64,000 bases of DNA, taken from positions 239,382,001 to 239,446,000 of the forward strand of contig CM097882.1 of the NCBI GenBank assembly GCA_044892505.1. Reading direction: 5' to 3'. Positions 1-64,000 of the stretch are shown here, one piece after another. Numbering within the stretch: the stretch's first letter is position 1; each line of letters begins with the position of its first letter. Source of the stretch: Schmidtea nova. Its lineage: Eukaryota. Under the pieces are notes generated by a model that worked only from the letters and a program-made list of their open reading frames with translations, was not told where the DNA came from and ran no database searches. Made by a program: the position numbers and the translations under genes.

Positions 1-3000
1 CATTTCGAGGTCGAGGTCAAGGTCATTTTTTTGTTTTAATTTTAATTTTTTGGCGCAATTTTTGAATTTTATTGCCGTTTGTTTAAATAAAGTAAATAAT
101 TATTTTTTTGGCGCAATTTTTGAATTTTACCGCATTTTTTTTTTGAATTTTAGTGTAAATTTTTTGTCGCAATTTTTTGAATTTAAGCGTCATTTTGTTT
201 AATCTGTTGGGCCCACCAATTGGTCTAAAAAGGCAAAAATATTGTACTAATTTAAACAATAAATACAAATAATAACCACAAAAAAAAAAAAAAAAAAAAA
301 ACATTCGAAAAACCTAAATTAAAAATTAAAATAAAATAATAAATAATAATTACTAAATTTCCAGCAAAGGAAGAAAATCAAATTGACACGAGAACGAGCA
401 GTATGGGGGTCTGAAATAAGAAAATTACAAATAAAATCAAATAAAAGTACAATTAATTGGTTAATTACTTGAAAAATCGAGACCACCCAGCGAGAAATCT
501 GAACCGGAAATTTAAAATGGTTTATATTAAAATAAAATAACAAAATTACTTTGATGGACGGCCTGATCCTGATTGGTCAATCTGACCAACTGGATCAGTA
601 TAAATACCGATCCAAAAATCATACAGATAACACCTAACAAATTAGTTACCGAACTGATCTATCATAGTCAACTTTGATACGATAAATACTGTATAAATTT
701 TTGGAGAACACTGCATCGTGGATTTAAACAGTAAATTTTTTTTTTGTATTGTATTTTGTATTAATTTTTATGATATGTTTCATGATTCCCATTTGTTTTA
801 TTTTCATTTAATATAATTTATTACTATTGCTCTATTTCTCTTATGCCATTATTTTTATGATATAATAAATATACTTCCTCAGTAGCTTACGCTGCGAGGG
901 AGCAAGCCGTAAATGTGGGATTTCACCGTTCCACAAGATGGTGAGCAGAGTTTTTATTAGTATTCTTTATTTAATTTCATTTTATCGGAAGTTTCACGGT
1001 ACGGTAAAGTTGTGCAGGGACAAGGACACGAGTAAAATTTGTAGACAGTGGTTAACATTTACATTCGATCAGACAGGCGAAAACAAAACTATAATATCAA
1101 TTATCAGGTCGACTAGATCGATTTTTCTCATATACACGCGAATTTTTGTGAATCAACATAGCGGATCGAAATAACGTCCGGACACACCGAGACGATTTCG
1201 ACGTTCCAACTACAGTTTAATTTAGACATAAATAACGACATATTCGGATCGACACTACTGATTAAATAAATAAAATCGTAACCTGATCGCTGTACATAGC
1301 GCAGGTAATAATAGGTAAATTTTTCATATTCCGATCGCTGTACATAGCGACGGTGTTAATTGAATAGTCTGGAAAATATTTTTTTTATTCCTCCTTTTCA
1401 CATTTTTTTTGTGTTATTGATCAGCGAGCAGAGCACTTTTTTCTCAGGTCTCACCAAAATTTACGGATTCGTCGCAATAAAATTTATTATTAATTTTCTC
1501 AGATGAAAGCAACGATGCTGGATGAATTTCTAACCACTCAACGTCATGTGGCACGGGTCGAAAATCCTCTAATCCGGACGCAACGGAAGAAATTGAAGTC
1601 GCTCCCACAGGAACTCCTCAGAACGCTAAATGCGTTGATGTATAAATGGAGAAGGGAACTAGGAAAGAAATGTCCATTTTCGATTTGGACCGGTGGATTG
1701 GATACCATCGTATATCGAGGAGGCCCCGGATGGGAAATTCAGGACGAAAGAGACCGGGAGACGACAGCTCTGTTCATCATAGTGGTGTCAGACAGCGAAG
1801 GAAATCCCACGACAGCGATCCATTGGGGATATGTCTCACCGCTCAAGTTGCTTAAATTCGGGTTGATTCCGAATCACCTACCGAAAACGTGCCACGGACG
1901 CCCCAAACTAAACTGTTCGATGGCTCACATCCGAAGAAATCCAGTCAATCACGGGTTGCATATTACTCCCGTTCACGGCCTCAAGCGAAGTGTTTTCCAC
2001 TAAACATTATATTCACATTTTTATAAACTAAACGATTTCAATAAATTAAATGGTGTTGATCCGTGTTTTTGTTTGTCCTTAGTTAAATTTATTTCTATTT
2101 ATTTAATCATATGATTTTTACACTCGACGGATAATATTAATCTTGGTAACATGTTTGATGCATTATAAATTGGGTTTGTTATTTAGTATGACGGAAACTA
2201 GCCAACAGCGAGAATTGGACAAGGCGTGGAGAATCCGCCGAGCATTGGAGAAGGAGCTAAACCAAGAAAAAGCCTTACGAGCCAAAGCAGAAGCTCAGAT
2301 TCAGCATTTACGGACCAGCTGGTTCGCACCAGCTCGCATGAAGGAGCAGATGAGTCGGACAGAAAGGGCTCAAAGGACAGCTGACGATTATCGCACCGAA
2401 TGGGAAGCAACAAAAATTGAGTTGCGCCGATGTCTCCATTCGGTGACGACTTCATTTATCGAGTCCGAATTGAAAGCACAAATCCGACCCATTACCTACC
2501 AGAAATGGGTAGGAGAACAGAAAGTGGCCTGCTCAGTCAGTACGGACACCGATGGACTCGAGGCAACCACAGTGCAGAGTCGAGTGGAAACCACCACTGC
2601 ACCAACTCCCGCCGGAAAACCGAATAAGCGAAAACGAATCGGCTCCAAGCGTCGTCGCCAAAGGAAGCTGTTTTCTCAGCAATTGCAGACACAAGTAACC
2701 ACGATGGCAGGAATGTCGGAAGCCGAGTGGTTGGCAGAGATGTTTCCACCTGAAGGAATATTCAAAGAATTCCTATAACAGCTAGAATACGATGTCAGAT
2801 TGTGGACTTAATTAAAATTTTGCTCGTTTTTGTTTTTTTTTTGTTGTTGTTAATTCCTAAGTATTTTTCCTTCGATTACATAATTCGTACCATTACCTGT
2901 AAATTACCCGTCACACAACGAAAAGAGTAGCGATAAAGAACTTAAATATTATCAAATTCGTAGTTTCGTTTTGCTTGTTTGTTTTTTGTTTTTACGATAA

Positions 3001-6000
3001 TTACATAACCGCACACACACACACAATAGAACTATAATTGCGTAAGTCCTTCTACGGCCGCGTGAACCCGTAAACATAAAGGGGGAGTAGTCCTAGCAAT
3101 AGTGCTCACCTGCCCCTCATTGTTTAATCACCCTGCGCATCACCAACTTGGTTATCAAGGGAAATAATCAAGGGCGCTCGAGTGTAACTTACGACTATTT
3201 ATGCATGATCATGGATGGAAGATCCCTAGCCGTCATTTGAATTTTTATCAACCCGTCCATGAACCCAGCATAAATTTGGGGGCTCAGCCGGGATCAACTT
3301 CGTTTTATCGGAAAAAGGTGAATGAAAAATCTGCAGAGAAGTTAAAGTGCTCGTGTCGTATGAATAAATTTAATAAAAACAGAAAATTGGTAATTAAATC
3401 TAAATGATGTACAAAAATAAACAACAAACACAACAGCAAATAAAAGTAAAGTTATAAAAATCGAATGCATGCATAAACAATTTGTCGGGACGACAATTTT
3501 CGGAAACACGGGGAGAGTAAATAAATGCTAAAAGATGCAAAACGAAACATATTACTACTTTAAATAAATATTAAATTCACAAAACGAAACATATTACTAC
3601 TTTAAATAAATATTAAATTCACAAAACGAGACATATTACTACTTTAAAAATGATAAAAACAACAAAGTTAAAACGATTATTTATTCAGCAAATGGAGGAA
3701 AAACTGAAAGAAATCGAAGAATTTCTCAACACAGAAAGCGAAACATTAGCAACAATTGGCAAGAAAATAAACCGATTTAGAGAAATTGAATTTCAAGAAC
3801 CCACAACACAGACCGAAGAAACAGATGAATTAATAAAGATAACAGAAAGAACAAGTAAAATCGACATAAAAACCCGCTACAAATGGTACCAAGCACGACT
3901 AGAGAATGCGGAGCTAAACATTAGATGCAGACAAATAGAACAACAATTAACCCCAACATACAAGCGATGGAGGGCGCAAGGGGTAGAAGCAGCGAAAAAA
4001 TACCGACAGTGCTATATATGTGAAAACAACGAGATACAAATTATGTTTTTACCTTGCGGACATTTCCGTTTTTGTAAGATCTGTGCCAGCAAGTGTGACC
4101 GGTGTCCGATGTGCAACTTTACCGTGAATGAAAAAATTATAGTTTATTTGTAATAAATGTTTAGAGTTGATTAGTAAAAGATCGAATGGTGAATCATGGG
4201 AACAATCATTGTATTTAAATAATTTTTGAGCTACTGCAAAGTAGTCCGATAAGAATCCATTGGGGGGTACCGATTGATCAACCTAGTCAGGGTATATAGA
4301 AAGGGGCCCATCGCAAATGTTGGAAAGTTTTTGTGATGTGATTGATCACCACATCCTGCATTAATAGACCAACGCGATCTTTGTGTATATTTTGGTTGGG
4401 GAGAGAGATAGGGAAATCTCGATGGAGTAAAGCGCGCATAGAGAAAAATAAATAAAAAGTTGAAGCAGACTGATCAGGAATTAGTTATGATAGAACAAAG
4501 AGATAAATGACAATTTTGAGAGAATAAAAGGTGCATAGTCAGCTCGCATAGAAGTAGTTATAACTCAGCTGAGAAGTTTTAATCGCTAGCGAAGTAGGGA
4601 ATTGTGATTAACCGGTTAAGTAAAGTTATACGAGATTTGTCCCTTGAAACAAAGGGTTATTAGAGTTGTCCCTTGAAACAAAGGGTTATTAGCGGTTTGT
4701 CCCTTGAAAAAAAGGGTTGAGGCCAACGAGCCTTATTGAATGACCTAGCTAGGCGTTATGGAGAGATTAATTGAGGCCAATAGAGCCAGTGAGATATTAA
4801 ATTAAGGCCAATAGAGCCATGTGAGATATTAAATTAAGGCCAATAGAGCCATGTGAGATATTAAAATTGAGGCCAATAGAGCCATTTGAGATAGTAAAAT
4901 GAGGCCAATAGAGCCATGTGAGATATAAAATTGAGGCCAAAAGAGCCATAGTGGATTATAGAGATATCCGGATAAATAGTAACAGAGGGAATATAGACCC
5001 ATAGTGTAATCGTCGACGAGATTTAGAATAGTGCGCACTAGTAGTTAAGAAATGCGAGTAAAGCTGATTATGCAACCTTAAGTAAAGCATGCAAGGAGAA
5101 TAATAAAAATTCGAGCTGACCGGAGCAACCGGCAGAATGAGTAAAACGATTGCTAGCAGGGAATAATGAATAAAGATGATAAAATAATGATAAACGAGTC
5201 AGAAAGACTCAGGGAATTAGAGCGCTCGAGCGACCAATAAATTGGGAAACTGTGGGAAAAGTAATGGATTTGATAAAACATAGATAATTATTACGACATA
5301 AATAGATAATTGTGACCAGTCTATAGATAATTTAAATAGACTAAAAATAAAGGGGAATCTGGGAATTGGGAAATAATGAAAACCCAGTAATAAGTAATCC
5401 CGAAAGAAAGGGAATAAAAGCGCGACGATAACAATAAGGTATCGTTGAGGACCTTTGTATTTTAGATATACAAATCAATCAAATCAATCAAGCAACAAGA
5501 AGAATCAGAAAAACGATAATAGATAGGACAAGAAAATTGATAATATAAAAGTAATCCAGTTGAGAAAAGGAGCAAAGAGTGTCGCAATAAAGCCAACAAA
5601 AAAGCAGAAAGCCGGCAAAGATAACCACAAAAACCCACAAGGGAGTAAAGCGAGGAAAATAATAAGAGATAAATCAATTATCGAAAACGATAAATTGTCA
5701 GTAGTAAGCAACAGCTCAAGTAACAAAGAGAACCAAGCGGAACCCAAGGAGAACCAAACAAGCGAAATAGAAAGCGACGAAACTATCAACGATAATATCG
5801 AAGAAGTAGAAAACGAGGTAGAACCAGAGGTAGAAACCAACGAAAGTGATAACGAAAGTATAATATCAGATAACGAAGGAATAAGAGAAACAGAAAGCGA
5901 TTCAAGCTCGAGTGGAACAGAAGACGAACATAACAACGAACTAGAAACAAGAGGAAACGAAAGTAAAATAACTCAAGACAGCGGAATTGAAATGGGTGAA

Positions 6001-9000
6001 CCAAGAGAAGAAATAAAGGATAAATTTTCAGGAGAACCGTTTAACGGAGATGCGAGTAAATTGGAAATTTTTCTAAAGGAATTTGGCATATTCGTGGAAG
6101 TATGCAAATGGAAAGCTGAGACAACAGCAAGTAGAATACAGTTATATTTGAAAGATAGTGCATTGGACCTATATTTGGAAGCGAAAAATGGTACCAATCC
6201 ACCTACAAGCTGGTCAGCGATAAAGGATTTTTTCCAGCAAACATTTGGAATAAATAAAGTGCTAAGCGAAGCATTCATAGAATTTTCGATGAGAAAACAA
6301 AAGATGAATGAGTCTAACGCGGTATACGCGAGCGAACTGAAAAAATTAGCAAAATCGGTATTCAAGGATGGGGGTCCAATAAACGAGGAATTAATGGCAG
6401 CCATCTTCATAGGAGGATTAAGAAGACCCGACATAAGAGCGCAAGTTGGATGCCAAGGATGCAAAACCATAGACCAAGCGTTAGAGACAGCTAACCGATT
6501 TGAATTACATATGATAGGAAGCGAGGGTAGAATTTATTTAGCCATGGACACAGCACAAACCGAACCAGAGGTAAATCTCAACAATCACATTCCAAATTCG
6601 CAACAATTAAACCGACCACCCCCTCAACGAAGGAATGAAGGAAATAAAGTGCAGAACTTTGGAAACCAAAACAATTACCACCCTCAAGGACAAACAAAAC
6701 AATGTAAAACATGCGGGAAGTTGGGACACTGGCAGCAAGAATGCTACCAAAATTTGAATTGCGGAAAATGTGGAGTTAAAGGACACTCGGAAAGTAGATG
6801 TTCTACAATAATCTGTTTTAATTGCGGACGACCTGGTCACTACTCAAGGAATTGCGGACAAAAAGGTAATCAACGGGGAAATTGGCAGAACAACGGAAAC
6901 CGACCAAATTACGGAAATCAAACAAATACTGCAAATCGACAAGATTATGGCAACCAACAGGTCAATAATAACAATAATCAGAACAAAACTACCACCAAAG
7001 AAATACATTTGATGCAAGAAGTTCAAAGATTGACGGAACTTATAAACAATACGACGAGAGGGAACCCGCAAACCAATCAACAACAAATTAGCATGATGAG
7101 AAAAATAGAAAGCGAAAACGAACGATTGAATCGAGAAAGTCAAGCACGACACGCTCAGGAATGGGCAAGAATACAAAGAGAGGATGAACAAAAACAGCAA
7201 GAAAGAGAACGACAACCTCTAAGAATTAACATGCTAAGAGCAACAAACCAAACAGACACTCGCGAGAAAGAAACCACACTGGAAATGAATTCGATAGACC
7301 CGAATCCAGCCGACAACGAAAGTCGAAAAGAAATAGTACAAAAAGATGAGGAAGTAGAAAAAGAAGTAGAAAAGGAAGCGGAAACTGAGATAAACCAAGA
7401 AGAGAGAAGAAAAATTTGGAAAAAAGGAATGATGGTAATCATGCCCAACGACCATGTGTTTCGATTCCAATATAACGCAAAAGAAAAGGTGGAAATACTA
7501 TTCAATAAAGTAAACCAGATGATTCCAGGAGTAACGAAACTGCCCAGAGAAGCGTTCTTACAAATAGGAGATGCACCATCAGTAAAATTGAAATTAACGG
7601 ATATATGGGAAAACATGGGAGTAACAGAGACAAAAAGAAATGTGATGAGAATCAAAGAAATAGAATCAGAAGAAATTCCACCACCAGTGCGTCACGAAAC
7701 CCGAATCAGCCGAATATTTAAAGGAAAAATGATACGAAGACGTTTGAAAGAAATAGACGAGTTAGAGAAGAAAATGAGAAAAGTCGAAGTAATAGAGGAT
7801 AAGAGTGAACCAACACTAGAGATTGCCAAAAACGAACCAGAACCAACGGAGAATATACAAGGGGAAACGAACCAAATAGCTCATATTAGTATGTTAAGAA
7901 ATACCACCAGAGAGTTTTCCGATGAAGAAGAAGATAGCGACATCAGTAGCCTAGCAGGAGACATATTAAACGAATCCGAAGACGAAAATAAAGAGAGAGA
8001 AGTAATAAAGACCTCAGAACCTACACAGATAAAAGTAGATGAAATCCAGAAATTACTAGATAACTCGTTAGAAGTAATATATAACGAAGAGTTCATGGAC
8101 AAGAAACAATATCGGAAATTCATGAAAGCATTATTACAAATGAACTACAAAGATTGGTTACAAGACCGGGAAGTGGACATGTTAAATCGATACGTAGGGA
8201 AATTAATAGAGGAACCACTCCTCAATTACACTATCTCAATAATAATAAATACATCTACACCAAGAATCTGGATCAAAACTCCATTTACAGACGATATCTA
8301 CAGATGGGTAGAGGATAGACTAGGGAGCTCATATAAAAACAAATTCATCTATTCGCAGAATAGACTCGTAAAGAAAAGAACGCACTTAGTAGAAACAGGT
8401 ATATGGCCAGGAGAAATAACTCTGTTATCAATATGTGATGAGAAGGAAGAAGAGAACCTACAAGAAGTTGCAAGGGAAGCAAACACGTGCTTTGAAAGGA
8501 GAATAAAACCCCGGTTAGAATACGAGAAAGAACGAGTCTTACGAAAGAATCTAAATTCCCTGATAGAACAAATCATACCACAAGTCAAAAAACATAGAAA
8601 AGAGTTAATGAGAAGCGAATACGAGAAACTGAAACGATGTATTGAGTGCATACGTGACACAAGTCACACGAGATGGTCACAAATCTCACACGACAAATTA
8701 ATCGCAAAAATGGGAAAAACAATGTTCAGACAAGGGAAAATAACAGACCTAAAAATTTCAGTGGAATTGCCTAATGAAGACACCAAAGAAATTGAAGTAG
8801 TAGCGGATTGCACCATTAAAGAATTAATAAATGTCATCAACGAGACACTAGTGCAAAGAGAACCAGAAGACGAATGGGAAGACGACATAATCATACAATA
8901 TAACGAACATGTATTATGGGATCACGATGAGAGACGACTATATAAAATCGGTATATGGGATAATCACCAAACCATCCACGTTATCAGAATGGACGATACA

Positions 9001-12000
9001 CCCAGAGAAACTGCTAAAGATGAGAAAAGAGAACGGGAACGACGGAAAGAAGTTGTGCGCAAATTACAACAAATAGTAGAAATTTATCGAAATTGGCGAA
9101 TTTGGCCAGAGTGGGAAAATGTATTAGAAGAACTCAATCTCAACAGACGAATACGAACACCCATAGAAAAACAATGGAACGAGAAAGGAAAATGTTGGGA
9201 ACCAAAAGAAGGGGAATATGAAGAAGAATATGAAAGAGGAATGGAAGATGACTGCGAACCAGAAATGAGAAGGGTTTGCATGGTGACAAGGAAAGCTACG
9301 CCAATAGACCTAGATGGACCAGAAACAGCGGCTATATGGGTAGAAAAGGAAAAGCAAAAAACGGAAGAATTTGTCGAAATATTAAAAACTAATGCGCACG
9401 GTAAGAGAAAAATAATAAAAGGTCTCGCAGATTTTTTCGTGGTTAATGGAGAAGATATAACATGCTTACGCAAAGTAGCAAAAGCAATCGCAGAATATAA
9501 AAGAGTCAACGAGTGGTGCCCGGAACAACTAGACCATGTAATTAGGAAATGGAGAAACCAAGAATTCTCGCAGGAAATTCCACAGAAAGTGCATTTAAGA
9601 ATAATATATCCAAACAAGGATAAGGAAGAATTGTGGGTAGGAATAGCAGAAAAAATTCGAGATATTAAAAAGAAATTGAGATACGAACCACCATTCCATT
9701 TACAACACCAAGGACGATCATTAGATAACAGTTTGGAAATCAGAATAACGCCAGCACAACTAGATCTCATGAATACCTTGACAGTAGAAGCAATAGCAGG
9801 TCAACCATTGAAACGTAAAGAAGAAAACCATAAACCACACGGAAGTATAAGTACGCCGAGCCCGATGAAATCAGTACTAACACCAGGGACAAGTTCAAGA
9901 CGATCTGAGACAACACCCAGAGGGAATAGAGAAATGACTCCACCACAACCATACGACGTGGACGAAATTTTAACGGATAGCGACGATATGATAGAAGAAT
10001 TAACCGAATTAACAAAAGAAAAAGACGATAACATTTTCGAAAGAATACAAGAATTACCTACGACAATACAAGTAACCAACACCGGAGAAACAGAAGTCGA
10101 AGAAGAAATAATAATAGAAGAAATAAACGATTTGATAGAAGACGAAGCGAGAGGGACGAATGTCGAAAATGTACAATTAACCCAAGAAATGGAAAGATGG
10201 TTAGAAGAAAGAGCTAACGAACCAAGAGATGTCACGGAAGAAACAGGACGAGCAACAAGATTTGTGGAAACGGGTACAGGAATGGATAGACGACCTCGAG
10301 GTAGACCCAAGACAGATCCGGCAAATGTAGTCATCAGAAATAAGGATGAAAAGAGACAAGATCAATGGGAAGTATGTTTAAAGAAATTAAATAAAATCGC
10401 GGAGATAAAAGAAAAAGAGACAACACCAATATGTCAAGGTGAGGAATGGATATCGAAAACAATAATGGAAATATTGGCAATAATTGATCCGGAATTGAAA
10501 AAATACTGGCGTATAACTGAGATAAGCGAAAAGGCGAAGTCATTGCACAGCGCAATTGCACCCATCTTACCGGAATTCATAAAAGTAAAGACGAAGTCAA
10601 ATCATTTAGACTGGCAAGGAACCACTACGTTAATAAAGAAATTGACAGAAGGAGCGGAAACAGATAACAAATACGTGATAGCCATTGCATACACCATCTA
10701 CAACCTACTAACACTGAGTAGAGGTCGACCAAAACCCACTGCGTTGGAAAGACACATAAAAAATACCGCAAAAATTATAGCCAGAGAAATAGAACCATAC
10801 ATCATTAACAAAGGAGGATGGGAAACATTTATAAAAACTAACCAGAAGAAAACGCAAGCCAAGAATATGAAAAAGAAATTCGAAAAAATATTGGAAGAGT
10901 TAGAAAAAGAACAAGCAGGAACAGGAAACGCGAAGTCATCAATGAATTTGAGTTCTATAATAATGATGATGTTGATATGGATGATTAGCACCGATAGCGC
11001 AACAGCATTCGAAGTGTTTGATTGCGACCAAATGAAGTTAGGAGAAAAGTATTCATTGAGAGGTACGGAGCAATGCAAAGATGCAACTCCAGTAGAGTTG
11101 CAAAAGATTAAAAAGGAACAATGGTACCACGTGTATCAAGAAGCAGAACTCATAAAGACAATGGTGAATGAATGTAAGGTGCAGAAGACAAGATTCGCAT
11201 TCTACTGCGGGAGAGGACATTATTCAGCAATTGTCATGCCAGGAACGGAAAGAGAACCAATCGTGTTACAAGGAGAGGACTGCGAAGCATTGTTTAAACA
11301 TGGAGAAGTAACAACAAGAGATAAAATCAAGATAAAAGGAAAGCCAGGAATGATGATGCAACAGACGTACTATGTAGCAGGACGGATTACGGGAGGAGAA
11401 GGATATTGTCAAGGAGAAACCTACCCGATGTTCGGAACACTCGCAACCAACTTAGTGGTGATGGATACGTATATAGTCGAACTAAAAAGCTATGAAGCAT
11501 TCTTCGAACCCACAACGGGAGAAATGAAAACGTTATCCATGTGTAAAATCGACAGGAGCATGTGTCAAACGGGAATGTCAACATTAGTGTACAAACCAAA
11601 GGTGAACGAATGTCAATTACAACTGCTACAAGGAGCAAAGTTCGACGAAATCCAAGGAAAAACGTTCCAGGAAGAAGACGATGACGACAAAGCTAGAGCA
11701 AAGCATCTCAAGGAAGCTTTAGAGAATAAAAGACAACTGAAACCAGACCATAGAGAAAAACGGATAGAGATGAGAGCCACACCAACAGTGTTGATAACCA
11801 CAAATCAGGATGTGGGAATGAGGTTCATAAAAGGGAAAGCAACCCTTAAGTGTAGTACAACGGTATACGAAACGAATTATCCAGGAATATATGTGTCAAA
11901 ACAAGAAGTGCCAAATGCGAAACCCAAAATCGACACAATGGATATCAAACTACACCTATATGTGAATAATAAAATGGATTTCCTATTCCATAGAGGACAA

Positions 12001-15000
12001 GCCTCATTACAAAAAGTGTACTACGATCTGATAAACAATGATTGTATACTAAATCGAGAAATATTAAAGACAAAGTTGGCCGTAGCAATTACGAATCCAG
12101 ACAGCGCGATGCCATTATTACCACTGAGAGAAGGACATTTCGGAAGAGTGGTTGGAGAAGCAATGTATGTATACATTTGTGAAAAGACACACGCATCGCT
12201 AGCAGCAACAACACAGTTGAAACCTGGAACCTGTACAAATGAGTTAGAAATCGACTACAAAGGAAAAGTACGATACGTTCAACCAGTGACGAGAATCATC
12301 AATCCACCAGGGTTTGAACCAAATCCATTCAACTGTAGTAATGCGTATGGACCACTTTATCAGAAACCAGATGGTAAATGGGTTATGTTCCCAGGAAGAT
12401 CCGAAGTGATAGCACCAAGAGAATTCGAGCTAATGCAGTTGTCAAAGGATAGGCAATTCAGCGACGTAGATGTCTCAAACAACGGAATATATAGTCCAAA
12501 GGATTTAGAAGCAGCAAGGCAGAATATATTATTTCCAGCGAGAAGAGAAGCATTACTGTCAAATATCGTAACGATAACGGGAGGAACGGATTATCGAGAA
12601 GGACCGAATTATGAACTGTTGTTATCACCAGCACATTTCAAAAAAGCCACGGAAAATATGATGAAAGCCATGTGGGGAAGATTCCTGATATTTGGACAAA
12701 TGATGGCGGGAATACTGGGGGTTATATTAATAATACAAATCGTCAGAGTGATAATAACGCAAATGTTAGCGTGTTTCGATATCTACAAGAGAGAAAAGAG
12801 AGTGAATTGGAAAATGGTAGTAGGATTTTTACCATTCCTTGCGAAAACAATGGTGTTGCACGGACACTCAAAAGATATCCATCGAATAAAAAGACTCCTA
12901 AAGATACTAGCAAAAATGAAGGGAACAGATGAAGAAGTAGGACGAAAATTTAAAAAGATAATGAATGACGAACAAGCAAGACAACAGCTCAAGAGAGAAA
13001 GAAAAGGTCTATGGGAGAGGGTGAAAGGATATAAAACCCAAAATGATTCGAGTGACGACGATGACGACGATGACGACTATAAGGGAGGACAAGTGTATAA
13101 GAACCAAGCACCACAATACATCGAAAAGAATCCAGCCGACGCATGGAAATGTTACGCACCTCCACCAACCATGTATCAAGAACCACTACAAGGAGGAAAA
13201 AATAGCACGATGCAAATGATGCAATGACAAATGTATACCCCATGATACCAGAGGATTATAAAATGAGAAGATGTAGAAGCGTGGATCCACAAGGAGACAC
13301 ACATACAATCGCCGTAATGTCATCTAACACAGGTCCAGTGTTAACCACAACAATAGAAATTAACGGAAGAGAAATCGAAGCAATGATCGACACTGGAGCA
13401 AATATTTCCGCCATCGACATCAAATGGATACCACAGGAGCAAAGACGAGAAATAGAAAGGACAAACGTCCACGTAATTGCATGTAGCAAGGAAGTTGTAG
13501 AAGTAGCAGGAAGATGGTGGGTAAAAATACGCCACTTAAACACAGAAATCGATACCTACGTAGCAGTTATACCAGCATTAAGCGTGCCTTGCATTATCGG
13601 AACAGATTTGATGCCAGCATTATTTAAAGAGATTGTAATCGATCTCGGAACAATGAGACTAAAAGATCGCACAGGACAAATATGCGCAATAGAAGCCAAG
13701 GTGACAAGTTCAAAGCAAATGATAATACCGGCAAGAAAGGAAAAAATATGTTACGTAAAAATAGATCCGACAATCCAAGGCGATATGATTTTCGAACCAA
13801 GTAAGAGATTCGAGAAAAGAAAAGCGTTGCCAATGGCAAGAGGATTAGTCAACATAAATGATAATGGAGAAATCCCAATAAACGTGGTAAATTTCGACGA
13901 AGAGGATAAAATAATCTACGAAAACGAAAGATTAGGTAAATTAACCCCAATGATGGATATAGAACTACCAATAGCAGGAGCAGAGAAAGATAAAGAACCA
14001 ACATGGAATATTGATAGTGAATTATTAAATGAGAATCAAAAGAAGCAATTAGAAAAACTGCTGACAGAGTATAAGGACATATTTGCAGCATCCGATTTGG
14101 ATCTAGGAACCTGTGATGTCACGTTACATACGATACCACTAACAGACGAAACACCGATTGCATTAAGGCCGTACAAATTAGCAGAAGCACAGAAAGCAGT
14201 AGCAGAAGCAGAAGTGAAGAAAATGTTGGATGCAGAAGTGATCGAACCAAGTTGTTCACCCTGGCAATTTCCAGTAGTAATGGTAAAGAAGAAAGACGGA
14301 ACACAGAGATTCTGCATAGATTATCGAAGATTGAATACAGTGACAAAACGAGATACTTACCCATTACCAGACATCAACGAAATGCTACTAACATTACAGG
14401 GAGCAGCATATTTTACATCGCTAGATCTGAAAAGCGGATACTGGCAAATAAAAATGAAGGAAGAAGATAAGAGAAAACTGCCTTTACCATCGGTAGAGAC
14501 CTATATCAATTTCGAAAGATGCCCTTTGGATTAACAAACGCACCAGCATCATTTCAGAGATGCATGAATTTCGTCACCCATGGAATAAAGCAGTGTATGG
14601 TCTACATCGACGATTTATTAATCTACTCTAGCACGTTTGAACAACACATACAGGATATTCGAGATGTATTCGTTAGACTTAGACAATGGAAGTTAAAACT
14701 CAAGCCATCCAAGTGTGATTGGGCGAAAGAGAAAGTAACATTTTTAGGACATATAGTGTCAGCAAAAGGAAAAGAACCGGATCCTAGAAATATCGACAAA
14801 GTAAAGGAATGTCCAGTACCAAAAACAATAACCCAGATACAAGAATTTCTTGGATTATGTGGATATTATAGAAAGTTTATAAAAGATTACGCCGGAATAG
14901 CAAAACCTATACAGGAACTAGTAAAGAAAGATGTATCCTTCATATGGGGAGACGAACAACAAACAGCTTTCGAGACATTAAGAGATAAACTGATAACCGC

Positions 15001-16827
15001 ACCCATATTGGTACACCCAGACTTCAAGAAGCCATTCTTACTTGCAACAGACGCAAGCGGATATGCAGCAGGAGCAGTATTAGGACAATACGACGATGAA
15101 GGAAAAGAACGCGTAATCGGATATTATAGCCGGACATTCAAAAAGCATGAGAAAAATTACTCAGTAACCGAGCGAGAAGCGTTAGCAATTATACTAGCAA
15201 TTAAACACTTTAAATATTTATTATGGGGACACATCATCTGTATAACCACAGATTACCAACCGCTTGTGTGGTTAGGACAACATAAGGAAACCTCCAGTAG
15301 ATTAATGCGATGGGCAATGCAGCTACAGGAGTACTCACCAGACATAAAATTTAAATCAGGACGAGCGAATGCGAATGCAGACTGTATGTCCAGACTGACA
15401 TTTCCGGAATTAACCGACCCGGATGTACAACGAATTTGTGTATTAATAGCAGAAGATTTAGATTTTAGTGAGTTAAAGAAAGATCAACAGGAAGACAGAG
15501 AGTTAGGACAGATCATAGAGTTCCTAACATCTCGAAATATAGAGGTACTCAAAGATAATAAAGAATTAAAGGAACATATAGGAAAATATCAACATCGATA
15601 TATAATAAATAAAGGATGGTTATTGATACAAGACGGTGAAAAGAGGCTGATGTGTTTACCGGAAAACAGAAGGAAAGAGATAATGATCCAATACCACGAT
15701 GGGAAATTAGGAGGTCATATGTCAGAGAAAAAGACAATAAATCGGATGAGACAGAAATATTATTGGCGAACAATGGAAGAAGATATAAAAGAATGGATTA
15801 AAAATTGCCTAACCTGCGCAACTAGAAAGGATAGTGGGAAGAAATGGAAGAACCCGCTACAACCAATGCCGATACCAGCAGAGCCAATGACAACTATAGC
15901 AATGGACGTAATAGGACCATTACCAGAAAGCTTAAACGGAAACATTTACATACTGGTAATAACGGATTACCTGACGAAATTCCCGGAAGCATTTGCCATG
16001 CAAGATCAAAAAGCAAAAACCGTAGCAAAAATTCTAGTGGAAGAAATATGCTGCAGATATGGAACTCCAAAACAAATACTCACAGACCAAGGAACTAATT
16101 TTATGAGTGAGTTATTAGGCGAGGTGACAAACTATTTCAGAATAGCGAAATTGAGAACTTCACCATATCATCCACAAACGAATGGTCAAACAGAGCGATT
16201 CAATGGCACATTGATTAGAATGTTATCAAACTATGTCAGCAGACACCAAACTGATTGGGACGAATACATAAAATTATGTTTAATGGCATACCGAATGTCG
16301 ATACATGCCGCAACAAAACTAAGCCCGTTTCAACTTATGTATGGCAGAGAATGCAACATGCCCATAGATTTGGAGTACCAGCCACCATTATCGCAATATA
16401 TGGAAGATGACGACTACGTAACCAAATTCAAAGAAAGAATGCAGGAAATATGGAAAACGGCAGAACTTAACATTAAATTTTATCAGGAAAGTTATAAAGA
16501 CTTACACGACCAGAAGAAAAATGTTAAAGCGAACGATCTAAAACCAGGAGATTGGGTGATAATAGAAACTCCAGAAATAATACCAGGAACGGTTAAGAAA
16601 CTCCAAAGACCTGGAAGAGGACCTTATGAAATTATATACAAAAAGGACAACAATGTCAAAGTTAAGCTAATAAATCGACCGTTAATACGACCCATATATG
16701 TAAACACCTGCAGATGTAAGAAGGTGCCTAAAACGATAACTACAACACCAGAGAATCGAATAATAACCAGATCACAAACAGCCAGGATAAACATGCTCAG
16801 AGCAAACACCAGCGAAGACGACAAAAC
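1..16827 (+). repeat. Near-identical duplicate of 20136-36964 (TIR flank + 5' LTR + leader + gag to IN), ending at an N gap
   Basis: Constant offset 20135 (20137 after two 1-nt deletions); same 204-bp flank and same AATC junction. Confidence 0.95.
5560..16827 (+). pseudogene. Frameshifted, gap-truncated copy of the polyprotein (track ORFs 5560-13227, 13224-14534, 14519-gap)
   Basis: Missing C at ~13222 (atgcaatg vs atgccaatg) and missing A at ~14470 (gataagag vs gataaagag). Confidence 0.85.
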
Positions 16828-17327
16828 NNNNNNNNNNNNNNNNNNNNNNNNNNNNNNNNNNNNNNNNNNNNNNNNNNNNNNNNNNNNNNNNNNNNNNNNN
16901 NNNNNNNNNNNNNNNNNNNNNNNNNNNNNNNNNNNNNNNNNNNNNNNNNNNNNNNNNNNNNNNNNNNNNNNNNNNNNNNNNNNNNNNNNNNNNNNNNNNN
17001 NNNNNNNNNNNNNNNNNNNNNNNNNNNNNNNNNNNNNNNNNNNNNNNNNNNNNNNNNNNNNNNNNNNNNNNNNNNNNNNNNNNNNNNNNNNNNNNNNNNN
17101 NNNNNNNNNNNNNNNNNNNNNNNNNNNNNNNNNNNNNNNNNNNNNNNNNNNNNNNNNNNNNNNNNNNNNNNNNNNNNNNNNNNNNNNNNNNNNNNNNNNN
17201 NNNNNNNNNNNNNNNNNNNNNNNNNNNNNNNNNNNNNNNNNNNNNNNNNNNNNNNNNNNNNNNNNNNNNNNNNNNNNNNNNNNNNNNNNNNNNNNNNNNN
17301 NNNNNNNNNNNNNNNNNNNNNNNNNNN
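16828..17327. other. Assembly gap (500 N)
   Basis: N run. Confidence 1.
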
Positions 17328-17422
17328 TATATTGTGTTTCTGATAGCATCCATTTTGGTATCTTGAGATCTTTAGATAGTCCTAAATCCATGAAACTAAT
17401 TATTATTAATTCTGTAAATTAA

Positions 17423-17869
17423 TCTATTAGGATAAAAAGTGTTTCCCTTCAAAAAACAAACGAAACTGTAAATATTGATTTTCAACAACTGAATGTTCGA
17501 CCCAGTATAAATAGAGAGTTATCTGGAAATATTCTTATTAAAACTTTTCACAATCAAATTTTAACTATTCCTTATGCAGCTGATGTCATTCATAGTTCTT
17601 TAGTATACGATGCAAACAATACCAAATTCTTTTGTGATTTCAAGAAACAGTTAGAAAAAGATTCCCCATACATAAATACAGTTGCCAAGCAATACAAATT
17701 TCGCCCACTGGAACACAACGAAGTACTACTAAATTTATTTATAAAATTGCATAAAATTAAAATCGGGGAAACAGAAATAAAATTGGTGAATCGGCAACCA
17801 CACCAAAAATCAAAATGCCTTGGTGTGATTGTCGGTTCATTAAAATTATTATTTATTGAAATTATATAA
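17423..17869 (+). other. Met-less stop-free frame of 148 codons: possible host exon or TE fragment
   Basis: Hand translation SIRIKSVSLQKTNETVNID...IKIGETEIKLVNRQPHQKSKCLGVIVG; the end weakly resembles the non-LTR RT C-terminal motif IxIxxxxI....KxLGVI. Confidence 0.3.
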
Positions 17870-17888
17870 TTTAAGTTTAATATTTTTA

Positions 17889-18044
17889 NNNNNNNNNNNN
17901 NNNNNNNNNNNNNNNNNNNNNNNNNNNNNNNNNNNNNNNNNNNNNNNNNNNNNNNNNNNNNNNNNNNNNNNNNNNNNNNNNNNNNNNNNNNNNNNNNNNN
18001 NNNNNNNNNNNNNNNNNNNNNNNNNNNNNNNNNNNNNNNNNNNN
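17889..18044. other. Assembly gap (156 N)
   Basis: N run. Confidence 1.
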
Positions 18045-18356
18045 GGGGTTACTGATCTCAACACAGCTGAGTCCAATTTTAAATAAAACTAATATTTATA
18101 AATAATAATATGTAATATTATAATTTATGTTTAGTCGGTTGCTAGTTCCTATAAATAAATGAACACAAGATAATTACTTTTCTAATGTTTAATGAAAATA
18201 AAATATACAAAATCTGTTTTTGTGTTTTACAAATTACAAAAGATAAAATACAAGGAATGGATTCACTGATCCCTGCTGTCTTTACCAGCCTGCAAGAAAT
18301 AGTTGGCACCTGAGTAGCACAACTATCGCAAATAAATAAAGAGGGCAAGCAAGAAT

Positions 18357-19048
18357 TGATTTTGGGGCTACCCGAGTAGTGGTGAAACGGTAATTGTTTC
18401 CCTCTACTTCTTCAATTTAATACTATTATTTATTTACTTAACACGGTTAATACTGTAAAAGTAATTAACCGTCGCTTTAAGATTCCCTTTACTTTTCAAT
18501 AAAACAAAATTACAAGTCTCAGACGATTCTCGAATAATCGTTAATTCCGCGTCCGCTGAAAAATTTATCTCTTGCTAGTGTCCCAACAAAACTTCTTGTA
18601 AATAATAATCCTCCTGGAACGTCCTTCTCAGTTTTGCACTTTCAATTGTCGTCTAATTTCGTCTTAAACTTTTCTGTCTCAAGTTTTCGATCGTTCAATG
18701 GTAGTACCATTATGGTACTCCCAACTTTCGTCAAACAACTCAAATTTTATCGTCAAATGTATTATCGTCCGTAATATTATCGTCCCTTCGATTTGTTTTG
18801 TTAAGGTTTATATACTTACAGCAAACTAATAATTCTATAATTAGTATTTAAAATTACTATTTTTAACTAATTCTTTATTTATAATTACCAAAAATAGCTT
18901 GATTCTATTTTTAGTAATTGTTTTCTCTAATTTTATATTTATAGTAATTATTTATTATTTTAATCTATTTTAAGTGATTAAGTATTGCTATTATTGTTAT
19001 TAAAACTTTATCTTTTTATTCTTTAAGGCCAAGGGCCTGACCCTAACA
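18357..19048 (-). repeat. Probable 3' LTR of an older minus-strand LTR element (left end uncertain)
   Basis: Minus strand reads CGGGACGCAAATCTTGTAGGGGGTAAGACT|TGTTAGGG, the same pre-LTR motif as the giant element; candidate end ...CCCCAAAATCA at 18357; partner LTR not in window. Confidence 0.5.
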
Positions 19049-19310
19049 AGTCTTACCCCCTACAAGATTTGCGTCCCGAAAAAAAATATTAACTAAAAAT
19101 AAAAAGATATTAAGATAAGTACAGATGGCTGATAGTAAAAACAGCATTACATATACAAATAAAACATAAAAAAATAAAATAAAACGTATTTATACACATA
19201 TTAATCACAATAAATAGTCAGACAAAGAATCATAGATCATAAAATAAATGTCAGAAATGTCATATCTAAGATCCTCCTCGACGTATTGTATTGATTGAAT
19301 CTGGGTTTCA

Positions 19311-19927
19311 TCATTGGTTCTCAAGATTTGACTCTGGAACTTTATAAAGATTCACATCTGTAGTGCTATACGAATTACTGATAACATACTTTTGTCTAGC
19401 CTTCCCTTTACGTTGTCTTAATGTGTCAAGATCAACGCTTACGGCTAAAGACATATCGTCCAAGGCACTCGACAGGATCAAGGTTGATCCCAAATAAGGT
19501 ACACCATTGACATCATATACATCATAATTGGAATTATTATTTATGGACATACGAGTAACCTGCTTGTCATTATACACTTTTGCCCGTGGCTTCCACATTA
19601 CGTTTGGCCTCTTTTACCACATTGGGCCAAAACCGTCGATATCTATCTGTACTGGTTTTAGAATTATGTTTTCCTTCCTGATTGTCAACTTCTTTCGCAC
19701 CTCAAGTTCTGAATTTACTCGCAACTCCTCTTGTAACTGCTTATCTGCGGGTTCGAATGACACTTCTATTAAATCATCGTCTTCTGGTTCTACAAATACT
19801 TTCTCGGGTTTCTTAAAAACCTGTGTAACTTACTCGGTTTGTTTCTTAGCTGGTTTTGGTGTTGTTCTCAGTTTGAGTTTTGATTTGTCTCTCTTTTTGG
19901 GTAACAGTTTATGCAAAATCGACTTGG
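19311..19927 (-). pseudogene. C-terminal half of the outer element's decayed ORF, split by the fold-back insertion
   Basis: Removing 19934-62067 joins ISEGR|PKSILHKLLPKK in frame; internal TAA at 19832-19830 and 19616-19614. Confidence 0.75.
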
Positions 19928-20733
19928 GTCTTCAGTAGGAGGCTATGAGCGGTCCAGATCCACTACCCCCCATGTGTGTATATTACGTAATCGCTCGGAC
20001 TTTACATAGCACACATGATTACGCAATTCTCGGGTTTTAAATAGCACACACGTTATTACGTAATATTTCTCGGCCTTTTACATAGCACACAAATTATGAC
20101 GTCATGATTACGTAATCGAGGTCAAAGGTCAAGGTCATTTCGAGGTCGAGGTCAAGGTCATTTTTTTGTTTTAATTTTAATTTTTTGGCGCAATTTTTGA
20201 ATTTTATTGCCGTTTGTTTAAATAAAGTAAATAATTATTTTTTTGGCGCAATTTTTGAATTTTACCGCATTTTTTTTTTGAATTTTAGTGTAAATTTTTT
20301 GTCGCAATTTTTTGAATTTAAGCGTCATTTTGTTTAATCTGTTGGGCCCACCAATTGGTCTAAAAAGGCAAAAATATTGTACTAATTTAAACAATAAATA
20401 CAAATAATAACCACAAAAAAAAAAAAAAAAAAAAAACATTCGAAAAACCTAAATTAAAAATTAAAATAAAATAATAAATAATAATTACTAAATTTCCAGC
20501 AAAGGAAGAAAATCAAATTGACACGAGAACGAGCAGTATGGGGGTCTGAAATAAGAAAATTACAAATAAAATCAAATAAAAGTACAATTAATTGGTTAAT
20601 TACTTGAAAAATCGAGACCACCCAGCGAGAAATCTGAACCGGAAATTTAAAATGGTTTATATTAAAATAAAATAACAAAATTACTTTGATGGACGGCCTG
20701 ATCCTGATTGGTCAATCTGACCAACTGGATCAG

Positions 20734-20741
20734 TATAAATA
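20734..20741 (+). promoter_or_regulatory. Putative LTR TATA box with upstream CCAAT/ATTGG boxes
   Basis: TATAAATA preceded by GATTGGTCAATCTGACCAAC (~20706-20725); same in all three LTR copies. Confidence 0.45.
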
Positions 20742-21637
20742 CCGATCCAAAAATCATACAGATAACACCTAACAAATTAGTTACCGAACTGATCTATCAT
20801 AGTCAACTTTGATACGATAAATACTGTATAAATTTTTGGAGAACACTGCATCGTGGATTTAAACAGTAAATTTTTTTTTTGTATTGTATTTTGTATTAAT
20901 TTTTATGATATGTTTCATGATTCCCATTTGTTTTATTTTCATTTAATATAATTTATTACTATTGCTCTATTTCTCTTATGCCATTATTTTTATGATATAA
21001 TAAATATACTTCCTCAGTAGCTTACGCTGCGAGGGAGCAAGCCGTAAATGTGGGATTTCACCGTTCCACAAGATGGTGAGCAGAGTTTTTATTAGTATTC
21101 TTTATTTAATTTCATTTTATCGGAAGTTTCACGGTACGGTAAAGTTGTGCAGGGACAAGGACACGAGTAAAATTTGTAGACAGTGGTTAACATTTACATT
21201 CGATCAGACAGGCGAAAACAAAACTATAATATCAATTATCAGGTCGACTAGATCGATTTTTCTCATATACACGCGAATTTTTGTGAATCAACATAGCGGA
21301 TCGAAATAACGTCCGGACACACCGAGACGATTTCGACGTTCCAACTACAGTTTAATTTAGACATAAATAACGACATATTCGGATCGACACTACTGATTAA
21401 ATAAATAAAATCGTAACCTGATCGCTGTACATAGCGCAGGTAATAATAGGTAAATTTTTCATATTCCGATCGCTGTACATAGCGACGGTGTTAATTGAAT
21501 AGTCTGGAAAATATTTTTTTTATTCCTCCTTTTCACATTTTTTTTGTGTTATTGATCAGCGAGCAGAGCACTTTTTTCTCAGGTCTCACCAAAATTTACG
21601 GATTCGTCGCAATAAAATTTATTATTAATTTTCTCAG

Positions 21638-22138
21638 ATGAAAGCAACGATGCTGGATGAATTTCTAACCACTCAACGTCATGTGGCACGGGTCGAAAAT
21701 CCTCTAATCCGGACGCAACGGAAGAAATTGAAGTCGCTCCCACAGGAACTCCTCAGAACGCTAAATGCGTTGATGTATAAATGGAGAAGGGAACTAGGAA
21801 AGAAATGTCCATTTTCGATTTGGACCGGTGGATTGGATACCATCGTATATCGAGGAGGCCCCGGATGGGAAATTCAGGACGAAAGAGACCGGGAGACGAC
21901 AGCTCTGTTCATCATAGTGGTGTCAGACAGCGAAGGAAATCCCACGACAGCGATCCATTGGGGATATGTCTCACCGCTCAAGTTGCTTAAATTCGGGTTG
22001 ATTCCGAATCACCTACCGAAAACGTGCCACGGACGCCCCAAACTAAACTGTTCGATGGCTCACATCCGAAGAAATCCAGTCAATCACGGGTTGCATATTA
22101 CTCCCGTTCACGGCCTCAAGCGAAGTGTTTTCCACTAA
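21638..22138 (+). CDS. LTR-internal ORF1, 166 aa, unknown function (copies at 1503-2003 and 47903-48403)
   Basis: GC-richer open frame in an AT-rich LTR; preceded by ttttctcag|ATG and followed by AATAAA (22175-22180) and a GT-rich tract; intact in all 3 LTRs. Confidence 0.6.
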   Translation: MKATMLDEFLTTQRHVARVENPLIRTQRKKLKSLPQELLRTLNALMYKWRRELGKKCPFSIWTGGLDTIVYRGGPGWEIQDERDRETTALFIIVVSDSEGNPTTAIHWGYVSPLKLLKFGLIPNHLPKTCHGRPKLNCSMAHIRRNPVNHGLHITPVHGLKRSVFH

Positions 22139-22277
22139 ACATTATATTCACATTTTTATAAACTAAACGATTTCAATAAATTAAATGGTGTTGATCCGTG
22201 TTTTTGTTTGTCCTTAGTTAAATTTATTTCTATTTATTTAATCATATGATTTTTACACTCGACGGATAATATTAATC

Positions 22278-22913
22278 TTGGTAACATGTTTGATGCATTA
22301 TAAATTGGGTTTGTTATTTAGTATGACGGAAACTAGCCAACAGCGAGAATTGGACAAGGCGTGGAGAATCCGCCGAGCATTGGAGAAGGAGCTAAACCAA
22401 GAAAAAGCCTTACGAGCCAAAGCAGAAGCTCAGATTCAGCATTTACGGACCAGCTGGTTCGCACCAGCTCGCATGAAGGAGCAGATGAGTCGGACAGAAA
22501 GGGCTCAAAGGACAGCTGACGATTATCGCACCGAATGGGAAGCAACAAAAATTGAGTTGCGCCGATGTCTCCATTCGGTGACGACTTCATTTATCGAGTC
22601 CGAATTGAAAGCACAAATCCGACCCATTACCTACCAGAAATGGGTAGGAGAACAGAAAGTGGCCTGCTCAGTCAGTACGGACACCGATGGACTCGAGGCA
22701 ACCACAGTGCAGAGTCGAGTGGAAACCACCACTGCACCAACTCCCGCCGGAAAACCGAATAAGCGAAAACGAATCGGCTCCAAGCGTCGTCGCCAAAGGA
22801 AGCTGTTTTCTCAGCAATTGCAGACACAAGTAACCACGATGGCAGGAATGTCGGAAGCCGAGTGGTTGGCAGAGATGTTTCCACCTGAAGGAATATTCAA
22901 AGAATTCCTATAA
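22278..22913 (+). CDS. LTR-internal ORF2, coiled-coil protein with basic NLS-like motif (first ATG 22323; copies at 2143-2778 and 48543-49178)
   Basis: Heptad-like N-terminus (RELDKAWRIRRALEKELNQEK) and KPNKRKRIGSKRRRQRK; intact in all 3 LTRs. Confidence 0.6.
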   Translation: MVTCLMHYKLGLLFSMTETSQQRELDKAWRIRRALEKELNQEKALRAKAEAQIQHLRTSWFAPARMKEQMSRTERAQRTADDYRTEWEATKIELRRCLHSVTTSFIESELKAQIRPITYQKWVGEQKVACSVSTDTDGLEATTVQSRVETTTAPTPAGKPNKRKRIGSKRRRQRKLFSQQLQTQVTTMAGMSEAEWLAEMFPPEGIFKEFL

Positions 22914-23411
22914 CAGCTAGAATACGATGTCAGATTGTGGACTTAATTAAAATTTTGCTCGTTTTTGTTTTTTTTTTGTTGTTGTTAATTCCTAAGTATT
23001 TTTCCTTCGATTACATAATTCGTACCATTACCTGTAAATTACCCGTCACACAACGAAAAGAGTAGCGATAAAGAACTTAAATATTATCAAATTCGTAGTT
23101 TCGTTTTGCTTGTTTGTTTTTTGTTTTTACGATAATTACATAACCGCACACACACACACAATAGAACTATAATTGCGTAAGTCCTTCTACGGCCGCGTGA
23201 ACCCGTAAACATAAAGGGGGAGTAGTCCTAGCAATAGTGCTCACCTGCCCCTCATTGTTTAATCACCCTGCGCATCACCAACTTGGTTATCAAGGGAAAT
23301 AATCAAGGGCGCTCGAGTGTAACTTACGACTATTTATGCATGATCATGGATGGAAGATCCCTAGCCGTCATTTGAATTTTTATCAACCCGTCCATGAACC
23401 CAGCATAAATT

Positions 23412-23429
23412 TGGGGGCTCAGCCGGGAT
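23412..23429 (+). other. Primer-binding site, tRNA-Pro-like
   Basis: TGGGGGCTCAGCCGGGAT, 16/18 match to the retroviral tRNA-Pro PBS TGGGGGCTCGTCCGGGAT, 6 nt after the LTR end. Confidence 0.85.
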
Positions 23430-23672
23430 CAACTTCGTTTTATCGGAAAAAGGTGAATGAAAAATCTGCAGAGAAGTTAAAGTGCTCGTGTCGTATGAAT
23501 AAATTTAATAAAAACAGAAAATTGGTAATTAAATCTAAATGATGTACAAAAATAAACAACAAACACAACAGCAAATAAAAGTAAAGTTATAAAAATCGAA
23601 TGCATGCATAAACAATTTGTCGGGACGACAATTTTCGGAAACACGGGGAGAGTAAATAAATGCTAAAAGATG

Positions 23673-23783
23673 CAAAACGAAACATATTACTACTTTAAAT
23701 AAATATTAAATTCACAAAACGAAACATATTACTACTTTAAATAAATATTAAATTCACAAAACGAGACATATTACTACTTTAAA
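23673..23783 (+). repeat. 42-bp tandem repeat x2.6 directly upstream of the RING ORF
   Basis: Unit CAAAACGAAACATATTACTACTTTAAATAAATATTAAATTCA starts at 23673, 23715 and 23757. Confidence 0.9.
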
Positions 23784-23784
23784 A

Positions 23785-24288
23785 ATGATAAAAACAACAA
23801 AGTTAAAACGATTATTTATTCAGCAAATGGAGGAAAAACTGAAAGAAATCGAAGAATTTCTCAACACAGAAAGCGAAACATTAGCAACAATTGGCAAGAA
23901 AATAAACCGATTTAGAGAAATTGAATTTCAAGAACCCACAACACAGACCGAAGAAACAGATGAATTAATAAAGATAACAGAAAGAACAAGTAAAATCGAC
24001 ATAAAAACCCGCTACAAATGGTACCAAGCACGACTAGAGAATGCGGAGCTAAACATTAGATGCAGACAAATAGAACAACAATTAACCCCAACATACAAGC
24101 GATGGAGGGCGCAAGGGGTAGAAGCAGCGAAAAAATACCGACAGTGCTATATATGTGAAAACAACGAGATACAAATTATGTTTTTACCTTGCGGACATTT
24201 CCGTTTTTGTAAGATCTGTGCCAGCAAGTGTGACCGGTGTCCGATGTGCAACTTTACCGTGAATGAAAAAATTATAGTTTATTTGTAA
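23785..24288 (+). CDS. Coiled-coil + C-terminal C3HC4 RING protein (IAP/MDM2-type RING, no BIR), 167 aa (copy at 3650-4153)
   Basis: CYICENNEIQIMFLPCGHFRFCKICASKCDRCPMC at 24145-24249, close to the C-terminus. Confidence 0.85.
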   Translation: MIKTTKLKRLFIQQMEEKLKEIEEFLNTESETLATIGKKINRFREIEFQEPTTQTEETDELIKITERTSKIDIKTRYKWYQARLENAELNIRCRQIEQQLTPTYKRWRAQGVEAAKKYRQCYICENNEIQIMFLPCGHFRFCKICASKCDRCPMCNFTVNEKIIVYL

Positions 24289-24770
24289 TAAATGTTTAGA
24301 GTTGATTAGTAAAAGATCGAATGGTGAATCATGGGAACAATCATTGTATTTAAATAATTTTTGAGCTACTGCAAAGTAGTCCGATAAGAATCCATTGGGG
24401 GGTACCGATTGATCAACCTAGTCAGGGTATATAGAAAGGGGCCCATCGCAAATGTTGGAAAGTTTTTGTGATGTGATTGATCACCACATCCTGCATTAAT
24501 AGACCAACGCGATCTTTGTGTATATTTTGGTTGGGGAGAGAGATAGGGAAATCTCGATGGAGTAAAGCGCGCATAGAGAAAAATAAATAAAAAGTTGAAG
24601 CAGACTGATCAGGAATTAGTTATGATAGAACAAAGAGATAAATGACAATTTTGAGAGAATAAAAGGTGCATAGTCAGCTCGCATAGAAGTAGTTATAACT
24701 CAGCTGAGAAGTTTTAATCGCTAGCGAAGTAGGGAATTGTGATTAACCGGTTAAGTAAAGTTATACGAGA

Positions 24771-24853
24771 TTTGTCCCTTGAAACAAAGGGTTATTAGAG
24801 TTGTCCCTTGAAACAAAGGGTTATTAGCGGTTTGTCCCTTGAAAAAAAGGGTT
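24771..24853 (+). repeat. 3 x ~30-bp tandem repeat containing a CCCTT-N6-AAGGG inverted repeat
   Basis: TTGTCCCTTGAAACAAAGGGTT(ATTAG) three times. Confidence 0.9.
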
Positions 24854-24904
24854 GAGGCCAACGAGCCTTATTGAATGACCTAGCTAGGCGTTATGGAGAG
24901 ATTA

Positions 24905-25084
24905 ATTGAGGCCAATAGAGCCAGTGAGATATTAAATTAAGGCCAATAGAGCCATGTGAGATATTAAATTAAGGCCAATAGAGCCATGTGAGATATTAAA
25001 ATTGAGGCCAATAGAGCCATTTGAGATAGTAAAATGAGGCCAATAGAGCCATGTGAGATATAAAATTGAGGCCAAAAGAGCCAT
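24905..25084 (+). repeat. 6 x ~31-bp tandem repeat carrying CCAAT boxes; possible internal promoter
   Basis: Unit ~ATTGAGGCCAATAGAGCCATGTGAGATATTAA; five units have GGCCAATAG, the sixth GGCCAAAAG. Confidence 0.85.
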
Positions 25085-25694
25085 AGTGGATTATAGAGAT
25101 ATCCGGATAAATAGTAACAGAGGGAATATAGACCCATAGTGTAATCGTCGACGAGATTTAGAATAGTGCGCACTAGTAGTTAAGAAATGCGAGTAAAGCT
25201 GATTATGCAACCTTAAGTAAAGCATGCAAGGAGAATAATAAAAATTCGAGCTGACCGGAGCAACCGGCAGAATGAGTAAAACGATTGCTAGCAGGGAATA
25301 ATGAATAAAGATGATAAAATAATGATAAACGAGTCAGAAAGACTCAGGGAATTAGAGCGCTCGAGCGACCAATAAATTGGGAAACTGTGGGAAAAGTAAT
25401 GGATTTGATAAAACATAGATAATTATTACGACATAAATAGATAATTGTGACCAGTCTATAGATAATTTAAATAGACTAAAAATAAAGGGGAATCTGGGAA
25501 TTGGGAAATAATGAAAACCCAGTAATAAGTAATCCCGAAAGAAAGGGAATAAAAGCGCGACGATAACAATAAGGTATCGTTGAGGACCTTTGTATTTTAG
25601 ATATACAAATCAATCAAATCAATCAAGCAACAAGAAGAATCAGAAAAACGATAATAGATAGGACAAGAAAATTGATAATATAAAAGTAATCCAG

Positions 25695-28600
25695 TTGAGA
25701 AAAGGAGCAAAGAGTGTCGCAATAAAGCCAACAAAAAAGCAGAAAGCCGGCAAAGATAACCACAAAAACCCACAAGGGAGTAAAGCGAGGAAAATAATAA
25801 GAGATAAATCAATTATCGAAAACGATAAATTGTCAGTAGTAAGCAACAGCTCAAGTAACAAAGAGAACCAAGCGGAACCCAAGGAGAACCAAACAAGCGA
25901 AATAGAAAGCGACGAAACTATCAACGATAATATCGAAGAAGTAGAAAACGAGGTAGAACCAGAGGTAGAAACCAACGAAAGTGATAACGAAAGTATAATA
26001 TCAGATAACGAAGGAATAAGAGAAACAGAAAGCGATTCAAGCTCGAGTGGAACAGAAGACGAACATAACAACGAACTAGAAACAAGAGGAAACGAAAGTA
26101 AAATAACTCAAGACAGCGGAATTGAAATGGGTGAACCAAGAGAAGAAATAAAGGATAAATTTTCAGGAGAACCGTTTAACGGAGATGCGAGTAAATTGGA
26201 AATTTTTCTAAAGGAATTTGGCATATTCGTGGAAGTATGCAAATGGAAAGCTGAGACAACAGCAAGTAGAATACAGTTATATTTGAAAGATAGTGCATTG
26301 GACCTATATTTGGAAGCGAAAAATGGTACCAATCCACCTACAAGCTGGTCAGCGATAAAGGATTTTTTCCAGCAAACATTTGGAATAAATAAAGTGCTAA
26401 GCGAAGCATTCATAGAATTTTCGATGAGAAAACAAAAGATGAATGAGTCTAACGCGGTATACGCGAGCGAACTGAAAAAATTAGCAAAATCGGTATTCAA
26501 GGATGGGGGTCCAATAAACGAGGAATTAATGGCAGCCATCTTCATAGGAGGATTAAGAAGACCCGACATAAGAGCGCAAGTTGGATGCCAAGGATGCAAA
26601 ACCATAGACCAAGCGTTAGAGACAGCTAACCGATTTGAATTACATATGATAGGAAGCGAGGGTAGAATTTATTTAGCCATGGACACAGCACAAACCGAAC
26701 CAGAGGTAAATCTCAACAATCACATTCCAAATTCGCAACAATTAAACCGACCACCCCCTCAACGAAGGAATGAAGGAAATAAAGTGCAGAACTTTGGAAA
26801 CCAAAACAATTACCACCCTCAAGGACAAACAAAACAATGTAAAACATGCGGGAAGTTGGGACACTGGCAGCAAGAATGCTACCAAAATTTGAATTGCGGA
26901 AAATGTGGAGTTAAAGGACACTCGGAAAGTAGATGTTCTACAATAATCTGTTTTAATTGCGGACGACCTGGTCACTACTCAAGGAATTGCGGACAAAAAG
27001 GTAATCAACGGGGAAATTGGCAGAACAACGGAAACCGACCAAATTACGGAAATCAAACAAATACTGCAAATCGACAAGATTATGGCAACCAACAGGTCAA
27101 TAATAACAATAATCAGAACAAAACTACCACCAAAGAAATACATTTGATGCAAGAAGTTCAAAGATTGACGGAACTTATAAACAATACGACGAGAGGGAAC
27201 CCGCAAACCAATCAACAACAAATTAGCATGATGAGAAAAATAGAAAGCGAAAACGAACGATTGAATCGAGAAAGTCAAGCACGACACGCTCAGGAATGGG
27301 CAAGAATACAAAGAGAGGATGAACAAAAACAGCAAGAAAGAGAACGACAACCTCTAAGAATTAACATGCTAAGAGCAACAAACCAAACAGACACTCGCGA
27401 GAAAGAAACCACACTGGAAATGAATTCGATAGACCCGAATCCAGCCGACAACGAAAGTCGAAAAGAAATAGTACAAAAAGATGAGGAAGTAGAAAAAGAA
27501 GTAGAAAAGGAAGCGGAAACTGAGATAAACCAAGAAGAGAGAAGAAAAATTTGGAAAAAAGGAATGATGGTAATCATGCCCAACGACCATGTGTTTCGAT
27601 TCCAATATAACGCAAAAGAAAAGGTGGAAATACTATTCAATAAAGTAAACCAGATGATTCCAGGAGTAACGAAACTGCCCAGAGAAGCGTTCTTACAAAT
27701 AGGAGATGCACCATCAGTAAAATTGAAATTAACGGATATATGGGAAAACATGGGAGTAACAGAGACAAAAAGAAATGTGATGAGAATCAAAGAAATAGAA
27801 TCAGAAGAAATTCCACCACCAGTGCGTCACGAAACCCGAATCAGCCGAATATTTAAAGGAAAAATGATACGAAGACGTTTGAAAGAAATAGACGAGTTAG
27901 AGAAGAAAATGAGAAAAGTCGAAGTAATAGAGGATAAGAGTGAACCAACACTAGAGATTGCCAAAAACGAACCAGAACCAACGGAGAATATACAAGGGGA
28001 AACGAACCAAATAGCTCATATTAGTATGTTAAGAAATACCACCAGAGAGTTTTCCGATGAAGAAGAAGATAGCGACATCAGTAGCCTAGCAGGAGACATA
28101 TTAAACGAATCCGAAGACGAAAATAAAGAGAGAGAAGTAATAAAGACCTCAGAACCTACACAGATAAAAGTAGATGAAATCCAGAAATTACTAGATAACT
28201 CGTTAGAAGTAATATATAACGAAGAGTTCATGGACAAGAAACAATATCGGAAATTCATGAAAGCATTATTACAAATGAACTACAAAGATTGGTTACAAGA
28301 CCGGGAAGTGGACATGTTAAATCGATACGTAGGGAAATTAATAGAGGAACCACTCCTCAATTACACTATCTCAATAATAATAAATACATCTACACCAAGA
28401 ATCTGGATCAAAACTCCATTTACAGACGATATCTACAGATGGGTAGAGGATAGACTAGGGAGCTCATATAAAAACAAATTCATCTATTCGCAGAATAGAC
28501 TCGTAAAGAAAAGAACGCACTTAGTAGAAACAGGTATATGGCCAGGAGAAATAACTCTGTTATCAATATGTGATGAGAAGGAAGAAGAGAACCTACAAGA

Positions 28601-31600
28601 AGTTGCAAGGGAAGCAAACACGTGCTTTGAAAGGAGAATAAAACCCCGGTTAGAATACGAGAAAGAACGAGTCTTACGAAAGAATCTAAATTCCCTGATA
28701 GAACAAATCATACCACAAGTCAAAAAACATAGAAAAGAGTTAATGAGAAGCGAATACGAGAAACTGAAACGATGTATTGAGTGCATACGTGACACAAGTC
28801 ACACGAGATGGTCACAAATCTCACACGACAAATTAATCGCAAAAATGGGAAAAACAATGTTCAGACAAGGGAAAATAACAGACCTAAAAATTTCAGTGGA
28901 ATTGCCTAATGAAGACACCAAAGAAATTGAAGTAGTAGCGGATTGCACCATTAAAGAATTAATAAATGTCATCAACGAGACACTAGTGCAAAGAGAACCA
29001 GAAGACGAATGGGAAGACGACATAATCATACAATATAACGAACATGTATTATGGGATCACGATGAGAGACGACTATATAAAATCGGTATATGGGATAATC
29101 ACCAAACCATCCACGTTATCAGAATGGACGATACACCCAGAGAAACTGCTAAAGATGAGAAAAGAGAACGGGAACGACGGAAAGAAGTTGTGCGCAAATT
29201 ACAACAAATAGTAGAAATTTATCGAAATTGGCGAATTTGGCCAGAGTGGGAAAATGTATTAGAAGAACTCAATCTCAACAGACGAATACGAACACCCATA
29301 GAAAAACAATGGAACGAGAAAGGAAAATGTTGGGAACCAAAAGAAGGGGAATATGAAGAAGAATATGAAAGAGGAATGGAAGATGACTGCGAACCAGAAA
29401 TGAGAAGGGTTTGCATGGTGACAAGGAAAGCTACGCCAATAGACCTAGATGGACCAGAAACAGCGGCTATATGGGTAGAAAAGGAAAAGCAAAAAACGGA
29501 AGAATTTGTCGAAATATTAAAAACTAATGCGCACGGTAAGAGAAAAATAATAAAAGGTCTCGCAGATTTTTTCGTGGTTAATGGAGAAGATATAACATGC
29601 TTACGCAAAGTAGCAAAAGCAATCGCAGAATATAAAAGAGTCAACGAGTGGTGCCCGGAACAACTAGACCATGTAATTAGGAAATGGAGAAACCAAGAAT
29701 TCTCGCAGGAAATTCCACAGAAAGTGCATTTAAGAATAATATATCCAAACAAGGATAAGGAAGAATTGTGGGTAGGAATAGCAGAAAAAATTCGAGATAT
29801 TAAAAAGAAATTGAGATACGAACCACCATTCCATTTACAACACCAAGGACGATCATTAGATAACAGTTTGGAAATCAGAATAACGCCAGCACAACTAGAT
29901 CTCATGAATACCTTGACAGTAGAAGCAATAGCAGGTCAACCATTGAAACGTAAAGAAGAAAACCATAAACCACACGGAAGTATAAGTACGCCGAGCCCGA
30001 TGAAATCAGTACTAACACCAGGGACAAGTTCAAGACGATCTGAGACAACACCCAGAGGGAATAGAGAAATGACTCCACCACAACCATACGACGTGGACGA
30101 AATTTTAACGGATAGCGACGATATGATAGAAGAATTAACCGAATTAACAAAAGAAAAAGACGATAACATTTTCGAAAGAATACAAGAATTACCTACGACA
30201 ATACAAGTAACCAACACCGGAGAAACAGAAGTCGAAGAAGAAATAATAATAGAAGAAATAAACGATTTGATAGAAGACGAAGCGAGAGGGACGAATGTCG
30301 AAAATGTACAATTAACCCAAGAAATGGAAAGATGGTTAGAAGAAAGAGCTAACGAACCAAGAGATGTCACGGAAGAAACAGGACGAGCAACAAGATTTGT
30401 GGAAACGGTTACAGGAATGGATAGACGACCTCGAGGTAGACCCAAGACAGATCCGGCAAATGTAGTCATCAGAAATAAGGATGAAAAGAGACAAGATCAA
30501 TGGGAAGTATGTTTAAAGAAATTAAATAAAATCGCGGAGATAAAAGAAAAAGAGACAACACCAATATGTCAAGGTGAGGAATGGATATCGAAAACAATAA
30601 TGGAAATATTGGCAATAATTGATCCGGAATTGAAAAAATACTGGCGTATAACTGAGATAAGCGAAAAGGCGAAGTCATTGCACAGCGCAATTGCACCCAT
30701 CTTACCGGAATTCATAAAAGTAAAGACGAAGTCAAATCATTTAGACTGGCAAGGAACCACTACGTTAATAAAGAAATTGACAGAAGGAGCGGAAACAGAT
30801 AACAAATACGTGATAGCCATTGCATACACCATCTACAACCTACTAACACTGAGTAGAGGTCGACCAAAACCCACTGCGTTGGAAAGACACATAAAAAATA
30901 CCGCAAAAATTATAGCCAGAGAAATAGAACCATACATCATTAACAAAGGAGGATGGGAAACATTTATAAAAACTAACCAGAAGAAAACGCAAGCCAAGAA
31001 TATGAAAAAGAAATTCGAAAAAATATTGGAAGAGTTAGAAAAAGAACAAGCAGGAACAGGAAACGCGAAGTCATCAATGAATTTGAGTTCTATAATAATG
31101 ATGATGTTGATATGGATGATTAGCACCGATAGCGCAACAGCATTCGAAGTGTTTGATTGCGACCAAATGAAGTTAGGAGAAAAGTATTCATTGAGAGGTA
31201 CGGAGCAATGCAAAGATGCAACTCCAGTAGAGTTGCAAAAGATTAAAAAGGAACAATGGTACCACGTGTATCAAGAAGCAGAACTCATAAAGACAATGGT
31301 GAATGAATGTAAGGTGCAGAAGACAAGATTCGCATTCTACTGCGGGAGAGGACATTATTCAGCAATTGTCATGCCAGGAACGGAAAGAGAACCAATCGTG
31401 TTACAAGGAGAGGACTGCGAAGCATTGTTTAAACATGGAGAAGTAACAACAAGAGATAAAATCAAGATAAAAGGAAAGCCAGGAATGATGATGCAACAGA
31501 CGTACTATGTAGCAGGACGGATTACGGGAGGAGAAGGATATTGTCAAGGAGAAACCTACCCGATGTTCGGAACACTCGCAACCAACTTAGTGGTGATGGA

Positions 31601-34600
31601 TACGTATATAGTCGAACTAAAAAGCTATGAAGCATTCTTCGAACCCACAACGGGAGAAATGAAAACGTTATCCATGTGTAAAATCGACAGGAGCATGTGT
31701 CAAACGGGAATGTCAACATTAGTGTACAAACCAAAGGTGAACGAATGTCAATTACAACTGCTACAAGGAGCAAAGTTCGACGAAATCCAAGGAAAAACGT
31801 TCCAGGAAGAAGACGATGACGACAAAGCTAGAGCAAAGCATCTCAAGGAAGCTTTAGAGAATAAAAGACAACTGAAACCAGACCATAGAGAAAAACGGAT
31901 AGAGATGAGAGCCACACCAACAGTGTTGATAACCACAAATCAGGATGTGGGAATGAGGTTCATAAAAGGGAAAGCAACCCTTAAGTGTAGTACAACGGTA
32001 TACGAAACGAATTATCCAGGAATATATGTGTCAAAACAAGAAGTGCCAAATGCGAAACCCAAAATCGACACAATGGATATCAAACTACACCTATATGTGA
32101 ATAATAAAATGGATTTCCTATTCCATAGAGGACAAGCCTCATTACAAAAAGTGTACTACGATCTGATAAACAATGATTGTATACTAAATCGAGAAATATT
32201 AAAGACAAAGTTGGCCGTAGCAATTACGAATCCAGACAGCGCGATGCCATTATTACCACTGAGAGAAGGACATTTCGGAAGAGTGGTTGGAGAAGCAATG
32301 TATGTATACATTTGTGAAAAGACACACGCATCGCTAGCAGCAACAACACAGTTGAAACCTGGAACCTGTACAAATGAGTTAGAAATCGACTACAAAGGAA
32401 AAGTACGATACGTTCAACCAGTGACGAGAATCATCAATCCACCAGGGTTTGAACCAAATCCATTCAACTGTAGTAATGCGTATGGACCACTTTATCAGAA
32501 ACCAGATGGTAAATGGGTTATGTTCCCAGGAAGATCCGAAGTGATAGCACCAAGAGAATTCGAGCTAATGCAGTTGTCAAAGGATAGGCAATTCAGCGAC
32601 GTAGATGTCTCAAACAACGGAATATATAGTCCAAAGGATTTAGAAGCAGCAAGGCAGAATATATTATTTCCAGCGAGAAGAGAAGCATTACTGTCAAATA
32701 TCGTAACGATAACGGGAGGAACGGATTATCGAGAAGGACCGAATTATGAACTGTTGTTATCACCAGCACATTTCAAAAAAGCCACGGAAAATATGATGAA
32801 AGCCATGTGGGGAAGATTCCTGATATTTGGACAAATGATGGCGGGAATACTGGGGGTTATATTAATAATACAAATCGTCAGAGTGATAATAACGCAAATG
32901 TTAGCGTGTTTCGATATCTACAAAAGAGAAAAGAGAGTGAATTGGAAAATGGTAGTAGGATTTTTACCATTCCTTGCGAAAACAATGGTGTTGCACGGAC
33001 ACTCAAAAGATATCCATCGAATAAAAAGACTCCTAAAGATACTAGCAAAAATGAAGGGAACAGATGAAGAAGTAGGACGAAAATTTAAAAAGATAATGAA
33101 TGACGAACAAGCAAGACAACAGCTCAAGAGAGAAAGAAAAGGTCTATGGGAGAGGGTGAAAGGATATAAAACCCAAAATGATTCGAGTGACGACGATGAC
33201 GACGATGACGACTATAAGGGAGGACAAGTGTATAAGAACCAAGCACCACAATACATCGAAAAGAATCCAGCCGACGCATGGAAATGTTACGCACCTCCAC
33301 CAACCATGTATCAAGAACCACTACAAGGAGGAAAAAATAGCACGATGCAAATGATGCCAATGACAAATGTATACCCCATGATACCAGAGGATTATAAAAT
33401 GAGAAGATGTAGAAGCGTGGATCCACAAGGAGACACACATACAATCGCCGTAATGTCATCTAACACAGGTCCAGTGTTAACCACAACAATAGAAATTAAC
33501 GGAAGAGAAATCGAAGCAATGATCGACACTGGAGCAAATATTTCCGCCATCGACATCAAATGGATACCACAGGAGCAAAGACGAGAAATAGAAAGGACAA
33601 ACGTCCACGTAATTGCATGTAGCAAGGAAGTTGTAGAAGTAGCAGGAAGATGGTGGGTAAAAATACGCCACTTAAACACAGAAATCGATACCTACGTAGC
33701 AGTTATACCAGCATTAAGCGTGCCTTGCATTATCGGAACAGATTTGATGCCAGCATTATTTAAAGAGATTGTAATCGATCTCGGAACAATGAGACTAAAA
33801 GATCGCACAGGACAAATATGCGCAATAGAAGCCAAGGTGACAAGTTCAAAGCAAATGATAATACCGGCAAGAAAGGAAAAAATATGTTACGTAAAAATAG
33901 ATCCGACAATCCAAGGCGATATGATTTTCGAACCAAGTAAGAGATTCGAGAAAAGAAAAGCGTTGCCAATGGCAAGAGGATTAGTCAACATAAATGATAA
34001 TGGAGAAATCCCAATAAACGTGGTAAATTTCGACGAAGAGGATAAAATAATCTACGAAAACGAAAGATTAGGTAAATTAACCCCAATGATGGATATAGAA
34101 CTACCAATAGCAGGAGCAGAGAAAGATAAAGAACCAACATGGAATATTGATAGTGAATTATTAAATGAGAATCAAAAGAAGCAATTAGAAAAACTGCTGA
34201 CAGAGTATAAGGACATATTTGCAGCATCCGATTTGGATCTAGGAACCTGTGATGTCACGTTACATACGATACCACTAACAGACGAAACACCGATTGCATT
34301 AAGGCCGTACAAATTAGCAGAAGCACAGAAAGCAGTAGCAGAAGCAGAAGTGAAGAAAATGTTGGATGCAGAAGTGATCGAACCAAGTTGTTCACCCTGG
34401 CAATTTCCAGTAGTAATGGTAAAGAAGAAAGACGGAACACAGAGATTCTGCATAGATTATCGAAGATTGAATACAGTGACAAAACGAGATACTTACCCAT
34501 TACCAGACATCAACGAAATGCTACTAACATTACAGGGAGCAGCATATTTTACATCGCTAGATCTGAAAAGCGGATACTGGCAAATAAAAATGAAGGAAGA

Positions 34601-37600
34601 AGATAAAGAGAAAACTGCCTTTACCATCGGTAGAGACCTATATCAATTTCGAAAGATGCCCTTTGGATTAACAAACGCACCAGCATCATTTCAGAGATGC
34701 ATGAATTTCGTCACCCATGGAATAAAGCAGTGTATGGTCTACATCGACGATTTATTAATCTACTCTAGCACGTTTGAACAACACATACAGGATATTCGAG
34801 ATGTATTCGTTAGACTTAGACAATGGAAGTTAAAACTCAAGCCATCCAAGTGTGATTGGGCGAAAGAGAAAGTAACATTTTTAGGACATATAGTGTCAGC
34901 AAAAGGAAAAGAACCGGATCCTAGAAATATCGACAAAGTAAAGGAATGTCCAGTACCAAAAACAATAACCCAGATACAAGAATTTCTTGGATTATGTGGA
35001 TATTATAGAAAGTTTATAAAAGATTACGCCGGAATAGCAAAACCTATACAGGAACTAGTAAAGAAAGATGTATCCTTCATATGGGGAGACGAACAACAAA
35101 CAGCTTTCGAGACATTAAGAGATAAACTGATAACCGCACCCATATTGGTACACCCAGACTTCAAGAAGCCATTCTTACTTGCAACAGACGCAAGCGGATA
35201 TGCAGCAGGAGCAGTATTAGGACAATACGACGATGAAGGAAAAGAACGCGTAATCGGATATTATAGCCGGACATTCAAAAAGCATGAGAAAAATTACTCA
35301 GTAACCGAGCGAGAAGCGTTAGCAATTATACTAGCAATTAAACACTTTAAATATTTATTATGGGGACACATCATCTGTATAACCACAGATTACCAACCGC
35401 TTGTGTGGTTAGGACAACATAAGGAAACCTCCAGTAGATTAATGCGATGGGCAATGCAGCTACAGGAGTACTCACCAGACATAAAATTTAAATCAGGACG
35501 AGCGAATGCGAATGCAGACTGTATGTCCAGACTGACATTTCCGGAATTAACCGACCCGGATGTACAACGAATTTGTGTATTAATAGCAGAAGATTTAGAT
35601 TTTAGTGAGTTAAAGAAAGATCAACAGGAAGACAGAGAGTTAGGACAGATCATAGAGTTCCTAACATCTCGAAATATAGAGGTACTCAAAGATAATAAAG
35701 AATTAAAGGAACATATAGGAAAATATCAACATCGATATATAATAAATAAAGGATGGTTATTGATACAAGACGGTGAAAAGAGGCTGATGTGTTTACCGGA
35801 AAACAGAAGGAAAGAGATAATGATCCAATACCACGATGGGAAATTAGGAGGTCATATGTCAGAGAAAAAGACAATAAATCGGATGAGACAGAAATATTAT
35901 TGGCGAACAATGGAAGAAGATATAAAAGAATGGATTAAAAATTGCCTAACCTGCGCAACTAGAAAGGATAGTGGGAAGAAATGGAAGAACCCGCTACAAC
36001 CAATGCCGATACCAGCAGAGCCAATGACAACTATAGCAATGGACGTAATAGGACCATTACCAGAAAGCTTAAACGGAAACATTTACATACTGGTAATAAC
36101 GGATTACCTGACGAAATTCCCGGAAGCATTTGCCATGCAAGATCAAAAAGCAAAAACCGTAGCAAAAATTCTAGTGGAAGAAATATGCTGCAGATATGGA
36201 ACTCCAAAACAAATACTCACAGACCAAGGAACTAATTTTATGAGTGAGTTATTAGGCGAGGTGACAAACTATTTCAGAATAGCGAAATTGAGAACTTCAC
36301 CATATCATCCACAAACGAATGGTCAAACAGAGCGATTCAATGGCACATTGATTAGAATGTTATCAAACTATGTCAGCAGACACCAAACTGATTGGGACGA
36401 ATACATAAAATTATGTTTAATGGCATACCGAATGTCGATACATGCCGCAACAAAACTAAGCCCGTTTCAACTTATGTATGGCAGAGAATGCAACATGCCC
36501 ATAGATTTGGAGTACCAGCCACCATTATCGCAATATATGGAAGATGACGACTACGTAACCAAATTCAAAGAAAGAATGCAGGAAATATGGAAAACGGCAG
36601 AACTTAACATTAAATTTTATCAGGAAAGTTATAAAGACTTACACGACCAGAAGAAAAATGTTAAAGCGAACGATCTAAAACCAGGAGATTGGGTGATAAT
36701 AGAAACTCCAGAAATAATACCAGGAACGGTTAAGAAACTCCAAAGACCTGGAAGAGGACCTTATGAAATTATATACAAAAAGGACAACAATGTCAAAGTT
36801 AAGCTAATAAATCGACCGTTAATACGACCCATATATGTAAACACCTGCAGATGTAAGAAGGTGCCTAAAACGATAACTACAACACCAGAGAATCGAATAA
36901 TAACCAGATCACAAACAGCCAGGATAAACATGCTCAGAGCAAACACCAGCGAAGACGACAAAACAGAAATAAGGCAAAAAGAAATCAGAAATAAAGAAAT
37001 CCTATTGAAGGCGAGAGAGATAATGGGAAGATGGCATGTTAGAGACGAAGCAGGCATATCAAGGGACATTAGACACATAATTAGCCGTTACGCACAAGGA
37101 TTACCAACCGAACCAATTATTTCTGAATTATTGATAAAAATCCCTGAAATACTCTTATTAAAAGATGTAGGAGGACAACCAGCCTTACATAATGCGATTC
37201 AGTGTAAAAACATTGAAAGAGCAAAAGAATTCTTGAAAATCGCAAAAGATACAAACCAAAACCTAGACGTTGGGAATCGTGAACAGGAAACTCCATTAAT
37301 GACAGCAGCCATCTACCAAGCAGATAAAGAAATGGTAGATCTGTTGATAAAAGCCCGTTTCAGTTGGACAGAACGAGATAGAGAAGATAAAACAGTGCTA
37401 AATCACGCGATATGGAGTTCTCACCAACTTATGTTGGAATATATAATAGCAAACTCCACTTGGGAGATAGACGAACTAGTTAAAGGAGACATTATCAAAG
37501 AGGCAATCAAAATTGGTAAATGCAACACGATCCGTAAGTTAATCAAATGGAAACGACCAGAAGATGATACATGGGTCTTAGACATAAACGAAGTATACAG

Positions 37601-40600
37601 CGAAGGACAAAACGCACTGTTAAGATACCTTTTGAAATTTACTTGTGATCAGAAGACATTACTAACCTTATTAGACAGGGGAAACATAAACATCACAAAA
37701 AATGAAGAAGAACACAAATTCGATAAAGAGAAGGAGGTCTTATTCAACAAAATTAGGAAATGGTGTGCAAAACCACTTGATAAACTAATAACATACAAAG
37801 ACATAAATAATTTTAACGATAAATACCAGACTATAGTAAGTGAGTACGAGGAATTAGTAAAAATCTTAAACCATCCCGAAAAATGCAAACAGGTTTTGGA
37901 GAGAAAAGAAAGAGAAAGTAACAAGAAACTCACACCACTCTTCAAAGCAGAAGCACCATACCAAGCTAGACTAGATGCGATACAAGAAAAAGCAAAGGAG
38001 TTGCTACCGGACTTCGAGAATTGTCAACACGCATTAGAAATACTCGGTGCCTTAGTTGAAAAAGTACACGCGTACGCAAAAGGAACATACAATGGTAACG
38101 ATATAACGACTATAAAAAAAGAAATGCCAGTAACATTTTTACTACCAAAGGACGGAATAATGCCCATACATAGAGCTTTACGAAATGGCAAAGATAGAAA
38201 AGTAATGGAAATTGCACGAATAATGCTAAACTGCGGAAGCAACATGAATATGGTAGACGAGAAAGGAGATACACTCATGATATTTGCAGCAAGGGCCAAA
38301 ACAAAAACAAAAGTGTTGGAAGAACTATACAAAGCAGGTGCAGGACTTACAGGAAAGACAGATAAAGATAATTCAATTTTGGATGTAGCATTACTAACAC
38401 ATAATTGGGAAATGGTCAACTTCATTAAAACAATCTCAAATCAGGAAGAAATAGATTACCTAACTGATACGGTCAGGAAACCCAGTGTACTAGCAATGAT
38501 GAACAACGTCGAACTAACAGAATCAATACTTACGTGGATAAATCCGAATACCAACGAACCAGCATTCAAGATTAATGAGTTTACAGAACATAACCAAAAC
38601 TGGTGTATAAGAAGTGCCCTAATAACATATAAATGGCCAGAGATATTGAAGATGTTTATGGAAAGAAAGGATCTAAGAGTCACAAACAACCCGAGAGAGG
38701 GAAAATACACAGGCAAATGGAAAGAATTAATGAGGACATACATCAACAATTGGATCAAGGCCAAAAAGGAAATCTTAGAATATAAATCCACTAACAAAAT
38801 AATACCGGAGCAGATAGAAACACAAGAATTTGAGGCAAGTAATCTAACGACATTAGCATACGCAAAATTGATAGAAGAAATCAATGTCGAGGACGACATT
38901 TTCGACGAGCCAGGGGGAGATGACAACACAGATAGTGACGACGGTAACAACTCAGAAAATTCAAGCGATCACGAACCACCCGATAAAGAGGAAAACGAGA
39001 GAAAAGACAAGAAACGAGACAAGGAAGGAAAGAAAGGTGAAGACGAAAAACAAAGAGATGAAGAGAGAGAACAAGGAACAAACGACCAAGGAGATAAAAA
39101 TGACACCCAAAGAACAGGTTATAAATCAACCATAAAACCATTCTTCAAACCAGAATTACTATTACTAACAATGATTATAACGTTAATTAATCCAAGTCAA
39201 GGAATGACATGTGAAGAAAGGGCAATAATACAAATAAAAAACGCAAAAGGAATCGAACGAGTATGTTGGTCAAAAAAGGACAAAATCACGGAACAAAATA
39301 GCCCGATGGATTGCAGAATCTCAAAACACGAGCAAGAAATCATAGAGATCAACGACCTGGATCTAAATACCTGGTACAAAATATGCACCGTTAGAAAACA
39401 AAAGCATCCAAGATCACACAACAAAATCGCATGTGCAAAATACCAAACACCTAAAGCAGCCATGACAATACAACAGTCACCCAAAGGAGATTACATCATC
39501 GGAAAATGTGGAAGGACAGAGACACAGGGAACAGAAAACAAAAAACCCCAGGCAACAGATAAGCAAACAACACCAACCCTACGAATTACAATAGAGAGGC
39601 CTGAAGCAAGAGTTGCCACAAACGAAACCGAAAGAGTGTCCTACCAAATGGAAGTATTATGTTTAGCACTCATACTAATAATGATAAAACGATTAGAGGA
39701 AGGGATAGAAATTGAAACTATGACAATAACAGAAGTAGAAGATACACAGAATACTAACATAAAATGTTGGGCGAGAAATAACGAGGAAATCGGCGTAAAC
39801 GAAATAAGGAAAAGTCGAAAACCAACAACGAATAAAGTAATTAAAATATCCGAAGTAAAAGCAGATAAGACGTACAAACTATGCCTACTAGAAAAAGAAA
39901 CGAACAAGAAAGGTACCACAAAATGTAAAACATTTCAACCTGGAGAGGTAATAAAGTTCAGAAGGAGAACGAGGAAGAGAAATAAACAAATCAAGCGGAA
40001 AGTAAACATAACATTAGAAATAAAAGAGATAGAACCAAATGTGAAAGGAGTATGCTGGAGGAAGTACGAAAAAGAAGTAAATAAAAGAACGACACCACAT
40101 TGTCGAACAAACACAGGAACAACGACGATTCAAATAAAAGGTTTAGAAAGTAAACAAACCTACGAAATATGTTTGGTAAAGAAAAATGATCAGATAACGA
40201 TAAACGACCTAGAATGCGGAATATATACAACGTCATCCGGAACAAGAACCAAAACGTTAACACGGAAAAATAAAAGGAAACAACGAAACAAAGGAAAACC
40301 GAAGTACACCACTACCTTTAAAAACAATAAACAACCAACAAACCAAGAAGTTACGACGAAACCCGAGAGAAAAACATCAGCAACTCTAACATTATGGAAA
40401 ATAGAGAATAAAACATTAGAAATATGTTGGATAATAGTACAGAAACATATAAGAAGACAATCAAGAGAATGCAGAAAAACAAATAAAGAAATCAAGATCG
40501 AAAAACTACAATTTAATAGCGAGTACGAAGTATACGCAATAGAAATAATGGACGCACTAAGAAACCAACAAGAAAGATGCGAAACCTACTATACACCAGT

Positions 40601-42611
40601 AAACGCGACATCAAAAGGAATAACAAGGAAACTCGAATTCAGGGAACTAAGCCAAACGAATGAACAAATGGACGCAGAAAAAATAATAATCGACCCTCAA
40701 GCAAAATGGACACCCGAAGAAGTTATCAAAGAAGTCAAAAGAAAGCAAGAGGAACGAGAACAATTAATGAGAAAACTAAAAGGACAATACGGAATAATGT
40801 TCAACCAAAGCAAATCTATACAAACAGACGAGAATAAACAAATCAAAGAATTAATTGGCTTAGGAATATTAACAGCGACCATACCCGTAATAATCGCGTT
40901 ATCAGCTATATGGATACGCAAGATAAACCCAAGGAAATCGGCAACCCAATGGCCAAATATAGACAATACAAGCCATGGAGTTGAAATACTGGAAGAAAAC
41001 GCACGAGAAGAACCAAAACCGACCAGGAATAAGAAAGAAGCAAAAATCGCAAAACTAGGAATGAACAACAAAGACAAGGAAATAAAAGAGATTAAAGGAG
41101 AAGAGAAAAAATATGAAAGGCGAACCAGAAGCCTACCGCAGAGTTCAAAATGGTTGGGTCTAACAATAATATTGACATTAATCAATGGGGAAGAAGCAAT
41201 AAACCCACAGACAGGGATAAAAATAATAAATGTCCAGGAAGTCGAGAAAATATGTTGGTATAGAGAAGATGAACCAATTGGAGAAAATAACCCACTAAAA
41301 TGCATAATCCGAAAATCCGACCAGGATATAATACGAATAGAAGAAATGGATGGAGGGACCATGCATCGGATATGCATAATAGAAAAGGAAAAGAAGTCGG
41401 GGCTACCTAAGACAGTCGTATGCCAAAAATATGAAACGCCTAGACTTGAATGGTATAGAGTAAAACCAACAAAGAAAGAAATCAAAAACACAATAGATCA
41501 ACCAGCAACTCAGATGAAAAACACAACGGACAAACCAGGAGAAGGGGAGAGAAGCACAAATAACACGAGAGAAGAAGTATCACCCCAACAAGATTTCGTA
41601 TGCATAGCGTTAATAATAGCAATGTCCAAACGTATCGATAAAGGAATAAGAATAGAACAAATGGCTATGACAATAAGGAGAAAAAACCAAAGTAACAAAA
41701 TATGCTGGGTATGGTACAACGAACCAAGAGAATACCAAGTTCAGACAAGCGACGAATCACGAACAAACAAGGAAATCGAAATACAAGAAATACAAATGAA
41801 TGAAGAAGGAAGTATATGTATATGGGAGAAAGGAACCCAAGAAGATCAACCCGGAATAGAAAATTGCAAGACATTCCAAAAAGGAGAAACTCTGAAATTC
41901 GATGAAGAAGAACTAACTAAAACAGAAAGAACTCTGACATTAACAGGACTCGATCAGACAGTTAAAGTAATATGTTGGACAAAACATAAACCAGAAGTGG
42001 AAGAAGACAACCTAACCCACTGTAAAGAAATAAAGAATAAAGAAAAAGTCGAATTAAAGAAAATGGAAGTAAATAGGACATACGCGATATGTACCTTCAC
42101 CAGAAAAGGTTCAGAAAAACCAGAATGCGGATTATATCAGATCTCAGAGAAACTATCACAACAGACCGAACCAGGAGGCGTAGAAAACCAGACGACGAAA
42201 AATGACGTCAAACAACTACTAAACCGCCATTGGTCTACCCAAGAAGTAATGAACAAAGTCAAGAGTCAAATACCAAAAGAGAAGAAGCCAGAGGCTCAAA
42301 CCCAAAATGAGATAAAAGCGAACCAGAATAAAAGAGAAACAAACAGTGGAAAAACAATAATAGGATTAATGAGTATAGGAATATTAATAGCATATGGAAT
42401 ACTGACGACAAGCATAATAGTATATTGGAGATACAGAAAGAGAAACAAAGCGACAGCCATACAATGGCCAGATATTAAAATCATGAAACTAGGAATAGAA
42501 ATACCAGAGGAGATACAGAAAGAATTTCAAAGAAGAACGAAAGGTAAAGAATTCTGGAAACAAATAGAAGATGAAGAACGATACGAAGAAAAGACGATAA
42601 TGATGGTATAG
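25695..42611 (+). CDS. 5638-aa polyprotein: Gag - Ubl x4 - Bcl-2-like - Env-like glycoprotein - PR - RT - RNase H - IN - ANK - FN3-like/TM modules
   Basis: Uninterrupted ORF; the track start is TTG and the first in-frame ATG is at 26127. Motifs: 3 CCHC knuckles (26838-26990), DTG (33525), YIDD (34740), RNase H DAS (35187), HHCC (35832-35954), DDE core, GPY (36756). Confidence 0.95.
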   Translation: MRKGAKSVAIKPTKKQKAGKDNHKNPQGSKARKIIRDKSIIENDKLSVVSNSSSNKENQAEPKENQTSEIESDETINDNIEEVENEVEPEVETNESDNESIISDNEGIRETESDSSSSGTEDEHNNELETRGNESKITQDSGIEMGEPREEIKDKFSGEPFNGDASKLEIFLKEFGIFVEVCKWKAETTASRIQLYLKDSALDLYLEAKNGTNPPTSWSAIKDFFQQTFGINKVLSEAFIEFSMRKQKMNESNAVYASELKKLAKSVFKDGGPINEELMAAIFIGGLRRPDIRAQVGCQGCKTIDQALETANRFELHMIGSEGRIYLAMDTAQTEPEVNLNNHIPNSQQLNRPPPQRRNEGNKVQNFGNQNNYHPQGQTKQCKTCGKLGHWQQECYQNLNCGKCGVKGHSESRCSTIICFNCGRPGHYSRNCGQKGNQRGNWQNNGNRPNYGNQTNTANRQDYGNQQVNNNNNQNKTTTKEIHLMQEVQRLTELINNTTRGNPQTNQQQISMMRKIESENERLNRESQARHAQEWARIQREDEQKQQERERQPLRINMLRATNQTDTREKETTLEMNSIDPNPADNESRKEIVQKDEEVEKEVEKEAETEINQEERRKIWKKGMMVIMPNDHVFRFQYNAKEKVEILFNKVNQMIPGVTKLPREAFLQIGDAPSVKLKLTDIWENMGVTETKRNVMRIKEIESEEIPPPVRHETRISRIFKGKMIRRRLKEIDELEKKMRKVEVIEDKSEPTLEIAKNEPEPTENIQGETNQIAHISMLRNTTREFSDEEEDSDISSLAGDILNESEDENKEREVIKTSEPTQIKVDEIQKLLDNSLEVIYNEEFMDKKQYRKFMKALLQMNYKDWLQDREVDMLNRYVGKLIEEPLLNYTISIIINTSTPRIWIKTPFTDDIYRWVEDRLGSSYKNKFIYSQNRLVKKRTHLVETGIWPGEITLLSICDEKEEENLQEVAREANTCFERRIKPRLEYEKERVLRKNLNSLIEQIIPQVKKHRKELMRSEYEKLKRCIECIRDTSHTRWSQISHDKLIAKMGKTMFRQGKITDLKISVELPNEDTKEIEVVADCTIKELINVINETLVQREPEDEWEDDIIIQYNEHVLWDHDERRLYKIGIWDNHQTIHVIRMDDTPRETAKDEKRERERRKEVVRKLQQIVEIYRNWRIWPEWENVLEELNLNRRIRTPIEKQWNEKGKCWEPKEGEYEEEYERGMEDDCEPEMRRVCMVTRKATPIDLDGPETAAIWVEKEKQKTEEFVEILKTNAHGKRKIIKGLADFFVVNGEDITCLRKVAKAIAEYKRVNEWCPEQLDHVIRKWRNQEFSQEIPQKVHLRIIYPNKDKEELWVGIAEKIRDIKKKLRYEPPFHLQHQGRSLDNSLEIRITPAQLDLMNTLTVEAIAGQPLKRKEENHKPHGSISTPSPMKSVLTPGTSSRRSETTPRGNREMTPPQPYDVDEILTDSDDMIEELTELTKEKDDNIFERIQELPTTIQVTNTGETEVEEEIIIEEINDLIEDEARGTNVENVQLTQEMERWLEERANEPRDVTEETGRATRFVETVTGMDRRPRGRPKTDPANVVIRNKDEKRQDQWEVCLKKLNKIAEIKEKETTPICQGEEWISKTIMEILAIIDPELKKYWRITEISEKAKSLHSAIAPILPEFIKVKTKSNHLDWQGTTTLIKKLTEGAETDNKYVIAIAYTIYNLLTLSRGRPKPTALERHIKNTAKIIAREIEPYIINKGGWETFIKTNQKKTQAKNMKKKFEKILEELEKEQAGTGNAKSSMNLSSIIMMMLIWMISTDSATAFEVFDCDQMKLGEKYSLRGTEQCKDATPVELQKIKKEQWYHVYQEAELIKTMVNECKVQKTRFAFYCGRGHYSAIVMPGTEREPIVLQGEDCEALFKHGEVTTRDKIKIKGKPGMMMQQTYYVAGRITGGEGYCQGETYPMFGTLATNLVVMDTYIVELKSYEAFFEPTTGEMKTLSMCKIDRSMCQTGMSTLVYKPKVNECQLQLLQGAKFDEIQGKTFQEEDDDDKARAKHLKEALENKRQLKPDHREKRIEMRATPTVLITTNQDVGMRFIKGKATLKCSTTVYETNYPGIYVSKQEVPNAKPKIDTMDIKLHLYVNNKMDFLFHRGQASLQKVYYDLINNDCILNREILKTKLAVAITNPDSAMPLLPLREGHFGRVVGEAMYVYICEKTHASLAATTQLKPGTCTNELEIDYKGKVRYVQPVTRIINPPGFEPNPFNCSNAYGPLYQKPDGKWVMFPGRSEVIAPREFELMQLSKDRQFSDVDVSNNGIYSPKDLEAARQNILFPARREALLSNIVTITGGTDYREGPNYELLLSPAHFKKATENMMKAMWGRFLIFGQMMAGILGVILIIQIVRVIITQMLACFDIYKREKRVNWKMVVGFLPFLAKTMVLHGHSKDIHRIKRLLKILAKMKGTDEEVGRKFKKIMNDEQARQQLKRERKGLWERVKGYKTQNDSSDDDDDDDDYKGGQVYKNQAPQYIEKNPADAWKCYAPPPTMYQEPLQGGKNSTMQMMPMTNVYPMIPEDYKMRRCRSVDPQGDTHTIAVMSSNTGPVLTTTIEINGREIEAMIDTGANISAIDIKWIPQEQRREIERTNVHVIACSKEVVEVAGRWWVKIRHLNTEIDTYVAVIPALSVPCIIGTDLMPALFKEIVIDLGTMRLKDRTGQICAIEAKVTSSKQMIIPARKEKICYVKIDPTIQGDMIFEPSKRFEKRKALPMARGLVNINDNGEIPINVVNFDEEDKIIYENERLGKLTPMMDIELPIAGAEKDKEPTWNIDSELLNENQKKQLEKLLTEYKDIFAASDLDLGTCDVTLHTIPLTDETPIALRPYKLAEAQKAVAEAEVKKMLDAEVIEPSCSPWQFPVVMVKKKDGTQRFCIDYRRLNTVTKRDTYPLPDINEMLLTLQGAAYFTSLDLKSGYWQIKMKEEDKEKTAFTIGRDLYQFRKMPFGLTNAPASFQRCMNFVTHGIKQCMVYIDDLLIYSSTFEQHIQDIRDVFVRLRQWKLKLKPSKCDWAKEKVTFLGHIVSAKGKEPDPRNIDKVKECPVPKTITQIQEFLGLCGYYRKFIKDYAGIAKPIQELVKKDVSFIWGDEQQTAFETLRDKLITAPILVHPDFKKPFLLATDASGYAAGAVLGQYDDEGKERVIGYYSRTFKKHEKNYSVTEREALAIILAIKHFKYLLWGHIICITTDYQPLVWLGQHKETSSRLMRWAMQLQEYSPDIKFKSGRANANADCMSRLTFPELTDPDVQRICVLIAEDLDFSELKKDQQEDRELGQIIEFLTSRNIEVLKDNKELKEHIGKYQHRYIINKGWLLIQDGEKRLMCLPENRRKEIMIQYHDGKLGGHMSEKKTINRMRQKYYWRTMEEDIKEWIKNCLTCATRKDSGKKWKNPLQPMPIPAEPMTTIAMDVIGPLPESLNGNIYILVITDYLTKFPEAFAMQDQKAKTVAKILVEEICCRYGTPKQILTDQGTNFMSELLGEVTNYFRIAKLRTSPYHPQTNGQTERFNGTLIRMLSNYVSRHQTDWDEYIKLCLMAYRMSIHAATKLSPFQLMYGRECNMPIDLEYQPPLSQYMEDDDYVTKFKERMQEIWKTAELNIKFYQESYKDLHDQKKNVKANDLKPGDWVIIETPEIIPGTVKKLQRPGRGPYEIIYKKDNNVKVKLINRPLIRPIYVNTCRCKKVPKTITTTPENRIITRSQTARINMLRANTSEDDKTEIRQKEIRNKEILLKAREIMGRWHVRDEAGISRDIRHIISRYAQGLPTEPIISELLIKIPEILLLKDVGGQPALHNAIQCKNIERAKEFLKIAKDTNQNLDVGNREQETPLMTAAIYQADKEMVDLLIKARFSWTERDREDKTVLNHAIWSSHQLMLEYIIANSTWEIDELVKGDIIKEAIKIGKCNTIRKLIKWKRPEDDTWVLDINEVYSEGQNALLRYLLKFTCDQKTLLTLLDRGNINITKNEEEHKFDKEKEVLFNKIRKWCAKPLDKLITYKDINNFNDKYQTIVSEYEELVKILNHPEKCKQVLERKERESNKKLTPLFKAEAPYQARLDAIQEKAKELLPDFENCQHALEILGALVEKVHAYAKGTYNGNDITTIKKEMPVTFLLPKDGIMPIHRALRNGKDRKVMEIARIMLNCGSNMNMVDEKGDTLMIFAARAKTKTKVLEELYKAGAGLTGKTDKDNSILDVALLTHNWEMVNFIKTISNQEEIDYLTDTVRKPSVLAMMNNVELTESILTWINPNTNEPAFKINEFTEHNQNWCIRSALITYKWPEILKMFMERKDLRVTNNPREGKYTGKWKELMRTYINNWIKAKKEILEYKSTNKIIPEQIETQEFEASNLTTLAYAKLIEEINVEDDIFDEPGGDDNTDSDDGNNSENSSDHEPPDKEENERKDKKRDKEGKKGEDEKQRDEEREQGTNDQGDKNDTQRTGYKSTIKPFFKPELLLLTMIITLINPSQGMTCEERAIIQIKNAKGIERVCWSKKDKITEQNSPMDCRISKHEQEIIEINDLDLNTWYKICTVRKQKHPRSHNKIACAKYQTPKAAMTIQQSPKGDYIIGKCGRTETQGTENKKPQATDKQTTPTLRITIERPEARVATNETERVSYQMEVLCLALILIMIKRLEEGIEIETMTITEVEDTQNTNIKCWARNNEEIGVNEIRKSRKPTTNKVIKISEVKADKTYKLCLLEKETNKKGTTKCKTFQPGEVIKFRRRTRKRNKQIKRKVNITLEIKEIEPNVKGVCWRKYEKEVNKRTTPHCRTNTGTTTIQIKGLESKQTYEICLVKKNDQITINDLECGIYTTSSGTRTKTLTRKNKRKQRNKGKPKYTTTFKNNKQPTNQEVTTKPERKTSATLTLWKIENKTLEICWIIVQKHIRRQSRECRKTNKEIKIEKLQFNSEYEVYAIEIMDALRNQQERCETYYTPVNATSKGITRKLEFRELSQTNEQMDAEKIIIDPQAKWTPEEVIKEVKRKQEEREQLMRKLKGQYGIMFNQSKSIQTDENKQIKELIGLGILTATIPVIIALSAIWIRKINPRKSATQWPNIDNTSHGVEILEENAREEPKPTRNKKEAKIAKLGMNNKDKEIKEIKGEEKKYERRTRSLPQSSKWLGLTIILTLINGEEAINPQTGIKIINVQEVEKICWYREDEPIGENNPLKCIIRKSDQDIIRIEEMDGGTMHRICIIEKEKKSGLPKTVVCQKYETPRLEWYRVKPTKKEIKNTIDQPATQMKNTTDKPGEGERSTNNTREEVSPQQDFVCIALIIAMSKRIDKGIRIEQMAMTIRRKNQSNKICWVWYNEPREYQVQTSDESRTNKEIEIQEIQMNEEGSICIWEKGTQEDQPGIENCKTFQKGETLKFDEEELTKTERTLTLTGLDQTVKVICWTKHKPEVEEDNLTHCKEIKNKEKVELKKMEVNRTYAICTFTRKGSEKPECGLYQISEKLSQQTEPGGVENQTTKNDVKQLLNRHWSTQEVMNKVKSQIPKEKKPEAQTQNEIKANQNKRETNSGKTIIGLMSIGILIAYGILTTSIIVYWRYRKRNKATAIQWPDIKIMKLGIEIPEEIQKEFQRRTKGKEFWKQIEDEERYEEKTIMMV
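26127..26990 (+). CDS. gag: Gag (capsid-like region + three CCHC zinc knuckles), part of polyprotein
   Basis: FNGDASKLEIFLKEF...W capsid-type start; CKTCGKLGHWQQEC, CGKCGVKGHSESRC, CFNCGRPGHYSRNC. Confidence 0.92.
27564..29927 (+). CDS. Region with up to four ubiquitin-like (beta-grasp) domains, part of polyprotein
   Basis: Best copy 28884-29123 (LKISVELPNEDTKEIEVVADCTIKELINVIN...IQYNEHVL...RRLYKIGIWDNHQTIHVI) follows the ubiquitin pattern; weaker copies at 27564-27791, 28362-28571 and 29721-29927. Confidence 0.5.
30495..30971 (+). CDS. Bcl-2-like helical domain, part of polyprotein
   Basis: BH2-like IEPYIINKGGWETFIK (compare WIxxxGGWxxF) ending a ~160-aa helical segment; BH1 is degenerate. 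Confidence 0.6.
31077..32912 (+). CDS. env: Envelope-like fusion glycoprotein (chuvirus-G / class III-like), part of polyprotein
   Basis: Signal-like MNLSSIIMMMLIWMISTDSATA|FEVFDC; Cys pattern ECKV..RFAFYCG; YVNNKMDF...LQKVYYDLINNDCILNREIL..LAVA..P..A...GHFGRVVGEAMYVYIC...CTNEL; TM at 32817-32912. Confidence 0.75.
33444..33800 (+). CDS. Retropepsin aspartic protease, part of polyprotein
   Basis: IEINGREIEAMIDTGANISAI ... CIIGTDLM; boundaries approximate. Confidence 0.93.
34140..35530 (+). CDS. pol: Reverse transcriptase + RNase H, part of polyprotein
   Basis: SPWQFPVVMVKKKDG, RFCIDYRRLN, LDLKSGYWQI, MPFGLTNAPASFQ, YIDD, FLGH; LATDASG, YSVTEREALA; boundaries approximate. Confidence 0.97.
35790..36870 (+). 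CDS. Integrase (HHCC, DDE, GPY/F), part of polyprotein
   Basis: YHDGKLGGH...CLTC; AMDVIGPLP; LTDQGTNF; YHPQTNGQTERFN; GRGPYEI; boundaries approximate. Confidence 0.96.
37170..38430 (+). CDS. Two clusters of ankyrin repeats downstream of integrase, part of polyprotein
   Basis: GQPALHNAI, ETPLMTAA, KTVLNHAI (37170-37450); GIMPIHRAL, GDTLMIFAA, NSILDVAL (38151-38430). Confidence 0.8.
39156..42480 (+). CDS. Two tandem membrane-protein modules: signal + 4 or 3 Cys-containing FN3-like repeats + TM, part of polyprotein
   Basis: Signals LLLLTMIITLINPSQG (39156) and WLGLTIILTLINGEEA (41151); repeats with CW...I.I..L...Y.IC...C..Y/F; TMs at ~40851-40917 and 42357-42428. The repeats are clear; the FN3 fold is inferred. 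Confidence 0.55.
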
Positions 42612-42738
42612 GGGCGGATTATGACTGTAAATAATAGTGTAAATAACAAAGCATTACCGTAATAGTATGGGTATCGATATTATAAAAAAATTGTAAAAAG
42701 ATAGAAAAGCAAAGTAAATAATGTATATAATTTAGAAA

Positions 42739-43095
42739 ATGACCGAACAGGACGAAACAACCGAAATAACTATGGCTATGAGATGGAAAGCACAATGCGA
42801 TTTATTAGTACGAACAGTCAACTCATTACAGAACCAATTAGCGGAAAAACAAATGTTACTATCAGAAAGTTATAACAATTGTTTCGAACAATTACACAGA
42901 ATAGAGGAACAACAAAGAGCGATAACTGAACTCACCAGGGAAAATCAAACGATAAGCAACACCAATCAAAGACAAGCAATAGAAATAAACCATTTAACAC
43001 GAGGAGAAAGAGAAGGATCCGAAGAAGGATGGATGAGTTGGGTAATAAATAGATTAAACAACGAAGCGGAACCAGATTCAACGAATGAGCCATAG
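42739..43095 (+). CDS. 118-aa coiled-coil protein, unknown function
   Basis: ATG-initiated ORF on the element's coding strand; Q/E/L-rich heptads. Confidence 0.65.
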   Translation: MTEQDETTEITMAMRWKAQCDLLVRTVNSLQNQLAEKQMLLSESYNNCFEQLHRIEEQQRAITELTRENQTISNTNQRQAIEINHLTRGEREGSEEGWMSWVINRLNNEAEPDSTNEP

Positions 43096-43192
43096 ATAAA
43101 TAAAGCGAAAAAAAAAAACTGTAAATATGTAAAAATAAAAACAAGAAAACCAAAAATAAATGACAGGTCGAATGTATATATTATTGTAGAAA

Positions 43193-44569
43193 ATGGACCG
43201 AGATGAACGGGTAATCGAAATCTTGAGATTAGAAAACAGAAAATGGAGCAAGAGGCTCACATGCGGAAAATGTAATAATTTATTGCGAGAACCCAGACAA
43301 ACGATATGTGGATGTAGAATATGTACAAAATGTATACAAGAATTAGATGCAACAGGAATAACAACATGCCCAGAATGTAAGGAAGGAAGAATAGTGTTGG
43401 ATGAAACCAGAATGGACAAAGCAACCCAAAGAGAAATTATGAGCACCACAACGGAGTGCGTAAATACACCTTGTACATGGCAAGGACAAATAAGTAATCT
43501 GGAAAACCATATGGAAAAATGCGAGGAAAAGAGAGCCGAATGCGAGAAATGCCAACAGACAATAACTCTAAAGAAGAGAGAACAACACAAGGAAGAATGT
43601 AAAGAAGAAGAAATCGCATGCGAGTATTGTGAAACTCGAGAAACAAGGAGAAAAATCGAAGAAGAACACTTAAATATAACAGAGGAGAAAGTATGCAGAC
43701 AATATGTAAGCAAATGTCCAAACAATTGCGAAATAACAGAAGAAATAAAGTTACATGAACATTGGAAAATATGTACCGAAAGGCCAAGAGAATGTCCATA
43801 TAACAAGCATGGATGCAAGGAAAAGCGGACGCGAAAAACAATGAAACAACACTTGGAAGAAGCAGCACTAACGCATGTGGAAATGACAAACGAAACGACA
43901 AAAGAAACAGAACAGACAGTCCAGAAATTAGAAAAAGAAGTAGAATCACATAAGATAATGATGAGTTTACTACTAGAAACAAGAGAGCAGTTTGAACTAA
44001 CTCGCGAAAGAATGGAAAAGAAAATAATAGCCATAGAAGAATTAGGAAAAGGAATGAAAATACAATATAATCAACTAATACGAGAAATTGACGAAAGAAG
44101 GGACTTACCAATCGCACCTTACCTATGGAAAGTAACAGATTTCAGAGACAAACTAGCAGAAGCCAGAAATATGACGAAAACAGCAGTAATAAGCCCACCA
44201 TTTTATTTATGGAAAAATGGGGTTAAAATAAGATTGAAGGTCTACCCAAATGGAGACGGAAGAGGACAAGGAACACACGTATCAATATTCTTCTCGTTAT
44301 GTAAAGGAGAATACGATGACCTAATAGAATGGCCCTTGAAAGTAGGAGTCATTATAAGAATCAAAAGTATAGGAAAACCAGTAGAAAAGTTCTTTGAAAC
44401 AGACAAACATACGAGTACAAGCGAAAAACCAACAACAGAATGCGGACTAGCAGCAGGAGAACCAATGTTTATAAGGAAAGAAAACCTATGGGAGCGACTA
44501 TATGCAGACACGCTATACATAGAGATGGAGAGGCATGAGAAAACGGATAGAAAAGGATGGTTGGCGTAA
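43193..44569 (+). CDS. TRAF: TNF receptor-associated factor homolog (RING - Zn fingers - coiled coil - MATH), intronless
   Basis: RING CGKC..LLREPRQTICGCRICTKC...CPEC (43262-43378); TRAF Zn fingers; MATH YLWKVTDF...SPPFY...IRLKVYPNGDGRGQGTHVSIFFSLCKGEYDDLIEWP. Confidence 0.93.
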   Translation: MDRDERVIEILRLENRKWSKRLTCGKCNNLLREPRQTICGCRICTKCIQELDATGITTCPECKEGRIVLDETRMDKATQREIMSTTTECVNTPCTWQGQISNLENHMEKCEEKRAECEKCQQTITLKKREQHKEECKEEEIACEYCETRETRRKIEEEHLNITEEKVCRQYVSKCPNNCEITEEIKLHEHWKICTERPRECPYNKHGCKEKRTRKTMKQHLEEAALTHVEMTNETTKETEQTVQKLEKEVESHKIMMSLLLETREQFELTRERMEKKIIAIEELGKGMKIQYNQLIREIDERRDLPIAPYLWKVTDFRDKLAEARNMTKTAVISPPFYLWKNGVKIRLKVYPNGDGRGQGTHVSIFFSLCKGEYDDLIEWPLKVGVIIRIKSIGKPVEKFFETDKHTSTSEKPTTECGLAAGEPMFIRKENLWERLYADTLYIEMERHEKTDRKGWLA

Positions 44570-44683
44570 TGAAGGAAGTAACCATGTAAATAAACTGTAT
44601 AAAACAATATGAAATAACAAATAATCAAAAACAATAAAAATAAAAAAACTGATTAAATATTCTTTTTATCTGTAATTATAGAA

Positions 44684-45745
44684 ATGGGAAATATAGAAGT
44701 AACCTTACAAGAAGTAACCGTACATCAAGACGAAATGATCAGAAATCACATGGAGCGGATTGGGATATGGATTCACGCCTATTATCGTAAACAGGAAGAA
44801 TTAGAAAGACAAACCGAAGTACTAAGAGAAGCTGAAGAAAGGAATCAAAGAAGTAGAGAAAAAATAGAGGAAGTCTATAAATTACTGAGGCAACAAAACG
44901 AATACTACAAAGGAATGATGAAAGAGCGACGAGAGGATAGAGATAGACAACAGATAAAAACAGACCACAAGATCCAGTCCATCACCGAACAAGCAAGATA
45001 TTGGAAGAAAGAGGCAAAAGACTCTTACAAGGAAGCAAGGGAGATAATTGAACGAACAGCGTATAGCGATGATTGGAAACTGTTTAAAGAGATCGATGAA
45101 TTAAAAGAGGAATTAGGGCAAAAGATCAGTCAAGAAGCGTCAAATAAGGTATGGAGTAAGAAAAGACAACAATTCATCAGAGAACAAGCCAAGAAAATTA
45201 AAGAATTAACTTATCAAGTACAAAGAATGGGAGAAGATTTAGCCAATCAAGAACAATTAAAAGGTATGCTGACCGGAATGTGGAATCACAAGGAAGAAAA
45301 CATGAAAAGAGACATAAATGGATACCAAGGAGTGATTACCCAGAAGAAAATAGAATTAAAAAGAACTAAAGAAAGACTAGAAGAAACGAGGCAGAGTTAT
45401 GAAGAGAACATAACCAATTTGACAAAAGAAAACGAAGAACTGAGAAAGAAGCTAACAGAAAAACCAGTACCCACAAAGGAAACAAGTATCACAGCAGCAG
45501 TGACCGAAATGATAAAGAAAGAAGAGAGAGAGAAAAAATTAGCAGAATTGGAAAAACAAATAGAAACCCTAACAGAGCAGGCGAACTATCTGGAATACTT
45601 ATTAGATGAAGAGATTCAGATATCCCACACATACCGAGAGGAAGTGGAAATGTGGAGGAGTACGGTAATATGGATGCCACTCCCCATAAATCAGGTGGAA
45701 CCTCAAGACGAAGGTTTTCACGAACCTAACGAAACCCTCGTGTAA
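44684..45745 (+). CDS. 353-aa long coiled-coil protein, unknown function
   Basis: Intact ORF, E/K/Q/R-rich heptads throughout. Confidence 0.75.
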   Translation: MGNIEVTLQEVTVHQDEMIRNHMERIGIWIHAYYRKQEELERQTEVLREAEERNQRSREKIEEVYKLLRQQNEYYKGMMKERREDRDRQQIKTDHKIQSITEQARYWKKEAKDSYKEAREIIERTAYSDDWKLFKEIDELKEELGQKISQEASNKVWSKKRQQFIREQAKKIKELTYQVQRMGEDLANQEQLKGMLTGMWNHKEENMKRDINGYQGVITQKKIELKRTKERLEETRQSYEENITNLTKENEELRKKLTEKPVPTKETSITAAVTEMIKKEEREKKLAELEKQIETLTEQANYLEYLLDEEIQISHTYREEVEMWRSTVIWMPLPINQVEPQDEGFHEPNETLV

Positions 45746-45823
45746 ATGAGCGGAAACCAATTGTAAATAGATGATGTAAAATAAAAAGCGTCAAGCTGTA
45801 TTGACTCCTATGTAAAGATAGAA

Positions 45824-46384
45824 ATGAGAAAGCTCGCAATACCAATACTCCTATGGTTAATAACCATCACCCTACAGAGAGAAGATCTACAACTTACCGA
45901 AACCCAATTACGAGTTCTACCCGACAAAACCTACCAAAAAGTAGACAGCCTAATCGAAGAAGTAATTAAAGAAATCAACGAATTCCGACAGAAATATCCC
46001 CACAATCAAGATCATCAAATCCAACAAATCTTAGATAACCAACAACTGAAACTAAAAGAAACCCAAAAAACCCTGAAAGAAGGTAGAGAGCCCATAAAAA
46101 GCCTAGCCCAAGCTGAAATAGAATATCAAGAGAAATGGATCATAGCAATCATCATAATCCTCTCAATCAGCGTAACTATCGTCGCAATCACAATCCTGAT
46201 TGCCTCCTACCGGATAAAAATCCTCAAACAGAAACAAACCATCGTCAATCAAACATCAAGGCGAGACAAACGAACCCAAAGACGTATGAGAAAACATCTA
46301 GATCAAATTCAGACCCACTACGAATTAGCTACAATCAATGAGAGAACTCAAACCCAACCCAATGCGAGCCGGAGGATCGAATAG
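45824..46384 (+). CDS. 186-aa predicted type I membrane protein
   Basis: Hydrophobic N-terminus MRKLAIPILLWLITITL, coiled-coil ectodomain, TM WIIAIIIILSISVTIVAITILIASY, basic tail. Confidence 0.7.
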   Translation: MRKLAIPILLWLITITLQREDLQLTETQLRVLPDKTYQKVDSLIEEVIKEINEFRQKYPHNQDHQIQQILDNQQLKLKETQKTLKEGREPIKSLAQAEIEYQEKWIIAIIIILSISVTIVAITILIASYRIKILKQKQTIVNQTSRRDKRTQRRMRKHLDQIQTHYELATINERTQTQPNASRRIE

Positions 46385-46565
46385 ACTTTGTGAACATCTC
46401 TGATGAACCTTTAACTATCCTGTGACAATAATCTGATAATATTCAACTATCCTATAACAAATCTCATGATGTGTATAAATTCTATCACCCTAAGTGATTT
46501 TCTTGTGTTTATGTATATATCTGTAAAACTTTTTATGTATGATGTTATAAGTAGTTATGTATAAT

Positions 46566-46601
46566 TAATTGCGGGACGCAATTTTAGGGGTCCCCGAGTG
46601 A
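46566..46601 (+). other. Atypical polypurine-tract region upstream of the 3' LTR
   Basis: AATTGCG-GGA-CGCAATT hairpin, then TTAGGGGTCCCCGAGTGA before TG; only a short AGGGG purine run. Confidence 0.5.
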
Positions 46602-49600
46602 TGTTGGGCCCACCAATTGGTCTAAAAAGGCAAAAATATTGTACTAATTTAAACAATAAATACAAATAATAACCACAAAAAAAAAAAAAAAAAAAAAAAA
46701 CATTCGAAAAACCTAAATTAAAAATTAAAATAAAATAATAAATAATAATTACTAAATTTCCAGCAAAGGAAGAAAATCAAATTGACACGAGAACGAGCAG
46801 TATGGGGGTCTGAAATAAGAAAATTACAAATAAAATCAAATAAAAGTACAATTAATTGGTTAATTACTTGAAAAATCGAGACCACCCAGCGAGAAATCTG
46901 AACCGGAAATTTAAAATGGTTTATATTAAAATAAAATAACAAAATTACTTTGATGGACGGCCTGATCCTGATTGGTCAATCTGACCAACTGGATCAGTAT
47001 AAATACCGATCCAAAAATCATACAGATAACACCTAACAAATTAGTTACCGAACTGATCTATCATAGTCAACTTTGATACGATAAATACTGTATAAATTTT
47101 TGGAGAACACTGCATCGTGGATTTAAACAGTAAATTTTTTTTTTGTATTGTATTTTGTATTAATTTTTATGATATGTTTCATGATTCCCATTTGTTTTAT
47201 TTTCATTTAATATAATTTATTACTATTGCTCTATTTTTCTTATGCCATTATTTTTATGATATAATAAATATACTTCCTCAGTAGCTTACGCTGCGAGGGA
47301 GCAAGCCGTAAATGTGGGATTTCACCGTTCCACAAGATGGTGAGCAGAGTTTTTATTAGTATTCTTTATTTAATTTCATTTTATCGGAAGTTTCACGGTA
47401 CGGTAAAGTTGTGCAGGGACAAGGACACGAGTAAAATTTGTAGACAGTGGTTAACATTTACATTCGATCAGACAGGCGAAAACAAAACTATAATATCAAT
47501 TATCAGGTCGACTAGATCGATTTTTCTCATATACACGCGAATTTTTGTGAATCAACATAGCGGATCGAAATAACGTCCGGACACACCGAGACGATTTCGA
47601 CGTTCCAACTACAGTTTAATTTAGACATAAATAACGACATATTCGGATCGACACTACTGATTAAATAAATAAAATCGTAACCTGATCGCTGTACATAGCG
47701 CAGGTAATAATAGGTAAATTTTTCATATTCCGATCGCTGTACATAGCGACGGTGTTAATTGAATAGTCTGGAAAATATTTTTTTTATTCCTCCTTTTCAC
47801 ATTTTTTTTTGTGTTATTGATCAGCGAGCAGAGCACTTTTTTCTCAGGTCTCACCAAAATTTACGGATTCGTCGCAATAAAATTTATTATTAATTTTCTC
47901 AGATGAAAGCAACGATGCTGGATGAATTTCTAACCACTCAACGTCATGTGGCACGGGTCGAAAATCCTCTAATCCGGACGCAACGGAAGAAATTGAAGTC
48001 GCTCCCACAGGAACTCCTCAGAACGCTAAATGCGTTGATGTATAAATGGAGAAGGGAACTAGGAAAGAAATGTCCATTTTCGATTTGGACCGGTGGATTG
48101 GATACCATCGTATATCGAAGAGGCCCCGGATGGGAAATTCAGGACGAAAGAGACCGGGAGACGACAGCTCTGTTCATCATAGTGGTGTCAGACAGCGAAG
48201 GAAATCCCACGACAGCGATCCATTGGGGATATGTCTCACCGCTCAAGTTGCTTAAATTCGGGTTGATTCCGAATCACCTACCGAAAACGTGCCACGGACG
48301 CCCCAAACTAAACTGTTCGATGGCTCACATCCGAAGAAATCCAGTCAATCACGGGTTGCATATTACTCCCGTTCACGGCCTCAAGCGAAGTGTTTTCCAC
48401 TAAACATTATATTCACATTTTTATAAACTAAACGATTTCAATAAATTAAATGGTGTTGATCCGTGTTTTTGTTTGTCCTTAGTTAAATTTATTTCTATTT
48501 ATTTAATCATATGATTTTTACACTCGACGGATAATATTAATCTTGGTAACATGTTTGATGCATTATAAATTGGGTTTGTTATTTAGTATGACGGAAACTA
48601 GCCAACAGCGAGAATTGGACAAGGCGTGGAGAATCCGCCGAGCATTGGAGAAGGAGCTAAACCAAGAAAAAGCCTTACGAGCCAAAGCAGAAGCTCAGAT
48701 TCAGCATTTACGGACCAGCTGGTTCGCACCAGCTCGCATGAAGGAGCAGATGAGTCGGACAGAAAGGGCTCAAAGGACAGCTGACGATTATCGCACCGAA
48801 TGGGAAGCAACAAAAATTGAGTTGCGCCGATGTCTCCATTCGGTGACGACTTCATTTATCGAGTCCGAATTGAAAGCACAAATCCGACCCATTACCTACC
48901 AGAAATGGGTAGGAGAACAGAAAGTGGCCTGCTCAGTCAGTACGGACACCGATGGACTCGAGGCAACCACAGTGCAGAGTCGAGTGGAAACCACCACTGC
49001 ACCAACTCCCGCCGGAAAACCGAATAAGCGAAAACGAATCGGCTCCAAGCGTCGTCGCCAAAGGAAGCTGTTTTCTCAGCAATTGCAGACACAAGTAACC
49101 ACGATGGCAGGAATGTCGGAAGCCGAGTGGTTGGCAGAGATGTTTCCACCTGAAGGAATATTCAAAGAATTCCTATAACAGCTAGAATACGATGTCAGAT
49201 TGTGGACTTAATTAAAATTTTGCTCGTTTTTGTTTTTTTTTTGTTGTTGTTAATTCCTAAGTATTTTTCCTTCGATTACATAATTCGTACCATTACCTGT
49301 AAATTACCCGTCACACAACGAAAAGAGTAGCGATAAAGAACTTAAATATTATCAAATTCGTAGTTTCGTTTTGCTTGTTTGTTTTTTGTTTTTACGATAA
49401 TTACATAACCGCACACACACACACAATAGAACTATAATTGCGTAAGTCCTTCTACGGCCGCGTGAACCCGTAAACATAAAGGGGGAGTAGTCCTAGCAAT
49501 AGTGCTCACCTGCCCCTCATTGTTTAATCACCCTGCGCATCACCAACTTGGTTATCAAGGGAAATAATCAAGGGCGCTCGAGTGTAACTTACGACTATTT

Positions 49601-49670
49601 ATGCATGATCATGGATGGGAGATCCCTAGCCGTCATTTGAATTTTTATCAACCCGTCCATAAACCCAGCA
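46602..49670 (+). repeat. 3' LTR (3069 bp)
   Basis: By eye differs from the 5' LTR at about 4 substitutions and 2 homopolymer lengths; followed by TSD AATC. Confidence 0.96.
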
Positions 49671-49719
49671 AATCAAAGTAAATTTTTAGCGCAATTTTCA
49701 AAAGTTTTAAATAATTTTT

Positions 49720-49831
49720 TTTTATTTTATTATTTTATTTAATATTATTTTTATTACTAATAATATTTTATAAGTATTATTATTTTATTTAATATTATTT
49801 TTTTATAATTATTTTTTTATTACAATTAGAA

Positions 49832-49875
<44 letters not shown>

Positions 49876-49958
49876 CTTTTATTATTAATTTTATTACAAT
49901 TATTAATATTACAATTATTATTATTATTATTATTATTACTATGATTATTTATTACTAA

Positions 49959-49989
<31 letters not shown>

Positions 49990-49990
49990 C
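49720..49990. repeat. Imperfect (ATT)n microsatellite (mirror (AAT)n at ~61325-61620)
   Basis: Runs of attattattatt. Confidence 0.9.
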
Positions 49991-52009
49991 TATATCAAGG
50001 AAAGAGAAGACAAGATAAAGAACATGTGCTTTAATATTGCCAGTCCTAAAGAGCGGTGATTAAATGCCTGTGCCTAAAAGACACGCTGGGCAAGTAATCG
50101 CGTCCACAAAGGTCGTCGGTGCCTCCCCCAAAGTGGGGTCAATAGGACCTGGGCATCAATAGTTCGCTATCTATAGCGATCACGTCTCGGATAATCAAGG
50201 GTAGCCAGCTACCAAGACATCATCTACAACGTAGTGTTTCATACGCCATGAATGTGTCGGCAAGTTATCGTCATAGACACTAATGACCGAATTTAATTAA
50301 TATGTTGTCAAAAAATAAGCAAACATCGCAGAGGCCTCCAATTTGGTTGGATTACGGTCGCCCACCACAACGACTGGCATGCTTCGAAAAAAATAAAGGG
50401 TGAAAACAAACCCACCCACCCTAATATATTTTAAAATAAAAAACAAATTAAATTTTTCTCTTCTTTTTGTCCTCAAGCATCTAGTTTTATCTAAAATTAA
50501 TAAATAATTTAATTTTCAAATAAATTACCAGTCCCAAAAGTTTCTTCCGGCTCGTTGAAATAATTATCTAAAATAAAATTATTAATAAATATCATATTTG
50601 TTTTAATTAATTGTTTGTACTGAAATACATTTATTTAAAAAAAAAACTATTACTAATTTAACTAAACATTATTTAAATTATTAGTTTACACTGAAATACA
50701 AAATGTTTTCTAAAATAATTACTTAAAGTTAAATTAATCTTGTTTAAATTATTTATTTTCCTTAAACTGCGGAAATTTAAAATATTTATAAAAAGTTAAT
50801 TTAAAATTATTAAGTTTAATTATTATAAAATTTACTAATTAAATTTGTTTTAATTTATTGTTTGCATTAAAATGCATTTATTTAAAAAATAATAACAAAA
50901 TTTACTAAAATACAAAATTAAATTTAAATTAGCAAAACTAAAAGTAATTTGTTTAATTCCTATTAGTGTAAAGATTTAATAAAATAAAAAGTCAATTTAA
51001 AATTAATGCTAAGATTAATTATTATTAAATTGACTAATGAAATTTGTTGTGATAATAATTCCCTTAAAAATGTAAGAATTTGAAAAAATTATACTTAATT
51101 ACAAAAATTAGCTAAAATATTACACAAATAATTTATGTTAATCTTAATCTTAATTTAATTACTTTAAAATAAAAATACTTACATAACCGATTTTGAATTT
51201 TTTCCTCCATATATTAAACATTTCATCATACCTAAATTATCTAAATTAAAAGTATATTTATAAATAAAAAATAAACTTACAATTATCCAATTTCATTTAA
51301 AATAACATCTAAATAAAAAGTAATTAATTAGTTAAAAATTAAAAGATTTCTTACTCTTAATTTTGAATTTCATCTAAAATAAAATAATTAATTTGAAATA
51401 ATAAAACAAAAAGACTTACTTGATTAATTTATTATTTAAAAAGTTTTTACTTAAGCTTTGCATTAACCTAAATTAAACTTATAAATTAATGTAAACTATA
51501 ATATAACTTTGAAAATTTTTATTTAAACTATAATTTGTAATATAACTTTGAAAATTTTTATTTAATTTACAATCTAACTTATATTAAGATTTTAGAGTTT
51601 GTAATAAATTTTATTTTAACTTTAGATTTAATTTTAGATTTAGTTGAACTGTCTAATTTTGATGAAAAAATAGGAGTTTTTCATTGAACTTTTAATAAAA
51701 ATGGTTCTTGAATGACTAATTATTATCAGTTAAACATGTTGGAGTATGTAAATCTTACGTCCAATGGCTATATTTATGTGTTTTTTATCAAACATTCAGA
51801 CTAATTTGATCGGAACCCCGTGTATCAATGTTGATGGCGGCATCTTATTACATGGAATTTAATGGGTCATAGATGATATCGACATATTAACGGTTGTTGA
51901 ATTTTAATGGATGGGTTCGTAATTGTACTATATTTAATATTTTATATACAAATTAACATACACGTGTGTTTTTTAATCAAACATTGGGATTAATTTTATC
52001 GGATTTGGG

Positions 52010-52325
52010 AACCAGATGGGTCAAAGCTGATAGGTAAATGGTACTATATTATTACATGAGATGCGATGGGTGAAAATGGATAGGCGAATGACGCTATCTT
52101 GGAATGTGATGGGACAAAGCTGATAGGTAAATGGCGTCATCTTATTACTTGGAATGTGATGGGATAAAACTGATAGGTAAATGGCGCTATATTAATAATG
52201 TGATGGGTGAAAATGGATAGGCGAATTACGCTATCTTGGGAACCAGATGGGTGAAAACTGATAGACAAATTGTACTATCTTATAACATGGAATGCGATGG
52301 GTCAAAACTGATAGAATAATGGCGG
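52010..52325. repeat. Minisatellite with core GATGGG..AAA(A/G)CTGATAG(G)TAAATGG (mirror ~58985-59310)
   Basis: About 7 degenerate units visible; boundaries approximate. Confidence 0.75.
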
Positions 52326-53699
52326 TATCATTGGGTATATCACAGTTATAGTATAAAGTTTTATTGGATGGAATCGTAATTGACAGGTAATTTAGTTAGT
52401 AATTTATGTGTAAATAAGAGGGATTTCTTAGTGAAAACATACCTGTTTAGGGTTTTTGTGCTTATTTTTTAGTAAACATTTTGTCGTTTTTAGTAGTATT
52501 TGGCAACAGTTGATAACAAATACTGGTTTTTGGAGTAAATCGATGAGGTTAATGGAATAAATTGCACACACTATCAAATGCATTGATTCAATAATGACCA
52601 CAAGTGGTAACATTTCTCAGAATTTTCTAAAATATTTCCAATAATAATAAGGCAAGGTCAGTGGGTGTATACGAGAAATGATTGTGACCTGTATGAGACA
52701 TGTGTGAATTATTCATGATATGCCTTTGTTGAGGTGCATGCCTATGTGAGTCACTTCATGTTTGTTGTACTCGTATTTCATGCAAATTGTTTTAATAATA
52801 TCCCGAAATTTTAAAATTAACCAGTGAAATATTTTTAATAAAAACTTTAAAAAAAAAGACAAATTGACTGATTTATTAATTATACACATTACATGTGAAA
52901 TGATATTTTCCCAACTCCTTCCTCAAAATGATAAGTCGTCAACAGATCAATGCAGATTTTACATTTTACATAAGATCGATCCCAGTTGACATCCATATTC
53001 GAAATGGTATAATCTCTGGAGTTCAATATATTCTTTTAATTGATAAAGCTCTTGGATATTAAAATTTTCATCAGTTTTTCTAAAATTCAACTTTAAAATG
53101 AAAATAATTAAAAGTTTTCATTTGATGTTAAATTTGACAATCTAAAATTAAATGGTAATTTGTTATACATATATAATTTGAAAAAATATTGAATAAATGT
53201 GCCCAAAACAATGCAGATGGGTTTTTAATCATCAAAATTCTGCTACTAGGGTTCTGGTACTCATTAACTTTGTTAGTCAGGTAAAGGAATTACATTTGTT
53301 GAAGTAAATCAGAGTAAATATTGTCTTATTTGATATGTGTTAAAATGATAGTTTACTGGGTAACATGAGCATTTCTAGCAAGGTAGCATTTTTATCATGG
53401 ACATTATCAAATATAGTGAAATTCATGTGATCATACATTGGTTTGAAGATAAGCTCAAAAACCATCACAAATAGGTTATGTTACCAAATGTTCTGCTATC
53501 AAGGTTTATGATATCATTTTATAGTAAAAAATTATCAATTTTACTTTAAAAAAAGTATATTTCTTATTAAAAATATGTTCAAGTGAAAAGCCTTTGGGAT
53601 CAAAGACCATCACATAAAGGGTTCTGTTACCAAAGATGCTGTTATCAAAGTTCTATCACTATGATAAATAAATGACTAAATGCATCACACGATACTGGG

Positions 53700-54720
53700 T
53701 GCGTAAATACACATGATAAATTATCATAATATAGAAATCATTACATACAAAATATTTTATACAGTATAGTACAAACATACACACACGCAAAATATATAAA
53801 ATTTTATGACATACAAACAAATTATCATCACATTATAGTGCAAAACACACATGAAATATCATTACATACAAGAATTACACACAAAGGATATCATCACATA
53901 CATACAAAATAAACACACACATACAAAGTCGAATCACAAAATGTCATCATACTATAGTGTAATAGCATCTAAAATACATCAAAAATATACAAAATATCAA
54001 AAATACATAGAAAATCAACAAAGATGCACAAAAATATCAAGAATACATAGAAATTCATCACACATATAAATATTATCACATATATGAAGTATCATCACAA
54101 AATTTTATCATACTATAGTTCTAAAACATAGAAAATATATCACAAATCAACAAAGATACACAGAAAATATCAAAATTACAGAGAAATTCATCACCCACAC
54201 AAAATATCATCACATATATAAAATATCATCACAAAATGTCATCATACTTTAGTGCACTAACATTGAAAATACACCAAAAATCATCAAAAGTACACACAAA
54301 ATATCAGAAATATTTAGAAAATTATCAAGAATTGCAAACAAAATATCAAGAATACATAGAAATTCATCACATACACACAAATCATCAAAAATACACAAAA
54401 TATCCAAAACACATGAAAATCATCAAACATACACACAAATTATACATAGAAATTCATCACACATACAAATATTATCACATATATGAAGTATCATCATCAT
54501 ACTATAGTTCTATAACATAGAAAATATATCGAAAATGAACAAAGATACACAGAAAATATCAAAAATACAGAGAAATTCATCACACACACAAAATATCATC
54601 ACAAAATGACATAGAAAACACATAGAAAACACAGAAAGCATATAAAAAAAATACAAAGAAAATCATCAAAAATACAGATAAAATATCAAAAATACAGAAA
54701 ATTATCACATACATCAGAAA
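53700..54720. repeat. A/C-rich low-complexity degenerate tandem repeat (mirror ~56620-57640)
   Basis: Recurring aaatatcatcacacatac / agaaattcatcac units; ~400-bp internal duplication (54070-54220 vs 54470-54600). Confidence 0.75.
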
Positions 54721-57700
54721 TTATCATTGAAATATTATGAAAGTGTACGGAAATATTGTGAAATGTATGTTCAAGTAGGAAGCTTTCAAACCTATCACAA
54801 TTTGTGTCTGTTACTGGATAAAACTGAAACATTGTGATAATGTAATTGATTAAAGATCATAATGGATTATGTTAATGAATAATGTTGATTGTAACAATAA
54901 TAACTATATGTGGGAGTAATAAGCTTTGGCAGATAAAAACCATCACAAAAGAGGTTCTGCTAATAAAGGTTCTGATAGAAAGGTTCATTATTCACTTTAA
55001 CAAATAATAAACATTTAAAATGAACATTATAACAAGTTTTATGAACGAAAACCCAAGTGGAAAAGAAAATGGTAAATTTATTTTTTAATTTAATATCATT
55101 TAGTATTAATTTAGGTAATATCAATAATTCGATATCAATAAATATCAATAAATCGATGTTAGAAAATGCGGAAGAAAATGGTATTTGATCATTAACTTAG
55201 TAAATTATTTAACTTTTACTTTAGGTGATGTAAATATGACTGGACAAACTACCGTACAAACTAAGATTGTTAATAATGAGAATATTATGAATAATGGAGT
55301 TATTACTGATGTGATATTGAATGCCCAATGTAAGCATTGATTAATCTTAATTATTTTAATTATATTTTGATAATTATTTTAATCAATTTAGTAAATAAAT
55401 ATAGTAAAATATTTGTAAATATATATTTTTGGTAATATTTTGTAATAATTTAAATAATCTTTACTTTACGTAAACAGTTAATTTAAACAAATTCATTTAA
55501 TATTATTTTGTAATAATTTTTATATTAAATTTAAATTATTTTAGTAATTATTATATTTAAATCATATTTATCTTAAATTTCATATTTATTTTTTGATAAA
55601 TTTAAAGATATTTCATATTAAGGTAAATTTTATGCGAATTATTGTAAGTCGTCAAATCATAACGACTGCCACAAGTTAATGGAGCGATACTATTGTATTA
55701 TAAATAATCATTAAGATAAATTATTAAAAATATGAATTATTAGAAAATAAATATGAAATTTAAGATAAATATGATTTAAATATAATAATTACTAAAATAA
55801 TTTAAATTTAATATAAAAATTATTACAAAATAATATTAAATGAATTTGTTTAAATTAACTGTTTACGTAAAGTAAAGATTATTTAAATTATTACAAAATA
55901 TTACCAAAAATATATATTTACAAATATTTTACTATATTTATTTACTAAATTGATTAAAATAATTATCAAAATATAATTAAAATAATTAAGATTAATCAAT
56001 GCTTACATTGGGCATTCAATATCACATCAGTAATAACTCCATTATTCATAATATTCTCATTATTAACAATCTTAGTTTGTACGGTAGTTTGTCCAGTCAT
56101 ATTTACATCACCTAAAGTAAAAGTTAAATAATTTACTAAGTTAATGATCAAATACCATTTTCTTCCGCATTTTCTAACATCGATTTATTGATATTTATTG
56201 ATATCGAATTATTGATATTACCTAAATTAATACTAAATGATATTAAATTAAAAAATAAATTTACCATTTTCTTTTCCACTTGGGTTTTCGTTCATAAAAC
56301 TTGTTATAATGTTCATTTTAAATGTTTATTATTTGTTAAAGTGAATAATGAACCTTTCTATCAGAACCTTTATTAGCAGAACCTCTTTTGTGATGGTTTT
56401 TATCTGCCAAAGCTTATTACTCCCACATATAGTTATTATTGTTACAATCAACATTATTCATTAACATAATCCATTATGATCTTTAATCAATTACATTATC
56501 ACAATGTTTCAGTTTTATCCAGTAACAGACACAAATTGTGATAGGTTTGAAAGCTTCCTACTTGAACATACATTTCACAATATTTCCGTACACTTTCATA
56601 ATATTTCAATGATAATTTCTGATGTATGTGATAATTTTCTGTATTTTTGATATTTTATCTGTATTTTTGATGATTTTCTTTGTATTTTTTTTATATGCTT
56701 TCTGTGTTTTCTATGTGTTTTCTATGTCATTTTGTGATGATATTTTGTGTGTGTGATGAATTTCTCTGTATTTTTGATATTTTCTGTGTATCTTTGTTCA
56801 TTTTCGATATATTTTCTATGTTATAGAACTATAGTATGATGATGATACTTCATATATGTGATAATATTTGTATGTGTGATGAATTTCTATGTATAATTTG
56901 TGTGTATGTTTGATGATTTTCATGTGTTTTGGATATTTTGTGTATTTTTGATGATTTGTGTGTATGTGATGAATTTCTATGTATTCTTGATATTTTGTTT
57001 GCAATTCTTGATAATTTTCTAAATATTTCTGATATTTTGTGTGTACTTTTGATGATTTTTGGTGTATTTTCAATGTTAGTGCACTAAAGTATGATGACAT
57101 TTTGTGATGATATTTTATATATGTGATGATATTTTGTGTGGGTGATGAATTTCTCTGTAATTTTGATATTTTCTGTGTATCTTTGTTGATTTGTGATATA
57201 TTTTCTATGTTTTAGAACTATAGTATGATAAAATTTTGTGATGATACTTCATATATGTGATAATATTTATATGTGTGATGAATTTCTATGTATTCTTGAT
57301 ATTTTTGTGCATCTTTGTTGATTTTCTATGTATTTTTGATATTTTGTATATTTTTGATGTATTTTAGATGCTATTACACTATAGTATGATGACATTTTGT
57401 GATTCGACTTTGTATGTGTGTGTTTATTTTGTATGTATGTGATGATATCCTTTGTGTGTAATTCTTGTATGTAATGATATTTCATGTGTGTTTTGCACTA
57501 TAATGTGATGATAATTTGTTTGTATGTCATAAAATTTTATATATTTTGCGTGTGTGTATGTTTGTACTATACTGTATAAAATATTTTGTATGTAATGATT
57601 TCTATATTATGATAATTTATCATGTGTATTTACGCACCCAGTATCGTGTGATGCATTTAGTCATTTATTTATCATAGTGATAGAACTTTGATAACAGCAT

Positions 57701-60700
57701 CTTTGGTAACAGAACCCTTTATGTGATGGTCTTTGATCCCAAAGGCTTTTCACTTGAACATATTTTTAATAAGAAATATACTTTTTTTAAAGTAAAATTG
57801 ATAATTTTTTACTATAAAATGATATCATAAACCTTGATAGCAGAACATTTGGTAACATAACCTATTTGTGATGGTTTTTGAGCTTATCTTCAAACCAATG
57901 TATGATCACATGAATTTCACTATATTTGATAATGTCCATGATAAAAATGCTACCTTGCTAGAAATGCTCATGTTACCCAGTAAACTATCATTTTAACACA
58001 TATCAAATAAGACAATATTTACTCTGATTTACTTCAACAAATGTAATTCCTTTACCTGACTAACAAAGTTAATGAGTACCAGAACCCTAGTAGCAGAATT
58101 TTGATGATTAAAAACCCATCTGCATTGTTTTGGGCACATTTATTCAATATTTTTTCAAATTATATATGTATAACAAATTACCATTTAATTTTAGATTGTC
58201 AAATTTAACATCAAATGAAAACTTTTAATTATTTTCATTTTAAAGTTGAATTTTAGAAAAACTGATGAAAATTTTAATATCCAAGAGCTTTATCAATTAA
58301 AAGAATATATTGAACTCCAGAGATTATACCATTTCGAATATGGATGTCAACTGGGATCGATCTTATGTAAAATGTAAAATCTGCATTGATCTGTTGACGA
58401 CTTATCATTTTGAGGAAGGAGTTGGGAAAATATCATTTCACATGTAATGTGTATAATTAATAAATCAGTCAATTTGTCTTTTTTTTTAAAGTTTTTATTA
58501 AAAATATTTCACTGGTTAATTTTAAAATTTCGGGATATTATTAAAACAATTTGCATGAAATACGAGTACAACAAACATGAAGTGACTCACATAGGCATGC
58601 ACCTCAACAAAGGCATATCATGAATAATTCACACATGTCTCATACAGGTCACAATCATTTCTCGTATACACCCACTGACCTTGCCTTATTATTATTGGAA
58701 ATATTTTAGAAAATTCTGAGAAATGTTACAACTTGTGGTCATTATTGAATCAATGCATTTGATAGTGTGTGCAATTTATTCCATTAACCTCATCGATTTA
58801 TCAACTGTTGCCAAATACTACTAAAAACGACAAAATGTTTACTAAAAAATAAGCACAAAAACCCTAAACAGGTATGTTTTCACTAAGAAATCCCTCTTAT
58901 TTACACATAAATTACTAACTAAATTACCTGTCAATTACGATTCCATCCAATAAAACTTTATACTATAACTGTGATATACCCAATGATACCGCCATTATTC
59001 TATCAGTTTTGACTCATCGCATTCCATGTTATAAGATAGTACAATTTGTCTATCAGTTTTCACCCATCTGGTTCCCAAGATAGCGTAATTCGCCTATCCA
59101 ATTTCACCCATCACATTATTAAAATAGCGCCATTTACCTATCAGTTTTATCCCATCACATTCCAAGTAATAAGATGACGCCATTTACCTATCAGCTTTGT
59201 CCCATCACATTCCAAGATAGCGTCATTCGCCTATCCATTTTCACCCATCGCATCTCATGTAATAATATAGTACCATTTACCTATCAGCTTTGACCCATCT
59301 GGTTCCCAAATCCGATAAAATTAATCCCAATGTTTGATAAAAAACACACGTGTATGTTAATTTGTATATAAAATATTAAATATAGTACAATTACGAACCC
59401 ATCCATTAAAATTCAACAACCGTTAATATGTCGATATCATCTATGACCCATTAAATTCCATGTAATAAGATGCCGCCATCAACATTGATACACGGGGTTC
59501 CGATCAAATTAGTCTGAATGTTTGATAAAAAACACATAAATATAGCCATTGGACGTAAGATTTACATACTCCAACATGTTTAACTGATAATAATTAGTCA
59601 TTCAAGAACCATTTTTATTAAAAGTTCAATGAAAAACTCCTATTTTTTCATCAAAATTAGACAGTTCAACTAAATCTAAAATTAAATCTAAAGTTAAAAT
59701 AAAATTTATTACAAACTCTAAAATCTTAATATAAGTTAGATTGTAAATTAAATAAAAATTTTCAAAGTTATATTACAAATTATAGTTTAAATAAAAATTT
59801 TCAAAGTTATATTATAGTTTACATTAATTTATAAGTTTAATTTAGGTTAATGCAAAGCTTAAGTAAAAACTTTTTAAATAATAAATTAATCAAGTAAGTC
59901 TTTTTGTTTTATTATTTCAAATTAATTATTTTATTTTAGATGAAATTCAAAATTAAGAGTAAGAAATCTTTTAATTTTTAACTAATTAATTACTTTTTAT
60001 TTAGATGTTATTTTAAATGAAATTGGATAATTGTAAGTTTATTTTTTATTTATAAATATACTTTTAATTTAGATAATTTAGGTATGATGAAATGTTTAAT
60101 ATATGGAGGAAAAAATTCAAAATCGGTTATGTAAGTATTTTTATTTTAAAGTAATTAAATTAAGATTAAGATTAACATAAATTATTTGTGTAATATTTTA
60201 GCTAATTTTTGTAATTAAGTATAATTTTTTCAAATTCTTACATTTTTAAGGGAATTATTATCACAACAAATTTCATTAGTCAATTTAATAATAATTAATC
60301 TTAGCATTAATTTTAAATTGACTTTTTATTTTATTAAATCTTTACACTAATACGAATTAAACAAATTACTTTTAGTTTTGCTAATTTAAATTTAATTTTG
60401 TATTTTAGTAAATTTTGTTATTATTTTTTAAATAAATGCATTTTAATGCAAACAATAAATTAAAACAAATTTAATTAGTAAATTTTATAATAATTAAACT
60501 TAATAATTTTAAATTAACTTTTTATAAATATTTTAAATTTCCGCAGTTTAAGGAAAATAAATAATTTAAACAAGATTAATTTAACTTTAAGTAATTATTT
60601 TAGAAAACATTTTGTATTTCAGTGTAAACTAATAATTTAAATAATGTTTAGTTAAATTAGTAATAGTTTTTTTTTAAATAAATGTATTTCAGTACAAACA

Positions 60701-60939
60701 ATTAATTAAAACAAATATGATATTTATTAATAATTTTATTTTAGATAATTATTTCAACGAGCCGGGAGAAACTTTTGGGACTGGTAATTTATTTGAAAAT
60801 TAAATTATTTATTAATTTTAGATAAAACTAGATGCTTGAGGACAAAAAGAAGAGAAAAATTTAATTTGTTTTTTATTTTAAAATATATTAGGGTGGGTGG
60901 GTTTGTTTTCACCCTTTATTTTTTTCGAAGCATGCCAGT

Positions 60940-61322
60940 CGTTGTGGTGGGCGACCGTAATCCAACCAAATTGGAGGCCTCTGCGATGTTTGCTTATTTT
61001 TTGACAACATATTAATTAAATTCGGTCATTAGTGTCTATGACGATAACTTGCCGACACATTCATGGCGTATGAAACACTACGTTGTAGATGATGTCTTGG
61101 TAGCTCGCTACCCTTGATTATCCGAGACGTGATCGCTATAGATAGCGAACTATTGATGCCCAGGTCCTATTGACCCCACTTTGGGGGAGGCACCGACGAC
61201 CTTTGTGGACGCGATTACTTGCCCAGCGTGTCTTTTAGGCACAGGCATTTAATCACCGCTCTTTAGGACTGGCAATATTAAAGCACATGTTCTTTATCTT
61301 GTCTTCTCTTTCCTTGATATAG

Positions 61323-61353
<31 letters not shown>

Positions 61354-61366
61354 GTAATAAATAATC

Positions 61367-61410
<44 letters not shown>

Positions 61411-61448
61411 TGTAATATTAATAATTGTAATAAAATTAATAATAAAAG

Positions 61449-61500
<52 letters not shown>
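60940..61500 (+). mobile_element. Possible SINE/LINE 3' fragment ending in a (TAA)n tail (mirror ~49850-50390)
   Basis: GC-richer ~380-bp island ending directly in TAATAATAA repeats; no coding motif recognised. Confidence 0.3.
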
Positions 61501-61504
<4 letters not shown>

Positions 61505-62061
61505 TACTAATTGTAATAAAAAAATAATTATAAAAAAATAATATTAAATAAAATAATAATACTTATAAAATATTATTAGTAATAAAAATAATATTAAATA
61601 AAATAATAAAATAAAAAAAAAATTATTTAAAACTTTTGAAAATTGCGCTAAAAATTTACTTTGATTAAACAAAATGACGCTTTAATTCAAAAAATTGCGA
61701 CAAAAAATTTTAACTAAAATTCAAAAAAAAAATGCGGTAAAATTCAAAAATTGCGCCAAAAAAATAATTATTTACTTTATTTAAACAAACGGCAATAAAA
61801 TTCAAAAATTGCGCCAAAAAATTAAAATTAAAACAAAAAAATGACCTCGACCTCGAAATGACCTTGACCTTTGACCTCGATTACGTAATCATGACGTCAT
61901 AATTTGTGTGCTATGTAAAAGGCCGAGAAATATTACGTAATAACGTGTGTGCTATGTAAACCCGAGAATTGCGTAATCATGTGTGCTATGTAAAGTCCGA
62001 GCGATTACGTAATATACACACATAGGGGGTAGTGGATCTGGACCGCTCATAGCCTCCTACT

Positions 62062-63529
62062 GTCTTCCTTCTGAAATCTTGGGTTTCTCTACTTTCTCAT
62101 GCTGATAGGCAGCACTTGTTGACGGGGTTGGTATAGATAATTCCTTACTTTCCCTTTGCTGATTGGCAGCGCTTGTTAATGGAACTTCCTTGACAATAAT
62201 TGATGTTTCACTTTCCATCTCGGTGTCTTTATCACACGATTCGTATTCATCCTCTTCCATAATAGAAATTTCTGGGGGCGGTAATAATTCTTCTACTTCC
62301 TAGATGTTTCTTGCTGAAACCGGGATTGAGGGTAATTTCCTTTTCTGAATATAGGTTTGGTCAACTACTATCATTTTCGTTGCCGATGAGAGATCGTATT
62401 TTTTCAGCGGAACTACGACATGGTCCATCCACTCATTTCGGATGTGTAGGTAAATTGCACGTATGGTTAGGGCTTCATTTGTCACTACTAAATTATTCGG
62501 ATCATCTTGAATCGTTCGTAGGATAGTCTTTGCTAAAAACCCCAAATGGTAATAACCGTGTATTTTCGGAACTCCACGCGATTCCAACAATTTATTTGAA
62601 GCTACTGGTAGATGTGCTACCGATAACAACTCTTTTACACAGATTCCTACAACGATCTTTTTATCGCATATCTTTCTAATAATGTGGTGACACTCGTCCT
62701 CGTCCATGTGTCCTCTTACGTCTGGCTCTTTGAGTTTATATTGATGGGTTTGATAATGTTTGACTGGGTCTCTGGATGTTACAATGGTGGATAATAAACT
62801 ATTCCCTTTTATGTCCAATATGGCGATTTGGATAAGGGCATCCTTCATTTCGATCCCTGATTTGGCAAATCCGGCTGCAACGAATACTGTAGATTCATCT
62901 TCTTCCATTTTACTCATTCTTTTCCTCACGAATGATTTGTTTCCTTTAATATCCGCTTCATTGGTATTATATACCCATGTTGGTTCATTGACATTAACTA
63001 TAGGATAAGGTTTTACATAATTCAATATCTCCAAACACACTATGGTGTCGTTACCCAAAGCCGAAATGACAATATTCTTTTCTCTTCCATCAGAATGTGT
63101 CATTTCTAATGTGCTATACTTCTGCAGCTCTATCGGTGTATCTACTCCAGCTAGTAGAACAGTATTGGGTTTATTAATTGCATGTATCCATATATTTTCT
63201 GTTTCTGGGTGTGTTTTGAATTCACGGAACAAATTGATTAACTTGACCCTGTTCTGGTCATTTATCACTGTTATCATCATCTGTCGTCTGGGTGCCCTTG
63301 GAAATTAAAAATCGTTAGGTATATCCGCCCTCCTGGGATAAAACCAATAATTCGCTACTAGGCGATTTATCTTTGCGGTAATCGCAACCAAGATAAGTTT
63401 GTATACAAATTCTTCTTTAAAAGTTGAATAAACTTCAATTGTACTCTGGGTCTGAGAATTGTAGGTTTGAATTGAATGTTTCATCTGAATTCTTACTTTT
63501 CTAAATCTAGAATATAAAATTATTAACAT
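62062..63529 (-). pseudogene. N-terminal part of the same decayed ORF, containing a REX4/ISG20-like DEDDh exonuclease fold lacking catalytic residues
   Basis: ORFs 63305-63529, 62300-63280 and 62057-62260 are in one frame separated by single stops; ALIQIAILDIKGNSLLSTIVTSRDPVKHYQT...KICDKKIVVG...LGFLAKTIL resembles the REX4/ISG20 pattern. Confidence 0.6.
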
Positions 63530-63689
63530 ATTTTATCACCAACGTGATAGAGTCTCCCAGGGTATCGCTTTATGACATACGCTGATGTCTTTAAACTCAT
63601 GCTTCTCTGAGCTTATAAATAATATTTTAAAAATATAAATATACATATATATATACACATTACTTACAGCTGTGGTGAGGCTTCTTCCC

Positions 63690-63941
63690 TTATACCTCAG
63701 TCTCGTAGTAATTCTCCCAATAACGTTTATCTCTTAAAGTTAACCTAAACATCCCAAGGGTTGCTATGACTAATACTAAAACCATACTAGTTACTCCCCA
63801 TATTATAACTATAAATATCCAATTTGGCATCTTATCTTGTAACATCCCCCTAGTTTCTCTTTGACAGATACAATTAGTTAGAAGTTTATTTACACGAGGT
63901 TGCATTTCACTCACTACCTTTCTTAGGTTCCTCAAATCCAT
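63690..63941 (-). CDS. Small membrane protein or C-terminal remnant of one (outer element accessory ORF)
   Basis: TM WIFIVIIWGVTSMVLVLVIATLGMF; the frame continues upstream through one TAG to the window edge. Confidence 0.45.
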   Translation of the reverse strand: MDLRNLRKVVSEMQPRVNKLLTNCICQRETRGMLQDKMPNWIFIVIIWGVTSMVLVLVIATLGMFRLTLRDKRYWENYYETEV

Positions 63942-64000
63942 TTGGCTTATTCCTTTAAACCCAGGAATATTTACTAATCTAGCTCTCTATTGCTTGCTAG

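Follow-up and report, generated by a model that had tools for sequence, protein, structure and literature searches.

What interrupts the decayed gene in this window, the whole 64,000-nucleotide stretch of DNA that was analysed? The gene is split by a palindromic element that spans 42,128 bp, because a 29,331-bp LTR retrotransposon sits inside its left arm; minus this nested Gypsy, the element is 12,793 bp long. Its inverted arms, 6,324 bp on the left (19934-20339 plus 49671-55592, minus a 4-bp duplication) and 6,318 bp on the right, make up 99% of the element and leave a unique interior of just 151 bp. Tandem repeats account for 25% of the right arm. The features are:

19310..19927, minus strand: 3' part of the decayed target gene, its reading frame shared with the right flank across the site
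19928..19933, plus strand: left copy of the target-site duplication GTCTTC
19934..20339, plus strand: outer piece of the left arm, which bears the AGTAGG terminus, subterminal repeats of 35 bp with TTACGTAA, a single TGACGTCA, AGGTCA repeats and a pair of E2F-like sites (motifs counted on the right-arm copy)
20340..49670, plus strand: nested Burro-like Gypsy LTR retrotransposon, 29,331 bp, in the left arm only
49671..52606, plus strand: remaining diverged outer part of the left arm, with a TTA microsatellite, AT-rich DNA and a 46/93-bp tandem array
52607..55592, plus strand: inner part of the left arm, 2,986 bp, with a 134-bp tandem array and 100% identity with the right arm
55593..55743, no strand: unique spacer, 151 bp
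55744..58729, minus strand: inner part of the right arm, matching 52607-55592 without difference
58730..62061, minus strand: diverged outer part of the right arm, with the empty Gypsy site and the CCTACT terminus
62062..62067, plus strand: right copy of the target-site duplication GTCTTC
62062..63472, minus strand: 5' part of the decayed target gene, from a family with an RNase_T-like (DEDD exonuclease-like) domain

An initial annotation had described arms of about 6.3 kb around a 151-bp spacer, AGTAGG...CCTACT termini, a 6-bp target-site duplication, and 22-bp and 6-bp indels between the arms. This outline holds on measurement: the arms have the lengths given above and enclose a spacer at 55593-55743, the termini begin at 19934 and end at 62061, GTCTTC flanks both ends, and the two indels are present near 52535 and 20154, respectively.

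The integration is genuine, because the flanks join as one reading frame and the Gypsy element occupies one arm only. Together they make up a single decayed exonuclease-like gene, each flank holding one half in the same frame. In the right flank, this shared frame contains 1 stop in 414 codons, with 30-38 in the other same-strand frames; in the left flank it contains 3 stops in 205 codons, with 16-20 in the others. A phmmer search returned 37 relatives of the target gene, with RNase_T in one of the 12 scanned, and the Atlas matches, with RNase_T at 0.86, are a lead only. The target gene had no match in the 90% protein set, PDB or Pfam, and the left flank's C-terminal homology test fell short of significance (best iE 0.34). 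The nested Gypsy lies about 400 bp inside the left end of the element and is flanked by its own 4-bp duplication, AATC; the right arm keeps the empty site, a single AATC near 61663-61666. Its two LTRs differ by 4 substitutions, or 6 events, in 3,066, and its best RT matches are 37-52% identical. Burro giant Gypsy elements occur in planarians (PMC6431247), and, like them, the insert is about 30 kb long, encodes a single polyprotein with gag, an in-frame env-like fusion, PR-RT-RH-IN and ankyrin, and carries a TRAF/MATH accessory gene. Unlike Burro as described in that source, it has the TRAF gene downstream, an ORF of 5,649 codons and LTRs of 3.07 kb, and Pfam scans found neither a BCL2-like nor a BIR domain in it.

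To what kind of element do the ends of the palindrome belong? As in Polinton-derived elements, there is a 6-bp target-site duplication and an AG-type repeated end motif, AG recurring every third base at the termini (AGT AGG AGG); PMC8097293 ties such end-motif repeats to jumping-back priming. Six bp is the longest exact duplication among the parses tried, in which up to 12 bp was allowed, and the chance of six flanking bases agreeing is about 4e-4. Within the 64-kb window, the exact 16-nt terminal pattern occurs at the element's two ends only, and a prokaryotic genome collection searched with the terminal 22 nt gave 0 matches, as expected. The initial assignment of the ends as Polinton-type finds a published counterpart: the exact AGTAGG//CCTACT pair, with 6-bp duplications, appears among the Mavericks in the PMC8097293 supplement, a match of six terminal nucleotides (all that the table gives) from a vertebrate source, the host here looking invertebrate. 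A CCTACT end stands in 27 of the 35 viewed rows with a 5' AGTAGG (36 of 37 occurrences viewed). These 27 Mavericks are from tuatara and axolotl and all are classed as 'fossil'; many have INT and pPOLB, and 5 have no core gene modelled. Classification under the Repbase rule (PMC4455052) goes by aligning terminal positions 1-11 with those of an element already classified.

The claimed absence of a pPolB, integrase or capsid ORF is also correct, since family scans of frames and ORFs found no Polinton gene. The six stop-masked frames of the right arm and spacer gave no Pfam and no PHROG family, with no family match for capsid, packaging ATPase or protease genes, and genes for a protein-primed polymerase and a retroviral-like integrase were absent both from these frames and from 32 ORFs. 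The 32 were scanned singly against Pfam, from a total of 38 stop-to-stop ORFs of at least 45 codons (five of the other six are low-complexity, in the microsatellite region 61318-61681, and one is in the flank), and yielded six weak matches, none at the curated cut-off and none Polinton-related. The longest stop-free run, 131 codons, is within a tandem array, and frames and ORFs hold no Polinton gene remnant across 6.4 kb from the end. An autonomous Polinton/Maverick has a polymerase/integrase, a capsid set, and TIRs of ~50-1,500 bp around a coding interior; the element has none of these. Rfam searches over 46000-64000 found no structured RNA at E 0.1, and the GC-richer segment at 50010-50300 has no folding advantage over shuffled sequence (z -0.88). 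A search of the arm for older nested palindromes or MITEs gave just low-identity AT-rich matches, and the arm has no similarity to the remaining window. A candidate adenovirus-type packaging repeat (TTTG-N8-CG) was rejected: its 2 copies in the terminal 430 bp were reached by 61 of 1,000 shuffles.

The two outer arms are physically distinct. The arms differ by 20 events, all within the outer 3,332 bp, which have diverged by about 0.4%. The inner 2,986 bp, or 47% of the arm, are base-identical; the probability of placing 0 of 20 events there is 2.8e-6 for a 6,318-bp arm, and 15 of 200,000 simulations contained an equally long difference-free gap anywhere. Compared with the Gypsy LTRs, the inner arms have 0 differences in 2,986 versus 4 substitutions in 3,066 (p 0.066), or versus 6 events in 3,066 (p 0.017). 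The argument of the initial annotation that arm differences speak against an artefact therefore stands for the outer 3.3 kb and does not extend to the identical inner 2,986 bp. Its proposed origin, in which an autonomous Polinton end was copied back once, is weakened, because a young product should retain gene remnants and diverge evenly, and neither is seen: the inner 47% contains none of the 20 events, and the 6.4-kb end lacks any gene remnant. Judged from sequence, 6.4 kb with no gene remnant argues against a gene-dense parent of the arms. No template-switch signature emerged from comparing the spacer with the arms, as 33-240 of 300 shuffles scored equally well, and these alignments, none of them significant, give no sign of either arm being parental. 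The spacer's folding is nothing unusual (z 0.14), with no special hairpin.

How might a gene-less palindrome with such ends have arisen? We lean, on balance, towards a non-autonomous element of the Polinton/Maverick type, integrated by a helper, with arms that fold-back lengthened or homogenised over two or more steps. The published Maverick end motif supports a Polinton origin at the level of sequence. With no genes present, the element would depend on a helper, its enzymes probably borrowed from an intact relative, and it would retain cis-acting ends only, plus AT-rich, repeat-rich filler. We infer both the helper and the following route to the palindrome. Template switching near the 151-bp spacer would have copied one end back on itself, and the displaced single strand could snap back to form a duplex end reusable as an origin by the protein-primed polymerase, so that no gene would be needed in cis. 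The linear DNA would have been integrated by the integrase of an autonomous Polinton, giving the 6-bp duplication and interrupting a gene that was already in decay. By the time the inner 3 kb was duplicated or homogenised, older arms no shorter than 3.3 kb would have been ~0.4% diverged; the later step may have been another fold-back, conversion between the arms, or mixing of the consensus during assembly. The Burro-like Gypsy would have inserted afterwards, about 400 bp from the left end, and the present 42-kb copy is probably no longer mobile. Against this reading stand the single copy seen, the shortness and vertebrate source of the end-motif match, arms four times longer than the longest TIR of 134 intact vertebrate Mavericks (PMC8097293), the difference-free inner 2,986 bp, the imperfect assembly nearby, the spacer's missing template-switch signature and the non-significant homology test of the left flank.

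The concentration of differences in the outer arms, with none of the 20 events in the inner 2,986 bp of a 6,318-bp arm (p 2.8e-6), would also fit a palindrome completed in situ: the element that first inserted had TIRs no shorter than 3.3 kb around a longer interior, the chromosome later broke, and repair synthesis that folded back along one arm replaced this interior, so that the full palindrome was never mobile as a unit. The Gypsy LTRs differ more from each other than the inner arms do, which hints at homogenisation after the Gypsy insertion, but the LTR comparison is marginal, and differences between LTRs can originate at reverse transcription. This history still requires a parent that was gene-less for 6.4 kb from one end; we hold it to be possible rather than likely. 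The base-identical inner arms could instead reflect an assembly shortcut, in which the ends and outer arms are real but chimeras, formed by reads folding back or during amplification, make up the centre, and a true interior that may contain genes is missing. Long palindromes are places where assemblies fail, and the assembly near the element is imperfect: window positions 1-16827, a 16.8-kb near-identical duplicate of 20136-36964 with 4 differences, adjoin a 500-N gap, after which comes a second gap of 156 N. However, a chimera would have to turn at the spacer, rejoin the diverged, Gypsy-free right arm and reach the correct flank, whereas a simple read fold-back would mirror the Gypsy and the flank, and no mirroring is seen. 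The inner identity may also stem from consensus mixing of both arms' reads in a real palindrome, and a shortcut of this kind is unlikely.

Could the ends be those of another type of transposon? A parse with CAGTAG termini and a 4-bp duplication, TCTT, is formally equally good, and would suit a cut-and-paste DNA transposon that has given rise to a fold-back form, or else an FB-like member of some other superfamily. Foldback elements have arms rich in tandem repeats, which the arms here recall, and the duplications of AcademX, one cut-and-paste candidate, are 3 or 4 bp (PMC10045372). The 6-bp parse, however, yields the end pair attested in Mavericks, and two tuatara loci are listed in the PMC8097293 supplement both as CAGTAG and as AGTAGG plus a 6-bp duplication; in genuine Mavericks, a duplication bounded by G...C gives the same false, off-by-one CAGTAG parse as here. 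No other parse from -3 to +3 bases combines an inverted end with a duplication, and a cut-and-paste or FB-like origin is very unlikely. An artefact of the whole element, or a chance palindrome that was never mobile, is exceedingly improbable: it has the identical inner arms in its favour and nothing further, and against it are the target duplication, the in-frame flanks, the one-arm Gypsy and the 20 outer-arm differences.

The non-autonomous Polinton that we prefer is a variation on a known kind of element (Polinton/Maverick), seen as one copy. Protein-primed, panhandle-forming replication of Polintons is a model built from sequence (PMC4196379), and if the element were multi-copy, it would be difficult to account for a palindrome that has Polinton ends and no genes unless there were a panhandle intermediate. 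It is conceivable, though we do not expect it, that the element belongs to a family of 'gutless' Polintons, self-annealing hairpin or palindrome replicons of origins and filler that the protein-primed polymerase of a helper amplifies and that are re-integrated; such a family would be genomic evidence of a free single-strand panhandle intermediate, and possibly of virions. In that case the fold-back may have been selected for packaging, as doubling 6.4 kb to 12.8 kb approaches the smallest intact Mavericks reported. Multiple copies would define the minimal cis-acting ends and supply a size test of packaging, and such elements would escape Polinton surveys that take genes (INT and pPOLB matches) as their starting point. 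Represented by one assembled copy, the element is an unusual non-autonomous transposon.

FB elements have very long tandem-repeat arms, little or no interior, 9-bp duplications and other ends; the element shares the arms and the near-absence of an interior, and is unlike FB in its 6-bp duplication and AG ends. The yeast linear plasmid pGKL1 reportedly has hairpin and inverted-dimer derivatives that are helper-dependent, near-perfect palindromes with one end copied back. AAV snapback defective genomes (10.1101/2020.10.20.346957) are likewise reminiscent of the element in the one copied-back end, the near-perfect palindrome and the dependence on a helper. Yet in the AAV and pGKL1 derivatives the parental coding sequence is recognisable and the molecules are free, whereas the element is integrated, with no coding remnant and uneven arms. 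In Pieris and Euchloe butterflies, both apparently mobile polB-less polintons and TIRs of 2 kb are described (10.1101/2025.02.07.637071); these polintons retain core genes, some inside the ~2-kb TIRs, whereas the element has none and a unique interior of just 151 bp, and they share with it enlarged inverted repeats, loss of the polymerase, a transposon cargo and apparent continued mobility. Intact Mavericks are 12,723-24,620 bp long (PMC8097293, PMC10748475), with TIRs of 46-1,447 bp in 134 vertebrate examples (PMC8097293). Unlike these, the element has no pPolB, integrase, ATPase, protease or capsid gene, and its 6.3-kb arms are 99% of its length; like them, it has AGTAGG//CCTACT ends, as in tuatara and axolotl, a 6-bp duplication, and a net length of 12,793 bp, at the low edge of intact elements.

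The gene-less fold-back at 19934..62061 is a real, young insertion whose ends are of Polinton type and whose arms are unusually long. Self-comparison of the window yields an inverted repeat of 12 kb (49671-61666) and a second inverted match of 407 bp (19933-20339 against 62062-61663). The element begins with AGTAGG at 19934, ends with CCTACT at 62061 and is bounded outside each terminus by GTCTTC, a 6-bp target duplication; the chance of six matching flanking bases is about 4e-4. A Gypsy retrotransposon was inserted later into the left arm, and the right arm carries one AATC at the corresponding position. Minus the Gypsy, the element measures 12,793 bp, with arms of 6,324 and 6,318 bp and a spacer of 151 bp. 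Comparison of the window sequence confirmed the figures of the initial annotation, including the 22-bp and 6-bp indels between the arms.

Features of the locus
20340-49670, plus strand: LTR retrotransposon interrupting the element; 29,331 bp, 3.07-kb LTRs, 4-bp duplication AATC
22242-22913 and 21629-22138, plus strand: two LTR ORFs of 223 and 169 codons, present in each 3.07-kb LTR
23752-24288, plus strand: RING ORF, IAP-type-looking, a Gypsy accessory gene
42736-43095, 44657-45745 and 45785-46384, plus strand: three accessory ORFs, no family above cut-off
43190-44569, plus strand: TRAF-family gene with zinc fingers and MATH; best matches 24-36% to animal TRAFs
62062-63472 and 19310-19927, minus strand: decayed target gene with a degenerate RNase_T/REX4-like domain; 37 relatives

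The integration is real, and its target is an old, decaying gene. On the minus strand, one frame of the right flank has 1 stop in 414 codons (38 and 30 in the remaining frames) and one frame of the left flank has 3 stops in 205 codons (16 and 20 in the others). These low-stop frames are in phase after removal of the element and one duplication copy; the element therefore split the gene, and the two outer arms are distinct pieces of DNA, which makes it scarcely credible that the whole element is an artefact. The best full-length relatives of the gene are 515-609 aa; RNase_T was found in 1 of 12 scanned, and Atlas matches likewise indicate RNase_T, at lead level. Homology is confined to the right flank, the left-flank test being not significant. 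The gene may belong to another mobile element. A primer-binding-site-like sequence spotted by eye in the left flank (18355-18385, plus strand) possibly derives from another LTR element.

The nested 29.3-kb Gypsy is apparently intact, and its LTRs are 99.8% identical, indicating recent activity. Its 5,649-codon ORF (25662-42611, plus strand) encodes gag, a CCHC knuckle, a Monjiviricetes-type fusion protein, PR, RT, RH, IN, ankyrin repeats and a long uncharacterised C-terminal portion, with the RING ORF upstream and the TRAF gene downstream. The two LTR ORFs matched no Pfam family above cut-off. What we take, by eye, to be a tRNA-Pro-like primer site lies just after the 5' LTR. Burro elements of planarians are described with the same architecture (PMC6431247), which makes a triclad flatworm a plausible host. 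Polintons are reported from Schmidtea, where piRNA silences them (PMC8532177).

The terminal motif and the 6-bp duplication would make the element a Polinton derivative, on a match of 6 nt that comes from vertebrates, not from a partner element in this genome. Because the duplication begins with G and finishes with C, the site has a second reading, with CAGTAG termini and 4 duplicated bases; among shifts from -3 to +3, this was the only other workable parse. AcademX elements make duplications of 3 or 4 bp (PMC10045372). The Maverick supplement of PMC8097293 weighs against that parse, and we consider an origin from another superfamily very unlikely. AGTAGG occurs there 37 times. Among the 36 occurrences examined, 35 are 5' motifs, from tuatara (25), axolotl (9) and gharial (1), and 27 of the 35 have CCTACT as partner. 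Two tuatara loci are tabulated twice, under CAGTAG and under AGTAGG, the latter with a perfect G....C duplication. AGTAGT (713) and AGAGAG (339) are much commoner. In five of the 27 rows the duplication is perfect and no core gene is modelled; loci with Maverick ends and few genes are therefore already on record, in a table that gives motifs, not arm structure. The PMC10748475 supplement gives no terminal motifs. The terminal 430 bp contain three TTACGTAA, one TGACGTCA, four AGGTCA and two E2F-like sites (each in 0-4 of 1,000 shuffles), patterns that were picked post hoc and partly reflect tandem repeats. Motif names such as E2F-like are presumptive. These motifs show only a regulatory-TIR-like organisation of the end.

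The absence of Polinton genes reported initially was borne out. Six stop-masked frames of the right arm and spacer (24.5% G+C) contained 0 Pfam and 0 PHROG families, no Polinton-related family was found in the 32 of 38 listed ORFs that were scanned singly (6 of them gave weak matches, all under curated cut-offs), and an Rfam search over 46000-64000 gave no match at E 0.1; the element is thus not an autonomous Polinton. Tandem repeats make up 25% of the right arm, and the longest stop-free run, 131 codons within a 134-bp tandem array, was reached by 1 of 200 local shuffles. A motif of roughly 50-110 bp occurs twice before this array and once after it (53455-53671, 54898-55007; 72-81% identity). 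Over the outer 2 kb the CpG observed/expected ratio exceeds 1.1; farther toward the centre it is mostly 0.2-0.8, a drop which suggests that a true TIR-like end is joined to filler from a different origin.

How did the arms diverge? All of their 20 independent differences (12 substitution events and 8 indels, a microsatellite cluster being tallied conservatively) fall in the outermost 3,332 bp; over the inner 2,986 bp the arms do not differ at all. If events were placed evenly, such a distribution would have p 2.8e-6 for all events and 4.6e-4 for substitutions alone; an equally long gap anywhere arose in 15 and 1,214 of 200,000 simulations, respectively. Divergence is 0.39% in the outer arms, 0.13% between the Gypsy LTRs and 0 in the inner arms. 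Arm substitutions are mainly transversions (3 transitions among 13 bases), in contrast to the LTRs, whose 4 substitutions are transitions without exception (Fisher p 0.015, uncorrected for composition); arms and LTRs may have had different mutational histories. Even divergence would be expected of a single snap-back, and gene remnants of a copy-back from a gene-dense autonomous end; neither was found.

Three histories fit, and in every version the inverted arms span at least 3.3 kb and no genes occur for 6.4 kb from an end. We lean towards a non-autonomous Polinton-type element, integrated by a helper, whose palindrome was extended or homogenised by a second fold-back or arm conversion. End repeats of Polintons/Mavericks serve in jumping-back protein priming (PMC8097293), and a racket-shaped single strand is modelled as being copied by pPolB and integrated (PMC4196379). 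Polymerase and integrase would be provided by the helper, and a near-complete palindromic strand would instantly re-form the duplex origin. Each arm would then be copied unchanged, so that the arm differences are possibly older than the present insertion; the inner identity would come from the second fold-back or from arm-to-arm conversion within a real palindrome.

In-situ chromosomal break repair that replaced the interior also fits, and is unlikely. The third history is an assembly effect. A chimeric shortcut that conceals the true interior is rather more doubtful than break repair, although the nearby assembly is imperfect: window 1-16827 repeats 20136-36964 with 4 differences, takes in 204 bp from the left arm of the fold-back and terminates at a 500-N gap. 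The long ORF of this copy is disrupted near 13.2 kb and 14.5 kb. The assembly has probably duplicated the segment in error, though it could conceivably be a second composite copy. The other form of assembly effect is harmless, a mixing of reads from both arms in the consensus, and fits as well.

The 6.3-kb arms contrast with the TIRs given for intact vertebrate Mavericks (46-1,447 bp; PMC8097293) and for Polintons generally (100-1,500 bp; PMC10748475). No gene-less palindromic Polinton appeared in the titles and abstract openings searched, a coverage that leaves out most subscription journals. Repbase lists non-autonomous Polinton families. The nearest precedent found is that of butterfly polintons, described with TIRs of 2 kb that carry genes and with mobile forms that lack polB (10.1101/2025.02.07.637071), and the nearest viral analogue is the AAV snapback genome (10.1101/2020.10.20.346957); the element may work like a snap-back, helper-dependent genome.

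What the first reader, a model, noticed from the sequence alone, without database searches (positions are those of the whole stretch)
20340..49670. Intact 29.3-kb LTR retrotransposon with the gene load of a complex virus
Seen: matched 3-kb LTRs, PBS, TSD, one 5638-codon ORF, five further intact internal ORFs and two LTR-internal ORFs. Known: typical Ty3/gypsy elements are about 5-10 kb; giants of this size class include plant Ogre and, from memory, the planarian 'Burro' elements, so this may be a Burro relative. Inference: an enveloped, possibly infectious endogenous metavirus that has collected host-modulating genes in the way large DNA viruses do.
Basis: partly seen in the sequence, partly recalled or inferred. 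Interest (0 to 1): 0.95.

Follow-up and report, generated by a model that had tools for sequence, protein, structure and literature searches.

The report
Intact giant Burro-type enveloped retrotransposon
This is a real, intact and very recently inserted 29.3-kb Ty3/gypsy retrotransposon that encodes gag, a herpesvirus-gB-like envelope protein and pol in one giant reading frame plus TRAF-, RING- and ankyrin-type host-like modules, but this kind of element (the flatworm 'Burro' / GAG-ENV-POL group) has already been described.

Summary
The element spans 20340-49670. It has 3,066/3,069-bp LTRs that differ by 4 substitutions and 2 indels, TG..CA ends, a 4-bp TSD (AATC), a PBS-like site, one 5,638-codon open frame (5,494 codons from the first ATG), five further internal ORFs and two LTR ORFs. 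A paralogous empty site elsewhere in the window proves it is an insertion.

The giant frame reads gag (3 CCHC) - 1,330 aa unannotated - complete envelope cassette - PR - RT - RNase H - IN - ankyrin repeats - about 7 tandem beta-sandwich repeats. The envelope cassette has a signal peptide, an ectodomain and a TM anchor. It matches Pfam Monjiviricetes_fusion (E 6e-71), and its AF2 model matches herpesvirus gB and chuvirus glycoproteins. The pol core is closest to Ty3.

Among the accessory ORFs are a RING protein, a full-length TRAF homologue and a small membrane protein.

The giant gag-env-pol polyprotein with TRAF, RING and ankyrin modules is the published Burro/GYPSM1 architecture (PMC6431247). 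The gB-type GAG-ENV-POL order in flatworms is also published (PMC13524379). Identity to a named Burro family could not be tested, and infectivity is unproven. The details that may be new are the C-terminal repeat array, the module layout and the LTR ORFs.

The parts
20336..20339 (.). Left target-site duplication (AATC)
   Evidence: the same 4 bases occur once at the paralogous empty site.
20340..23405 (+). 5' LTR (3,066 bp, TG...CA)
   Evidence: It differs from the 3' LTR by 4 transitions and 2 indel events.
21638..22138 (+). LTR ORF 1 (166 aa, basic, no family hit); copy in the 3' LTR at 47903-48403
   Evidence: Only 0.8% of 500 dinucleotide shuffles reach 166 aa. The codon score is weakly positive (0.046) and GC is 49%. 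Coding status is unresolved.
22278..22913 (+). LTR ORF 2 (211 codons from TTG, 206 from the ATG at 22293); copy in the 3' LTR at 48543-49178
   Evidence: It is longer than every one of 500 shuffles (maximum 185). An AATAAA lies 33 nt after its stop (22946). Coding status is unresolved.
23412..23430 (+). Primer-binding-site-like sequence (starts TGG, 6 nt after the LTR)
   Evidence: The matching tRNA was not identified.
23785..24288 (+). 5' accessory ORF: 167-aa protein with a C-terminal RING finger, in the leader upstream of gag
   Evidence: Pfam zf-C3HC4_3 E 3.7e-11; in-frame codon score 0.144.
24768..25084 (.). Leader tandem repeats (29-nt and 32-nt units); another array lies at 23673-23783
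25695..42611 (+). Giant gag-env-pol-plus ORF: 5,638 codons open, first ATG at 26127 (5,494 aa), uninterrupted
   Evidence: The coding signature is positive in all segments, including the unannotated ones.
26127..26990 (+). Gag: Retrotrans_gag-like region plus three CCHC zinc knuckles (aa 382, 401, 419)
   Evidence: It is homologous to the N-termini of relatives.
27090..31076 (+). About 1,330-aa Glu/Lys/Arg/Ile-rich stretch between gag and env; no family assigned
   Evidence: No Pfam or PDB hit. No match in relatives, except that the last ~80 aa match P0089. Coding signature is positive.
31077..32900 (+). Envelope cassette: Met1795, signal-peptide-like segment (aa 1797-1817), ectodomain with 14 Cys, TM anchor (aa 2380-2402)
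   Evidence: Pfam PF24664 E 5.9e-71. Hydrophobic segments. AF2 pLDDT 86. Foldseek matches herpesvirus gB at E 2e-14 and chu-like virus glycoproteins at E 2e-38. 945 homologues in the HMMER search.
33483..33755 (+). Aspartic protease (DTG present)
   Evidence: Pfam RVP E 2.4e-7; motif.
34419..34895 (+). Reverse transcriptase (YIDD present)
   Evidence: Pfam RVT_1 E 5.8e-37; Ty3 Gag-Pol 7q5b E 1.9e-106.
35082..35471 (+). RNase H
   Evidence: Pfam RT_RNaseH E 7.5e-37 and RT_RNaseH_2 E 1.2e-36.
35796..36311 (+). Integrase (HHCC zinc domain plus DD35E core)
   Evidence: Pfam Integrase_H2C2 E 4e-20 and rve E 2.3e-10; motifs.
37185..38429 (+). Two ankyrin-repeat blocks (aa 3831-3920 and 4150-4245)
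   Evidence: Pfam Ank_2 E 7.3e-14 and E 4e-5; PDB ankyrin/DARPin hits.
39222..42155 (+). About 7 tandem ~90-aa Cys-pair repeats (aa 4510-5487), tentatively FN3-like beta-sandwiches. A TM-like segment lies within the array at 40854-40910 and another after it at 42366-42422.
   Evidence: A local profile built from 3 units finds 4 more (i-E 4e-9 to 0.045). Alignment A3 has invariant C, W, C. AF2 pLDDT 74.5, seven strands. Fold hits to FN3 are weak (best E 2e-3). Sub-threshold Pfam Fn3 hint. TM-like segments.
42739..43095 (+). Accessory ORF, 118 aa, acidic, no family
   Evidence: codon score 0.224.
43193..44569 (+). Accessory ORF, 458 aa: TRAF homologue (RING, TRAF zinc finger, MATH)
   Evidence: Pfam MATH_2 E 9.5e-21, zf-TRAF E 2.5e-6, RING weak. 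24-26% identity over 90-94% of its length to animal TRAF2/3/4-like proteins. Codon score 0.318.
44684..45745 (+). Accessory ORF, 353 aa, Glu/Lys/Gln-rich, no Cys, no family
   Evidence: codon score 0.213.
45824..46384 (+). Accessory ORF, 186 aa, small protein with one strong TM segment (about aa 106-124)
   Evidence: KD 3.04; codon score 0.120.
46602..49670 (+). 3' LTR (3,069 bp). The sequence just upstream (46570-46601) has only a short purine run, so the PPT is weak or atypical.
49671..49674 (.). Right target-site duplication (AATC)
61640..61690 (-). Paralogous empty site on the other arm of a ~6.3-kb palindrome: flank - AATC - flank without the element

Best explanation
Window 20340-49670 is one intact, very young insertion of a Burro-type giant Ty3/gypsy (Metaviridae) LTR retroelement of the GAG-ENV-POL, gB-type-envelope kind known from flatworms.

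Shown:
- It is a bona fide insertion (TSD plus empty site) with near-identical LTRs.
- Its pol core is Ty3-like, and all signature motifs are present.
- A complete class III (herpesvirus-gB / chuvirus-G-like) fusion glycoprotein cassette, with its own signal peptide and TM anchor, sits in frame between gag and protease.
- It carries TRAF-, RING- and ankyrin-type modules and further ORFs that have the element's codon signature.

Inferred mechanism:
- The genomic RNA is translated into a single polyprotein that threads the ER membrane.
- Gag and the acidic linker stay cytosolic. The internal signal peptide sends the env ectodomain into the lumen, where host signal peptidase would cut after it.
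- The TM anchor brings the chain back, so PR-RT-RNase H-IN are cytosolic on the env tail. The element's protease then cuts out the parts. This topology resembles that of flavivirus-type polyproteins.
- The envelope would let particles pass between cells, for example from tissues where silencing is weak into stem or germ cells, as proposed for Drosophila gypsy.
- The TRAF, RING and ankyrin proteins would interfere with host ubiquitin, NF-kB or cell-death signalling.

The small 3' ORFs, and possibly the LTR ORFs, would be accessory genes expressed from subgenomic or spliced RNAs. This last point is untested.
For: Insertion and youth.

Ty3/gypsy core: Pfam domains in PR-RT-RH-IN order. The best solved relative is Ty3 Gag-Pol at E 1.9e-106, collinear over RT-RH-IN. 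Motifs present.

Envelope: PF24664 E 5.9e-71. 945 homologues, with a top tier inside polyproteins and a second tier of ~650-aa free glycoproteins that includes a named chuvirus glycoprotein. AF2 pLDDT 86. Foldseek matches gB at E 2e-14, probability 1.0, about 625-790 aligned columns among the matches listed, and chu-like virus glycoproteins at E 2e-38.

Topology: a signal-like segment exactly at the start of env and a TM anchor at its end. The same bracket is found in 17 of 18 polyprotein relatives.

Relatives: they share the in-frame gag-env-PR-RT-IN order at 42-46% pol identity.

Accessory genes. Codon-usage signal is positive for all five internal ORFs and all unannotated polyprotein segments, and negative for the antisense control ORFs.

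Literature: Burro/GYPSM1 architecture with in-frame env, three CCHC knuckles in Schmidtea, and TRAF, RING and ankyrin modules (PMC6431247). Flatworm GAG-ENV-POL elements with gB-type ENV flanked by SP/TM (PMC13524379). BURRO1 is transcribed and controlled by PIWI in planarians (PMC8532177).
Against: - The host is not identified. Only the AT-rich flanks (20-30% GC) fit a planarian genome.
- No sequence of a named Burro family could be obtained, so family identity rests on architecture.
- Pfam did not detect BIR, BCL2-like, SUMO-like or dUTPase-like motifs, which are reported for Burro, in this copy.
- No close relative (>51% identity) was found, so conservation of the accessory ORFs, LTR ORFs and C-terminal repeats could not be tested.
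- The single-polyprotein topology is inference. Env could instead be made from a spliced RNA or by internal initiation at Met1795.
- The first 144 codons of the open frame lack an ATG.
- The PPT is weak.
- Neighbouring gaps and a same-locus duplicate show assembly trouble nearby.
Confidence: 0.85

Rival explanations
1. The 29.3-kb structure is an assembly chimera. Reads from several Burro-like copies were collapsed or joined, so no such intact element exists in the genome.
For: Two N gaps lie just upstream, and a 16.8-kb near-identical duplicate of flank plus the 5' half of the element ends in a gap. Burro elements are a known assembly problem (PMC11410931).
Against: There are no Ns inside the element. 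The TSD is exact and a matching empty site lies on the paralogous arm. The LTRs differ at only 7 alignment columns: 4 substitutions plus 3 gap columns from 2 indel events. A 16.9-kb ORF and all accessory ORFs are uninterrupted, which a mosaic of diverged copies would rarely give. The duplicate agrees with the main copy except for 2 mismatches and 2 gap columns.
Confidence: 0.05
2. Same element, different expression logic. Env is made as a separate protein from a subgenomic spliced RNA or by internal initiation at Met1795, as in ordinary retroviruses. The in-frame position is incidental.
For: The env cassette keeps its own Met directly before the signal peptide. The 2.7-kb leader and tightly packed 3' ORFs suggest complex RNA processing. 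Free-standing ~650-860-aa versions of the glycoprotein exist.
Against: There is no stop codon between env and protease in this copy or in any of the polyprotein relatives examined. A message starting at Met1795 would therefore still yield Env fused to Pol. The in-frame arrangement is kept at 42-46% pol identity, which argues that it is used.
Confidence: 0.3
3. The element is transcriptionally and evolutionarily dead cargo. It is a recent copy made in trans whose extra ORFs (LTR ORFs, ORF118, ORF353, ORF186, C-terminal repeats) are non-functional filler, not accessory genes.
For: These parts have no family hit and no homologue in relatives. The LTR ORFs have only a weak codon signal and an atypical composition.
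Against: All internal ORFs and the C-terminal extension show the same in-frame codon bias as env-pol, while the open antisense frames do not. ORF lengths exceed shuffles. The seven diverged repeat units (16-28% identity) keep invariant C, W and C positions, which points to constraint on a fold.
Confidence: 0.15

Closest known systems
[quoted passage not shown] 2018; annotated in Arkhipova & Yushenova 2019, PMC6431247)
   Same: Giant (>25-30 kb) Ty3/gypsy element. One enormous ORF with gag (three CCHC knuckles), env in frame between gag and pol with mononegavirus-type hits, and PR-RT-RH-IN. Carries TRAF/MATH, RING and ankyrin modules, leader tandem repeats and accessory ORFs.
   Different: The published ORF1 is 4,873 aa with MATH_TRAF inside the polyprotein. 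Here the frame is 5,494-5,638 codons and TRAF is a separate 3' ORF. BIR, BCL2-like, SUMO-like and dUTPase-like motifs were not detected by Pfam here. About 7 tandem Cys-pair beta-sandwich repeats and two LTR ORFs are not mentioned for Burro. Nucleotide identity could not be measured.
Burro-like element of Dugesia (Girardia) tigrina (PMC6431247)
   Same: Giant polyprotein (5,140 aa) lacking MATH_TRAF, which is instead encoded by a separate accessory ORF. Env is in frame.
   Different: There the TRAF ORF is upstream, two CCHC knuckles are reported and midasin-like homology is noted. Here the TRAF ORF is downstream of the polyprotein, a RING ORF is upstream, there are three CCHC knuckles and no midasin hit.
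GAG-ENV-POL 'errantiviruses' with HSV/gB-type ENV of Platyhelminthes, Nematoda and Bryozoa (PMC13524379)
   Same: Ty3/gypsy pol. Class III gB-like ENV placed between gag and pol. Ectodomain flanked by a signal peptide (or TM) and a TM. Multiple near-identical genomic copies reported.
   Different: That survey treats gag, env and pol as ORFs of ordinary-sized elements. It does not describe 29-kb elements, a single fused frame, or TRAF, RING, ankyrin or repeat cargo.
Mosquito BEL/Pao elements with captured Chuviridae glycoprotein (Dezordi et al. 2020, PMC7642597)
   Same: An LTR retroelement associated with a Jingchuvirales-family glycoprotein.
   Different: Different retroelement superfamily (BEL/Pao). 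Env is a separate gene. Ordinary size and no host-like cargo.
Ogre elements of legumes
   Same: Very large Ty3/gypsy elements with long LTRs and extra ORFs.
   Different: Ogre's size comes mostly from LTRs and non-coding DNA. It has no env of viral type and no giant polyprotein, and its hosts are plants (PMC6431247).
Drosophila gypsy / ZAM errantiviruses
   Same: Env-carrying Ty3/gypsy elements, thought to move between somatic and germline cells.
   Different: Class I baculovirus-F-type Env encoded by a separate spliced ORF3 after pol. About 7.5 kb.

Membership tests
LTR retrotransposon (structural definition) | Two direct long terminal repeats with TG...CA ends | tested here: met
   3,066/3,069 bp, 99.77% identity, TG...CA.
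LTR retrotransposon (structural definition) | Target-site duplication and evidence of insertion | tested here: met
   4-bp AATC on both sides. The paralogous empty site reads flank-AATC-flank.
LTR retrotransposon (structural definition) | tRNA primer-binding site next to the 5' LTR and polypurine tract next to the 3' LTR | tested here: inconclusive
   A TGG-initiated 19-mer lies 6 nt after the LTR, but no host tRNA is available for comparison. Only a short purine run precedes the 3' LTR.
Ty3/gypsy (Metaviridae) | Domain order PR-RT-RNase H-IN with the integrase after RT | tested here: met
   Pfam coordinates aa 2597-3539, in that order.
Ty3/gypsy (Metaviridae) | RT/RH/IN sequence closest to Ty3/gypsy references | tested here: met
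   The best solved-structure match is Ty3 Gag-Pol 7q5b at E 1.9e-106. Retroviral RTs score E 1e-33 or weaker. No full phylogeny with GyDB or Repbase was possible.
Burro family (giant planarian gypsy elements) | Total length of about 30 kb or more, with an internal region up to ~25 kb | tested here: met
   29,331 bp in total and 23.2 kb internal, against the description in PMC6431247.
Burro family (giant planarian gypsy elements) | Single giant polyprotein with env in frame between gag and pol | tested here: met
Burro family (giant planarian gypsy elements) | Cargo motifs: MATH/TRAF, RING, ankyrin | tested here: met
   TRAF and RING are separate ORFs here.
Burro family (giant planarian gypsy elements) | Cargo motifs: BIR, BCL2-like, SUMO-like, dUTPase-like, Smc/midasin | tested here: not met
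   No Pfam hit at E<=1 in the relevant segments. The published hits came from HHpred, which is more sensitive, so absence is not proven. These motifs vary between Burro members according to PMC6431247.
Burro family (giant planarian gypsy elements) | Sequence identity to a Burro-1..4 / GYPSM1 reference | not testable with these tools
   Repbase and Dfam are not on hand. Grohme 2018 is not held and no primer or probe sequences are available.
Burro family (giant planarian gypsy elements) | Host is a dugesiid planarian | not testable with these tools
   Flanks of 20-30% GC fit the >70% A/T genome (PMC11410931), but no host marker gene is in the window. The exact-protein look-up found nothing.
gB-type GAG-ENV-POL errantivirus-like elements (PMC13524379) | ENV with a class III (herpesvirus gB-like) fold | tested here: met
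   AF2 pLDDT 86. Foldseek versus PDB gives gB chains at E 2e-14, probability 1.0.
gB-type GAG-ENV-POL errantivirus-like elements (PMC13524379) | Ectodomain flanked by a signal peptide (or TM) and a TM; order gag-env-pol | tested here: met
Monjiviricetes/Jingchuvirales fusion glycoprotein (Pfam PF24664) | Score above Pfam's gathering threshold over most of the model | tested here: met
   239.7 bits against a cut-off of 27. Model positions 5-209 and 243-579 of 653 are matched. The nearest predicted viral structures are chu-like virus glycoproteins.
TRAF proteins | N-terminal RING, TRAF-type zinc fingers, C-terminal MATH/TRAF-C domain | tested here: met
   MATH_2 at 74.9 bits (cut-off 32), zf-TRAF at 28.6 bits (cut-off 27), and RING below the cut-off. 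Full-length alignment to animal TRAF2/3/4-like proteins at 24-26% identity.
Fibronectin type III-like repeats (C-terminal array) | Seven-strand beta-sandwich with significant fold or profile match | tested here: inconclusive
   Seven-strand model at pLDDT 74.5. The best FN3/monobody matches have E 2e-3 to 5e-2 and TM about 0.5. Pfam Fn3_Dep-1_1st at E 0.062 is below the cut-off.

The most novel reading that the evidence does not exclude
This copy may represent an undescribed Burro lineage in which the post-integrase extension encodes a second, membrane-anchored surface protein. That protein would be built from about 7 FN3-like Cys-pair repeats with a TM segment and a charged tail, and would act as an attachment partner for the gB-type fusogen. 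On this reading the ORFs embedded in the LTR are genuine 3'-terminal accessory genes. The result would be a retroelement with a two-component entry apparatus and a virus-like set of signalling decoys (TRAF, RING, ankyrin), all threaded through the membrane as one polyprotein.
Probability: 0.1. Interest if true: 0.7.

Novelty: new member of a known kind. Interest (0 to 1): 0.35.

Why it matters
Burro-type elements are the largest LTR retroelements known, and they blur the line between transposon and complex enveloped virus. An intact, evidently recent copy with a mapped empty site is a clean reference for annotating such elements in flatworm genomes, where they hamper assembly and sit near synteny breakpoints.

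The conserved signal-peptide/TM bracket around an in-frame class III fusogen offers a concrete, checkable model of how a retroelement can make gag, env and pol from one polyprotein. The TRAF, RING and ankyrin cargo and the newly noticed repeat array are candidates for host-interaction functions.

None of this overturns current knowledge. It extends published descriptions.

Tried and rejected
- **Bacterial-type promoter/terminator scan of the LTR:** no enrichment, and not relevant to a eukaryotic element.
- **tRNA scan to match the PBS:** no tRNA gene in the window.
- **Exact-sequence look-up of the TRAF ORF to identify the host:** not on record.
- **PDB sequence searches with the gag-env linker, env and the C-terminal extension:** nothing beyond ankyrin and integrase.
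- **Word-indexed search with env alone:** only two hits. The full HMMER scan was needed.
- **Cluster names for the closest env-bearing polyproteins:** all are unnamed metagenome proteins, and one is mis-binned as Flavobacteriaceae.
- **JGI metagenome and IMG/VR scans for close relatives:** best 51% identity over a fragment, and none, respectively.
- **Homology between the post-integrase tails of relatives and this element's C-terminus:** none. The shared 'two TM segments near the C-terminus' pattern is therefore only an analogy.
- **Obtaining Burro reference data:** Grohme 2018 is not held, there is no supplement with BURRO1 primers, and 'GYPSM1' occurs only in the review.
- **The published suggestion that Burro env is gypsy-Env / class I-like:** not supported for this copy, whose fold is class III.
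- **Antisense ORFs (e.g. 43078-44034, 40697-41491):** rejected as by-products of the A-rich coding strand, because their codon scores are negative.

Full report

Yes, at exactly the stated coordinates.

- **LTRs.** A self-comparison of the window shows 20340-23405 and 46602-49670 aligning over 3,069 bp at 99.77% identity. A global alignment gives 4 substitutions, all transitions, and 2 small indel events. The LTRs begin TG and end CA.
- **TSD and PBS.** The four bases AATC flank both ends, at 20336-20339 and 49671-49674. A TGG-initiated 19-mer lies 6 nt after the 5' LTR, at 23412-23430.
- **ORFs.** The ORF list gives one 5,638-codon frame (25695-42611), five more + strand internal ORFs and two ORFs inside each LTR. 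One correction: the 5,638 codons are counted from a TTG. The first ATG is codon 145 (nt 26127), which gives 5,494 codons.

**2. Independent proof of insertion.**

The downstream flank (49671-55599) is one arm of a large inverted repeat. The other arm is 55737-61666, at 98.98% identity. Beyond that arm, 61663-62062 is the reverse complement of the upstream flank 19933-20339, at 97% identity. Read on the minus strand, 61640-61690 therefore gives upstream flank - AATC - downstream flank with nothing in between. This is a paralogous empty site with a single copy of the 4-bp target. It rules out a chance arrangement and makes a chimeric assembly unlikely.

**3. Assembly caveat.**

Window 1-16827 duplicates 20136-36964, which covers the same 204-bp flank, the 5' LTR, the leader and the first part of the giant ORF. 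The two differ by only 2 mismatches and 2 gap columns, and the duplicate stops at an N run (16828-17327). A second N run is at 17889-18044. Because the flank is shared, this is the same locus assembled twice (an unmerged overlap or haplotig) or a very recent segmental duplication. It is not a second insertion. The full element itself contains no N.

**4. What the giant ORF encodes** (amino-acid positions counted from nt 25695)

| Segment | Position (aa) | Evidence |
|---|---|---|
| Retrotrans_gag-like region | ~195-288 | |
| Three CCHC knuckles | 382, 401, 419 | |
| Glu/Lys/Arg/Ile-rich stretch, no family or PDB match | ~466-1794 | |
| Envelope cassette | 1795-2402 | see section 5 |
| Protease, DTG present | 2597-2687 | |
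| Reverse transcriptase, YIDD present | 2909-3067 | |
| RNase H | 3130-3259 | |
| Integrase, HHCC and DD35E present | 3368-3539 | |
| Two ankyrin blocks | 3831-3920, 4150-4245 | |
| Extension to the stop | up to 5638 | see section 9 |

The PR-to-IN core is closest among solved structures to the Ty3 Gag-Pol polyprotein (7q5b, E 1.9e-106), collinear over RT-RH-IN. Retroviral enzymes score far lower. The element is therefore a Ty3/gypsy (Metaviridae) member with nothing visibly broken. I found no stops or frameshifts in any gene.

**5. The envelope.**

- **Sequence family.** Pfam PF24664 (Monjiviricetes_fusion) matches at E 5.9e-71, in two stretches that cover model positions 5-209 and 243-579 of 653.
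- **Cassette features.** The module starts with its own Met (1795), followed by a hydrophobic signal-like segment (1797-1817, ending ...ATA|F). It has 14 Cys and ends in the strongest TM segment of the whole protein (aa ~2380-2402).
- **Homologues.** A full HMMER scan of 1.84 billion representative proteins gave 945 homologues. The top tier (28-47% identity) lies inside long polyprotein-type proteins. A second tier (22-27% identity) consists of free ~650-700-aa proteins. Among the second tier are a named chuvirus glycoprotein and 'Glycoprotein' entries in insect genomes.
- **Fold.** With a 71-sequence alignment (A2), AlphaFold2 gave a confident model (mean pLDDT 86). Foldseek matches herpesvirus gB ectodomains over essentially the full length (E ~2e-14, probability 1.0). 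In the viral predicted-structure library it matches chu-like, qin-like and xinmo-like virus glycoproteins (E down to 2e-38).

The env is therefore a class III fusogen of the Jingchuvirales/Monjiviricetes family. It is not the class I baculovirus-F/gypsy type that the 2019 review tentatively linked it to.

**6. Accessory ORFs.**

- **Upstream of gag.** A 167-aa protein in the 2.7-kb leader carries a C-terminal RING finger (zf-C3HC4_3, E 3.7e-11).
- **Downstream of the polyprotein.** Four ORFs follow, separated by only 78-127 nt:
  - a 118-aa acidic protein;
  - a 458-aa TRAF homologue with MATH (E 9.5e-21), a TRAF zinc finger and a weak RING, which aligns over 90-94% of its length at 24-26% identity to animal TRAF2/3/4-like proteins;
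  - a 353-aa Glu/Lys/Gln-rich protein without Cys;
  - a 186-aa protein with one very hydrophobic segment.
- **Coding test.** I trained a codon-usage log-likelihood only on env-PR-RT-IN. It is positive in frame 0 and strongly negative in frames 1 and 2 for all five ORFs and for every unannotated part of the polyprotein (0.12-0.32 per codon). Long antisense ORFs score -0.29 to -0.46. These ORFs therefore look like genes of the element and not like chance frames.

**7. LTR ORFs.**

Both are intact in both LTRs, with one amino-acid difference in total. Their lengths, 166 and 206 aa from ATG, are rarely or never reached in 500 dinucleotide shuffles of the LTR (0.8% reach 166 aa, and the maximum is 185). 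Their codon score is only weakly positive (0.045), and at 49% GC they are compositionally unlike the rest of the element, which is 36-38% GC. They have no family hits. An AATAAA lies 33 nt after the stop of the second ORF. That would fit their being the last genes of the transcript, but the transcription start and poly(A) site are unknown. I leave their status open.

**8. Relatives.**

The word-indexed search with the pol region returned seven giant metagenome proteins of 3,108-4,057 aa. They carry PF24664 in the same protein as PR-RT-RH-IN and share 42-46% identity with the query over pol. Local BLAST shows that they, and the 4,844-aa P0241, share the order gag ... env ... PR-RT-RH-IN with this element. 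One has ankyrin repeats between env and PR and a ubiquitin-like domain. Several have two to four protease-like domains.

In 17 of 18 such proteins the env module is bracketed by a signal-like hydrophobic segment at its first residues and a TM anchor at its end. None matches aa 466-1680 or 3760-5638 of this element. No closer relative was found in JGI metagenome contigs or IMG/VR. One of the four metagenome loci, L003, comes from a human-skin metagenome. I do not take it for human DNA, but I left it unused.

**9. The C-terminal extension.**

Cys residues between aa 4500 and 5490 come in pairs 12-18 residues apart (15-16 in most pairs) with recurring contexts. A profile built locally from three clear units found four further units that were not used to build it (independent E-values 4e-9, 2e-7, 6e-4 and 0.045). 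It found nothing in any relative or accessory ORF.

The seven units are about 90 aa each: aa 4510-4600, 4678-4763, 4774-4860, 4906-4979, 5173-5263, 5327-5396 and 5421-5487. They share only 16-28% identity but keep an invariant C-W and a second C. Using the units as each other's alignment, AlphaFold2 gives a seven-strand all-beta model at moderate confidence (pLDDT 74.5, pTM 0.64). Fold matches are weak but consistently fibronectin type III domains and monobodies (best E 2e-3, TM ~0.5). Pfam gave a sub-threshold Fn3 hint in the same region. I call the array 'tentatively FN3-like'.

Two TM-like segments lie between units 4 and 5 (aa 5054-5072) and after unit 7 (aa 5558-5576). What this module does is unexplained.

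**10. How it most likely works.**

*Shown.* This is a Ty3/gypsy replication core with all signature motifs. It has a complete class III fusogen in frame between gag and protease, with no stop before pol, and that arrangement is conserved across relatives at 42-46% pol identity.

*Inferred.* Translation yields one polyprotein that crosses the ER membrane twice. Gag and the acidic linker remain cytosolic, and the internal signal peptide sends the env ectodomain into the lumen. The TM anchor then returns the chain, so PR-RT-RH-IN hang on the cytosolic env tail. Host signal peptidase and the element's protease would separate the parts. Both gag and pol need to be cytosolic, which the even number of membrane passages provides, and the bracket is conserved.

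The main rival, a spliced or internally initiated env message, would still produce Env fused to Pol, because no stop intervenes.

By analogy with Drosophila gypsy, the envelope would let particles move between cells. This fits BURRO1 being expressed in differentiated planarian tissues under PIWI control (PMC8532177). The TRAF, RING and ankyrin proteins plausibly interfere with ubiquitin-dependent immune or cell-death signalling, as Arkhipova and Yushenova proposed for Burro. None of these functional statements is tested here.

**11. Comparison with what is known.**

The 2019 review (PMC6431247) describes Burro-1/GYPSM1 of Schmidtea mediterranea as follows:

- total length over 30 kb, and a 4,873-aa ORF1;
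- gag with three CCHC knuckles;
- MATH_TRAF, SUMO-like and BCL2-like motifs;
- env in frame between gag and pol, with mononegavirus hits;
- PR, a dUTPase-like motif, RT, RH and IN;
- BIR, ankyrin and Smc motifs.

A Dugesia tigrina relative has a 5,140-aa ORF1, with TRAF moved to a separate ORF.

The 2026 eLife paper (PMC13524379) reports that flatworm, nematode and bryozoan env-carrying Ty3/gypsy elements have gB-type ENV in GAG-ENV-POL order, flanked by SP/TM.

This element matches all the defining architectural features. It differs in the following details:

- frame length;
- TRAF as a 3' ORF and RING as a 5' ORF;
- no Pfam-detectable BIR, BCL2, SUMO or dUTPase;
- the seven-unit repeat array;
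- the LTR ORFs.

Sequence identity to a named Burro family could not be tested, because no reference sequence is available through these tools. The host could not be identified. Only the 20-30% GC flanks fit the >70% A/T planarian genomes.

**12. Verdict.**

Infectivity and host modulation remain inference.

Novelty is low, because the kind is published. I file it as a new member of a known kind, with a substantial chance that it is simply one of the Burro families already in Repbase. Interest: 0.35.

Noticed in passing
window 1-16827 (vs 20136-36964); N runs 16828-17327 and 17889-18044: A second, truncated copy of the same flank plus the 5' half of the element. It differs by 2 mismatches and 2 gap columns and ends at a gap. 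It is probably an unmerged overlap or haplotig, or else a very recent segmental duplication. It is not an independent insertion.
   Followed up: partly
window 19933-20339 + 49671-55599 vs 55737-62062: A ~6.3-kb-arm palindrome (arms 97-99% identical, 137-bp spacer) of 20-30% GC DNA. It is full of tandem repeats, including (TTA)n arrays at 49722-49987 and 61325-61614. The element sits in one arm, 407 bp from its outer end, and the other arm is empty. The nature of the palindrome (foldback-type repeat?) is unknown.
   Followed up: partly
window 62300-63280 (- strand): A 326-aa ATG ORF just outside the palindrome. It has no Pfam hit but a positive in-frame codon score (0.138) under the element's codon model. 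It may be an unknown host gene or a remnant of another mobile element.
   Followed up: partly
L001 (ENA contig_69536, 29,990 bp) and protein P0090: A relative's gag-env-pol polyprotein lies on a metagenome contig next to bacterial-type genes (MacB, ABC transporter, TetR). Another relative is deposited as a Flavobacteriaceae MAG protein. These are probably chimeric assembly or mis-binning of eukaryotic retroelement DNA.
   Followed up: no
proteins P0051, P0241, P0042, P0044: Relatives carry two to four protease-like domains in one polyprotein, some of them after the integrase. P0045 has ankyrin repeats between env and PR and a ubiquitin-like domain between gag and env. Cargo modules evidently move around within this group.
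   Followed up: partly
window 23673-23783 and 24768-25084: Tandem repeats (42-nt, 29-nt and 32-nt units) lie in the 2.7-kb leader between the RING ORF and gag. The 144 codons of the giant frame before its first ATG have a weaker coding score (0.075).
   Followed up: no
window 40854-40910 and 42366-42422 (giant ORF aa 5054-5072, 5558-5576): Two TM-like segments lie within and after the repeat array. Most full-length relatives also have two or three TM-like segments near their C-termini, although their tails are not detectably homologous to this one.
   Followed up: partly
one search hit list (Cordylochernes scorpioides proteins P0001-P0041): The highest-scoring 'giant' hits are 3,100-5,800-aa pseudoscorpion gene models that look like concatenated ordinary gypsy/copia polyproteins without the env domain. 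They are not relatives in architecture.
   Followed up: no
L003 (ENA human-skin metagenome contig, 8,734 bp): A gypsy-type pol at 42% identity turned up on a contig from a human-skin metagenome. I do not take it for human sequence, but it was not compared, saved or searched further.
   Followed up: no

Follow-up and report, generated by a model that had tools for sequence, protein, structure and literature searches.

Likely cell-survival and ubiquitin-signaling cargo in a giant Burro-type Gypsy element of Schmidtea nova

The stretch of 64,000 nucleotides from Schmidtea nova analyzed here (the window) raises the question of what domains typical of cell-death and ubiquitin signaling are doing among the genes of a retroelement, and whether they serve the element, its host or neither. 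An earlier note on this DNA had placed an IAP-type RING ORF, a Bcl-2-like domain, a Ubl array, ankyrin repeats, receptor-like FN3/TM modules and a full TRAF in one element, and had read them as cargo converging on cell death and NF-kB/TNF-receptor signaling. The common location holds: all the cargo lies on the forward strand within a single, apparently intact 29.3-kb Ty3/Gypsy LTR element (Table 1), whose LTRs differ by four mismatches and two gaps, enclose an interior of 23.2 kb and are bordered by the same four bases at both outer ends. No tRNA genes were found in the 64-kb window. Of the 150 genome matches listed, 33 fall within open frames of at least 5,640 codons; the copy is best explained, with reasonable confidence, as a young member of an actively spreading family.

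The giant frame reads Gag, Ubl region, Bcl-2-like domain, Env, protease (PR), dUTPase-like segment, RT, RNase H, integrase (IN), ankyrins and two FN3/TM modules (the dUTPase-like segment being a weak candidate), with the RING ORF 5' of it and four further ORFs 3' of it. Env, which is mononegavirus-like, is thus in frame between Gag and Pol, upstream of the protease. By this architecture the element is a giant Gypsy of the Burro type, an assignment made by comparison with the published description of Burro. A relative (P0002, 32% identity) carries a MATH domain inside its polyprotein and matches the Burro1 layout.

Table 1. Features of the element, in positions of the window
Feature	Position	Strand	Remarks
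5' LTR	20340..23405	+	3,066 bp, TG...CA; TSD (4 bp) at 20336-20339
Primer-binding-site region	23406..23430	+	core common to sister family 2 and satellite element
IAP-type RING ORF, 167 aa	23785..24288	+	Pfam zf-C3HC4_3 E 4e-11
Single open frame	25662..42611	+	5,649 codons; first ATG 26127
Gag: capsid domain, three CCHC knuckles	26127..26996	+	Retrotrans_gag E 1e-4, zf-CCHC
Ubl-looking stretches, call unsupported	27549-27806, 28341-28586	+	piN/piS 0.32 and 0.07
Ubiquitin-like domain, supported	28869..29135	+	leave-one-out; piN/piS 0.08
Ubiquitin-like domain, supported	29709..29924	+	leave-one-out; piN/piS 0.06
Bcl-2-like domain (predicted)	30459..31010	+	directly upstream of Env signal peptide; piN/piS 0.10
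Env	31077..32915	+	Monjiviricetes-type fusion ectodomain PF24664 E 6e-71; transmembrane helix (hydropathy)
Env signal peptide-like segment	31077-31139	+	hydropathy
Protease, RT, RNase H, integrase	33483..36881	+	Pfam; Gypsy order PR-RT-RH-IN
dUTPase-like segment between PR and RT	33813-34190	+	5/5 weak PDB matches dUTPase superfamily, E 0.19-1; no Pfam match
Two ankyrin blocks	36969-37751, 38127-38816	+	Ank_2 E 3e-14
FN3/TM module A	39141..41105	+	signal-like segment, four FN3, TM 40848-40928, short tail
Module A FN3 domains	39210-39461, 39693-39956, 39993-40241, 40368-40607	+	
FN3/TM module B	41142..42608	+	three FN3, TM 42348-42431, tail
Module B FN3 domains	41193-41447, 41637-41897, 41913-42155	+	
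118-aa coiled-coil-like ORF	42739..43095	+	no confident family; satellite homologue
Full-length TRAF	43193..44569	+	RING, zinc fingers, coiled coil, MATH (Pfam MATH_2 E 1e-20)
353-aa coiled-coil ORF	44684..45745	+	homologue in satellite
186-aa ORF	45824..46384	+	signal-like start, one transmembrane-like segment, from translation
3' LTR	46602..49670	+	3,069 bp; TSD at 49671-49674

The first stand-alone ORF, claimed as an IAP-type RING, finds the RINGs of cIAP2 and XIAP as its best PDB matches (E 3e-10 to 1e-9, with cIAP1 also among the best) and is homologous to the first ORF of a satellite element described below; it has the C-terminal RING of IAPs without their BIR domain, which Pfam detected neither here nor in any other ORF of the window element. 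The TRAF is complete, as the earlier note had it, and belongs to the TRAF2/3/5 type by its best PDB matches (TRAF3/5/2), its RING having a Cys in place of the usual His ligand.

Profile and structure searches, which that note had itself set as a test, uphold its Bcl-2, ankyrin and FN3 calls to differing degrees. The Bcl-2-like domain alone gives a weak Pfam match (E 0.19), while its family profile matches Bcl-xL (E 5e-4; hhalign probability 80%). A structural model returns the Bcl-2 family in each of the first 12 of 50 VIA rows and in all 46 of the Foldseek rows shown, the model being of low confidence (pLDDT 54) and its Z of 8.5 lying below the value under which the tool advises caution with helical folds; the ESM Atlas gave no neighbors for the domain. 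A BH2-like end is retained, but the BH1 motif is lost, the aligned stretch lacking the Trp present in all five host ORFs compared. We accordingly take the fold, as modeled, to be a degenerate Bcl-2 fold; it is found immediately upstream of Env in 4/4 families sampled. The Ubl array shrinks to two domains: a joint profile matches ubiquitin (E 3e-7) and two of the four candidates pass a leave-one-out test, but the scores of the other two, one of which (28341-28586) lies within a strongly conserved block, are equalled by 141/500 and 271/500 shuffles. Neither supported Ubl ends in the C-terminal di-glycine of conjugatable modifiers. The ankyrin blocks, 24% identical to one another, appear generic in sequence.

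All seven FN3 repeats pass the leave-one-out profile test (0/500 shuffles each), and the two receptor-like FN3-TM modules are borne out. An FN3 model (pLDDT 85) has an FN3 domain as its best VIA match (Z 8.5, rmsd 2.4, 71 aligned), and the structural matches are adhesion and receptor domains (Dscam, NCAM, LAR, gp130, interferon receptors; Z 7.0-8.5) with no family dominant; ESM Atlas neighbors are likewise FN3 (0.89-0.92, low recognition). The modules are paralogous to each other (31% identity, E 9e-46), a duplication seen on direct comparison, self-BLAST of the polyprotein having returned no repeat rows. A whole-module profile retrieved no receptor (two PDB matches, E 0.75-0.88) and homologue searches for the modules nothing, which is weak evidence by the tool's own grading. 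A further short hydrophobic stretch occurs in each module (at 39636 in module A) and makes the predicted topology ambiguous. A tail motif of module B recurs in module A and family 2, and the W-P-x-I motif of the tail presumably resembles half of a cytokine-receptor Box1. Pairing the TRAF MATH domain with the module B tail scored 0.00, with alignments not used and the fold of the partner uncertain.

A link to cell death and ubiquitin signaling is supported, and a role of the cargo in cell survival and ubiquitin signaling is likely; the NF-kB/TNF-receptor part of the proposed theme is not supported. The earlier note had envisaged IkB-like ankyrins and decoy TNF receptors silencing NF-kB. For this speak the TRAF2/3/5 type of the TRAF, the divergent RHD genes of a planarian (PMC13563047, accessible part) and one sub-threshold match to a TNFR repeat in the genome (E 0.005). 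However, no IkB protein is found among the best 60 of the 134 PDB matches to the ankyrins, the ectodomain repeats of the window are FN3-fold beta sandwiches with no match to TNFR cysteine-rich repeats, and planarians lack a clear NF-kB homologue according to the accessible part of the same source, which makes the proposal improbable. A search of the genome for RHDs gave no match, and as its positive control was silent too, it is uninformative.

Selection on the cargo can be read from variation among copies, gauged by piN/piS in 27 copies selected for an open polyprotein frame (26/32). Values are 0.02-0.06 for Pol plus Env (Pol 0.02-0.04; Env 0.06, i.e. strongly conserved), 0.05-0.07 for Gag and 0.06-0.34 for the supported Ubls, the Bcl-2-like domain, the ankyrins (0.19-0.21), the TRAF (0.16-0.33), the RING (0.29-0.31 for the ORF) and the FN3 domains of module A (0.15-0.34). 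Those of module B are weakly constrained (0.39-0.58, with intervals including 1 for two of the three), the intervals of FN3 B2 and FN3 B3, as well as those of several linkers and the TM tails, reach up to about 1, and the two FN3 domains whose values are highest are indistinguishable from neutral. The RING, 118-aa (0.18) and TRAF ORFs are open in 26/26 copies, and the 353-aa (0.13) and 186-aa (0.41) ORFs are full length in 25/26. Most of the cargo is therefore under purifying selection among copies. The notion that it is captured host DNA riding along neutrally (neutral cargo being a possible refutation named in the earlier note) is scarcely tenable: intervals well below 1 for most cargo domains, the uniformly open ORFs and the sharing of cargo with a sister family from which the synonymous distance is saturated largely refute it, leaving module B and the linkers as places where it may apply. 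Positive selection on the FN3 modules was also considered. M1a/M2a comparisons are significant (2dL 58.6 and 27.9), but four-gamete conflicts increase with distance in 11/11 regions, indicating heavy recombination among copies, and homoplasy is as high at synonymous as at non-synonymous sites; positive selection is hence rejected.

The sister family in question (family 2, of the same genome) is saturated at third codon positions relative to the window family, which also disposes of a recent exchange of Pol between the two (RT 89% identical). It retains the Ubl, Bcl-2-like and ankyrin parts and one FN3x4-TM module, with MATH in the polyprotein in a Burro1-like layout and without accessory ORFs.

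We consider it reasonably probable that this is an Env-bearing Burro-type element whose cargo consists of virus-like accessory genes kept for the replication of the element. The element protease would release Gag, Ubl-containing pieces, Pol enzymes and an ankyrin piece by cleavage at a junction motif that recurs along the polyprotein; the Bcl-2-like piece, having no tail anchor of its own, may keep the Env signal peptide as an anchor after the signal peptidase cut; the two FN3 modules would end up at the cell surface as short-tailed single-pass proteins; and the four 3' ORFs would be expressed via spliced RNAs. The RING, TRAF and Bcl-2-like products are predicted to dampen death and stress signaling in the particle-making cell. 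The cargo would be retained because it aids replication of the element, and whatever the host gains would be a side effect or a later step. This reading draws support from the constraint on the cargo, the Burro-like layout, its retention in family 2 and the observation that knock-down of a host TRAF in a planarian leads to more cell death (PMC7586133, as far as accessible). It is further supported by the junction motif, which, trained on four Pol junctions only, scores 15.1 and 15.6 after Gag, gives two matches of at least 10 in aa 450-1830 (3/300 shuffles reach two) and is invariant in the 27 copies at both post-Gag sites and one weaker site, and by YAG sites, which start 5-6 bases upstream of the ATG in 4/4 of the 3' ORFs as against 38/526 ATGs element-wide. 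It is weakened by the missing BIR and BH1, the low-confidence Bcl-2-like model, the ambiguous topology of the FN3 modules, the two FN3 domains that behave as if neutral, the choice of copies by their open frame and the junction motif itself, which stays below 7.5 at sites between Ubls and also matches within Env and FN3. No clear splice joints were found among the matches listed in four runs of contigs, the kind of which is unrecorded.

It is also conceivable, if rather unlikely, that a large part of the cargo acts in particle biology or in competition among elements instead of cell death: the FN3/TM proteins would act in adhesion or receptor interference for cell-to-cell spread, and the RING, Ubls and ankyrins in budding or in degradation of restriction or silencing factors. 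The absence of BIR and BH1, the strong conservation of Env, the generic ankyrins and FN3 matches to adhesion and receptor domains, with no single family prevailing, fit such a role, but taken together, the Bcl-2 fold, the IAP-type RING and the complete TRAF indicate death and stress pathways.

The question of host benefit is sharpened by the satellite, a high-copy non-autonomous element of the same genome that lacks the Gag core, Env, RT and IN and has its LTRs and primer site in common with autonomous family 2. Its protease is still open, and it retains ankyrins as well as six accessory ORFs, several of them under purifying selection; its TRAF and IAP are open and constrained (piN/piS 0.29; IAP RING 0.17), and the BIR-RING gene is located in the satellite at 10/10 loci sampled. 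The cargo might thus protect stem cells to the gain of the animal, an explanation compatible with retention for replication and one to which we give a minor share of our confidence. It is favored by the open and constrained TRAF and IAP of a non-autonomous relative and by the reported shielding of stem cells from caspase-mediated death by the BIR-RING protein B-IAP of Burro1 (Lee et al., Dev Cell 2026, via the accessible part of PMC13465017). Conversely, the window family has no BIR-IAP, RNAi of BURRO1 brought no improvement of the smedwi-2 phenotype in a study that was no test of benefit (PMC8532177, accessible part), and selection among copies reflects element replication, so that it speaks for value to the element and not for host fitness.

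More tentatively, Burro elements may encode a self-contained signaling kit, and one lineage may have separated into an autonomous helper that lacks the accessory ORFs and a high-copy satellite that shares its LTRs and carries the cargo; the window family would be the unsplit form, without the IAP. The kit would comprise its own FN3 surface receptors, a TRAF adaptor, RING ligases and a Bcl-2 mimic, with the satellite supplying TRAF and BIR-IAP and keeping its protease to process cargo. If true, helper and satellite would together form a virus-like retroelement system of two components, in which selfish and mutualistic cargo could be compared as in a natural experiment. Three related elements of one genome carry different cargo subsets (TRAF, BIR-less RING and two FN3 modules in the window family; MATH and one FN3 module in family 2; TRAF and BIR-IAP without replication genes in the satellite), so that family-specific knock-downs could tell what the element gains from what the host gains. 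On the practical side, host gene counts can be inflated by the TRAF, IAP and Bcl-2-like ORFs that elements carry in their hundreds, and RNAi directed against host genes can strike these ORFs as well.

The satellite presumably resembles non-autonomous LTR elements and helper-dependent defective retroviruses, from which it is set apart by the open protease, the ankyrins and the accessory ORFs that it retains. As in the viral Bcl-2-fold proteins KSHV KsBcl-2, ASFV A179L, vaccinia A52 and myxoma M11L, the fold of the window domain is degenerate and its BH motifs are eroded; unlike them, it sits within a retroelement polyprotein, beside the Env signal peptide, and it might either bind BH3 peptides or inhibit signaling in the manner of A52. 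Like FN3-rich single-pass receptors and adhesion proteins such as Dscam, NCAM, LAR and gp130, the FN3 modules combine several FN3 domains in tandem with one TM helix and a short tail. The closest counterparts are the Burro elements (Burro1/GYPSM1 and Burro2-4), for which Bcl-2-like, Ubl, MATH/TRAF, BIR, ankyrin and Env parts have already been described and a role in cell survival and ubiquitin signaling proposed (PMC6431247, accessible part here and below). Shared with them are an interior of more than 20 kb, a giant ORF (5,649 codons in the window versus 4,873 and 5,140 aa), Gag with three CCHC knuckles, Ubl then Bcl-2-like domains upstream of an in-frame Env, PR-RT-RH-IN (in the window with a weak candidate for their dUTPase-like segment), ankyrins after IN and TRAF/MATH. 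The window element differs from Burro1 proper in lacking both the MATH domain of the polyprotein, a full TRAF being present as a 3' ORF instead, and the BIR; its RING ORF and Burro1 B-IAP are both element-borne IAP-type RINGs, the former without BIR. It differs further in its duplicated ankyrin block and two FN3-TM modules, unmentioned in the accessible part of that source; neither these modules nor the satellite were found in the accessible literature, although figures and supplements of Grohme 2018 and Lee 2026 may show them. A retrotransposon with anti-death genes has thus already been published; what the present element adds are a stand-alone TRAF and two modules resembling surface receptors. 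Receptor-like proteins of this kind, encoded within an LTR polyprotein, would be an addition to the accessory functions so far known from retroelements.

The Burro-type Ty3/Gypsy element of the window spans 29.3 kb in total, with LTRs that are 99.8% alike (4 mismatches) and a 4-bp target duplication, and holds all its internal ORFs on the + strand: a 167-aa RING ORF comes first, followed by a polyprotein of 5,649 codons in a single frame and, 3' of it, four ORFs of 118, 458, 353 and 186 aa. By Pfam, the long frame contains Gag with CCHC knuckles, a Monjiviricetes-type fusion protein, PR, RT, RNase H, integrase and ankyrins. The family is multicopy in G000, the genome searched for relatives, with at least 33 copies having open frames of at least 5,640 codons among the 150 matches listed.

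Features of the window element, its surroundings and its relatives (plain coordinates are those of the window; C1 is a contig of G000 and L numbers are sequence stretches taken from G000)
Feature	Location	Strand	Remarks
5' LTR	20340-23405	+	TG...CA ends
3' LTR	46602-49670	+	TG...CA ends
LTR ORFs	21629-22138, 22242-22913; also in 3' LTR		169 and 223 codons
Leader tandem repeats	24896-25097		32-33 bp x5-6
Leader tandem repeats	23673-23783		42 bp
Basic motif	~30425-30450		directly 5' of Bcl-2-like domain
Duplicate	1-16827 vs 20136-36964		99.98% identical
Inverted-repeat pair	49671-55599 / 55737-61666
Inverted-repeat pair	19933-20339 / 61663-62062
Tandem window-family copies	G000:C1:590840000-590965000		four, spacing ~33 kb
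Window-family copies compared	L001-L026 and L053-L078		26, two groups at both ends
Family 2 copies	L079-L086		two
Long 3' ORF, family 3	L089:3083-5776
Long 3' ORF, family 4	L093:2743-4689
RING ORF past family 3 copy	L090:9551-9901	-	IAP-type
Satellite	L102:3311 to L105:2482; L107-L115		RING ORF, short PR-ankyrin polyprotein, TRAF, BIR-RING IAP, coiled-coil ORFs

Several features accompany this layout. The 5' part of the element and its flank recur as a duplicate that stops at an N stretch, with the frame broken by two single-base gaps; it may be an assembly false duplication or a recent tandem copy. The element lies within an arm of a foldback-like inverted repeat, which is large and 99% perfect (arms >6 kb, centre 137 bp) and contains internal tandem repeats. 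Neither of the two LTR ORFs has a confident Pfam match; weak homologues of the two occur in family 3, encoded on the strand opposite to that family's polyprotein. Leader duplications are present in many copies of the window family.

An earlier note had read the cargo as a toolkit directed at both cell death and NF-kB/TNF-receptor signaling; its domain calls are confirmed in part and its reading is supported in part, a cell-survival role being likely. The RING ORF is of IAP type, its closest PDB matches being cIAP2 and XIAP (E 3e-10), but the Pfam domain search finds no BIR in it; the stand-alone TRAF is, as claimed, a complete protein of the TRAF2/3/5 type. The Bcl-2-like segment gives only a Pfam E of 0.19 when searched alone; the equivalent position in families 3 and 4, two related Burro-like families, matches Pfam Bcl-2 at E 2e-5 and 5e-5, and a four-family profile matches Bcl-xL at E 5e-4. 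For a weak predicted structure (pLDDT 54), Bcl-2 proteins fill the first 12 of 50 VIA rows as well as 46/46 Foldseek rows. A Bcl-2 fold is supported, with the BH1 motif lost. The basic motif beside it, also present in families 2 and 3, is one we take to be AT-hook-like. The proposed Ubl array holds for two of the four candidates, which individually pass leave-one-out scoring, and not for the other two (joint profile against ubiquitin, E 3e-7).

The receptor-like FN3/TM segments at the 3' end of the long frame, modules A and B, are paralogous (31% identity, E 9e-46), with four and three FN3 repeats, all seven passing leave-one-out scoring. A model built on 15 aligned repeats (pLDDT 85) has FN3 domains as its top structural matches (Z 8.5, rmsd 2.4, 71 aligned); no single receptor family is prominent among these matches. 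The ankyrins are likewise genuine, in two blocks, and of generic type. The NF-kB/TNF-receptor part of the reading is not supported: IkB is not seen among the best 60 of 134 PDB matches to the ankyrins, and PMC13563047 reports that a planarian lacks a clear homologue of NF-kB, making silencing of this pathway by the cargo improbable.

Of the 32 further copies in which the polyprotein frame is open, 26 were compared with the window to estimate selection. Pol has a piN/piS of 0.02-0.04 and Env one of 0.06; for the cargo, the values are 0.06-0.08 for the supported Ubls, 0.10 for the Bcl-2-like domain, 0.19-0.21 for the ankyrins, 0.16-0.33 for TRAF, 0.31 for the RING finger and 0.15-0.34 for the FN3 domains of module A. 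The FN3 domains of module B have 0.39-0.58, and the interval includes 1 for two of the three. The RING, 118-aa and TRAF ORFs stay open throughout (26/26 copies), and the last two 3' ORFs are full length in 25/26. Neutral cargo, the alternative that the earlier note had proposed to check against constrained Pol, is thus hardly credible, with piN/piS well below 1 in most cargo domains; rather, low values and ORFs kept open imply that the cargo matters to the replicating element. Such selection among copies informs on the element and cannot demonstrate host benefit, which is compatible with a cell-survival role and which we regard as rather unlikely; roles in the particle or in competition appear comparably doubtful. 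A site-model signal of positive selection was rejected because recombination among copies explains it. The 26 copies form two groups at both ends, recombining with each other, with RING frames of 177-194 vs 153 codons and last ORFs of 187-199 vs 201 codons.

On balance, we somewhat favor as the likeliest purpose of the cargo that the producing cell is kept alive and stress signaling kept low. The element protease would cut the polyprotein at a recurring junction motif, which is strong after Gag, weak between Ubls and present at both ends of the satellite PR block. Since the Bcl-2-like segment adjoins the Env signal-peptide segment in 4/4 families, its product may be anchored through that peptide, while the FN3 modules are putative single-pass surface proteins of unsettled topology. 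The 3' ORFs are predicted to be expressed from spliced RNAs: YAG precedes the start codon in 4/4 of them vs 38/526 ATGs, three keeping it in 26/26 copies and the fourth in 10/26.

Related families vary the same theme. Family 2 (RT 89% identical to the window's, third positions saturated) has MATH within the polyprotein and a single FN3x4-TM module whose tail motif is also that of the window's modules; in the two copies examined, no ORF of at least 110 codons apart from MATH resembles the window accessory ORFs. Families 3 and 4, each represented by a single copy, are smaller and have Ubl-Bcl-2-Env only. Their long 3' ORF, without a Pfam match, may by eye be akin to a DEDD-type exonuclease. An IAP-type RING ORF similar to the window's lies ~14 kb past a family 3 copy.

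A BIR search of G000 gives at least 150 matches, mostly in open frames of ~400 codons, and the satellite, a non-autonomous, Burro-derived element, carries TRAF and a BIR-RING IAP. The order 215-aa ORF, TRAF, BIR-RING IAP recurs in 10/10 sampled loci, and in nine of the ten a short polyprotein combines a Ubl piece with protease and ankyrin and lacks Gag core, Env, RT and IN. Gene order in the satellite follows that of the window element, except that an IAP has been added between TRAF and the coiled-coil ORF. Constraint is seen in the satellite's PR, ankyrin, TRAF and IAP RING (piN/piS 0.17-0.29) but not in its Ubl piece (0.90). In the one copy examined end to end, the LTRs are ~93% identical to those of family 2, with the same LTR ends and primer site; alignment of the window LTR with either is limited to short stretches. 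Family 2 may mobilise the satellite.

By architecture, on which the assignment rests, the window element has the structure of a Burro element. The literature searched, which did not take in Grohme 2018 or the 2026 Burro1 study, gave no earlier report of the FN3/TM modules, of a stand-alone full TRAF paired with a BIR-less RING, or of the cargo satellite. Burro1 proper differs in having MATH in the polyprotein and BIR, both absent from the window element. Planarian Burro elements are described in PMC6431247 as carrying BIR, BCL2-like, MATH/TRAF, ankyrin, Ubi/SUMO-like and dUTPase-like domains and an in-frame Env, with interference with apoptosis and ubiquitination already suggested. PMC7586133 shows that cell death rises on knock-down of host TRAF, and PMC13465017 cites the 2026 study as finding that the Burro1 BIR-RING protein protects stem cells.

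Follow-up and report, generated by a model that had tools for sequence, protein, structure and literature searches.

Giant retrotransposons that carry an envelope gene inside the polyprotein have been described in planarians. In the sections of PMC6431247 (2019) drawn on here, Burro is called the first element to carry env in frame, placed between gag and pol; in those of PMC13524379 (2026), gB-type GAG-ENV-POL elements are listed for flatworms, nematodes and bryozoans. As the former describes them, Burro and GYPSM1 of dugesiid planarians are about 30 kb long and have long LTRs and one giant ORF, with a CCHC Gag, Ubl, BCL2-like domain, env between BCL2 and PR, PR-RT-RH-IN, ankyrins and MATH/TRAF; their env has mononegavirus-type homology, and they occur as hundreds of near-identical genomic candidates. 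The element analysed below is alike in all these respects.

It is noted that the gag-env-pol layout is thus already known, being a hallmark of Burro and of the gB-type GAG-ENV-POL errantiviruses. Mosquito BEL/Pao elements reportedly carry a chuvirus-like G (Dezordi 2020); as here, a viral fusogen would then sit in an LTR element, although a BEL/Pao and not a gypsy one. Atlas virus, as far as it is described in the parts of 10.1101/2021.11.23.469668 consulted, is also an LTR element with a viral fusogen in one polyprotein (Gag-Pol-Env), but it belongs to BEL/Pao and its env is C-terminal and of class II, whereas the element here is of gypsy type with an internal env that maps to class III.

Results

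In the window (the whole stretch of 64,000 nucleotides of Schmidtea nova DNA that was analysed), there is a Ty3/gypsy element of 29,331 bp (20340-49670; all genes and domains given below lie on the forward strand). Its 5' LTR (TG...CA, 20340..23405) and 3' LTR (46602..49670), each of about 3.07 kb, are 99.77% identical and are flanked by a target-site duplication of 4 bp (20336-20339 and 49671-49674). The element has been copied recently. After the 5' LTR comes a primer-binding site (23412..23429), which we take to be tRNA-Pro-like. A stop-free ORF extends over 25662-42611 (5,649 codons), and from its first ATG at 26127 it encodes a single polyprotein of 5,494 aa (26127..42611), compared with 4,873 aa for Burro1 and 5,140 aa for the D. 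tigrina element in the description of PMC6431247. The order of the domains is Gag, Ubl, BCL2-like, Env, PR, RT, RH, IN and ankyrin. A truncated and frame-broken tandem duplicate occupies window positions 1-16827, corresponding to 20136-36964 with 99.98% identity, and includes a second, identical copy of env at 10942..12777.

The Gag (26127..26997) consists of a capsid-like region (PF03732, E 4e-4, below the cut-off) and CCHC knuckles (PF00098, E 3.5e-10). It is followed by two ubiquitin-like domains, at 28884..29135 (six-row profile versus ISG15, a weak match with E 0.003) and 29724..29939 (six-row profile comparison), and by a BCL2-like domain (30459..31010) with a BH2-type GGW motif at its end, directly before the env signal peptide. 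The six-family profile of the BCL2-like domain matches Bcl-xL (E 4e-4) across about 30 residues, while PF00452 is found in 3 of the 6 families, the window's own row being without a match. Downstream of env are the aspartic protease (33483..33755; PF00077, E 1e-7), a conserved insert (33798..34181), the reverse transcriptase and RNase H (34419..35471; PF00078, E 2e-37, and PF17917, E 4e-37), the integrase with H2C2 and core (35796..36311), placed after RNase H as in Ty3/gypsy, and two blocks of ankyrin repeats identified by Pfam (37170..38426). The Pfam matches PF00078, PF17917, PF17919, PF17921 and PF00665 in series give the PR-RT-RH-IN order of Ty3/gypsy (Metaviridae). The insert, which stands at the site of Burro's dUTPase-like domain, is kept in all 6 families; for a dUTPase fold it gave neither a Pfam nor a PDB match.

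Four accessory ORFs were recorded: one with a C3HC4 RING at its C-terminus (23785..24288; PF13920, E 4e-11), a TRAF-like one with RING, zf-TRAF and MATH (43193..44569; PF22486, E 1e-20, and PF02176, E 2.5e-6), a probable coiled-coil one (44684..45745; weak Filament match, E 0.005) and one for a small predicted membrane protein (45824..46384), whose hydrophobic stretches are read from the sequence. Thus MATH is here in a downstream ORF, whereas it is within the polyprotein in Burro as described in PMC6431247; in family E of the same genome, MATH is in frame within the polyprotein. By the same description Burro has a BIR domain, whereas a Pfam search of the polyprotein and of accessory ORFs of at least about 110 aa gave no BIR match here, and a RING ORF is present. 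We note that membership of Burro is judged here from the published description of Burro and GYPSM1.

The earlier note on this DNA had claimed that a signal peptide, a Cys-rich ectodomain and a TM lie within the polyprotein upstream of PR, and all three are indeed present in frame at 31077-32912, with PR from about 33483. Its description of a fusion between Gag and protease holds for the frame but passes over about 1,360 aa, with two Ubl-like domains and one BCL2-like domain, that separate the last Gag zinc knuckle from the env signal peptide; likewise its nucleotide coordinates are correct, but its residues ~1817-2406 fit neither aa 1806-2417 (counted from 25662) nor aa 1651-2262 (counted from the ATG). 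The internal signal peptide is the hydrophobic stretch at 31077..31142 with predicted cleavage at ATA|FEV, and the mature N-terminus so predicted is in register with those of standalone relatives, in which the signal peptide is N-terminal. The ectodomain (31143..32816), of chuvirus G/gB-like class III type by the evidence below, has 558 aa, 14 Cys and one N-glycosylation sequon; all 8 aligned rows have 13 of these Cys, the remaining one being present in 7 of 8, and ectodomain and Cys pattern are kept between families at 36-64% identity. The transmembrane helix (32829..32909; Kyte-Doolittle 2.55) and its juxtamembrane region are the most conserved part of env: in families F and E they have 89-91% identity, compared with 50-64% in the ectodomain. 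Beyond the helix there is a basic stretch and then a weaker hydrophobic segment (Kyte-Doolittle at most 0.9), which reaches 1.5 in families C and D. The ectodomain also contains a furin-like REKR, which was considered as a site and rejected, as it is not conserved in the other families.

The claim that this is a chuvirus-G or class III-like glycoprotein in a gypsy-type element is supported by the Pfam profile Monjiviricetes_fusion (PF24664), which matches env with E 7e-73 and 246 bits versus a cut-off of 27. The structural comparison proposed in that note gave a consistent result: with a low-confidence model of env (mean pLDDT 46, pTM 0.30; fair confidence only at env residues ~52-163 and 388-450), the top Foldseek rows are G of chu-, qin- and xinmoviruses (E 1e-21 to 1e-18), and among PDB entries those at E<=0.001 comprise herpes gB and a single GP64, with HCMV gB at E 6e-6. 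The region of gB domain IV aligns to the model with Z 5.0 and rmsd 3.6-4.1 A over 108-135 residues, while the whole-chain TM-score versus viral G and gB is at most 0.25, the full trimeric fold not being reproduced. Because this low-confidence model matches viral G and herpesvirus gB, the assignment of env as a class III-type glycoprotein is supported. The G proteins of Jingchuvirales, Qinviridae and Xinmoviridae (PF24664) and herpesvirus gB have in common with env a profile match, the register of the mature N-terminus with a conserved DC at its positions 5-6, a single C-terminal TM and class III structure matches; by contrast, the chu-, qin- and xinmovirus G of the Foldseek rows have 12-22% identity to env, and each is encoded by a gene of its own and has its signal peptide at the N-terminus. 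A sequence search of the PDB with env gave no match, and neither word-seeded protein searches nor scans for patterns in metagenome and viral contigs gave any relative; the full HMMER search run afterwards yielded 1,811 relatives, so that the blanks of the word-seeded and pattern searches reflect limits of sensitivity. The ESM Atlas gave a single unnamed match for env (0.76), which we record as a lead only.

Env is 28-63% identical to the envs of polyprotein type versus 20-25% to standalone relatives. The env tree unites 18 envs of polyprotein type in a single clade (99% SH-like support), with the window env nested within it, and an AU test, run post hoc once the tree was known, rejects a grouping of the window env with 8 standalone proteins (p-AU 7.8e-10). 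Moreover, RT and env trees agree on the deep split (A,F,E)|(B,C,D) among six taxa. Env thus follows the RT tree at this split, and these comparisons give no support to a fresh capture.

All 5 of the other giant families in the genome share the domain order, and in all 4 intact ones Gag to IN is in one frame; an rve search of the genome revealed no further giant families among 150 scored matches. Among 12 long database proteins, env is upstream of PR in 9 and after pol in none. A stop-free frame of at least 5,600 aa is present in 23 of the 74 scored copies, by which an assembly artefact is ruled out as the source of the env fusion. A 2-3x env depth in contigs of four runs (of a kind not given) had raised the idea that env is common to, or swapped into, another family; this was rejected on the numbers of assembly candidates, 786 by env DNA and 812 by RT DNA, summed contig depth being no measure of copy number.

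When copies are chosen by RT DNA, env is in place in 18 of 20; of their shared env variants, 124 are synonymous, 19 are missense and one is a stop, which gives a pN/pS of 0.042. PR together with the insert has a ratio of 0.039, RT has one of 0.005, and that for private env variants is 0.096. Env is thus under strong purifying selection among copies, matching that on PR. A count from copies ranked by env score (122 synonymous, 9 missense) came from a biased sample and was replaced by the RT-picked copies. For env, a comparison of family B with family C gives a dN/dS of about 0.03, although synonymous sites are there almost saturated; dS between families is saturated and most between-family ratios are unusable.

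Towards its C-terminus, the polyprotein includes a second and a third predicted type I membrane protein, each with a signal peptide and a TM, one with 4 FN3-like repeats (39147..40919) and the other with 3 (41148..42422). The parts of the literature on Burro and errantiviruses that were searched mention neither these two proteins with their seven FN3-like repeats nor a candidate protease motif that recurs in the polyprotein but is absent from its predicted luminal parts. The window protein has 8 instances of this loose motif, [IV]-x-[MVA]-[LMVI], versus a shuffle mean of 0.9, a control that is post hoc there because the motif was derived from that protein; its sites adjoin the PR, RH/IN and IN borders, with none in the predicted luminal parts. 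It occurs 9 times versus 1.0 in shuffles in family E, and 3 times versus 0.8 in family F, which is not clear enrichment; 14 of 500 shuffles reach it.

Discussion

We consider it likely that env is an inherited class III (chuvirus-G/gB-type) domain of a giant Ty3/gypsy retrotransposon of Burro type, that it is carried in frame in one polyprotein and that enveloped particles probably use it as their fusogen. From the frame, the domain order, the homology, the copy number and the purifying selection described above, we infer the following mechanism, with the membrane topology drawn from hydropathy. The first 1,650 aa (Gag, Ubl and BCL2-like) would be translated in the cytosol, and then the internal signal peptide would thread the env ectodomain into the ER, signal peptidase likely cutting at ATA|FEV. 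The env TM would halt the transfer, so that PR-RT-RH-IN would be translated as the cytosolic tail of Env, from which the element's protease would free the cytosolic proteins, probably at the recurring motif. Trimeric Env on budding particles would then fuse with another cell. Barring splicing or recoding, the single frame implies Gag:Env:Pol of 1:1:1. If the second, weaker segment after the TM spans the membrane, Pol would be placed in the lumen instead.

By contrast, it was proposed in the earlier note that the layout is atypical and suggests an independent capture; on this reading, the element would have acquired env recently from a chuvirus-like virus. It is true that the nearest named structural matches are glycoproteins of negative-strand RNA viruses and that, in the material of PMC13524379 consulted, the POL tree does not show GAG-ENV-POL elements as monophyletic, so that several old captures or rearrangements are possible. 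However, the layout is a published one, and the identities, the single clade of polyprotein-type envs, the AU test and the deep split common to RT and env all speak against a recent event, which is largely refuted and which we regard as very improbable. About equally improbable is that env is a passive passenger, kept free of stops and frameshifts solely through Pol downstream in the same frame. An in-frame site upstream of Pol would by itself select against stops and frameshifts, but such read-through selection spares missense changes, whereas these are purged too, as the low pN/pS of both shared and private variants and the comparison of B with C show.

Another possibility, which we hold to be rather unlikely though less remote than the former two, is that env is retained and undergoes the processing set out above, but for some purpose other than extracellular infection; it might, for instance, hold Gag and Pol at ER membranes while particles assemble, or else fuse or bridge adjacent cells with no free virions involved. 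This would be consistent with the TM and juxtamembrane region being the best conserved in env and with the 1:1:1 single frame that binds Pol to the membrane, and the portions of the literature searched give no particle or fusion data. On the other hand, a full ectodomain with its Cys pattern, under selection like that on PR, would be superfluous for a mere tether.

Returning to env as an inherited fusogen, we note that in order and env class the element is like Smed_errantivirus_1-6 (HSV/gB-type) of PMC13524379, in whose supplement, by eye and in the parts compared, the family B/C env very closely matches Smed_errantivirus_1 over domains I-II while the gap pattern of the window env is that of Smed_errantivirus_5 and _6. 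The passages of PMC6431247 drawn on relate the Burro env to the Env of gypsy and to fusion proteins of paramyxovirus type, whereas the env here maps to class III. What is added here is modest: the placing of the Burro env in class III, the purifying selection on env among recently transposed copies, and the proposed topology with Pol as the tail of Env; polyprotein topology and the C-terminal membrane proteins are, unlike here, untreated in the main text of PMC13524379 as far as it was consulted.

Finally, a further reading, which is conceivable but which we think doubtful, is that Burro is a multi-glycoprotein enveloped retrovirus-like agent, the polyprotein of which would cross the ER membrane six times, with the fusogen partnered by one or two of the FN3-repeat type I proteins (for attachment or as decoy receptors) and with the cleaved env signal peptide remaining on a viral-type BCL2 as its tail anchor. 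Should the FN3-repeat proteins indeed be partners of the fusogen, a retroelement would possess a herpes-like multi-protein entry set, and the cell-to-cell spread of Burro would be testable in a regenerating model animal.

Results

The env region (31077-32912), which encodes a glycoprotein within a single polyprotein, is stop-free and corresponds to residues 1806-2417 in a frame of 5,649 codons at 25662-42611 (residues 1651-2262 when counted from the ATG at 26127). A signal-like hydrophobic stretch leads into an ectodomain of 558 aa with 14 cysteines, which is followed by a TM, and the aspartic protease begins about 190 residues past the TM. The region matches the Pfam profile PF24664 (Monjiviricetes_fusion) with E 7e-73. 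The stop-free translation and the profile match confirm the earlier note, which had placed a signal segment, a Cys-rich ectodomain and a TM in frame upstream of PR. The location between Gag and protease also holds, but env does not adjoin Gag, since about 1,360 residues that include two Ubl-like domains and a BCL2-like domain intervene.

The complete polyprotein order is Gag, Ubl, Ubl, BCL2-like, Env, PR, insert, RT, RH, IN, ankyrins and two predicted signal-FN3-TM units, and the accessory ORFs encode one RING protein and one TRAF-like protein. Because the 5' and 3' LTRs, located by self-comparison at 20340-23405 and 46602-49670, are 99.77% identical and have TG...CA ends, and because there is also a primer-binding site, together with a target-site duplication of 4 bp, the element is a recently inserted Ty3/gypsy element of 29.3 kb. 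Each LTR carries the same pair of ORFs (166 and 206 aa; 21638-22138 and 22293-22913 in the 5' LTR), for which no convincing Pfam match was found. A 5.9-kb inverted repeat (99%; 49671-55599 and 55737-61666), with AT-rich minisatellites inside, starts exactly at the end of the 3' LTR. Moreover, the flank and the 5' part of the element lie in a 20,135-bp tandem duplication (1-16827 versus 20136-36964, 99.98%), which could reflect either a segmental duplication or redundancy in the assembly; its first copy is truncated, with the frame broken twice, and ends at N runs (16828-17327 and 17889-18044).

Among the best 74 of 3,719 candidate env matches in the genome, which were those scored, all have 99-100% identity, 72 have no internal stop and 23 lie in a frame of at least 5,600 aa. 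Selection was analyzed with 20 copies found by an RT DNA search: of its 40 rows, those ranked lowest supplied 19, and one further row was added. Two of these copies lie close to each other and are possibly not independent. In the 18 copies covering env, comparison with the window copy shows 124 synonymous, 19 missense and 1 stop among the shared variants, for a pN/pS of 0.042, which is close to that of PR plus insert (0.039), with RT lower (0.005). Thus, selection at the protein level maintains env in the replicating lineages.

The AlphaFold2 model of env, built with an 8-row alignment, is weak (pLDDT 46, pTM 0.30); only about residues 52-163 and 388-450 are modelled with fair confidence. A Foldseek search of viral models returned 68 matches at E<=0.001, the top ones being glycoproteins of qin-, chu- and xinmoviruses (E 1e-21), and a herpes gB ranked 28th; the PDB gave 28 matches at the same threshold, those listed being herpes gB and one GP64. 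VIA-align to gB gave Z 5.0, with an rmsd of 3.6-4.1 A in the domain IV region, while whole-chain TM-scores are at most 0.25. The chuvirus/class III-like character proposed earlier is therefore supported by the profile match and local structural matches, rather than by the whole fold or trimer.

Discussion

It is noted that the layout of env within the polyprotein, real as first described, is of a kind already known. PMC6431247 had already presented Burro as the first example of an env lying in frame between gag and pol. PMC13524379 describes GAG-ENV-POL elements of the gB type from Nematoda, Bryozoa and Platyhelminthes, with six in S. mediterranea, and PMC8532177 reports BURRO1 to be expressed and under PIWI control. 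Most features of Burro, the giant Ty3/gypsy elements of planarians, are present in the window element, as compared by description, and this likeness suggests that the host is a dugesiid planarian. Family E, one of five other element families of the genome (B-F), has the layout of Burro1 and nearly its stated size, with a 4,993-codon frame (about 4,880 aa from the start of Gag homology) in which MATH precedes BCL2 and env. At the place of Burro's dUTPase-like domain, between PR and RT, all six families have a conserved insert, for which Pfam and the PDB gave no match. No Pfam BIR match was seen in the polyprotein or in accessory ORFs of about 110 aa or more, and a RING ORF is present.

The atypical layout had been taken to suggest an independent envelope capture. 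In families B-F (one copy each), env is in the same place with 36-65% identity, and in all four intact families a single frame runs from Gag to IN. A profile search gave 1,811 relatives, and env precedes PR in 9 of the 12 long ones scanned and follows pol in none. In an unrooted 44-row tree, for which 38 of 150 listed matches were used with short fragments excluded, a single clade unites the 18 envs of polyprotein type and sets them apart from 26 standalone proteins; its sister is one more standalone row. The AU test on a 20-row subset rejected grouping the window env with standalone proteins (p 7.8e-10), and among the six local families the unrooted trees for RT and for env agree on their single well-supported split. 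The common position, the single clade, the AU test and the tree agreement indicate that env was inherited with the element lineage and not captured by the window element itself. No donor is claimed, as the trees lack a root and most of the standalone proteins are unnamed. Among related database env-pol polyproteins, P0001, P0004 and P0015 have at least two aspartic-protease domains after env, and P0006, filed under a Flavobacteriaceae MAG, is probably animal DNA binned with a bacterium.

In the proposed topology, the internal signal peptide would direct the env ectodomain into the ER, with a predicted cut at ATA|FEV, a position that lines up with the start of the mature chain in standalone relatives, directly after their N-terminal signal. 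The TM, followed by basic residues, would bring the chain back into the cytosol, so that Pol would form the tail of Env; this is made doubtful mainly by a second, less hydrophobic segment beyond the TM. A candidate protease site is a recurring hydrophobic motif at polyprotein aa 520, 566, 786, 1249, 2594, 2718, 3303 and 3754 (from 25662), which falls at the borders of PR, RH/IN and IN and does not occur in predicted luminal parts; defined post hoc, it is supported in family E and weak in family F. The BCL2-like domain ahead of env occurs in all six local families and in 4 of 13 database proteins. Within 30948-31142, the env signal peptide begins about 42 residues after a BH2-type GGW, at roughly the position at which cellular Bcl-2 proteins carry their tail anchor.

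The polyprotein ends in two predicted type I membrane proteins (39147-42422) with four and three FN3-like repeats. The repeat profile matches fibronectin (E 0.005), an Atlas search gave FN3 clusters at 0.82-0.86 as a lead only, and one repeat, modelled at pLDDT 85, matched FN3 domains with Z up to 8.2 and an rmsd of 2.8-3.6 A over 74-75 residues. Such repeats are also in families E (Pfam fn3 E 9e-4) and F. The C-termini of families B and C and of three database polyproteins likewise show a signal-like stretch with additional hydrophobic segments, in which the FN3 profile found no match. In families A (the window element), E and F, the C-terminal TMs are followed by a WP motif, which lies at about 40950 (after TM2) and 42460 (after TM3) in the window and may resemble Box1 of cytokine receptors. 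The seven-repeat pair may be new, as the literature searched (titles, abstract starts and passages) gave no description of it for Burro; figures or supplements of Grohme 2018 may already annotate C-terminal domains.

As to function, the likeliest role of env is fusion of enveloped particles, and the main rival is membrane tethering or cell bridging with no virions. Under the fusion role, we hypothesize that the FN3 proteins might partner the fusogen, a hypothesis only, as a shared fold shows no function. Finally, we put forward as a tentative and rather doubtful picture that Burro may be a multi-glycoprotein enveloped agent, in which the fusogen would act with FN3 attachment or decoy-receptor partners, the env signal peptide would serve as a BCL2 tail anchor and the polyprotein would cross the ER membrane six times.

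Follow-up and report, generated by a model that had tools for sequence, protein, structure and literature searches.

The window analyzed here, a 64,000-nucleotide stretch of the Schmidtea nova assembly GCA_044892505.1 (contig CM097882.1, positions 239,382,001 to 239,446,000, forward strand), contains a 29.3-kb Gypsy-type LTR element (20340-49670) arranged like the Burro elements of planarians. Coordinates below are those of the window, and features lie on the + strand unless stated otherwise. The 5' LTR (20340..23405, 3.07 kb, TG...CA) and the 3' LTR (46602..49670) are 99.8% identical, and a 4-bp target-site duplication, AATC, is found on both sides of the element. The two LTRs with their duplication and the order Gag then PR-RT-RH-IN are traits of Gypsy/Metaviridae, an order that Bel/Pao shares. 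Directly 3' of the 5' LTR lies a primer-binding-site-like sequence (23412..23429), which may resemble tRNA-Pro. Each LTR contains two ORFs, of 169 and 223 aa (window 21629-22913), the leader holds a 32-nt tandem array (24902-25097), and an acceptor-like site is present at 25600, upstream of the main ORF.

Four accessory ORFs accompany the main one. Upstream is an ORF with a C3HC4 RING (23752..24288; PF13920, E 4e-11); downstream are a TRAF-like ORF (43190..44569; RING, zf-TRAF, and MATH), a coiled-coil-like ORF with a weak PF00038 match (44657..45745), and an ORF with signal-like and TM-like segments of its own (45785..46384).

Positions 1-16827 match 20136-36964 at 99.98% identity and form a tandem partial copy of the element with its left flank; two mismatches and two single-base gaps that break the ORF distinguish this copy, which terminates at an N stretch and is either a recent duplication or an assembly duplicate. 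The left arm of a large palindrome (49671-61666; 19933-20339 / 61663-62062) also encloses the element; the arms, 97-99% complementary, measure at least 6.3 kb and flank a spacer of 137 nt. The palindrome is possibly a foldback-type element. Farther right, an ORF on the minus strand (62300-63304) is related to an accessory exonuclease ORF (PF00929) of the relative L001 (22% identity, E 2e-13); its acidic catalytic motif appears altered, and the ORF could be part of a different element of this clade.

Domains of the giant ORF

The initial annotation described one polyprotein, and the reading frame bears this out: a single stop-free ORF spans 25662..42611, 5,649 aa from stop to stop, with its first Met at 26127. 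Since 32 of 126 scored genomic matches (hand count) lie in open frames of 5,641-5,736 aa, the long ORF is not the chance product of one copy. We found no 2A-like motif in the ORF, which is A-rich and contains 13 slippery-type heptamers.

Most of the domain labels given initially are upheld. Pfam confirms Gag, CCHC, Env, PR, RT, RH, IN, and ankyrin in the ORF, as well as RING and TRAF in the accessory ORFs. Gag (26127..26990) comprises a capsid-like region and three CCHC knuckles and is predicted to be cytosolic, as is the block of PR, RT, RNase H, and integrase zinc finger and core (33483..36311). An ankyrin-repeat region follows (37170..38500, end approximate; PF12796 in three stretches, E 7e-16). 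The Bcl-2 label has weak backing: the candidate domain (30540..30998) has a BH2-like GGW motif at its end, some 40 aa upstream of the Env signal, and a four-sequence profile matches Bcl-2/Bcl-xL in 58 of its best 60 matches, at E 0.003-0.03. The GGW motif lies about 30-60 aa upstream of that signal in the window, P0008, L001, and L002 and is absent from the six other relatives scanned. The Ubl label is unconfirmed, as the candidate stretches had no Pfam or PDB match, and a dUTPase-like motif fared likewise. No BIR domain was matched in the 12 stretches of larger ORFs scanned with Pfam, though the element does have a RING ORF.

Env and its flanking segments

The annotation listed six hydrophobic segments, at 31077, 32817, 39156, 40851, 41151, and 42357, and two extra stretches; all eight are in frame at those positions. 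The first, SP1 (31077..31142, or from 31083), is predicted to be an internal signal peptide, and an A-T-A cleavage motif precedes the start of mature Env. The ectodomain (31143..32816) is a Monjiviricetes fusion glycoprotein (PF24664, E 8e-73) in which 14 of 14 Cys are invariant across all nine sequences aligned, and the membrane anchor TM1 (32817..32891) aligns in the same nine. In P0002, P0003, P0005, P0007, P0008, P0009, L001, and L003 the PF24664 model begins (positions 4-8) at SP1 and extends through the anchor region; for P0005 this describes the better match, the second of two stretches. A sequence-based search with Env matched no solved structure, and the window Env has one N-glycosylation sequon. 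Twenty amino acids past the anchor is a Lys-bounded hydrophobic 10-mer (32949..32978), overlooked in the initial annotation and kept in 9/9 homologues, that is probably interfacial and too short for a membrane span.

The nearest Met lies 39-149 aa upstream of SP1 in five of nine sequences. It is at or within 5 aa of the SP1 core in the window, P0003, and P0004 and 15 aa upstream in P0005. Because five of the nine homologues have no Met near the signal, SP1 is likely to be internal, judging from sequence. Two relatives depart from the common arrangement: L003 has an extra hydrophobic stretch directly upstream of SP1, and in L002 Gag-Bcl-2 and signal-Env are two ORFs, divided by a single stop (3058-3060) that marks either a broken copy or a read-through site.

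The post-ankyrin tail

Downstream of the ankyrin region, the tail carries two modules of FN3-like repeats, each with a leading signal-like segment and an anchor. SP2, a predicted internal signal peptide (39156..39203), has an S-Q-G cleavage motif and is preceded by 142 aa without Met. It leads into module A, with four repeats (39204..40601), and the anchor TM2 (40851..40916), with basic residues on its C side. Module B, with three repeats (41199..42152), duplicates module A in tandem (31% identity, E 3e-37) and is anchored by TM3 (42354..42428, or from 42357), after which comes a 60-aa tail that is basic at its start. Its own signal-like segment, SP3 (41151..41198), has strong positive charge on the N side and lacks a canonical cleavage site. 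SP3, whose uncharged run is 12-13 residues and whose best cleavage site has Glu at -3, is the weakest of the six segments; its c-region contains a basic residue in 18/18 fully covered copies, and it may stay uncleaved.

The two extra stretches are int1 (39654..39686, VLCLALILIM from 39654) and int2 (41595..41627, FVCIALIIAM from 41595), each an 11-residue signal-like stretch followed by KR. Both align in register with SP2 and SP3, as paralogues, and the duplicated unit was therefore a signal plus an FN3 repeat. A Met sits 2 residues upstream of int1. Among the covered genomic copies, int1 is hydrophobic in all 19 and int2 in all 18, and KR comes after int1 in all 19 and after int2 in 17 of 18. 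The annotation had cautioned that these stretches could complicate the topology, and the caution was justified: none of the 37 covered instances has lost its hydrophobicity, and the charges around int2 are those of a stop-transfer.

That the first tail repeat, a1, folds as FN3 is supported by an AlphaFold model (pLDDT 87.5), the top structural matches of which are FN3 and monobody folds (TM ~0.6, best E 0.017), and six of seven matches in a repeat profile search are FN3. The other six repeats are assigned as FN3-like by alignment to one another only. A single-sequence model of module A is of low confidence (pLDDT 45.8), and its FN3 matches, like the FN3 likeness of a tail repeat in an Atlas search, serve as leads. 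The window tail had no homologue in two large protein searches (50% representatives; shorter proteins).

Conservation of the tail was gauged from 20 other genomic copies, 92-97% identical, which are not independent and include post-insertion changes, so that pN/pS is a crude measure here. It is 0.2-0.65 in the FN3 repeats (mostly 0.2-0.6 over the tail; 0.2-0.35 in four of the seven repeats), 0.02 in TM2, and about 1 in TM3, int2, and stalk b. In open-frame copies, indels keep the frame. One genomic copy, L011, has an in-frame 723-nt deletion that takes out int1 and two FN3 repeats.

Evidence for membrane topology

Hydrophobic segments are more frequent in the protein than its composition predicts. 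Windows of 11 aa with a Kyte-Doolittle value of at least 2.3 number nine, compared with a shuffle mean of 2.6 (2 of 1,000 shuffles reach nine), and the post-ankyrin tail has six, compared with a mean of 0.29 (0 of 1,000 reach six). An objective hydrophobicity rule missed the window SP3, which falls just under it, TM1 of P0002, P0003, and L003, SP1 of L001, and the last anchor of P0007, and it also picked up one protease strand. Because it missed several real segments, we assigned segments by alignments and a looser scan.

Flanking charge and cysteine content are consistent with the predicted sidedness. The charge difference, C minus N, is -3 for SP1, -4 for SP2, -6 for SP3, +4 for TM2, and +2 for TM3, all of which fit the predicted topology; TM1 (-1) and int1 are neutral, and int2 is +3, the stop-transfer pattern noted above. 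Cys is enriched in the predicted luminal parts of four of four proteins (Fisher p 0.003, 0.001, 0.023, and 0.002). N-glycosylation sequons failed as a topology marker in the window, where they are not enriched in predicted luminal parts (12/83 Asn versus 26/227, p 0.56); the second ectodomain of P0002 has 12 sequons versus 4.4 expected.

The annotation had placed Gag, Ubl, Bcl-2, PR-RT-IN-ANK, and the tails in the cytosol and Env and the FN3 arrays in the lumen. On the basis of homology, charge asymmetry, and the pairing of signal and anchor segments in relatives, the core of this order is supported: Gag would be cytosolic, Env luminal, and PR-RT-IN-ANK cytosolic, followed by at least one anchored luminal FN3 ectodomain. 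In the tail the order is weak, at SP3, int1, and int2.

A motif, I[NS]M[LM]R, occurs at ORF aa 521, 567, 787, and 3755, after the zinc knuckles and after the integrase. Its four copies exceed the shuffle maximum of one, and we offer it, as a guess, as a candidate protease site. All four lie in predicted cytosolic parts, unsurprisingly, because those parts make up 72% of the protein. A looser pattern, derived from the protein itself, had 10 of 11 matches in cytosolic parts (p about 0.15, by hand) and did not carry over to relatives, and we discarded it.

Relatives of the element

To ask how general the layout is, we compared seven relatives with an ORF continuing past IN, whose RTs are 49-63% identical to that of the window; L002, P0005, P0006, and P0008, in which the ORF does not reach IN, were excluded, and L004 was dropped as having no ORF of 200 aa. 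A cassette of signal, ectodomain, and anchor follows the integrase in six of the seven, though the sequences are barely alignable, and in P0009 the ORF ends without one. The six represent about five lineages, as P0002 and P0004 are close kin. In P0007 a Met lies 2 aa upstream of the post-IN signal. No relative was found in IMG/VR.

L001 (2-10279) has an additional full signal-ectodomain-anchor cassette, inserted after its second protease and ahead of the protease-RT block. Because the additional cassette is complete, the number of crossings before RT is even and RT is kept on the Gag side, and this cassette is the best single argument from sequence that the segments would work as pairs. Its ectodomain weakly resembles the post-IN ectodomains of other relatives (E ~1e-3). 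Three aspartic-protease domains per ORF are present in P0002, P0003, P0004, P0007, P0008, P0009, and L001, and one in the window element; in P0002, P0003, P0004, P0007, and P0009 one of them follows the integrase, in four of these shortly upstream of the second signal.

Proposed mechanism

From the ORF, its domain order, its segments, and their paired conservation in relatives, all of which were observed directly, we judge it probable that the ORF is made as a multi-pass ER polyprotein. Host signal peptidase is predicted to cut on the luminal side and the element protease on the cytosolic side. Gag through Bcl-2 would fold in the cytosol, after which the ribosome would dock at the ER translocon through SP1. 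Signal peptidase would then cut before mature Env, and the Gag/Bcl-2 part would keep SP1 as an anchor at its C-terminus; host Bcl-2 proteins carry a tail anchor at the position that this remnant would occupy. TM1 would halt transfer, so that PR-RT-RH-IN-ANK would hang in the cytosol from the Env tail. These three steps are well supported, and the following two are less so. SP2-FN3x4-TM2 and SP3-FN3x3-TM3 would each become a surface module of type-I-like topology, with SP3 possibly left uncut, and int1 and int2 would most likely enter the lumen as remnants of the duplicated signal plus FN3 unit. If signal peptidase splits Gag from Pol at once, Pol would therefore not be packaged as Gag-Pol; a predicted consequence is that it would be held at the membrane and packaged on the Env tail.

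The weakest part of this scheme is the threading of the tail, and a different path with the core intact is conceivable, if rather unlikely in our estimation. In it, int1 and/or int2 would be stop-transfers, a role they could play, or back-up signals, SP3 would not be used as drawn, and some FN3 repeats would be cytosolic or of mixed topology. In favor of it, int1 and int2 keep register with SP2 and SP3, are equally hydrophobic (KD11 3.6 and 2.9), and retain the following KR almost throughout the covered copies; int1 is modelled, at low confidence, as a helix; and SP3 is short, with its Glu at -3. Against it, retention among copies that are 3-8% diverged is weak evidence of function, and int2 has a pN/pS of about 1. 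The uncharged runs of int1 and int2 span just 11 residues, compared with 15-28 for most signals and anchors, and the Cys pattern is the same in repeats before and after them. If all six tail segments were used in alternation, moreover, paralogous repeats would end up on opposite sides of the membrane, and TM2 (+4 on the C side) and SP3 (+5 on the N side) would be oriented against their charges, which is why we favor luminal passage of int1 and int2.

The full chain might instead be minor or absent, with Env and the tail modules translated mainly from RNAs of their own, spliced or subgenomic, so that each product would begin with its signal. Retroviruses and errantiviruses as a rule express env from a spliced RNA, the Met residues near SP1 in the window and two relatives, near int1, and near the post-IN signal of P0007 would allow separate translation starts, and the stop in L002 lies upstream of SP1. 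However, Met is not near SP1 in the other five sequences noted above, nor near SP2 or SP3, and a crude scan of 23401-42611 gave four pyrimidine-rich acceptor-like sites; the 2.5 kb ahead of each of SP1, SP2, and SP3 contains none. No stop follows Env, so that even an env RNA would read into Pol, and only by splicing Env out could an RNA that encodes Gag and Pol in frame avoid SP1 and TM1. We regard such a division of labor among RNAs as improbable. Poorer still are the prospects of a tail that is mere passenger sequence, held open by the youth of the copies and with hydrophobic segments of no function, a reading to which we give very little credence: the lack of homologues of the tail in the two protein searches and a pN/pS near 1 in TM3, int2, and stalk b point that way, and the low values in four FN3 repeats and TM2, the frame-keeping indels, and the recurrence of the cassette layout in six of seven relatives point against it.

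Setting these alternatives beside the multi-pass polyprotein that we prefer, a broader and more speculative picture can be drawn, which may hold but which we would not yet expect to hold in full. The element would belong to a widespread, enveloped Gypsy-type clade with inverted retroviral assembly, in which signal peptidase would cut Gag away from Pol while the chain is still being made, Pol would enter particles as the cytosolic tail of Env, and the Env signal would also serve a captured Bcl-2 as its tail anchor. The polyprotein would grow by taking in ready-made signal-FN3-anchor cassettes, which would display receptors of host-like type at the surface of cells or particles.

Comparison with known systems

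LTR elements normally package Pol by Gag fusion and make Env from a separate RNA. With Env placed between Gag and Pol, the growing chain has to pass into the ER and out again, Gag is parted from Pol early, and Gag, Env, and Pol are equimolar unless otherwise regulated. Foamy viruses likewise do not deliver Pol as a Gag-Pol fusion, and their Env is central to assembly, but their Pol comes from its own spliced RNA, whereas here it would be cotranslated and tethered to the Env tail.

The strategy would resemble that of the structural polyproteins of flaviviruses, hepatitis C virus (HCV), and alphaviruses, in which capsid, internal signal, glycoprotein, and anchor follow one another, the capsid keeps the signal as an anchor, and signal peptidase and viral protease share the processing. 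Pairing of signals and anchors, with the enzymes on the predicted cytosolic side, is seen in the window and in relatives, including the added pair of L001, with P0009, L002, and L003 as exceptions; candidate signal peptidase sites with small residues of canonical type are present at SP1 and SP2, not SP3. The differences are that these are unrelated RNA viruses, and that the element has a glycoprotein of the PF24664 family and a long, predicted cytosolic Pol block with luminal modules on either side of it.

Among LTR elements, some Bel/Pao members have env in frame with gag-pol, which calls for one ER entry and does not require the chain to come back into the cytosol ahead of RT. Viral glycoproteins have been captured by Anakin, where the Env is chuvirus-like, and by other Bel/Pao elements with env, and in these Env lies downstream of Pol (PMC7642597, PMC8742986).

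The nearest relatives by design are Burro/GYPSM1, giant Gypsy elements of planarians for which the available text of a 2019 report describes an in-frame env between gag and pol (PMC6431247). The initial annotation knew of no such strategy among LTR retroelements; that claim of novelty was overstated, because the in-frame Env was already known from Burro and is not new here, although that text discusses neither topology nor FN3 modules. As described there (PMC6431247), Burro elements are about 30 kb, with long LTRs and one ORF of about 5,000 aa encoding Gag-CCHC, a BCL2-like domain, an in-frame mononegavirus-like Env before PR-RT-RH-IN, and ankyrin, with MATH/TRAF in frame or accessory; in its available text we find no mention of signal peptides, anchors, topology, or FN3 modules. 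The element described here has the corresponding length of 29.3 kb, the 5,649-aa ORF, Env between the weakly matched BCL2-like domain and PR, ankyrin, and MATH/TRAF. It differs in that TRAF is a downstream accessory ORF, the BIR of Burro1 was not detected, and the ORF adds two signal-FN3-anchor modules. We infer from layout, rather than from sequence comparison with named Burro families, that the element is a Burro member.

Full-text searches of the LTR-element literature found no description of a threading topology, internal signals, or FN3 modules, and planarian genome, Repbase, and 2026 Burro1 annotations may already mark the segments. Three things appear to be new: the multi-pass interpretation, the FN3 modules, and the paired cassettes of distant relatives. 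The modules point to an element-encoded family of FN3 surface proteins for which that search gave no description. Burro has been reported to help planarian stem cells survive, according to a citing paper (PMC13465017). The presence of relatives with 49-63% identical RT in metagenome assemblies makes the design older and wider than one family. If the multi-pass polyprotein is correct, it provides a testable assembly route for retroelements and a fresh reading of Burro.

Follow-up and report, generated by a model that had tools for sequence, protein, structure and literature searches.

The window, as the whole analysed stretch of 64,000 nucleotides from Schmidtea nova is called here, carries on its forward strand an LTR element of 29,331 bp (20340-49670), which contains an open reading frame for a full-length TRAF protein (43193..44569). 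The two LTRs, at 20340..23405 and 46602..49670, have TG..CA ends, and the element is bordered by the target-site duplication AATC (20336..20339, repeated at 49671-49674); a flanking inverted repeat shows the empty site in its other arm. The 3' LTR differs from the 5' LTR by only 4 substitutions, in addition to 3 inserted bases, and this copy of the element is young. The 5' LTR is followed by a 167-aa ORF with a cIAP/XIAP-type RING and no BIR match in Pfam (23785..24288) and by a polyprotein of 5494 aa (26127..42611), which comprises zinc knuckles, a fusion glycoprotein (env), protease, reverse transcriptase, RNase H, integrase and ankyrin repeats, as well as two FN3-like plus transmembrane modules and a weak BCL2-like segment that matches Bcl-xL at E about 1 only. 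Four ORFs lie between the polyprotein and the 3' LTR, all in the same orientation: an accessory ORF of 118 aa (42739..43095), the TRAF ORF, an accessory ORF of 353 aa with a weak filament-like coiled-coil match and a dN/dS of 0.09 (44684..45745), and one of 186 aa with one hydrophobic segment (45824..46384).

The two modules at 39762-42536 (polyprotein aa about 4545-5470) each combine FN3-like domains and a transmembrane segment with a WPxI motif, a layout that presumably resembles that of cytokine receptors. The Foldseek matches of the FN3 module are FN3 domains, the model itself being of low confidence (pLDDT 49). Each LTR holds two further ORFs of 166 and 206 aa (21638-22913, 47903-49178), and the 206-aa ORF has relatives of 31-37% identity in the element families B, C and E described below. 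The element occupies one arm of an inverted repeat of ~6.3 kb with 97-99% identity (19933-20339 with 49671-55599 versus 55737-62062). Moreover, window positions 1-16827 duplicate positions 20136-36964 at 99.98%, left flank included and with the LTR unchanged, and this region, which ends at an N run, is either a segmental duplicate or an assembly artefact.

In its architecture the element resembles the giant Gypsy elements Burro / GYPSM1 of planarians (PMC6431247), with which it shares a length of ~30 kb, a single polyprotein of ~5000 aa in which env is placed, in frame, between gag and the protease-RT-RNase H-integrase part, ankyrin repeats, and a cargo of IAP-type and MATH/TRAF sequences. On these features, together with the TG..CA ends and the target duplication, it was classed as Burro-like. 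An assignment to Burro1 proper was rejected because there is no BIR match and no MATH domain was found by Pfam in the polyprotein. In Burro1, MATH_TRAF_C is part of the polyprotein, and in an element of Dugesia tigrina it lies in an upstream accessory ORF (PMC6431247); the occurrence of a TRAF-C domain in Burro elements is therefore already published. Unlike in Burro1, the TRAF of the window lies downstream of the polyprotein as a complete gene with RING, zinc fingers, coiled coil and MATH, and the IAP-like ORF has a RING without a BIR match. The review describes neither RING, zinc fingers nor selection for the Burro TRAF (PMC6431247).

The TRAF ORF (P0001) encodes 458 aa in a frame without internal stop, and its identity was established by Pfam, by matches to PDB sequences and by an AlphaFold model. 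The RING (43262..43378) is of an eight-cysteine, C4C4 type with C24, C27, C39, C41, C44, C47, C59 and C62, as seen in the copies and in the alignment to the RINGs of TRAF6/2/5. It is followed by about five TRAF-type zinc fingers (aa 89-228; 43457..43876), recognisable from invariant Cys/His alignment columns and Pfam zf-TRAF, by a long helix that is predicted to form a coiled coil (aa 225-302; 43865..44098), and by the MATH / TRAF-C domain (aa 310-448; 44120..44536). Pfam reported MATH at 310-445 (E 9.5e-21), zf-TRAF at 166-220 and, weakly, TRAF3_RING at 24-62, and the PDB matches are the MATH regions of TRAF2/3/5 and the RING-zinc-finger regions of TRAF6/2/5. The AlphaFold model has a mean pLDDT of 83.8 with a single helix at 225-302, and its N-terminal part superposes on the N-terminal domain of TRAF6 (3hcs) at 1.8 A over 140 columns. 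With an N-terminal RING followed by TRAF zinc fingers, and a coiled coil followed by a C-terminal MATH/TRAF-C domain, the protein is a TRAF family member, and the preliminary description, which had recognised all these parts in an intact ORF inside the element, was accurate in this respect. It had also read the RING as CGCRIC, and codon 41 (43313..43315) is indeed TGT, so that a Cys stands where the canonical vertebrate-type C3HC4 RING has His as the fourth zinc ligand. Likewise, the A-rich codon style attributed to the gene and the rest of the element was found: A makes up 72% of the fourfold-degenerate sites in the element TRAF and 59% in the polyprotein, as opposed to 25-41% in 10 host-type TRAFs.

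In the genome search for the element TRAF, 92 copies were scored among 4461 candidates. All of them are 95-100% identical and 87 are without internal stop, giving at least 92 dispersed TRAF copies for the family of the window element, named here family A. Little follows from the open frame of the window copy itself, given how young this copy is. A set of 70 of the 92 copies, consisting of the best 30 and 40 chosen among those not flagged for stops, retains all eight RING cysteines, including Cys41, in every copy (70/70), pN/pS being 0.11-0.17 where a variant is widely shared and 0.35-0.55 where it is a singleton. However, this set is biased towards intact copies, and the test was therefore repeated on 30 copies for which the neighbouring ORF had served as the selection criterion. 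In 29 of the 30 the TRAF adjoins this ORF, intact in 24, truncated by the edge of the locus in one and with stops or frameshifts in four; it is missing from the remaining copy. For the neighbour-picked copies an omega of 0.106 was obtained, and neutrality was strongly rejected against a fixed value of 1.0 (2 x delta lnL about 583); on 65 copies omega was 0.122. By domain, the values are 0.085-0.087 for the RING region, 0.085-0.118 for RING plus zinc fingers and 0.090-0.093 for MATH. Between families omega is 0.095-0.14 (A versus E 0.14), with synonymous sites near saturation for B and D. The TRAF is thus present in other copies, has the cysteine in all 70 copies examined and is retained under purifying selection. 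The two outcomes that would have spoken against the preliminary description, absence of the gene from other copies and lack of purifying selection, were both looked for and did not occur.

Four element families (A, B, D and E) carry the TRAF, in each case directly after the 118-aa ORF and 3' of the polyprotein or a polyprotein remnant, and the gene is a fixed cargo of the element. Identity to the window TRAF is 77% in family E, 52% in B and 35% in D, and the RING has the Cys in all three. Family C (L066 / L065) has a MATH domain alone, which lies inside the polyprotein, the arrangement described for Burro1, and joins the other element MATHs at 80/94 in the MATH tree; a search for a free TRAF in those parts of the L066 element that lie downstream gave no match. 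Family D (L235/L165/L172 and L238/L166/L167) keeps the IAP-like, protease, ankyrin and TRAF parts and a second RING ORF. Searches of its two copies for gag, env, RT and integrase gave no match, and the terminal repeats of the first copy are 99.7% identical; this family is apparently a non-autonomous derivative that keeps host-derived cargo. At one locus of family B (L074), an internal deletion seems to join env/protease and the TRAF MATH in one frame of 1304 aa.

The cysteine in the RING had been interpreted as a change made within the element, on the premise that cellular TRAFs have CGHRFC. This premise holds for vertebrate structures and for 75 of the 98 scorable RINGs in the protein library (150 representatives: 75 His, 23 Cys, 52 without scorable RING), but not for the TRAF2/3/5-like genes of the host itself. 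The host-type TRAF loci of the same genome yielded 18 distinct RING strings, 17 with Cys, one with Ile and none with His, and in the flanks of 10 such loci the gene order of Burro is absent, the matches there being scattered ones of 25-38%. His RINGs were found in the genome in only two TRAF4-like genes, both with introns, and a genome search with a His-type TRAF2 query returned nothing closer than the Cys clade among the best candidates scored. The species-named proteins with a Cys RING, among those looked up, are three TRAFs of Dendrocoelum lacteum and three echinoderm TRAF3-like proteins (P0070, P0077, P0091), the latter with Cys for His and outside the triclad clade in the tree of 39 rows. 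An element-specific replacement of His by Cys is therefore rejected; because element TRAFs and triclad host TRAFs fall into a single clade (100/99), the element received its eight-cysteine RING by inheritance. Nor is it supported that the Cys, being common to host, Dendrocoelum and echinoderm TRAFs, is a sign of altered E3 activity, as had been proposed. CNOT4 and TMEM129, which likewise have eight Cys zinc ligands instead of C3HC4, are active E3s (PMC4431670, PMC4024746); these proteins are unrelated, and all that follows from them is that a RING with such ligands can have E3 activity. The odd RING being a trait of the host lineage, assays premised on the replacement as a cause of altered E3 activity would ask the wrong question.

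The phylogenetic position of the element TRAF was determined with trees of 48 and 39 rows and a MATH-only tree, all computed with IQ-TREE; the long-branch host rows L039, L040, L069 and L121 were left out of the first two, and P0035 and P0046 also out of the 39-row tree. The element rows have a skewed amino-acid composition, which was flagged by the tree tool. In the 39-row tree, the element TRAFs and the library protein P0015 form one clade (100/100), and the element TRAFs and the triclad host Cys-TRAFs form the clade mentioned above, separate from the echinoderm Cys-RING TRAFs. The same triclad clade was recovered with an SH-aLRT of 99 in the 48-row tree, with an SH-like support of 97 in a FastTree tree of 104 rows, where one long-branch host row lies outside, and at 85/77 in the MATH-only tree, where five two-exon or MATH-only host rows lie outside. 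Having a CGC[RK]xC RING and grouping with the triclad hosts, the element TRAF is a member of a triclad Cys-RING TRAF2/3/5-like clade, within which a position of the element sequences as sister group of every host Cys-TRAF sampled has a support of only 70/45, their skewed composition being a further caveat.

The triclad TRAF2-like genes of this clade (D. japonica TRAF2-like A, Dendrocoelum TRAF-2/-4/-5, Smed-TRAF-2A/B) are similar to the element TRAF in length and finger layout, often run from RING to MATH in one exon as it does, and share CGC[RK]xC where a RING is seen, the Dugesia japonica record being without RING and the sequence of Smed-TRAF-2A/B outside the comparison. They differ from it in that they are only 28-36% identical, and in the A-rich codons, Lys26, Ser410 (families A and E) and the at least 92 family-A copies of the element gene. 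One host locus with a Cys RING (L035) shares 70.5% identity with D. japonica TRAF2-like A. Host TRAF/MATH genes are densely clustered at G000:C2 405-455 Mb (L031-L060), where many of them stand in tandem. A recent host donor was not found, host identities to the element TRAF being 28-32%, and a word-indexed protein search with the element TRAF returned only distant metazoan TRAFs. The phylogeny, which had been called for in the preliminary description, supports the host origin of the gene, and the A-rich codons together with the four element families in one clade support its long residence.

The absence of introns had been taken as evidence that a host mRNA was captured. However, ten host-type TRAFs also run from RING to MATH in one frame, seven of them with an in-frame Met, and in six others an intron separates the RING from MATH, so that an intronless ORF is no proof of mRNA capture and this argument was rejected. 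A retro-captured spliced host mRNA is nevertheless a plausible source. We infer that the gene was captured once, anciently, from the Cys-RING TRAF clade of triclads and before the element families diverged; RNA was probably the intermediate, since LTR elements copy that way.

As to expression, all four 3' ORFs (ATG at 42739, 43193, 44684 and 45824) have a T-rich tract with a YAG 1-3 nt before the ATG. The tract at 43172..43189 ends in TAG 3 nt 5' of the TRAF ATG and is a likely splice acceptor, and the acceptor-like signal recurs before the TRAF in families B, D and E. The starts of the 3' ORFs account for 4 of the 8 such sites among 526 ATGs, by a criterion chosen after the sites were seen. 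This pattern suggests that the 3' accessory ORFs may be expressed as retrovirus-like spliced, or trans-spliced, mRNAs, and the TRAF would be made from its own spliced subgenomic RNA by way of the acceptor-like site.

Concerning function, to which the sequence is our guide, we consider it on balance probable that the element TRAF, intact, under purifying selection and anciently captured, works as a TRAF2-type adaptor that promotes the survival of cells expressing the element. The protein would trimerise and enter host TRAF complexes, beside the IAP-type RING and BCL2-like cargo of the element, and the net effect would be pro-survival for these cells. Ziman 2020 gives Smed-TRAF-2A/B as co-ortholog of D. 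japonica TRAF2-like A and reports that knocking it down is lethal and increases cleaved caspase-3 (PMC7586133); the IAP of Burro1 is reported, second-hand, to protect stem cells from apoptosis (PMC13465017). The direction of the effect is not guaranteed, since the viral TRAF ISKNV ORF111L promotes apoptosis and not survival (PMC11598847). Between an adaptor mimic and a dominant negative, both of which had been suggested, the intact and constrained RING leans towards a working protein. Two positions may nevertheless matter. Position 26 of the RING, which we take to be an E2 contact, is Lys in the window TRAF and lacks a hydrophobic residue in families A, B and E (Lys or Asn), whereas 8 of 10 host TRAFs keep one. 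Residue 410, presumably in the receptor-peptide groove of MATH, is Ser in families A and E, as opposed to Phe/Tyr in TRAF3 and most host TRAFs; in families B and D, too, this residue is still aromatic. Because of these residues, binding or E3 function may differ from that of the host proteins, and if E3 activity or specificity does differ, Lys26 and Ser410 would be likelier causes than Cys41.

The exchange at position 26 could also point to a decoy or dominant negative that joins host TRAF trimers or receptor tails, signals poorly and damps innate immunity against the element, a reading we regard as possible though not probable. The residue after the last RING Cys varies among the families (K, K, D, G), and family C retains MATH only, within the polyprotein, a RING-less TRAF domain being a classic form of dominant negative. 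However, TRAF2 itself has Ala at position 26, and the RING and zinc fingers, for which a pure decoy has no obvious need, are as constrained as MATH; moreover, loss of host TRAF-2A/B kills cells (PMC7586133) and would therefore harm a vertically inherited element. The altered groove loop in families A and E (TSTSEKP versus SACYQKP in the host) could instead belong to a retargeted ubiquitin ligase, whose active C4C4 RING and remodelled MATH groove would serve new substrates such as host silencing factors or membrane proteins of the element. The activity of the C4C4 RINGs of CNOT4 and TMEM129 (PMC4431670, PMC4024746) and the two FN3-like plus transmembrane modules with short tails are compatible with this; yet the aromatic residue is kept in families B and D, no convincing TRAF-binding motif was seen by eye in the tails, and the FN3 model has its low pLDDT, so that we hold such a ligase to be distinctly unlikely.

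A reversed direction of transfer, with the element lineage as the source of the intron-poor Cys-RING TRAF family of triclads, is very unlikely. In its favour, the tree allows the element clade as sister group of the whole host Cys-TRAF sample, RING and MATH share one frame in many of the host members, and the two His-type TRAF4-like genes have introns. On the other hand, the host members are free of the A-bias, RING and MATH are separated by an intron in several of them, and the family also occurs in Dendrocoelum. In addition, no closer His-type TRAF2/3/5 gene was found among the best candidates scored in the genome search, and the Cys clade therefore looks like the vertical TRAF2/3/5 lineage of the host. 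Hardly any credence is left for a neutral passenger, or for the element-specific RING mutation first proposed: the youth of the window copy would allow the former, but omega is about 0.1 within and between families, and the host TRAFs carry the Cys.

A known parallel to the element TRAF is provided by the TRAF2 homologues of megalocytiviruses (ISKNV ORF111L, TSIV ORF34), which are likewise host-derived and virus-borne, the TSIV protein having both RING and TRAF domains as the element TRAF does (PMC11598847). Megalocytiviruses are large DNA viruses of fish, and the TSIV capture is possibly recent, whereas the element TRAF was captured long ago by a retroelement that is inherited vertically. In the literature searched, which lies outside two primary papers and their supplements and therefore gives weak evidence, nothing was found on a full-length TRAF at this 3' position, on selection acting on it or on a RING of C4C4 type among triclad TRAFs.

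For the genome as a whole, dispersed element copies make up a large share of the MATH and RING matches, and part of the planarian TRAF/MATH expansion reported in two studies (PMC6109357, PMC7586133) may therefore be element-borne. In a wider reading, which we offer as speculative and rather improbable, Burro-like elements would carry a self-contained kit for survival signalling. It would consist of a full-length TRAF with a spliced mRNA of its own, the IAP-type RING, the ankyrin repeats, and the BCL2-like and receptor-like FN3-transmembrane parts. The TRAF, kept since about the split of the triclad TRAF subfamilies and even in the young family D, in which RT and integrase are lacking, would then be a dispersed multi-copy aid to planarian stem-cell survival and not a mere viral countermeasure. 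The host-transposon mutualism reported for the Burro1 IAP gains a further, testable gene, namely a complete TRAF that is strongly constrained in four families of the element.
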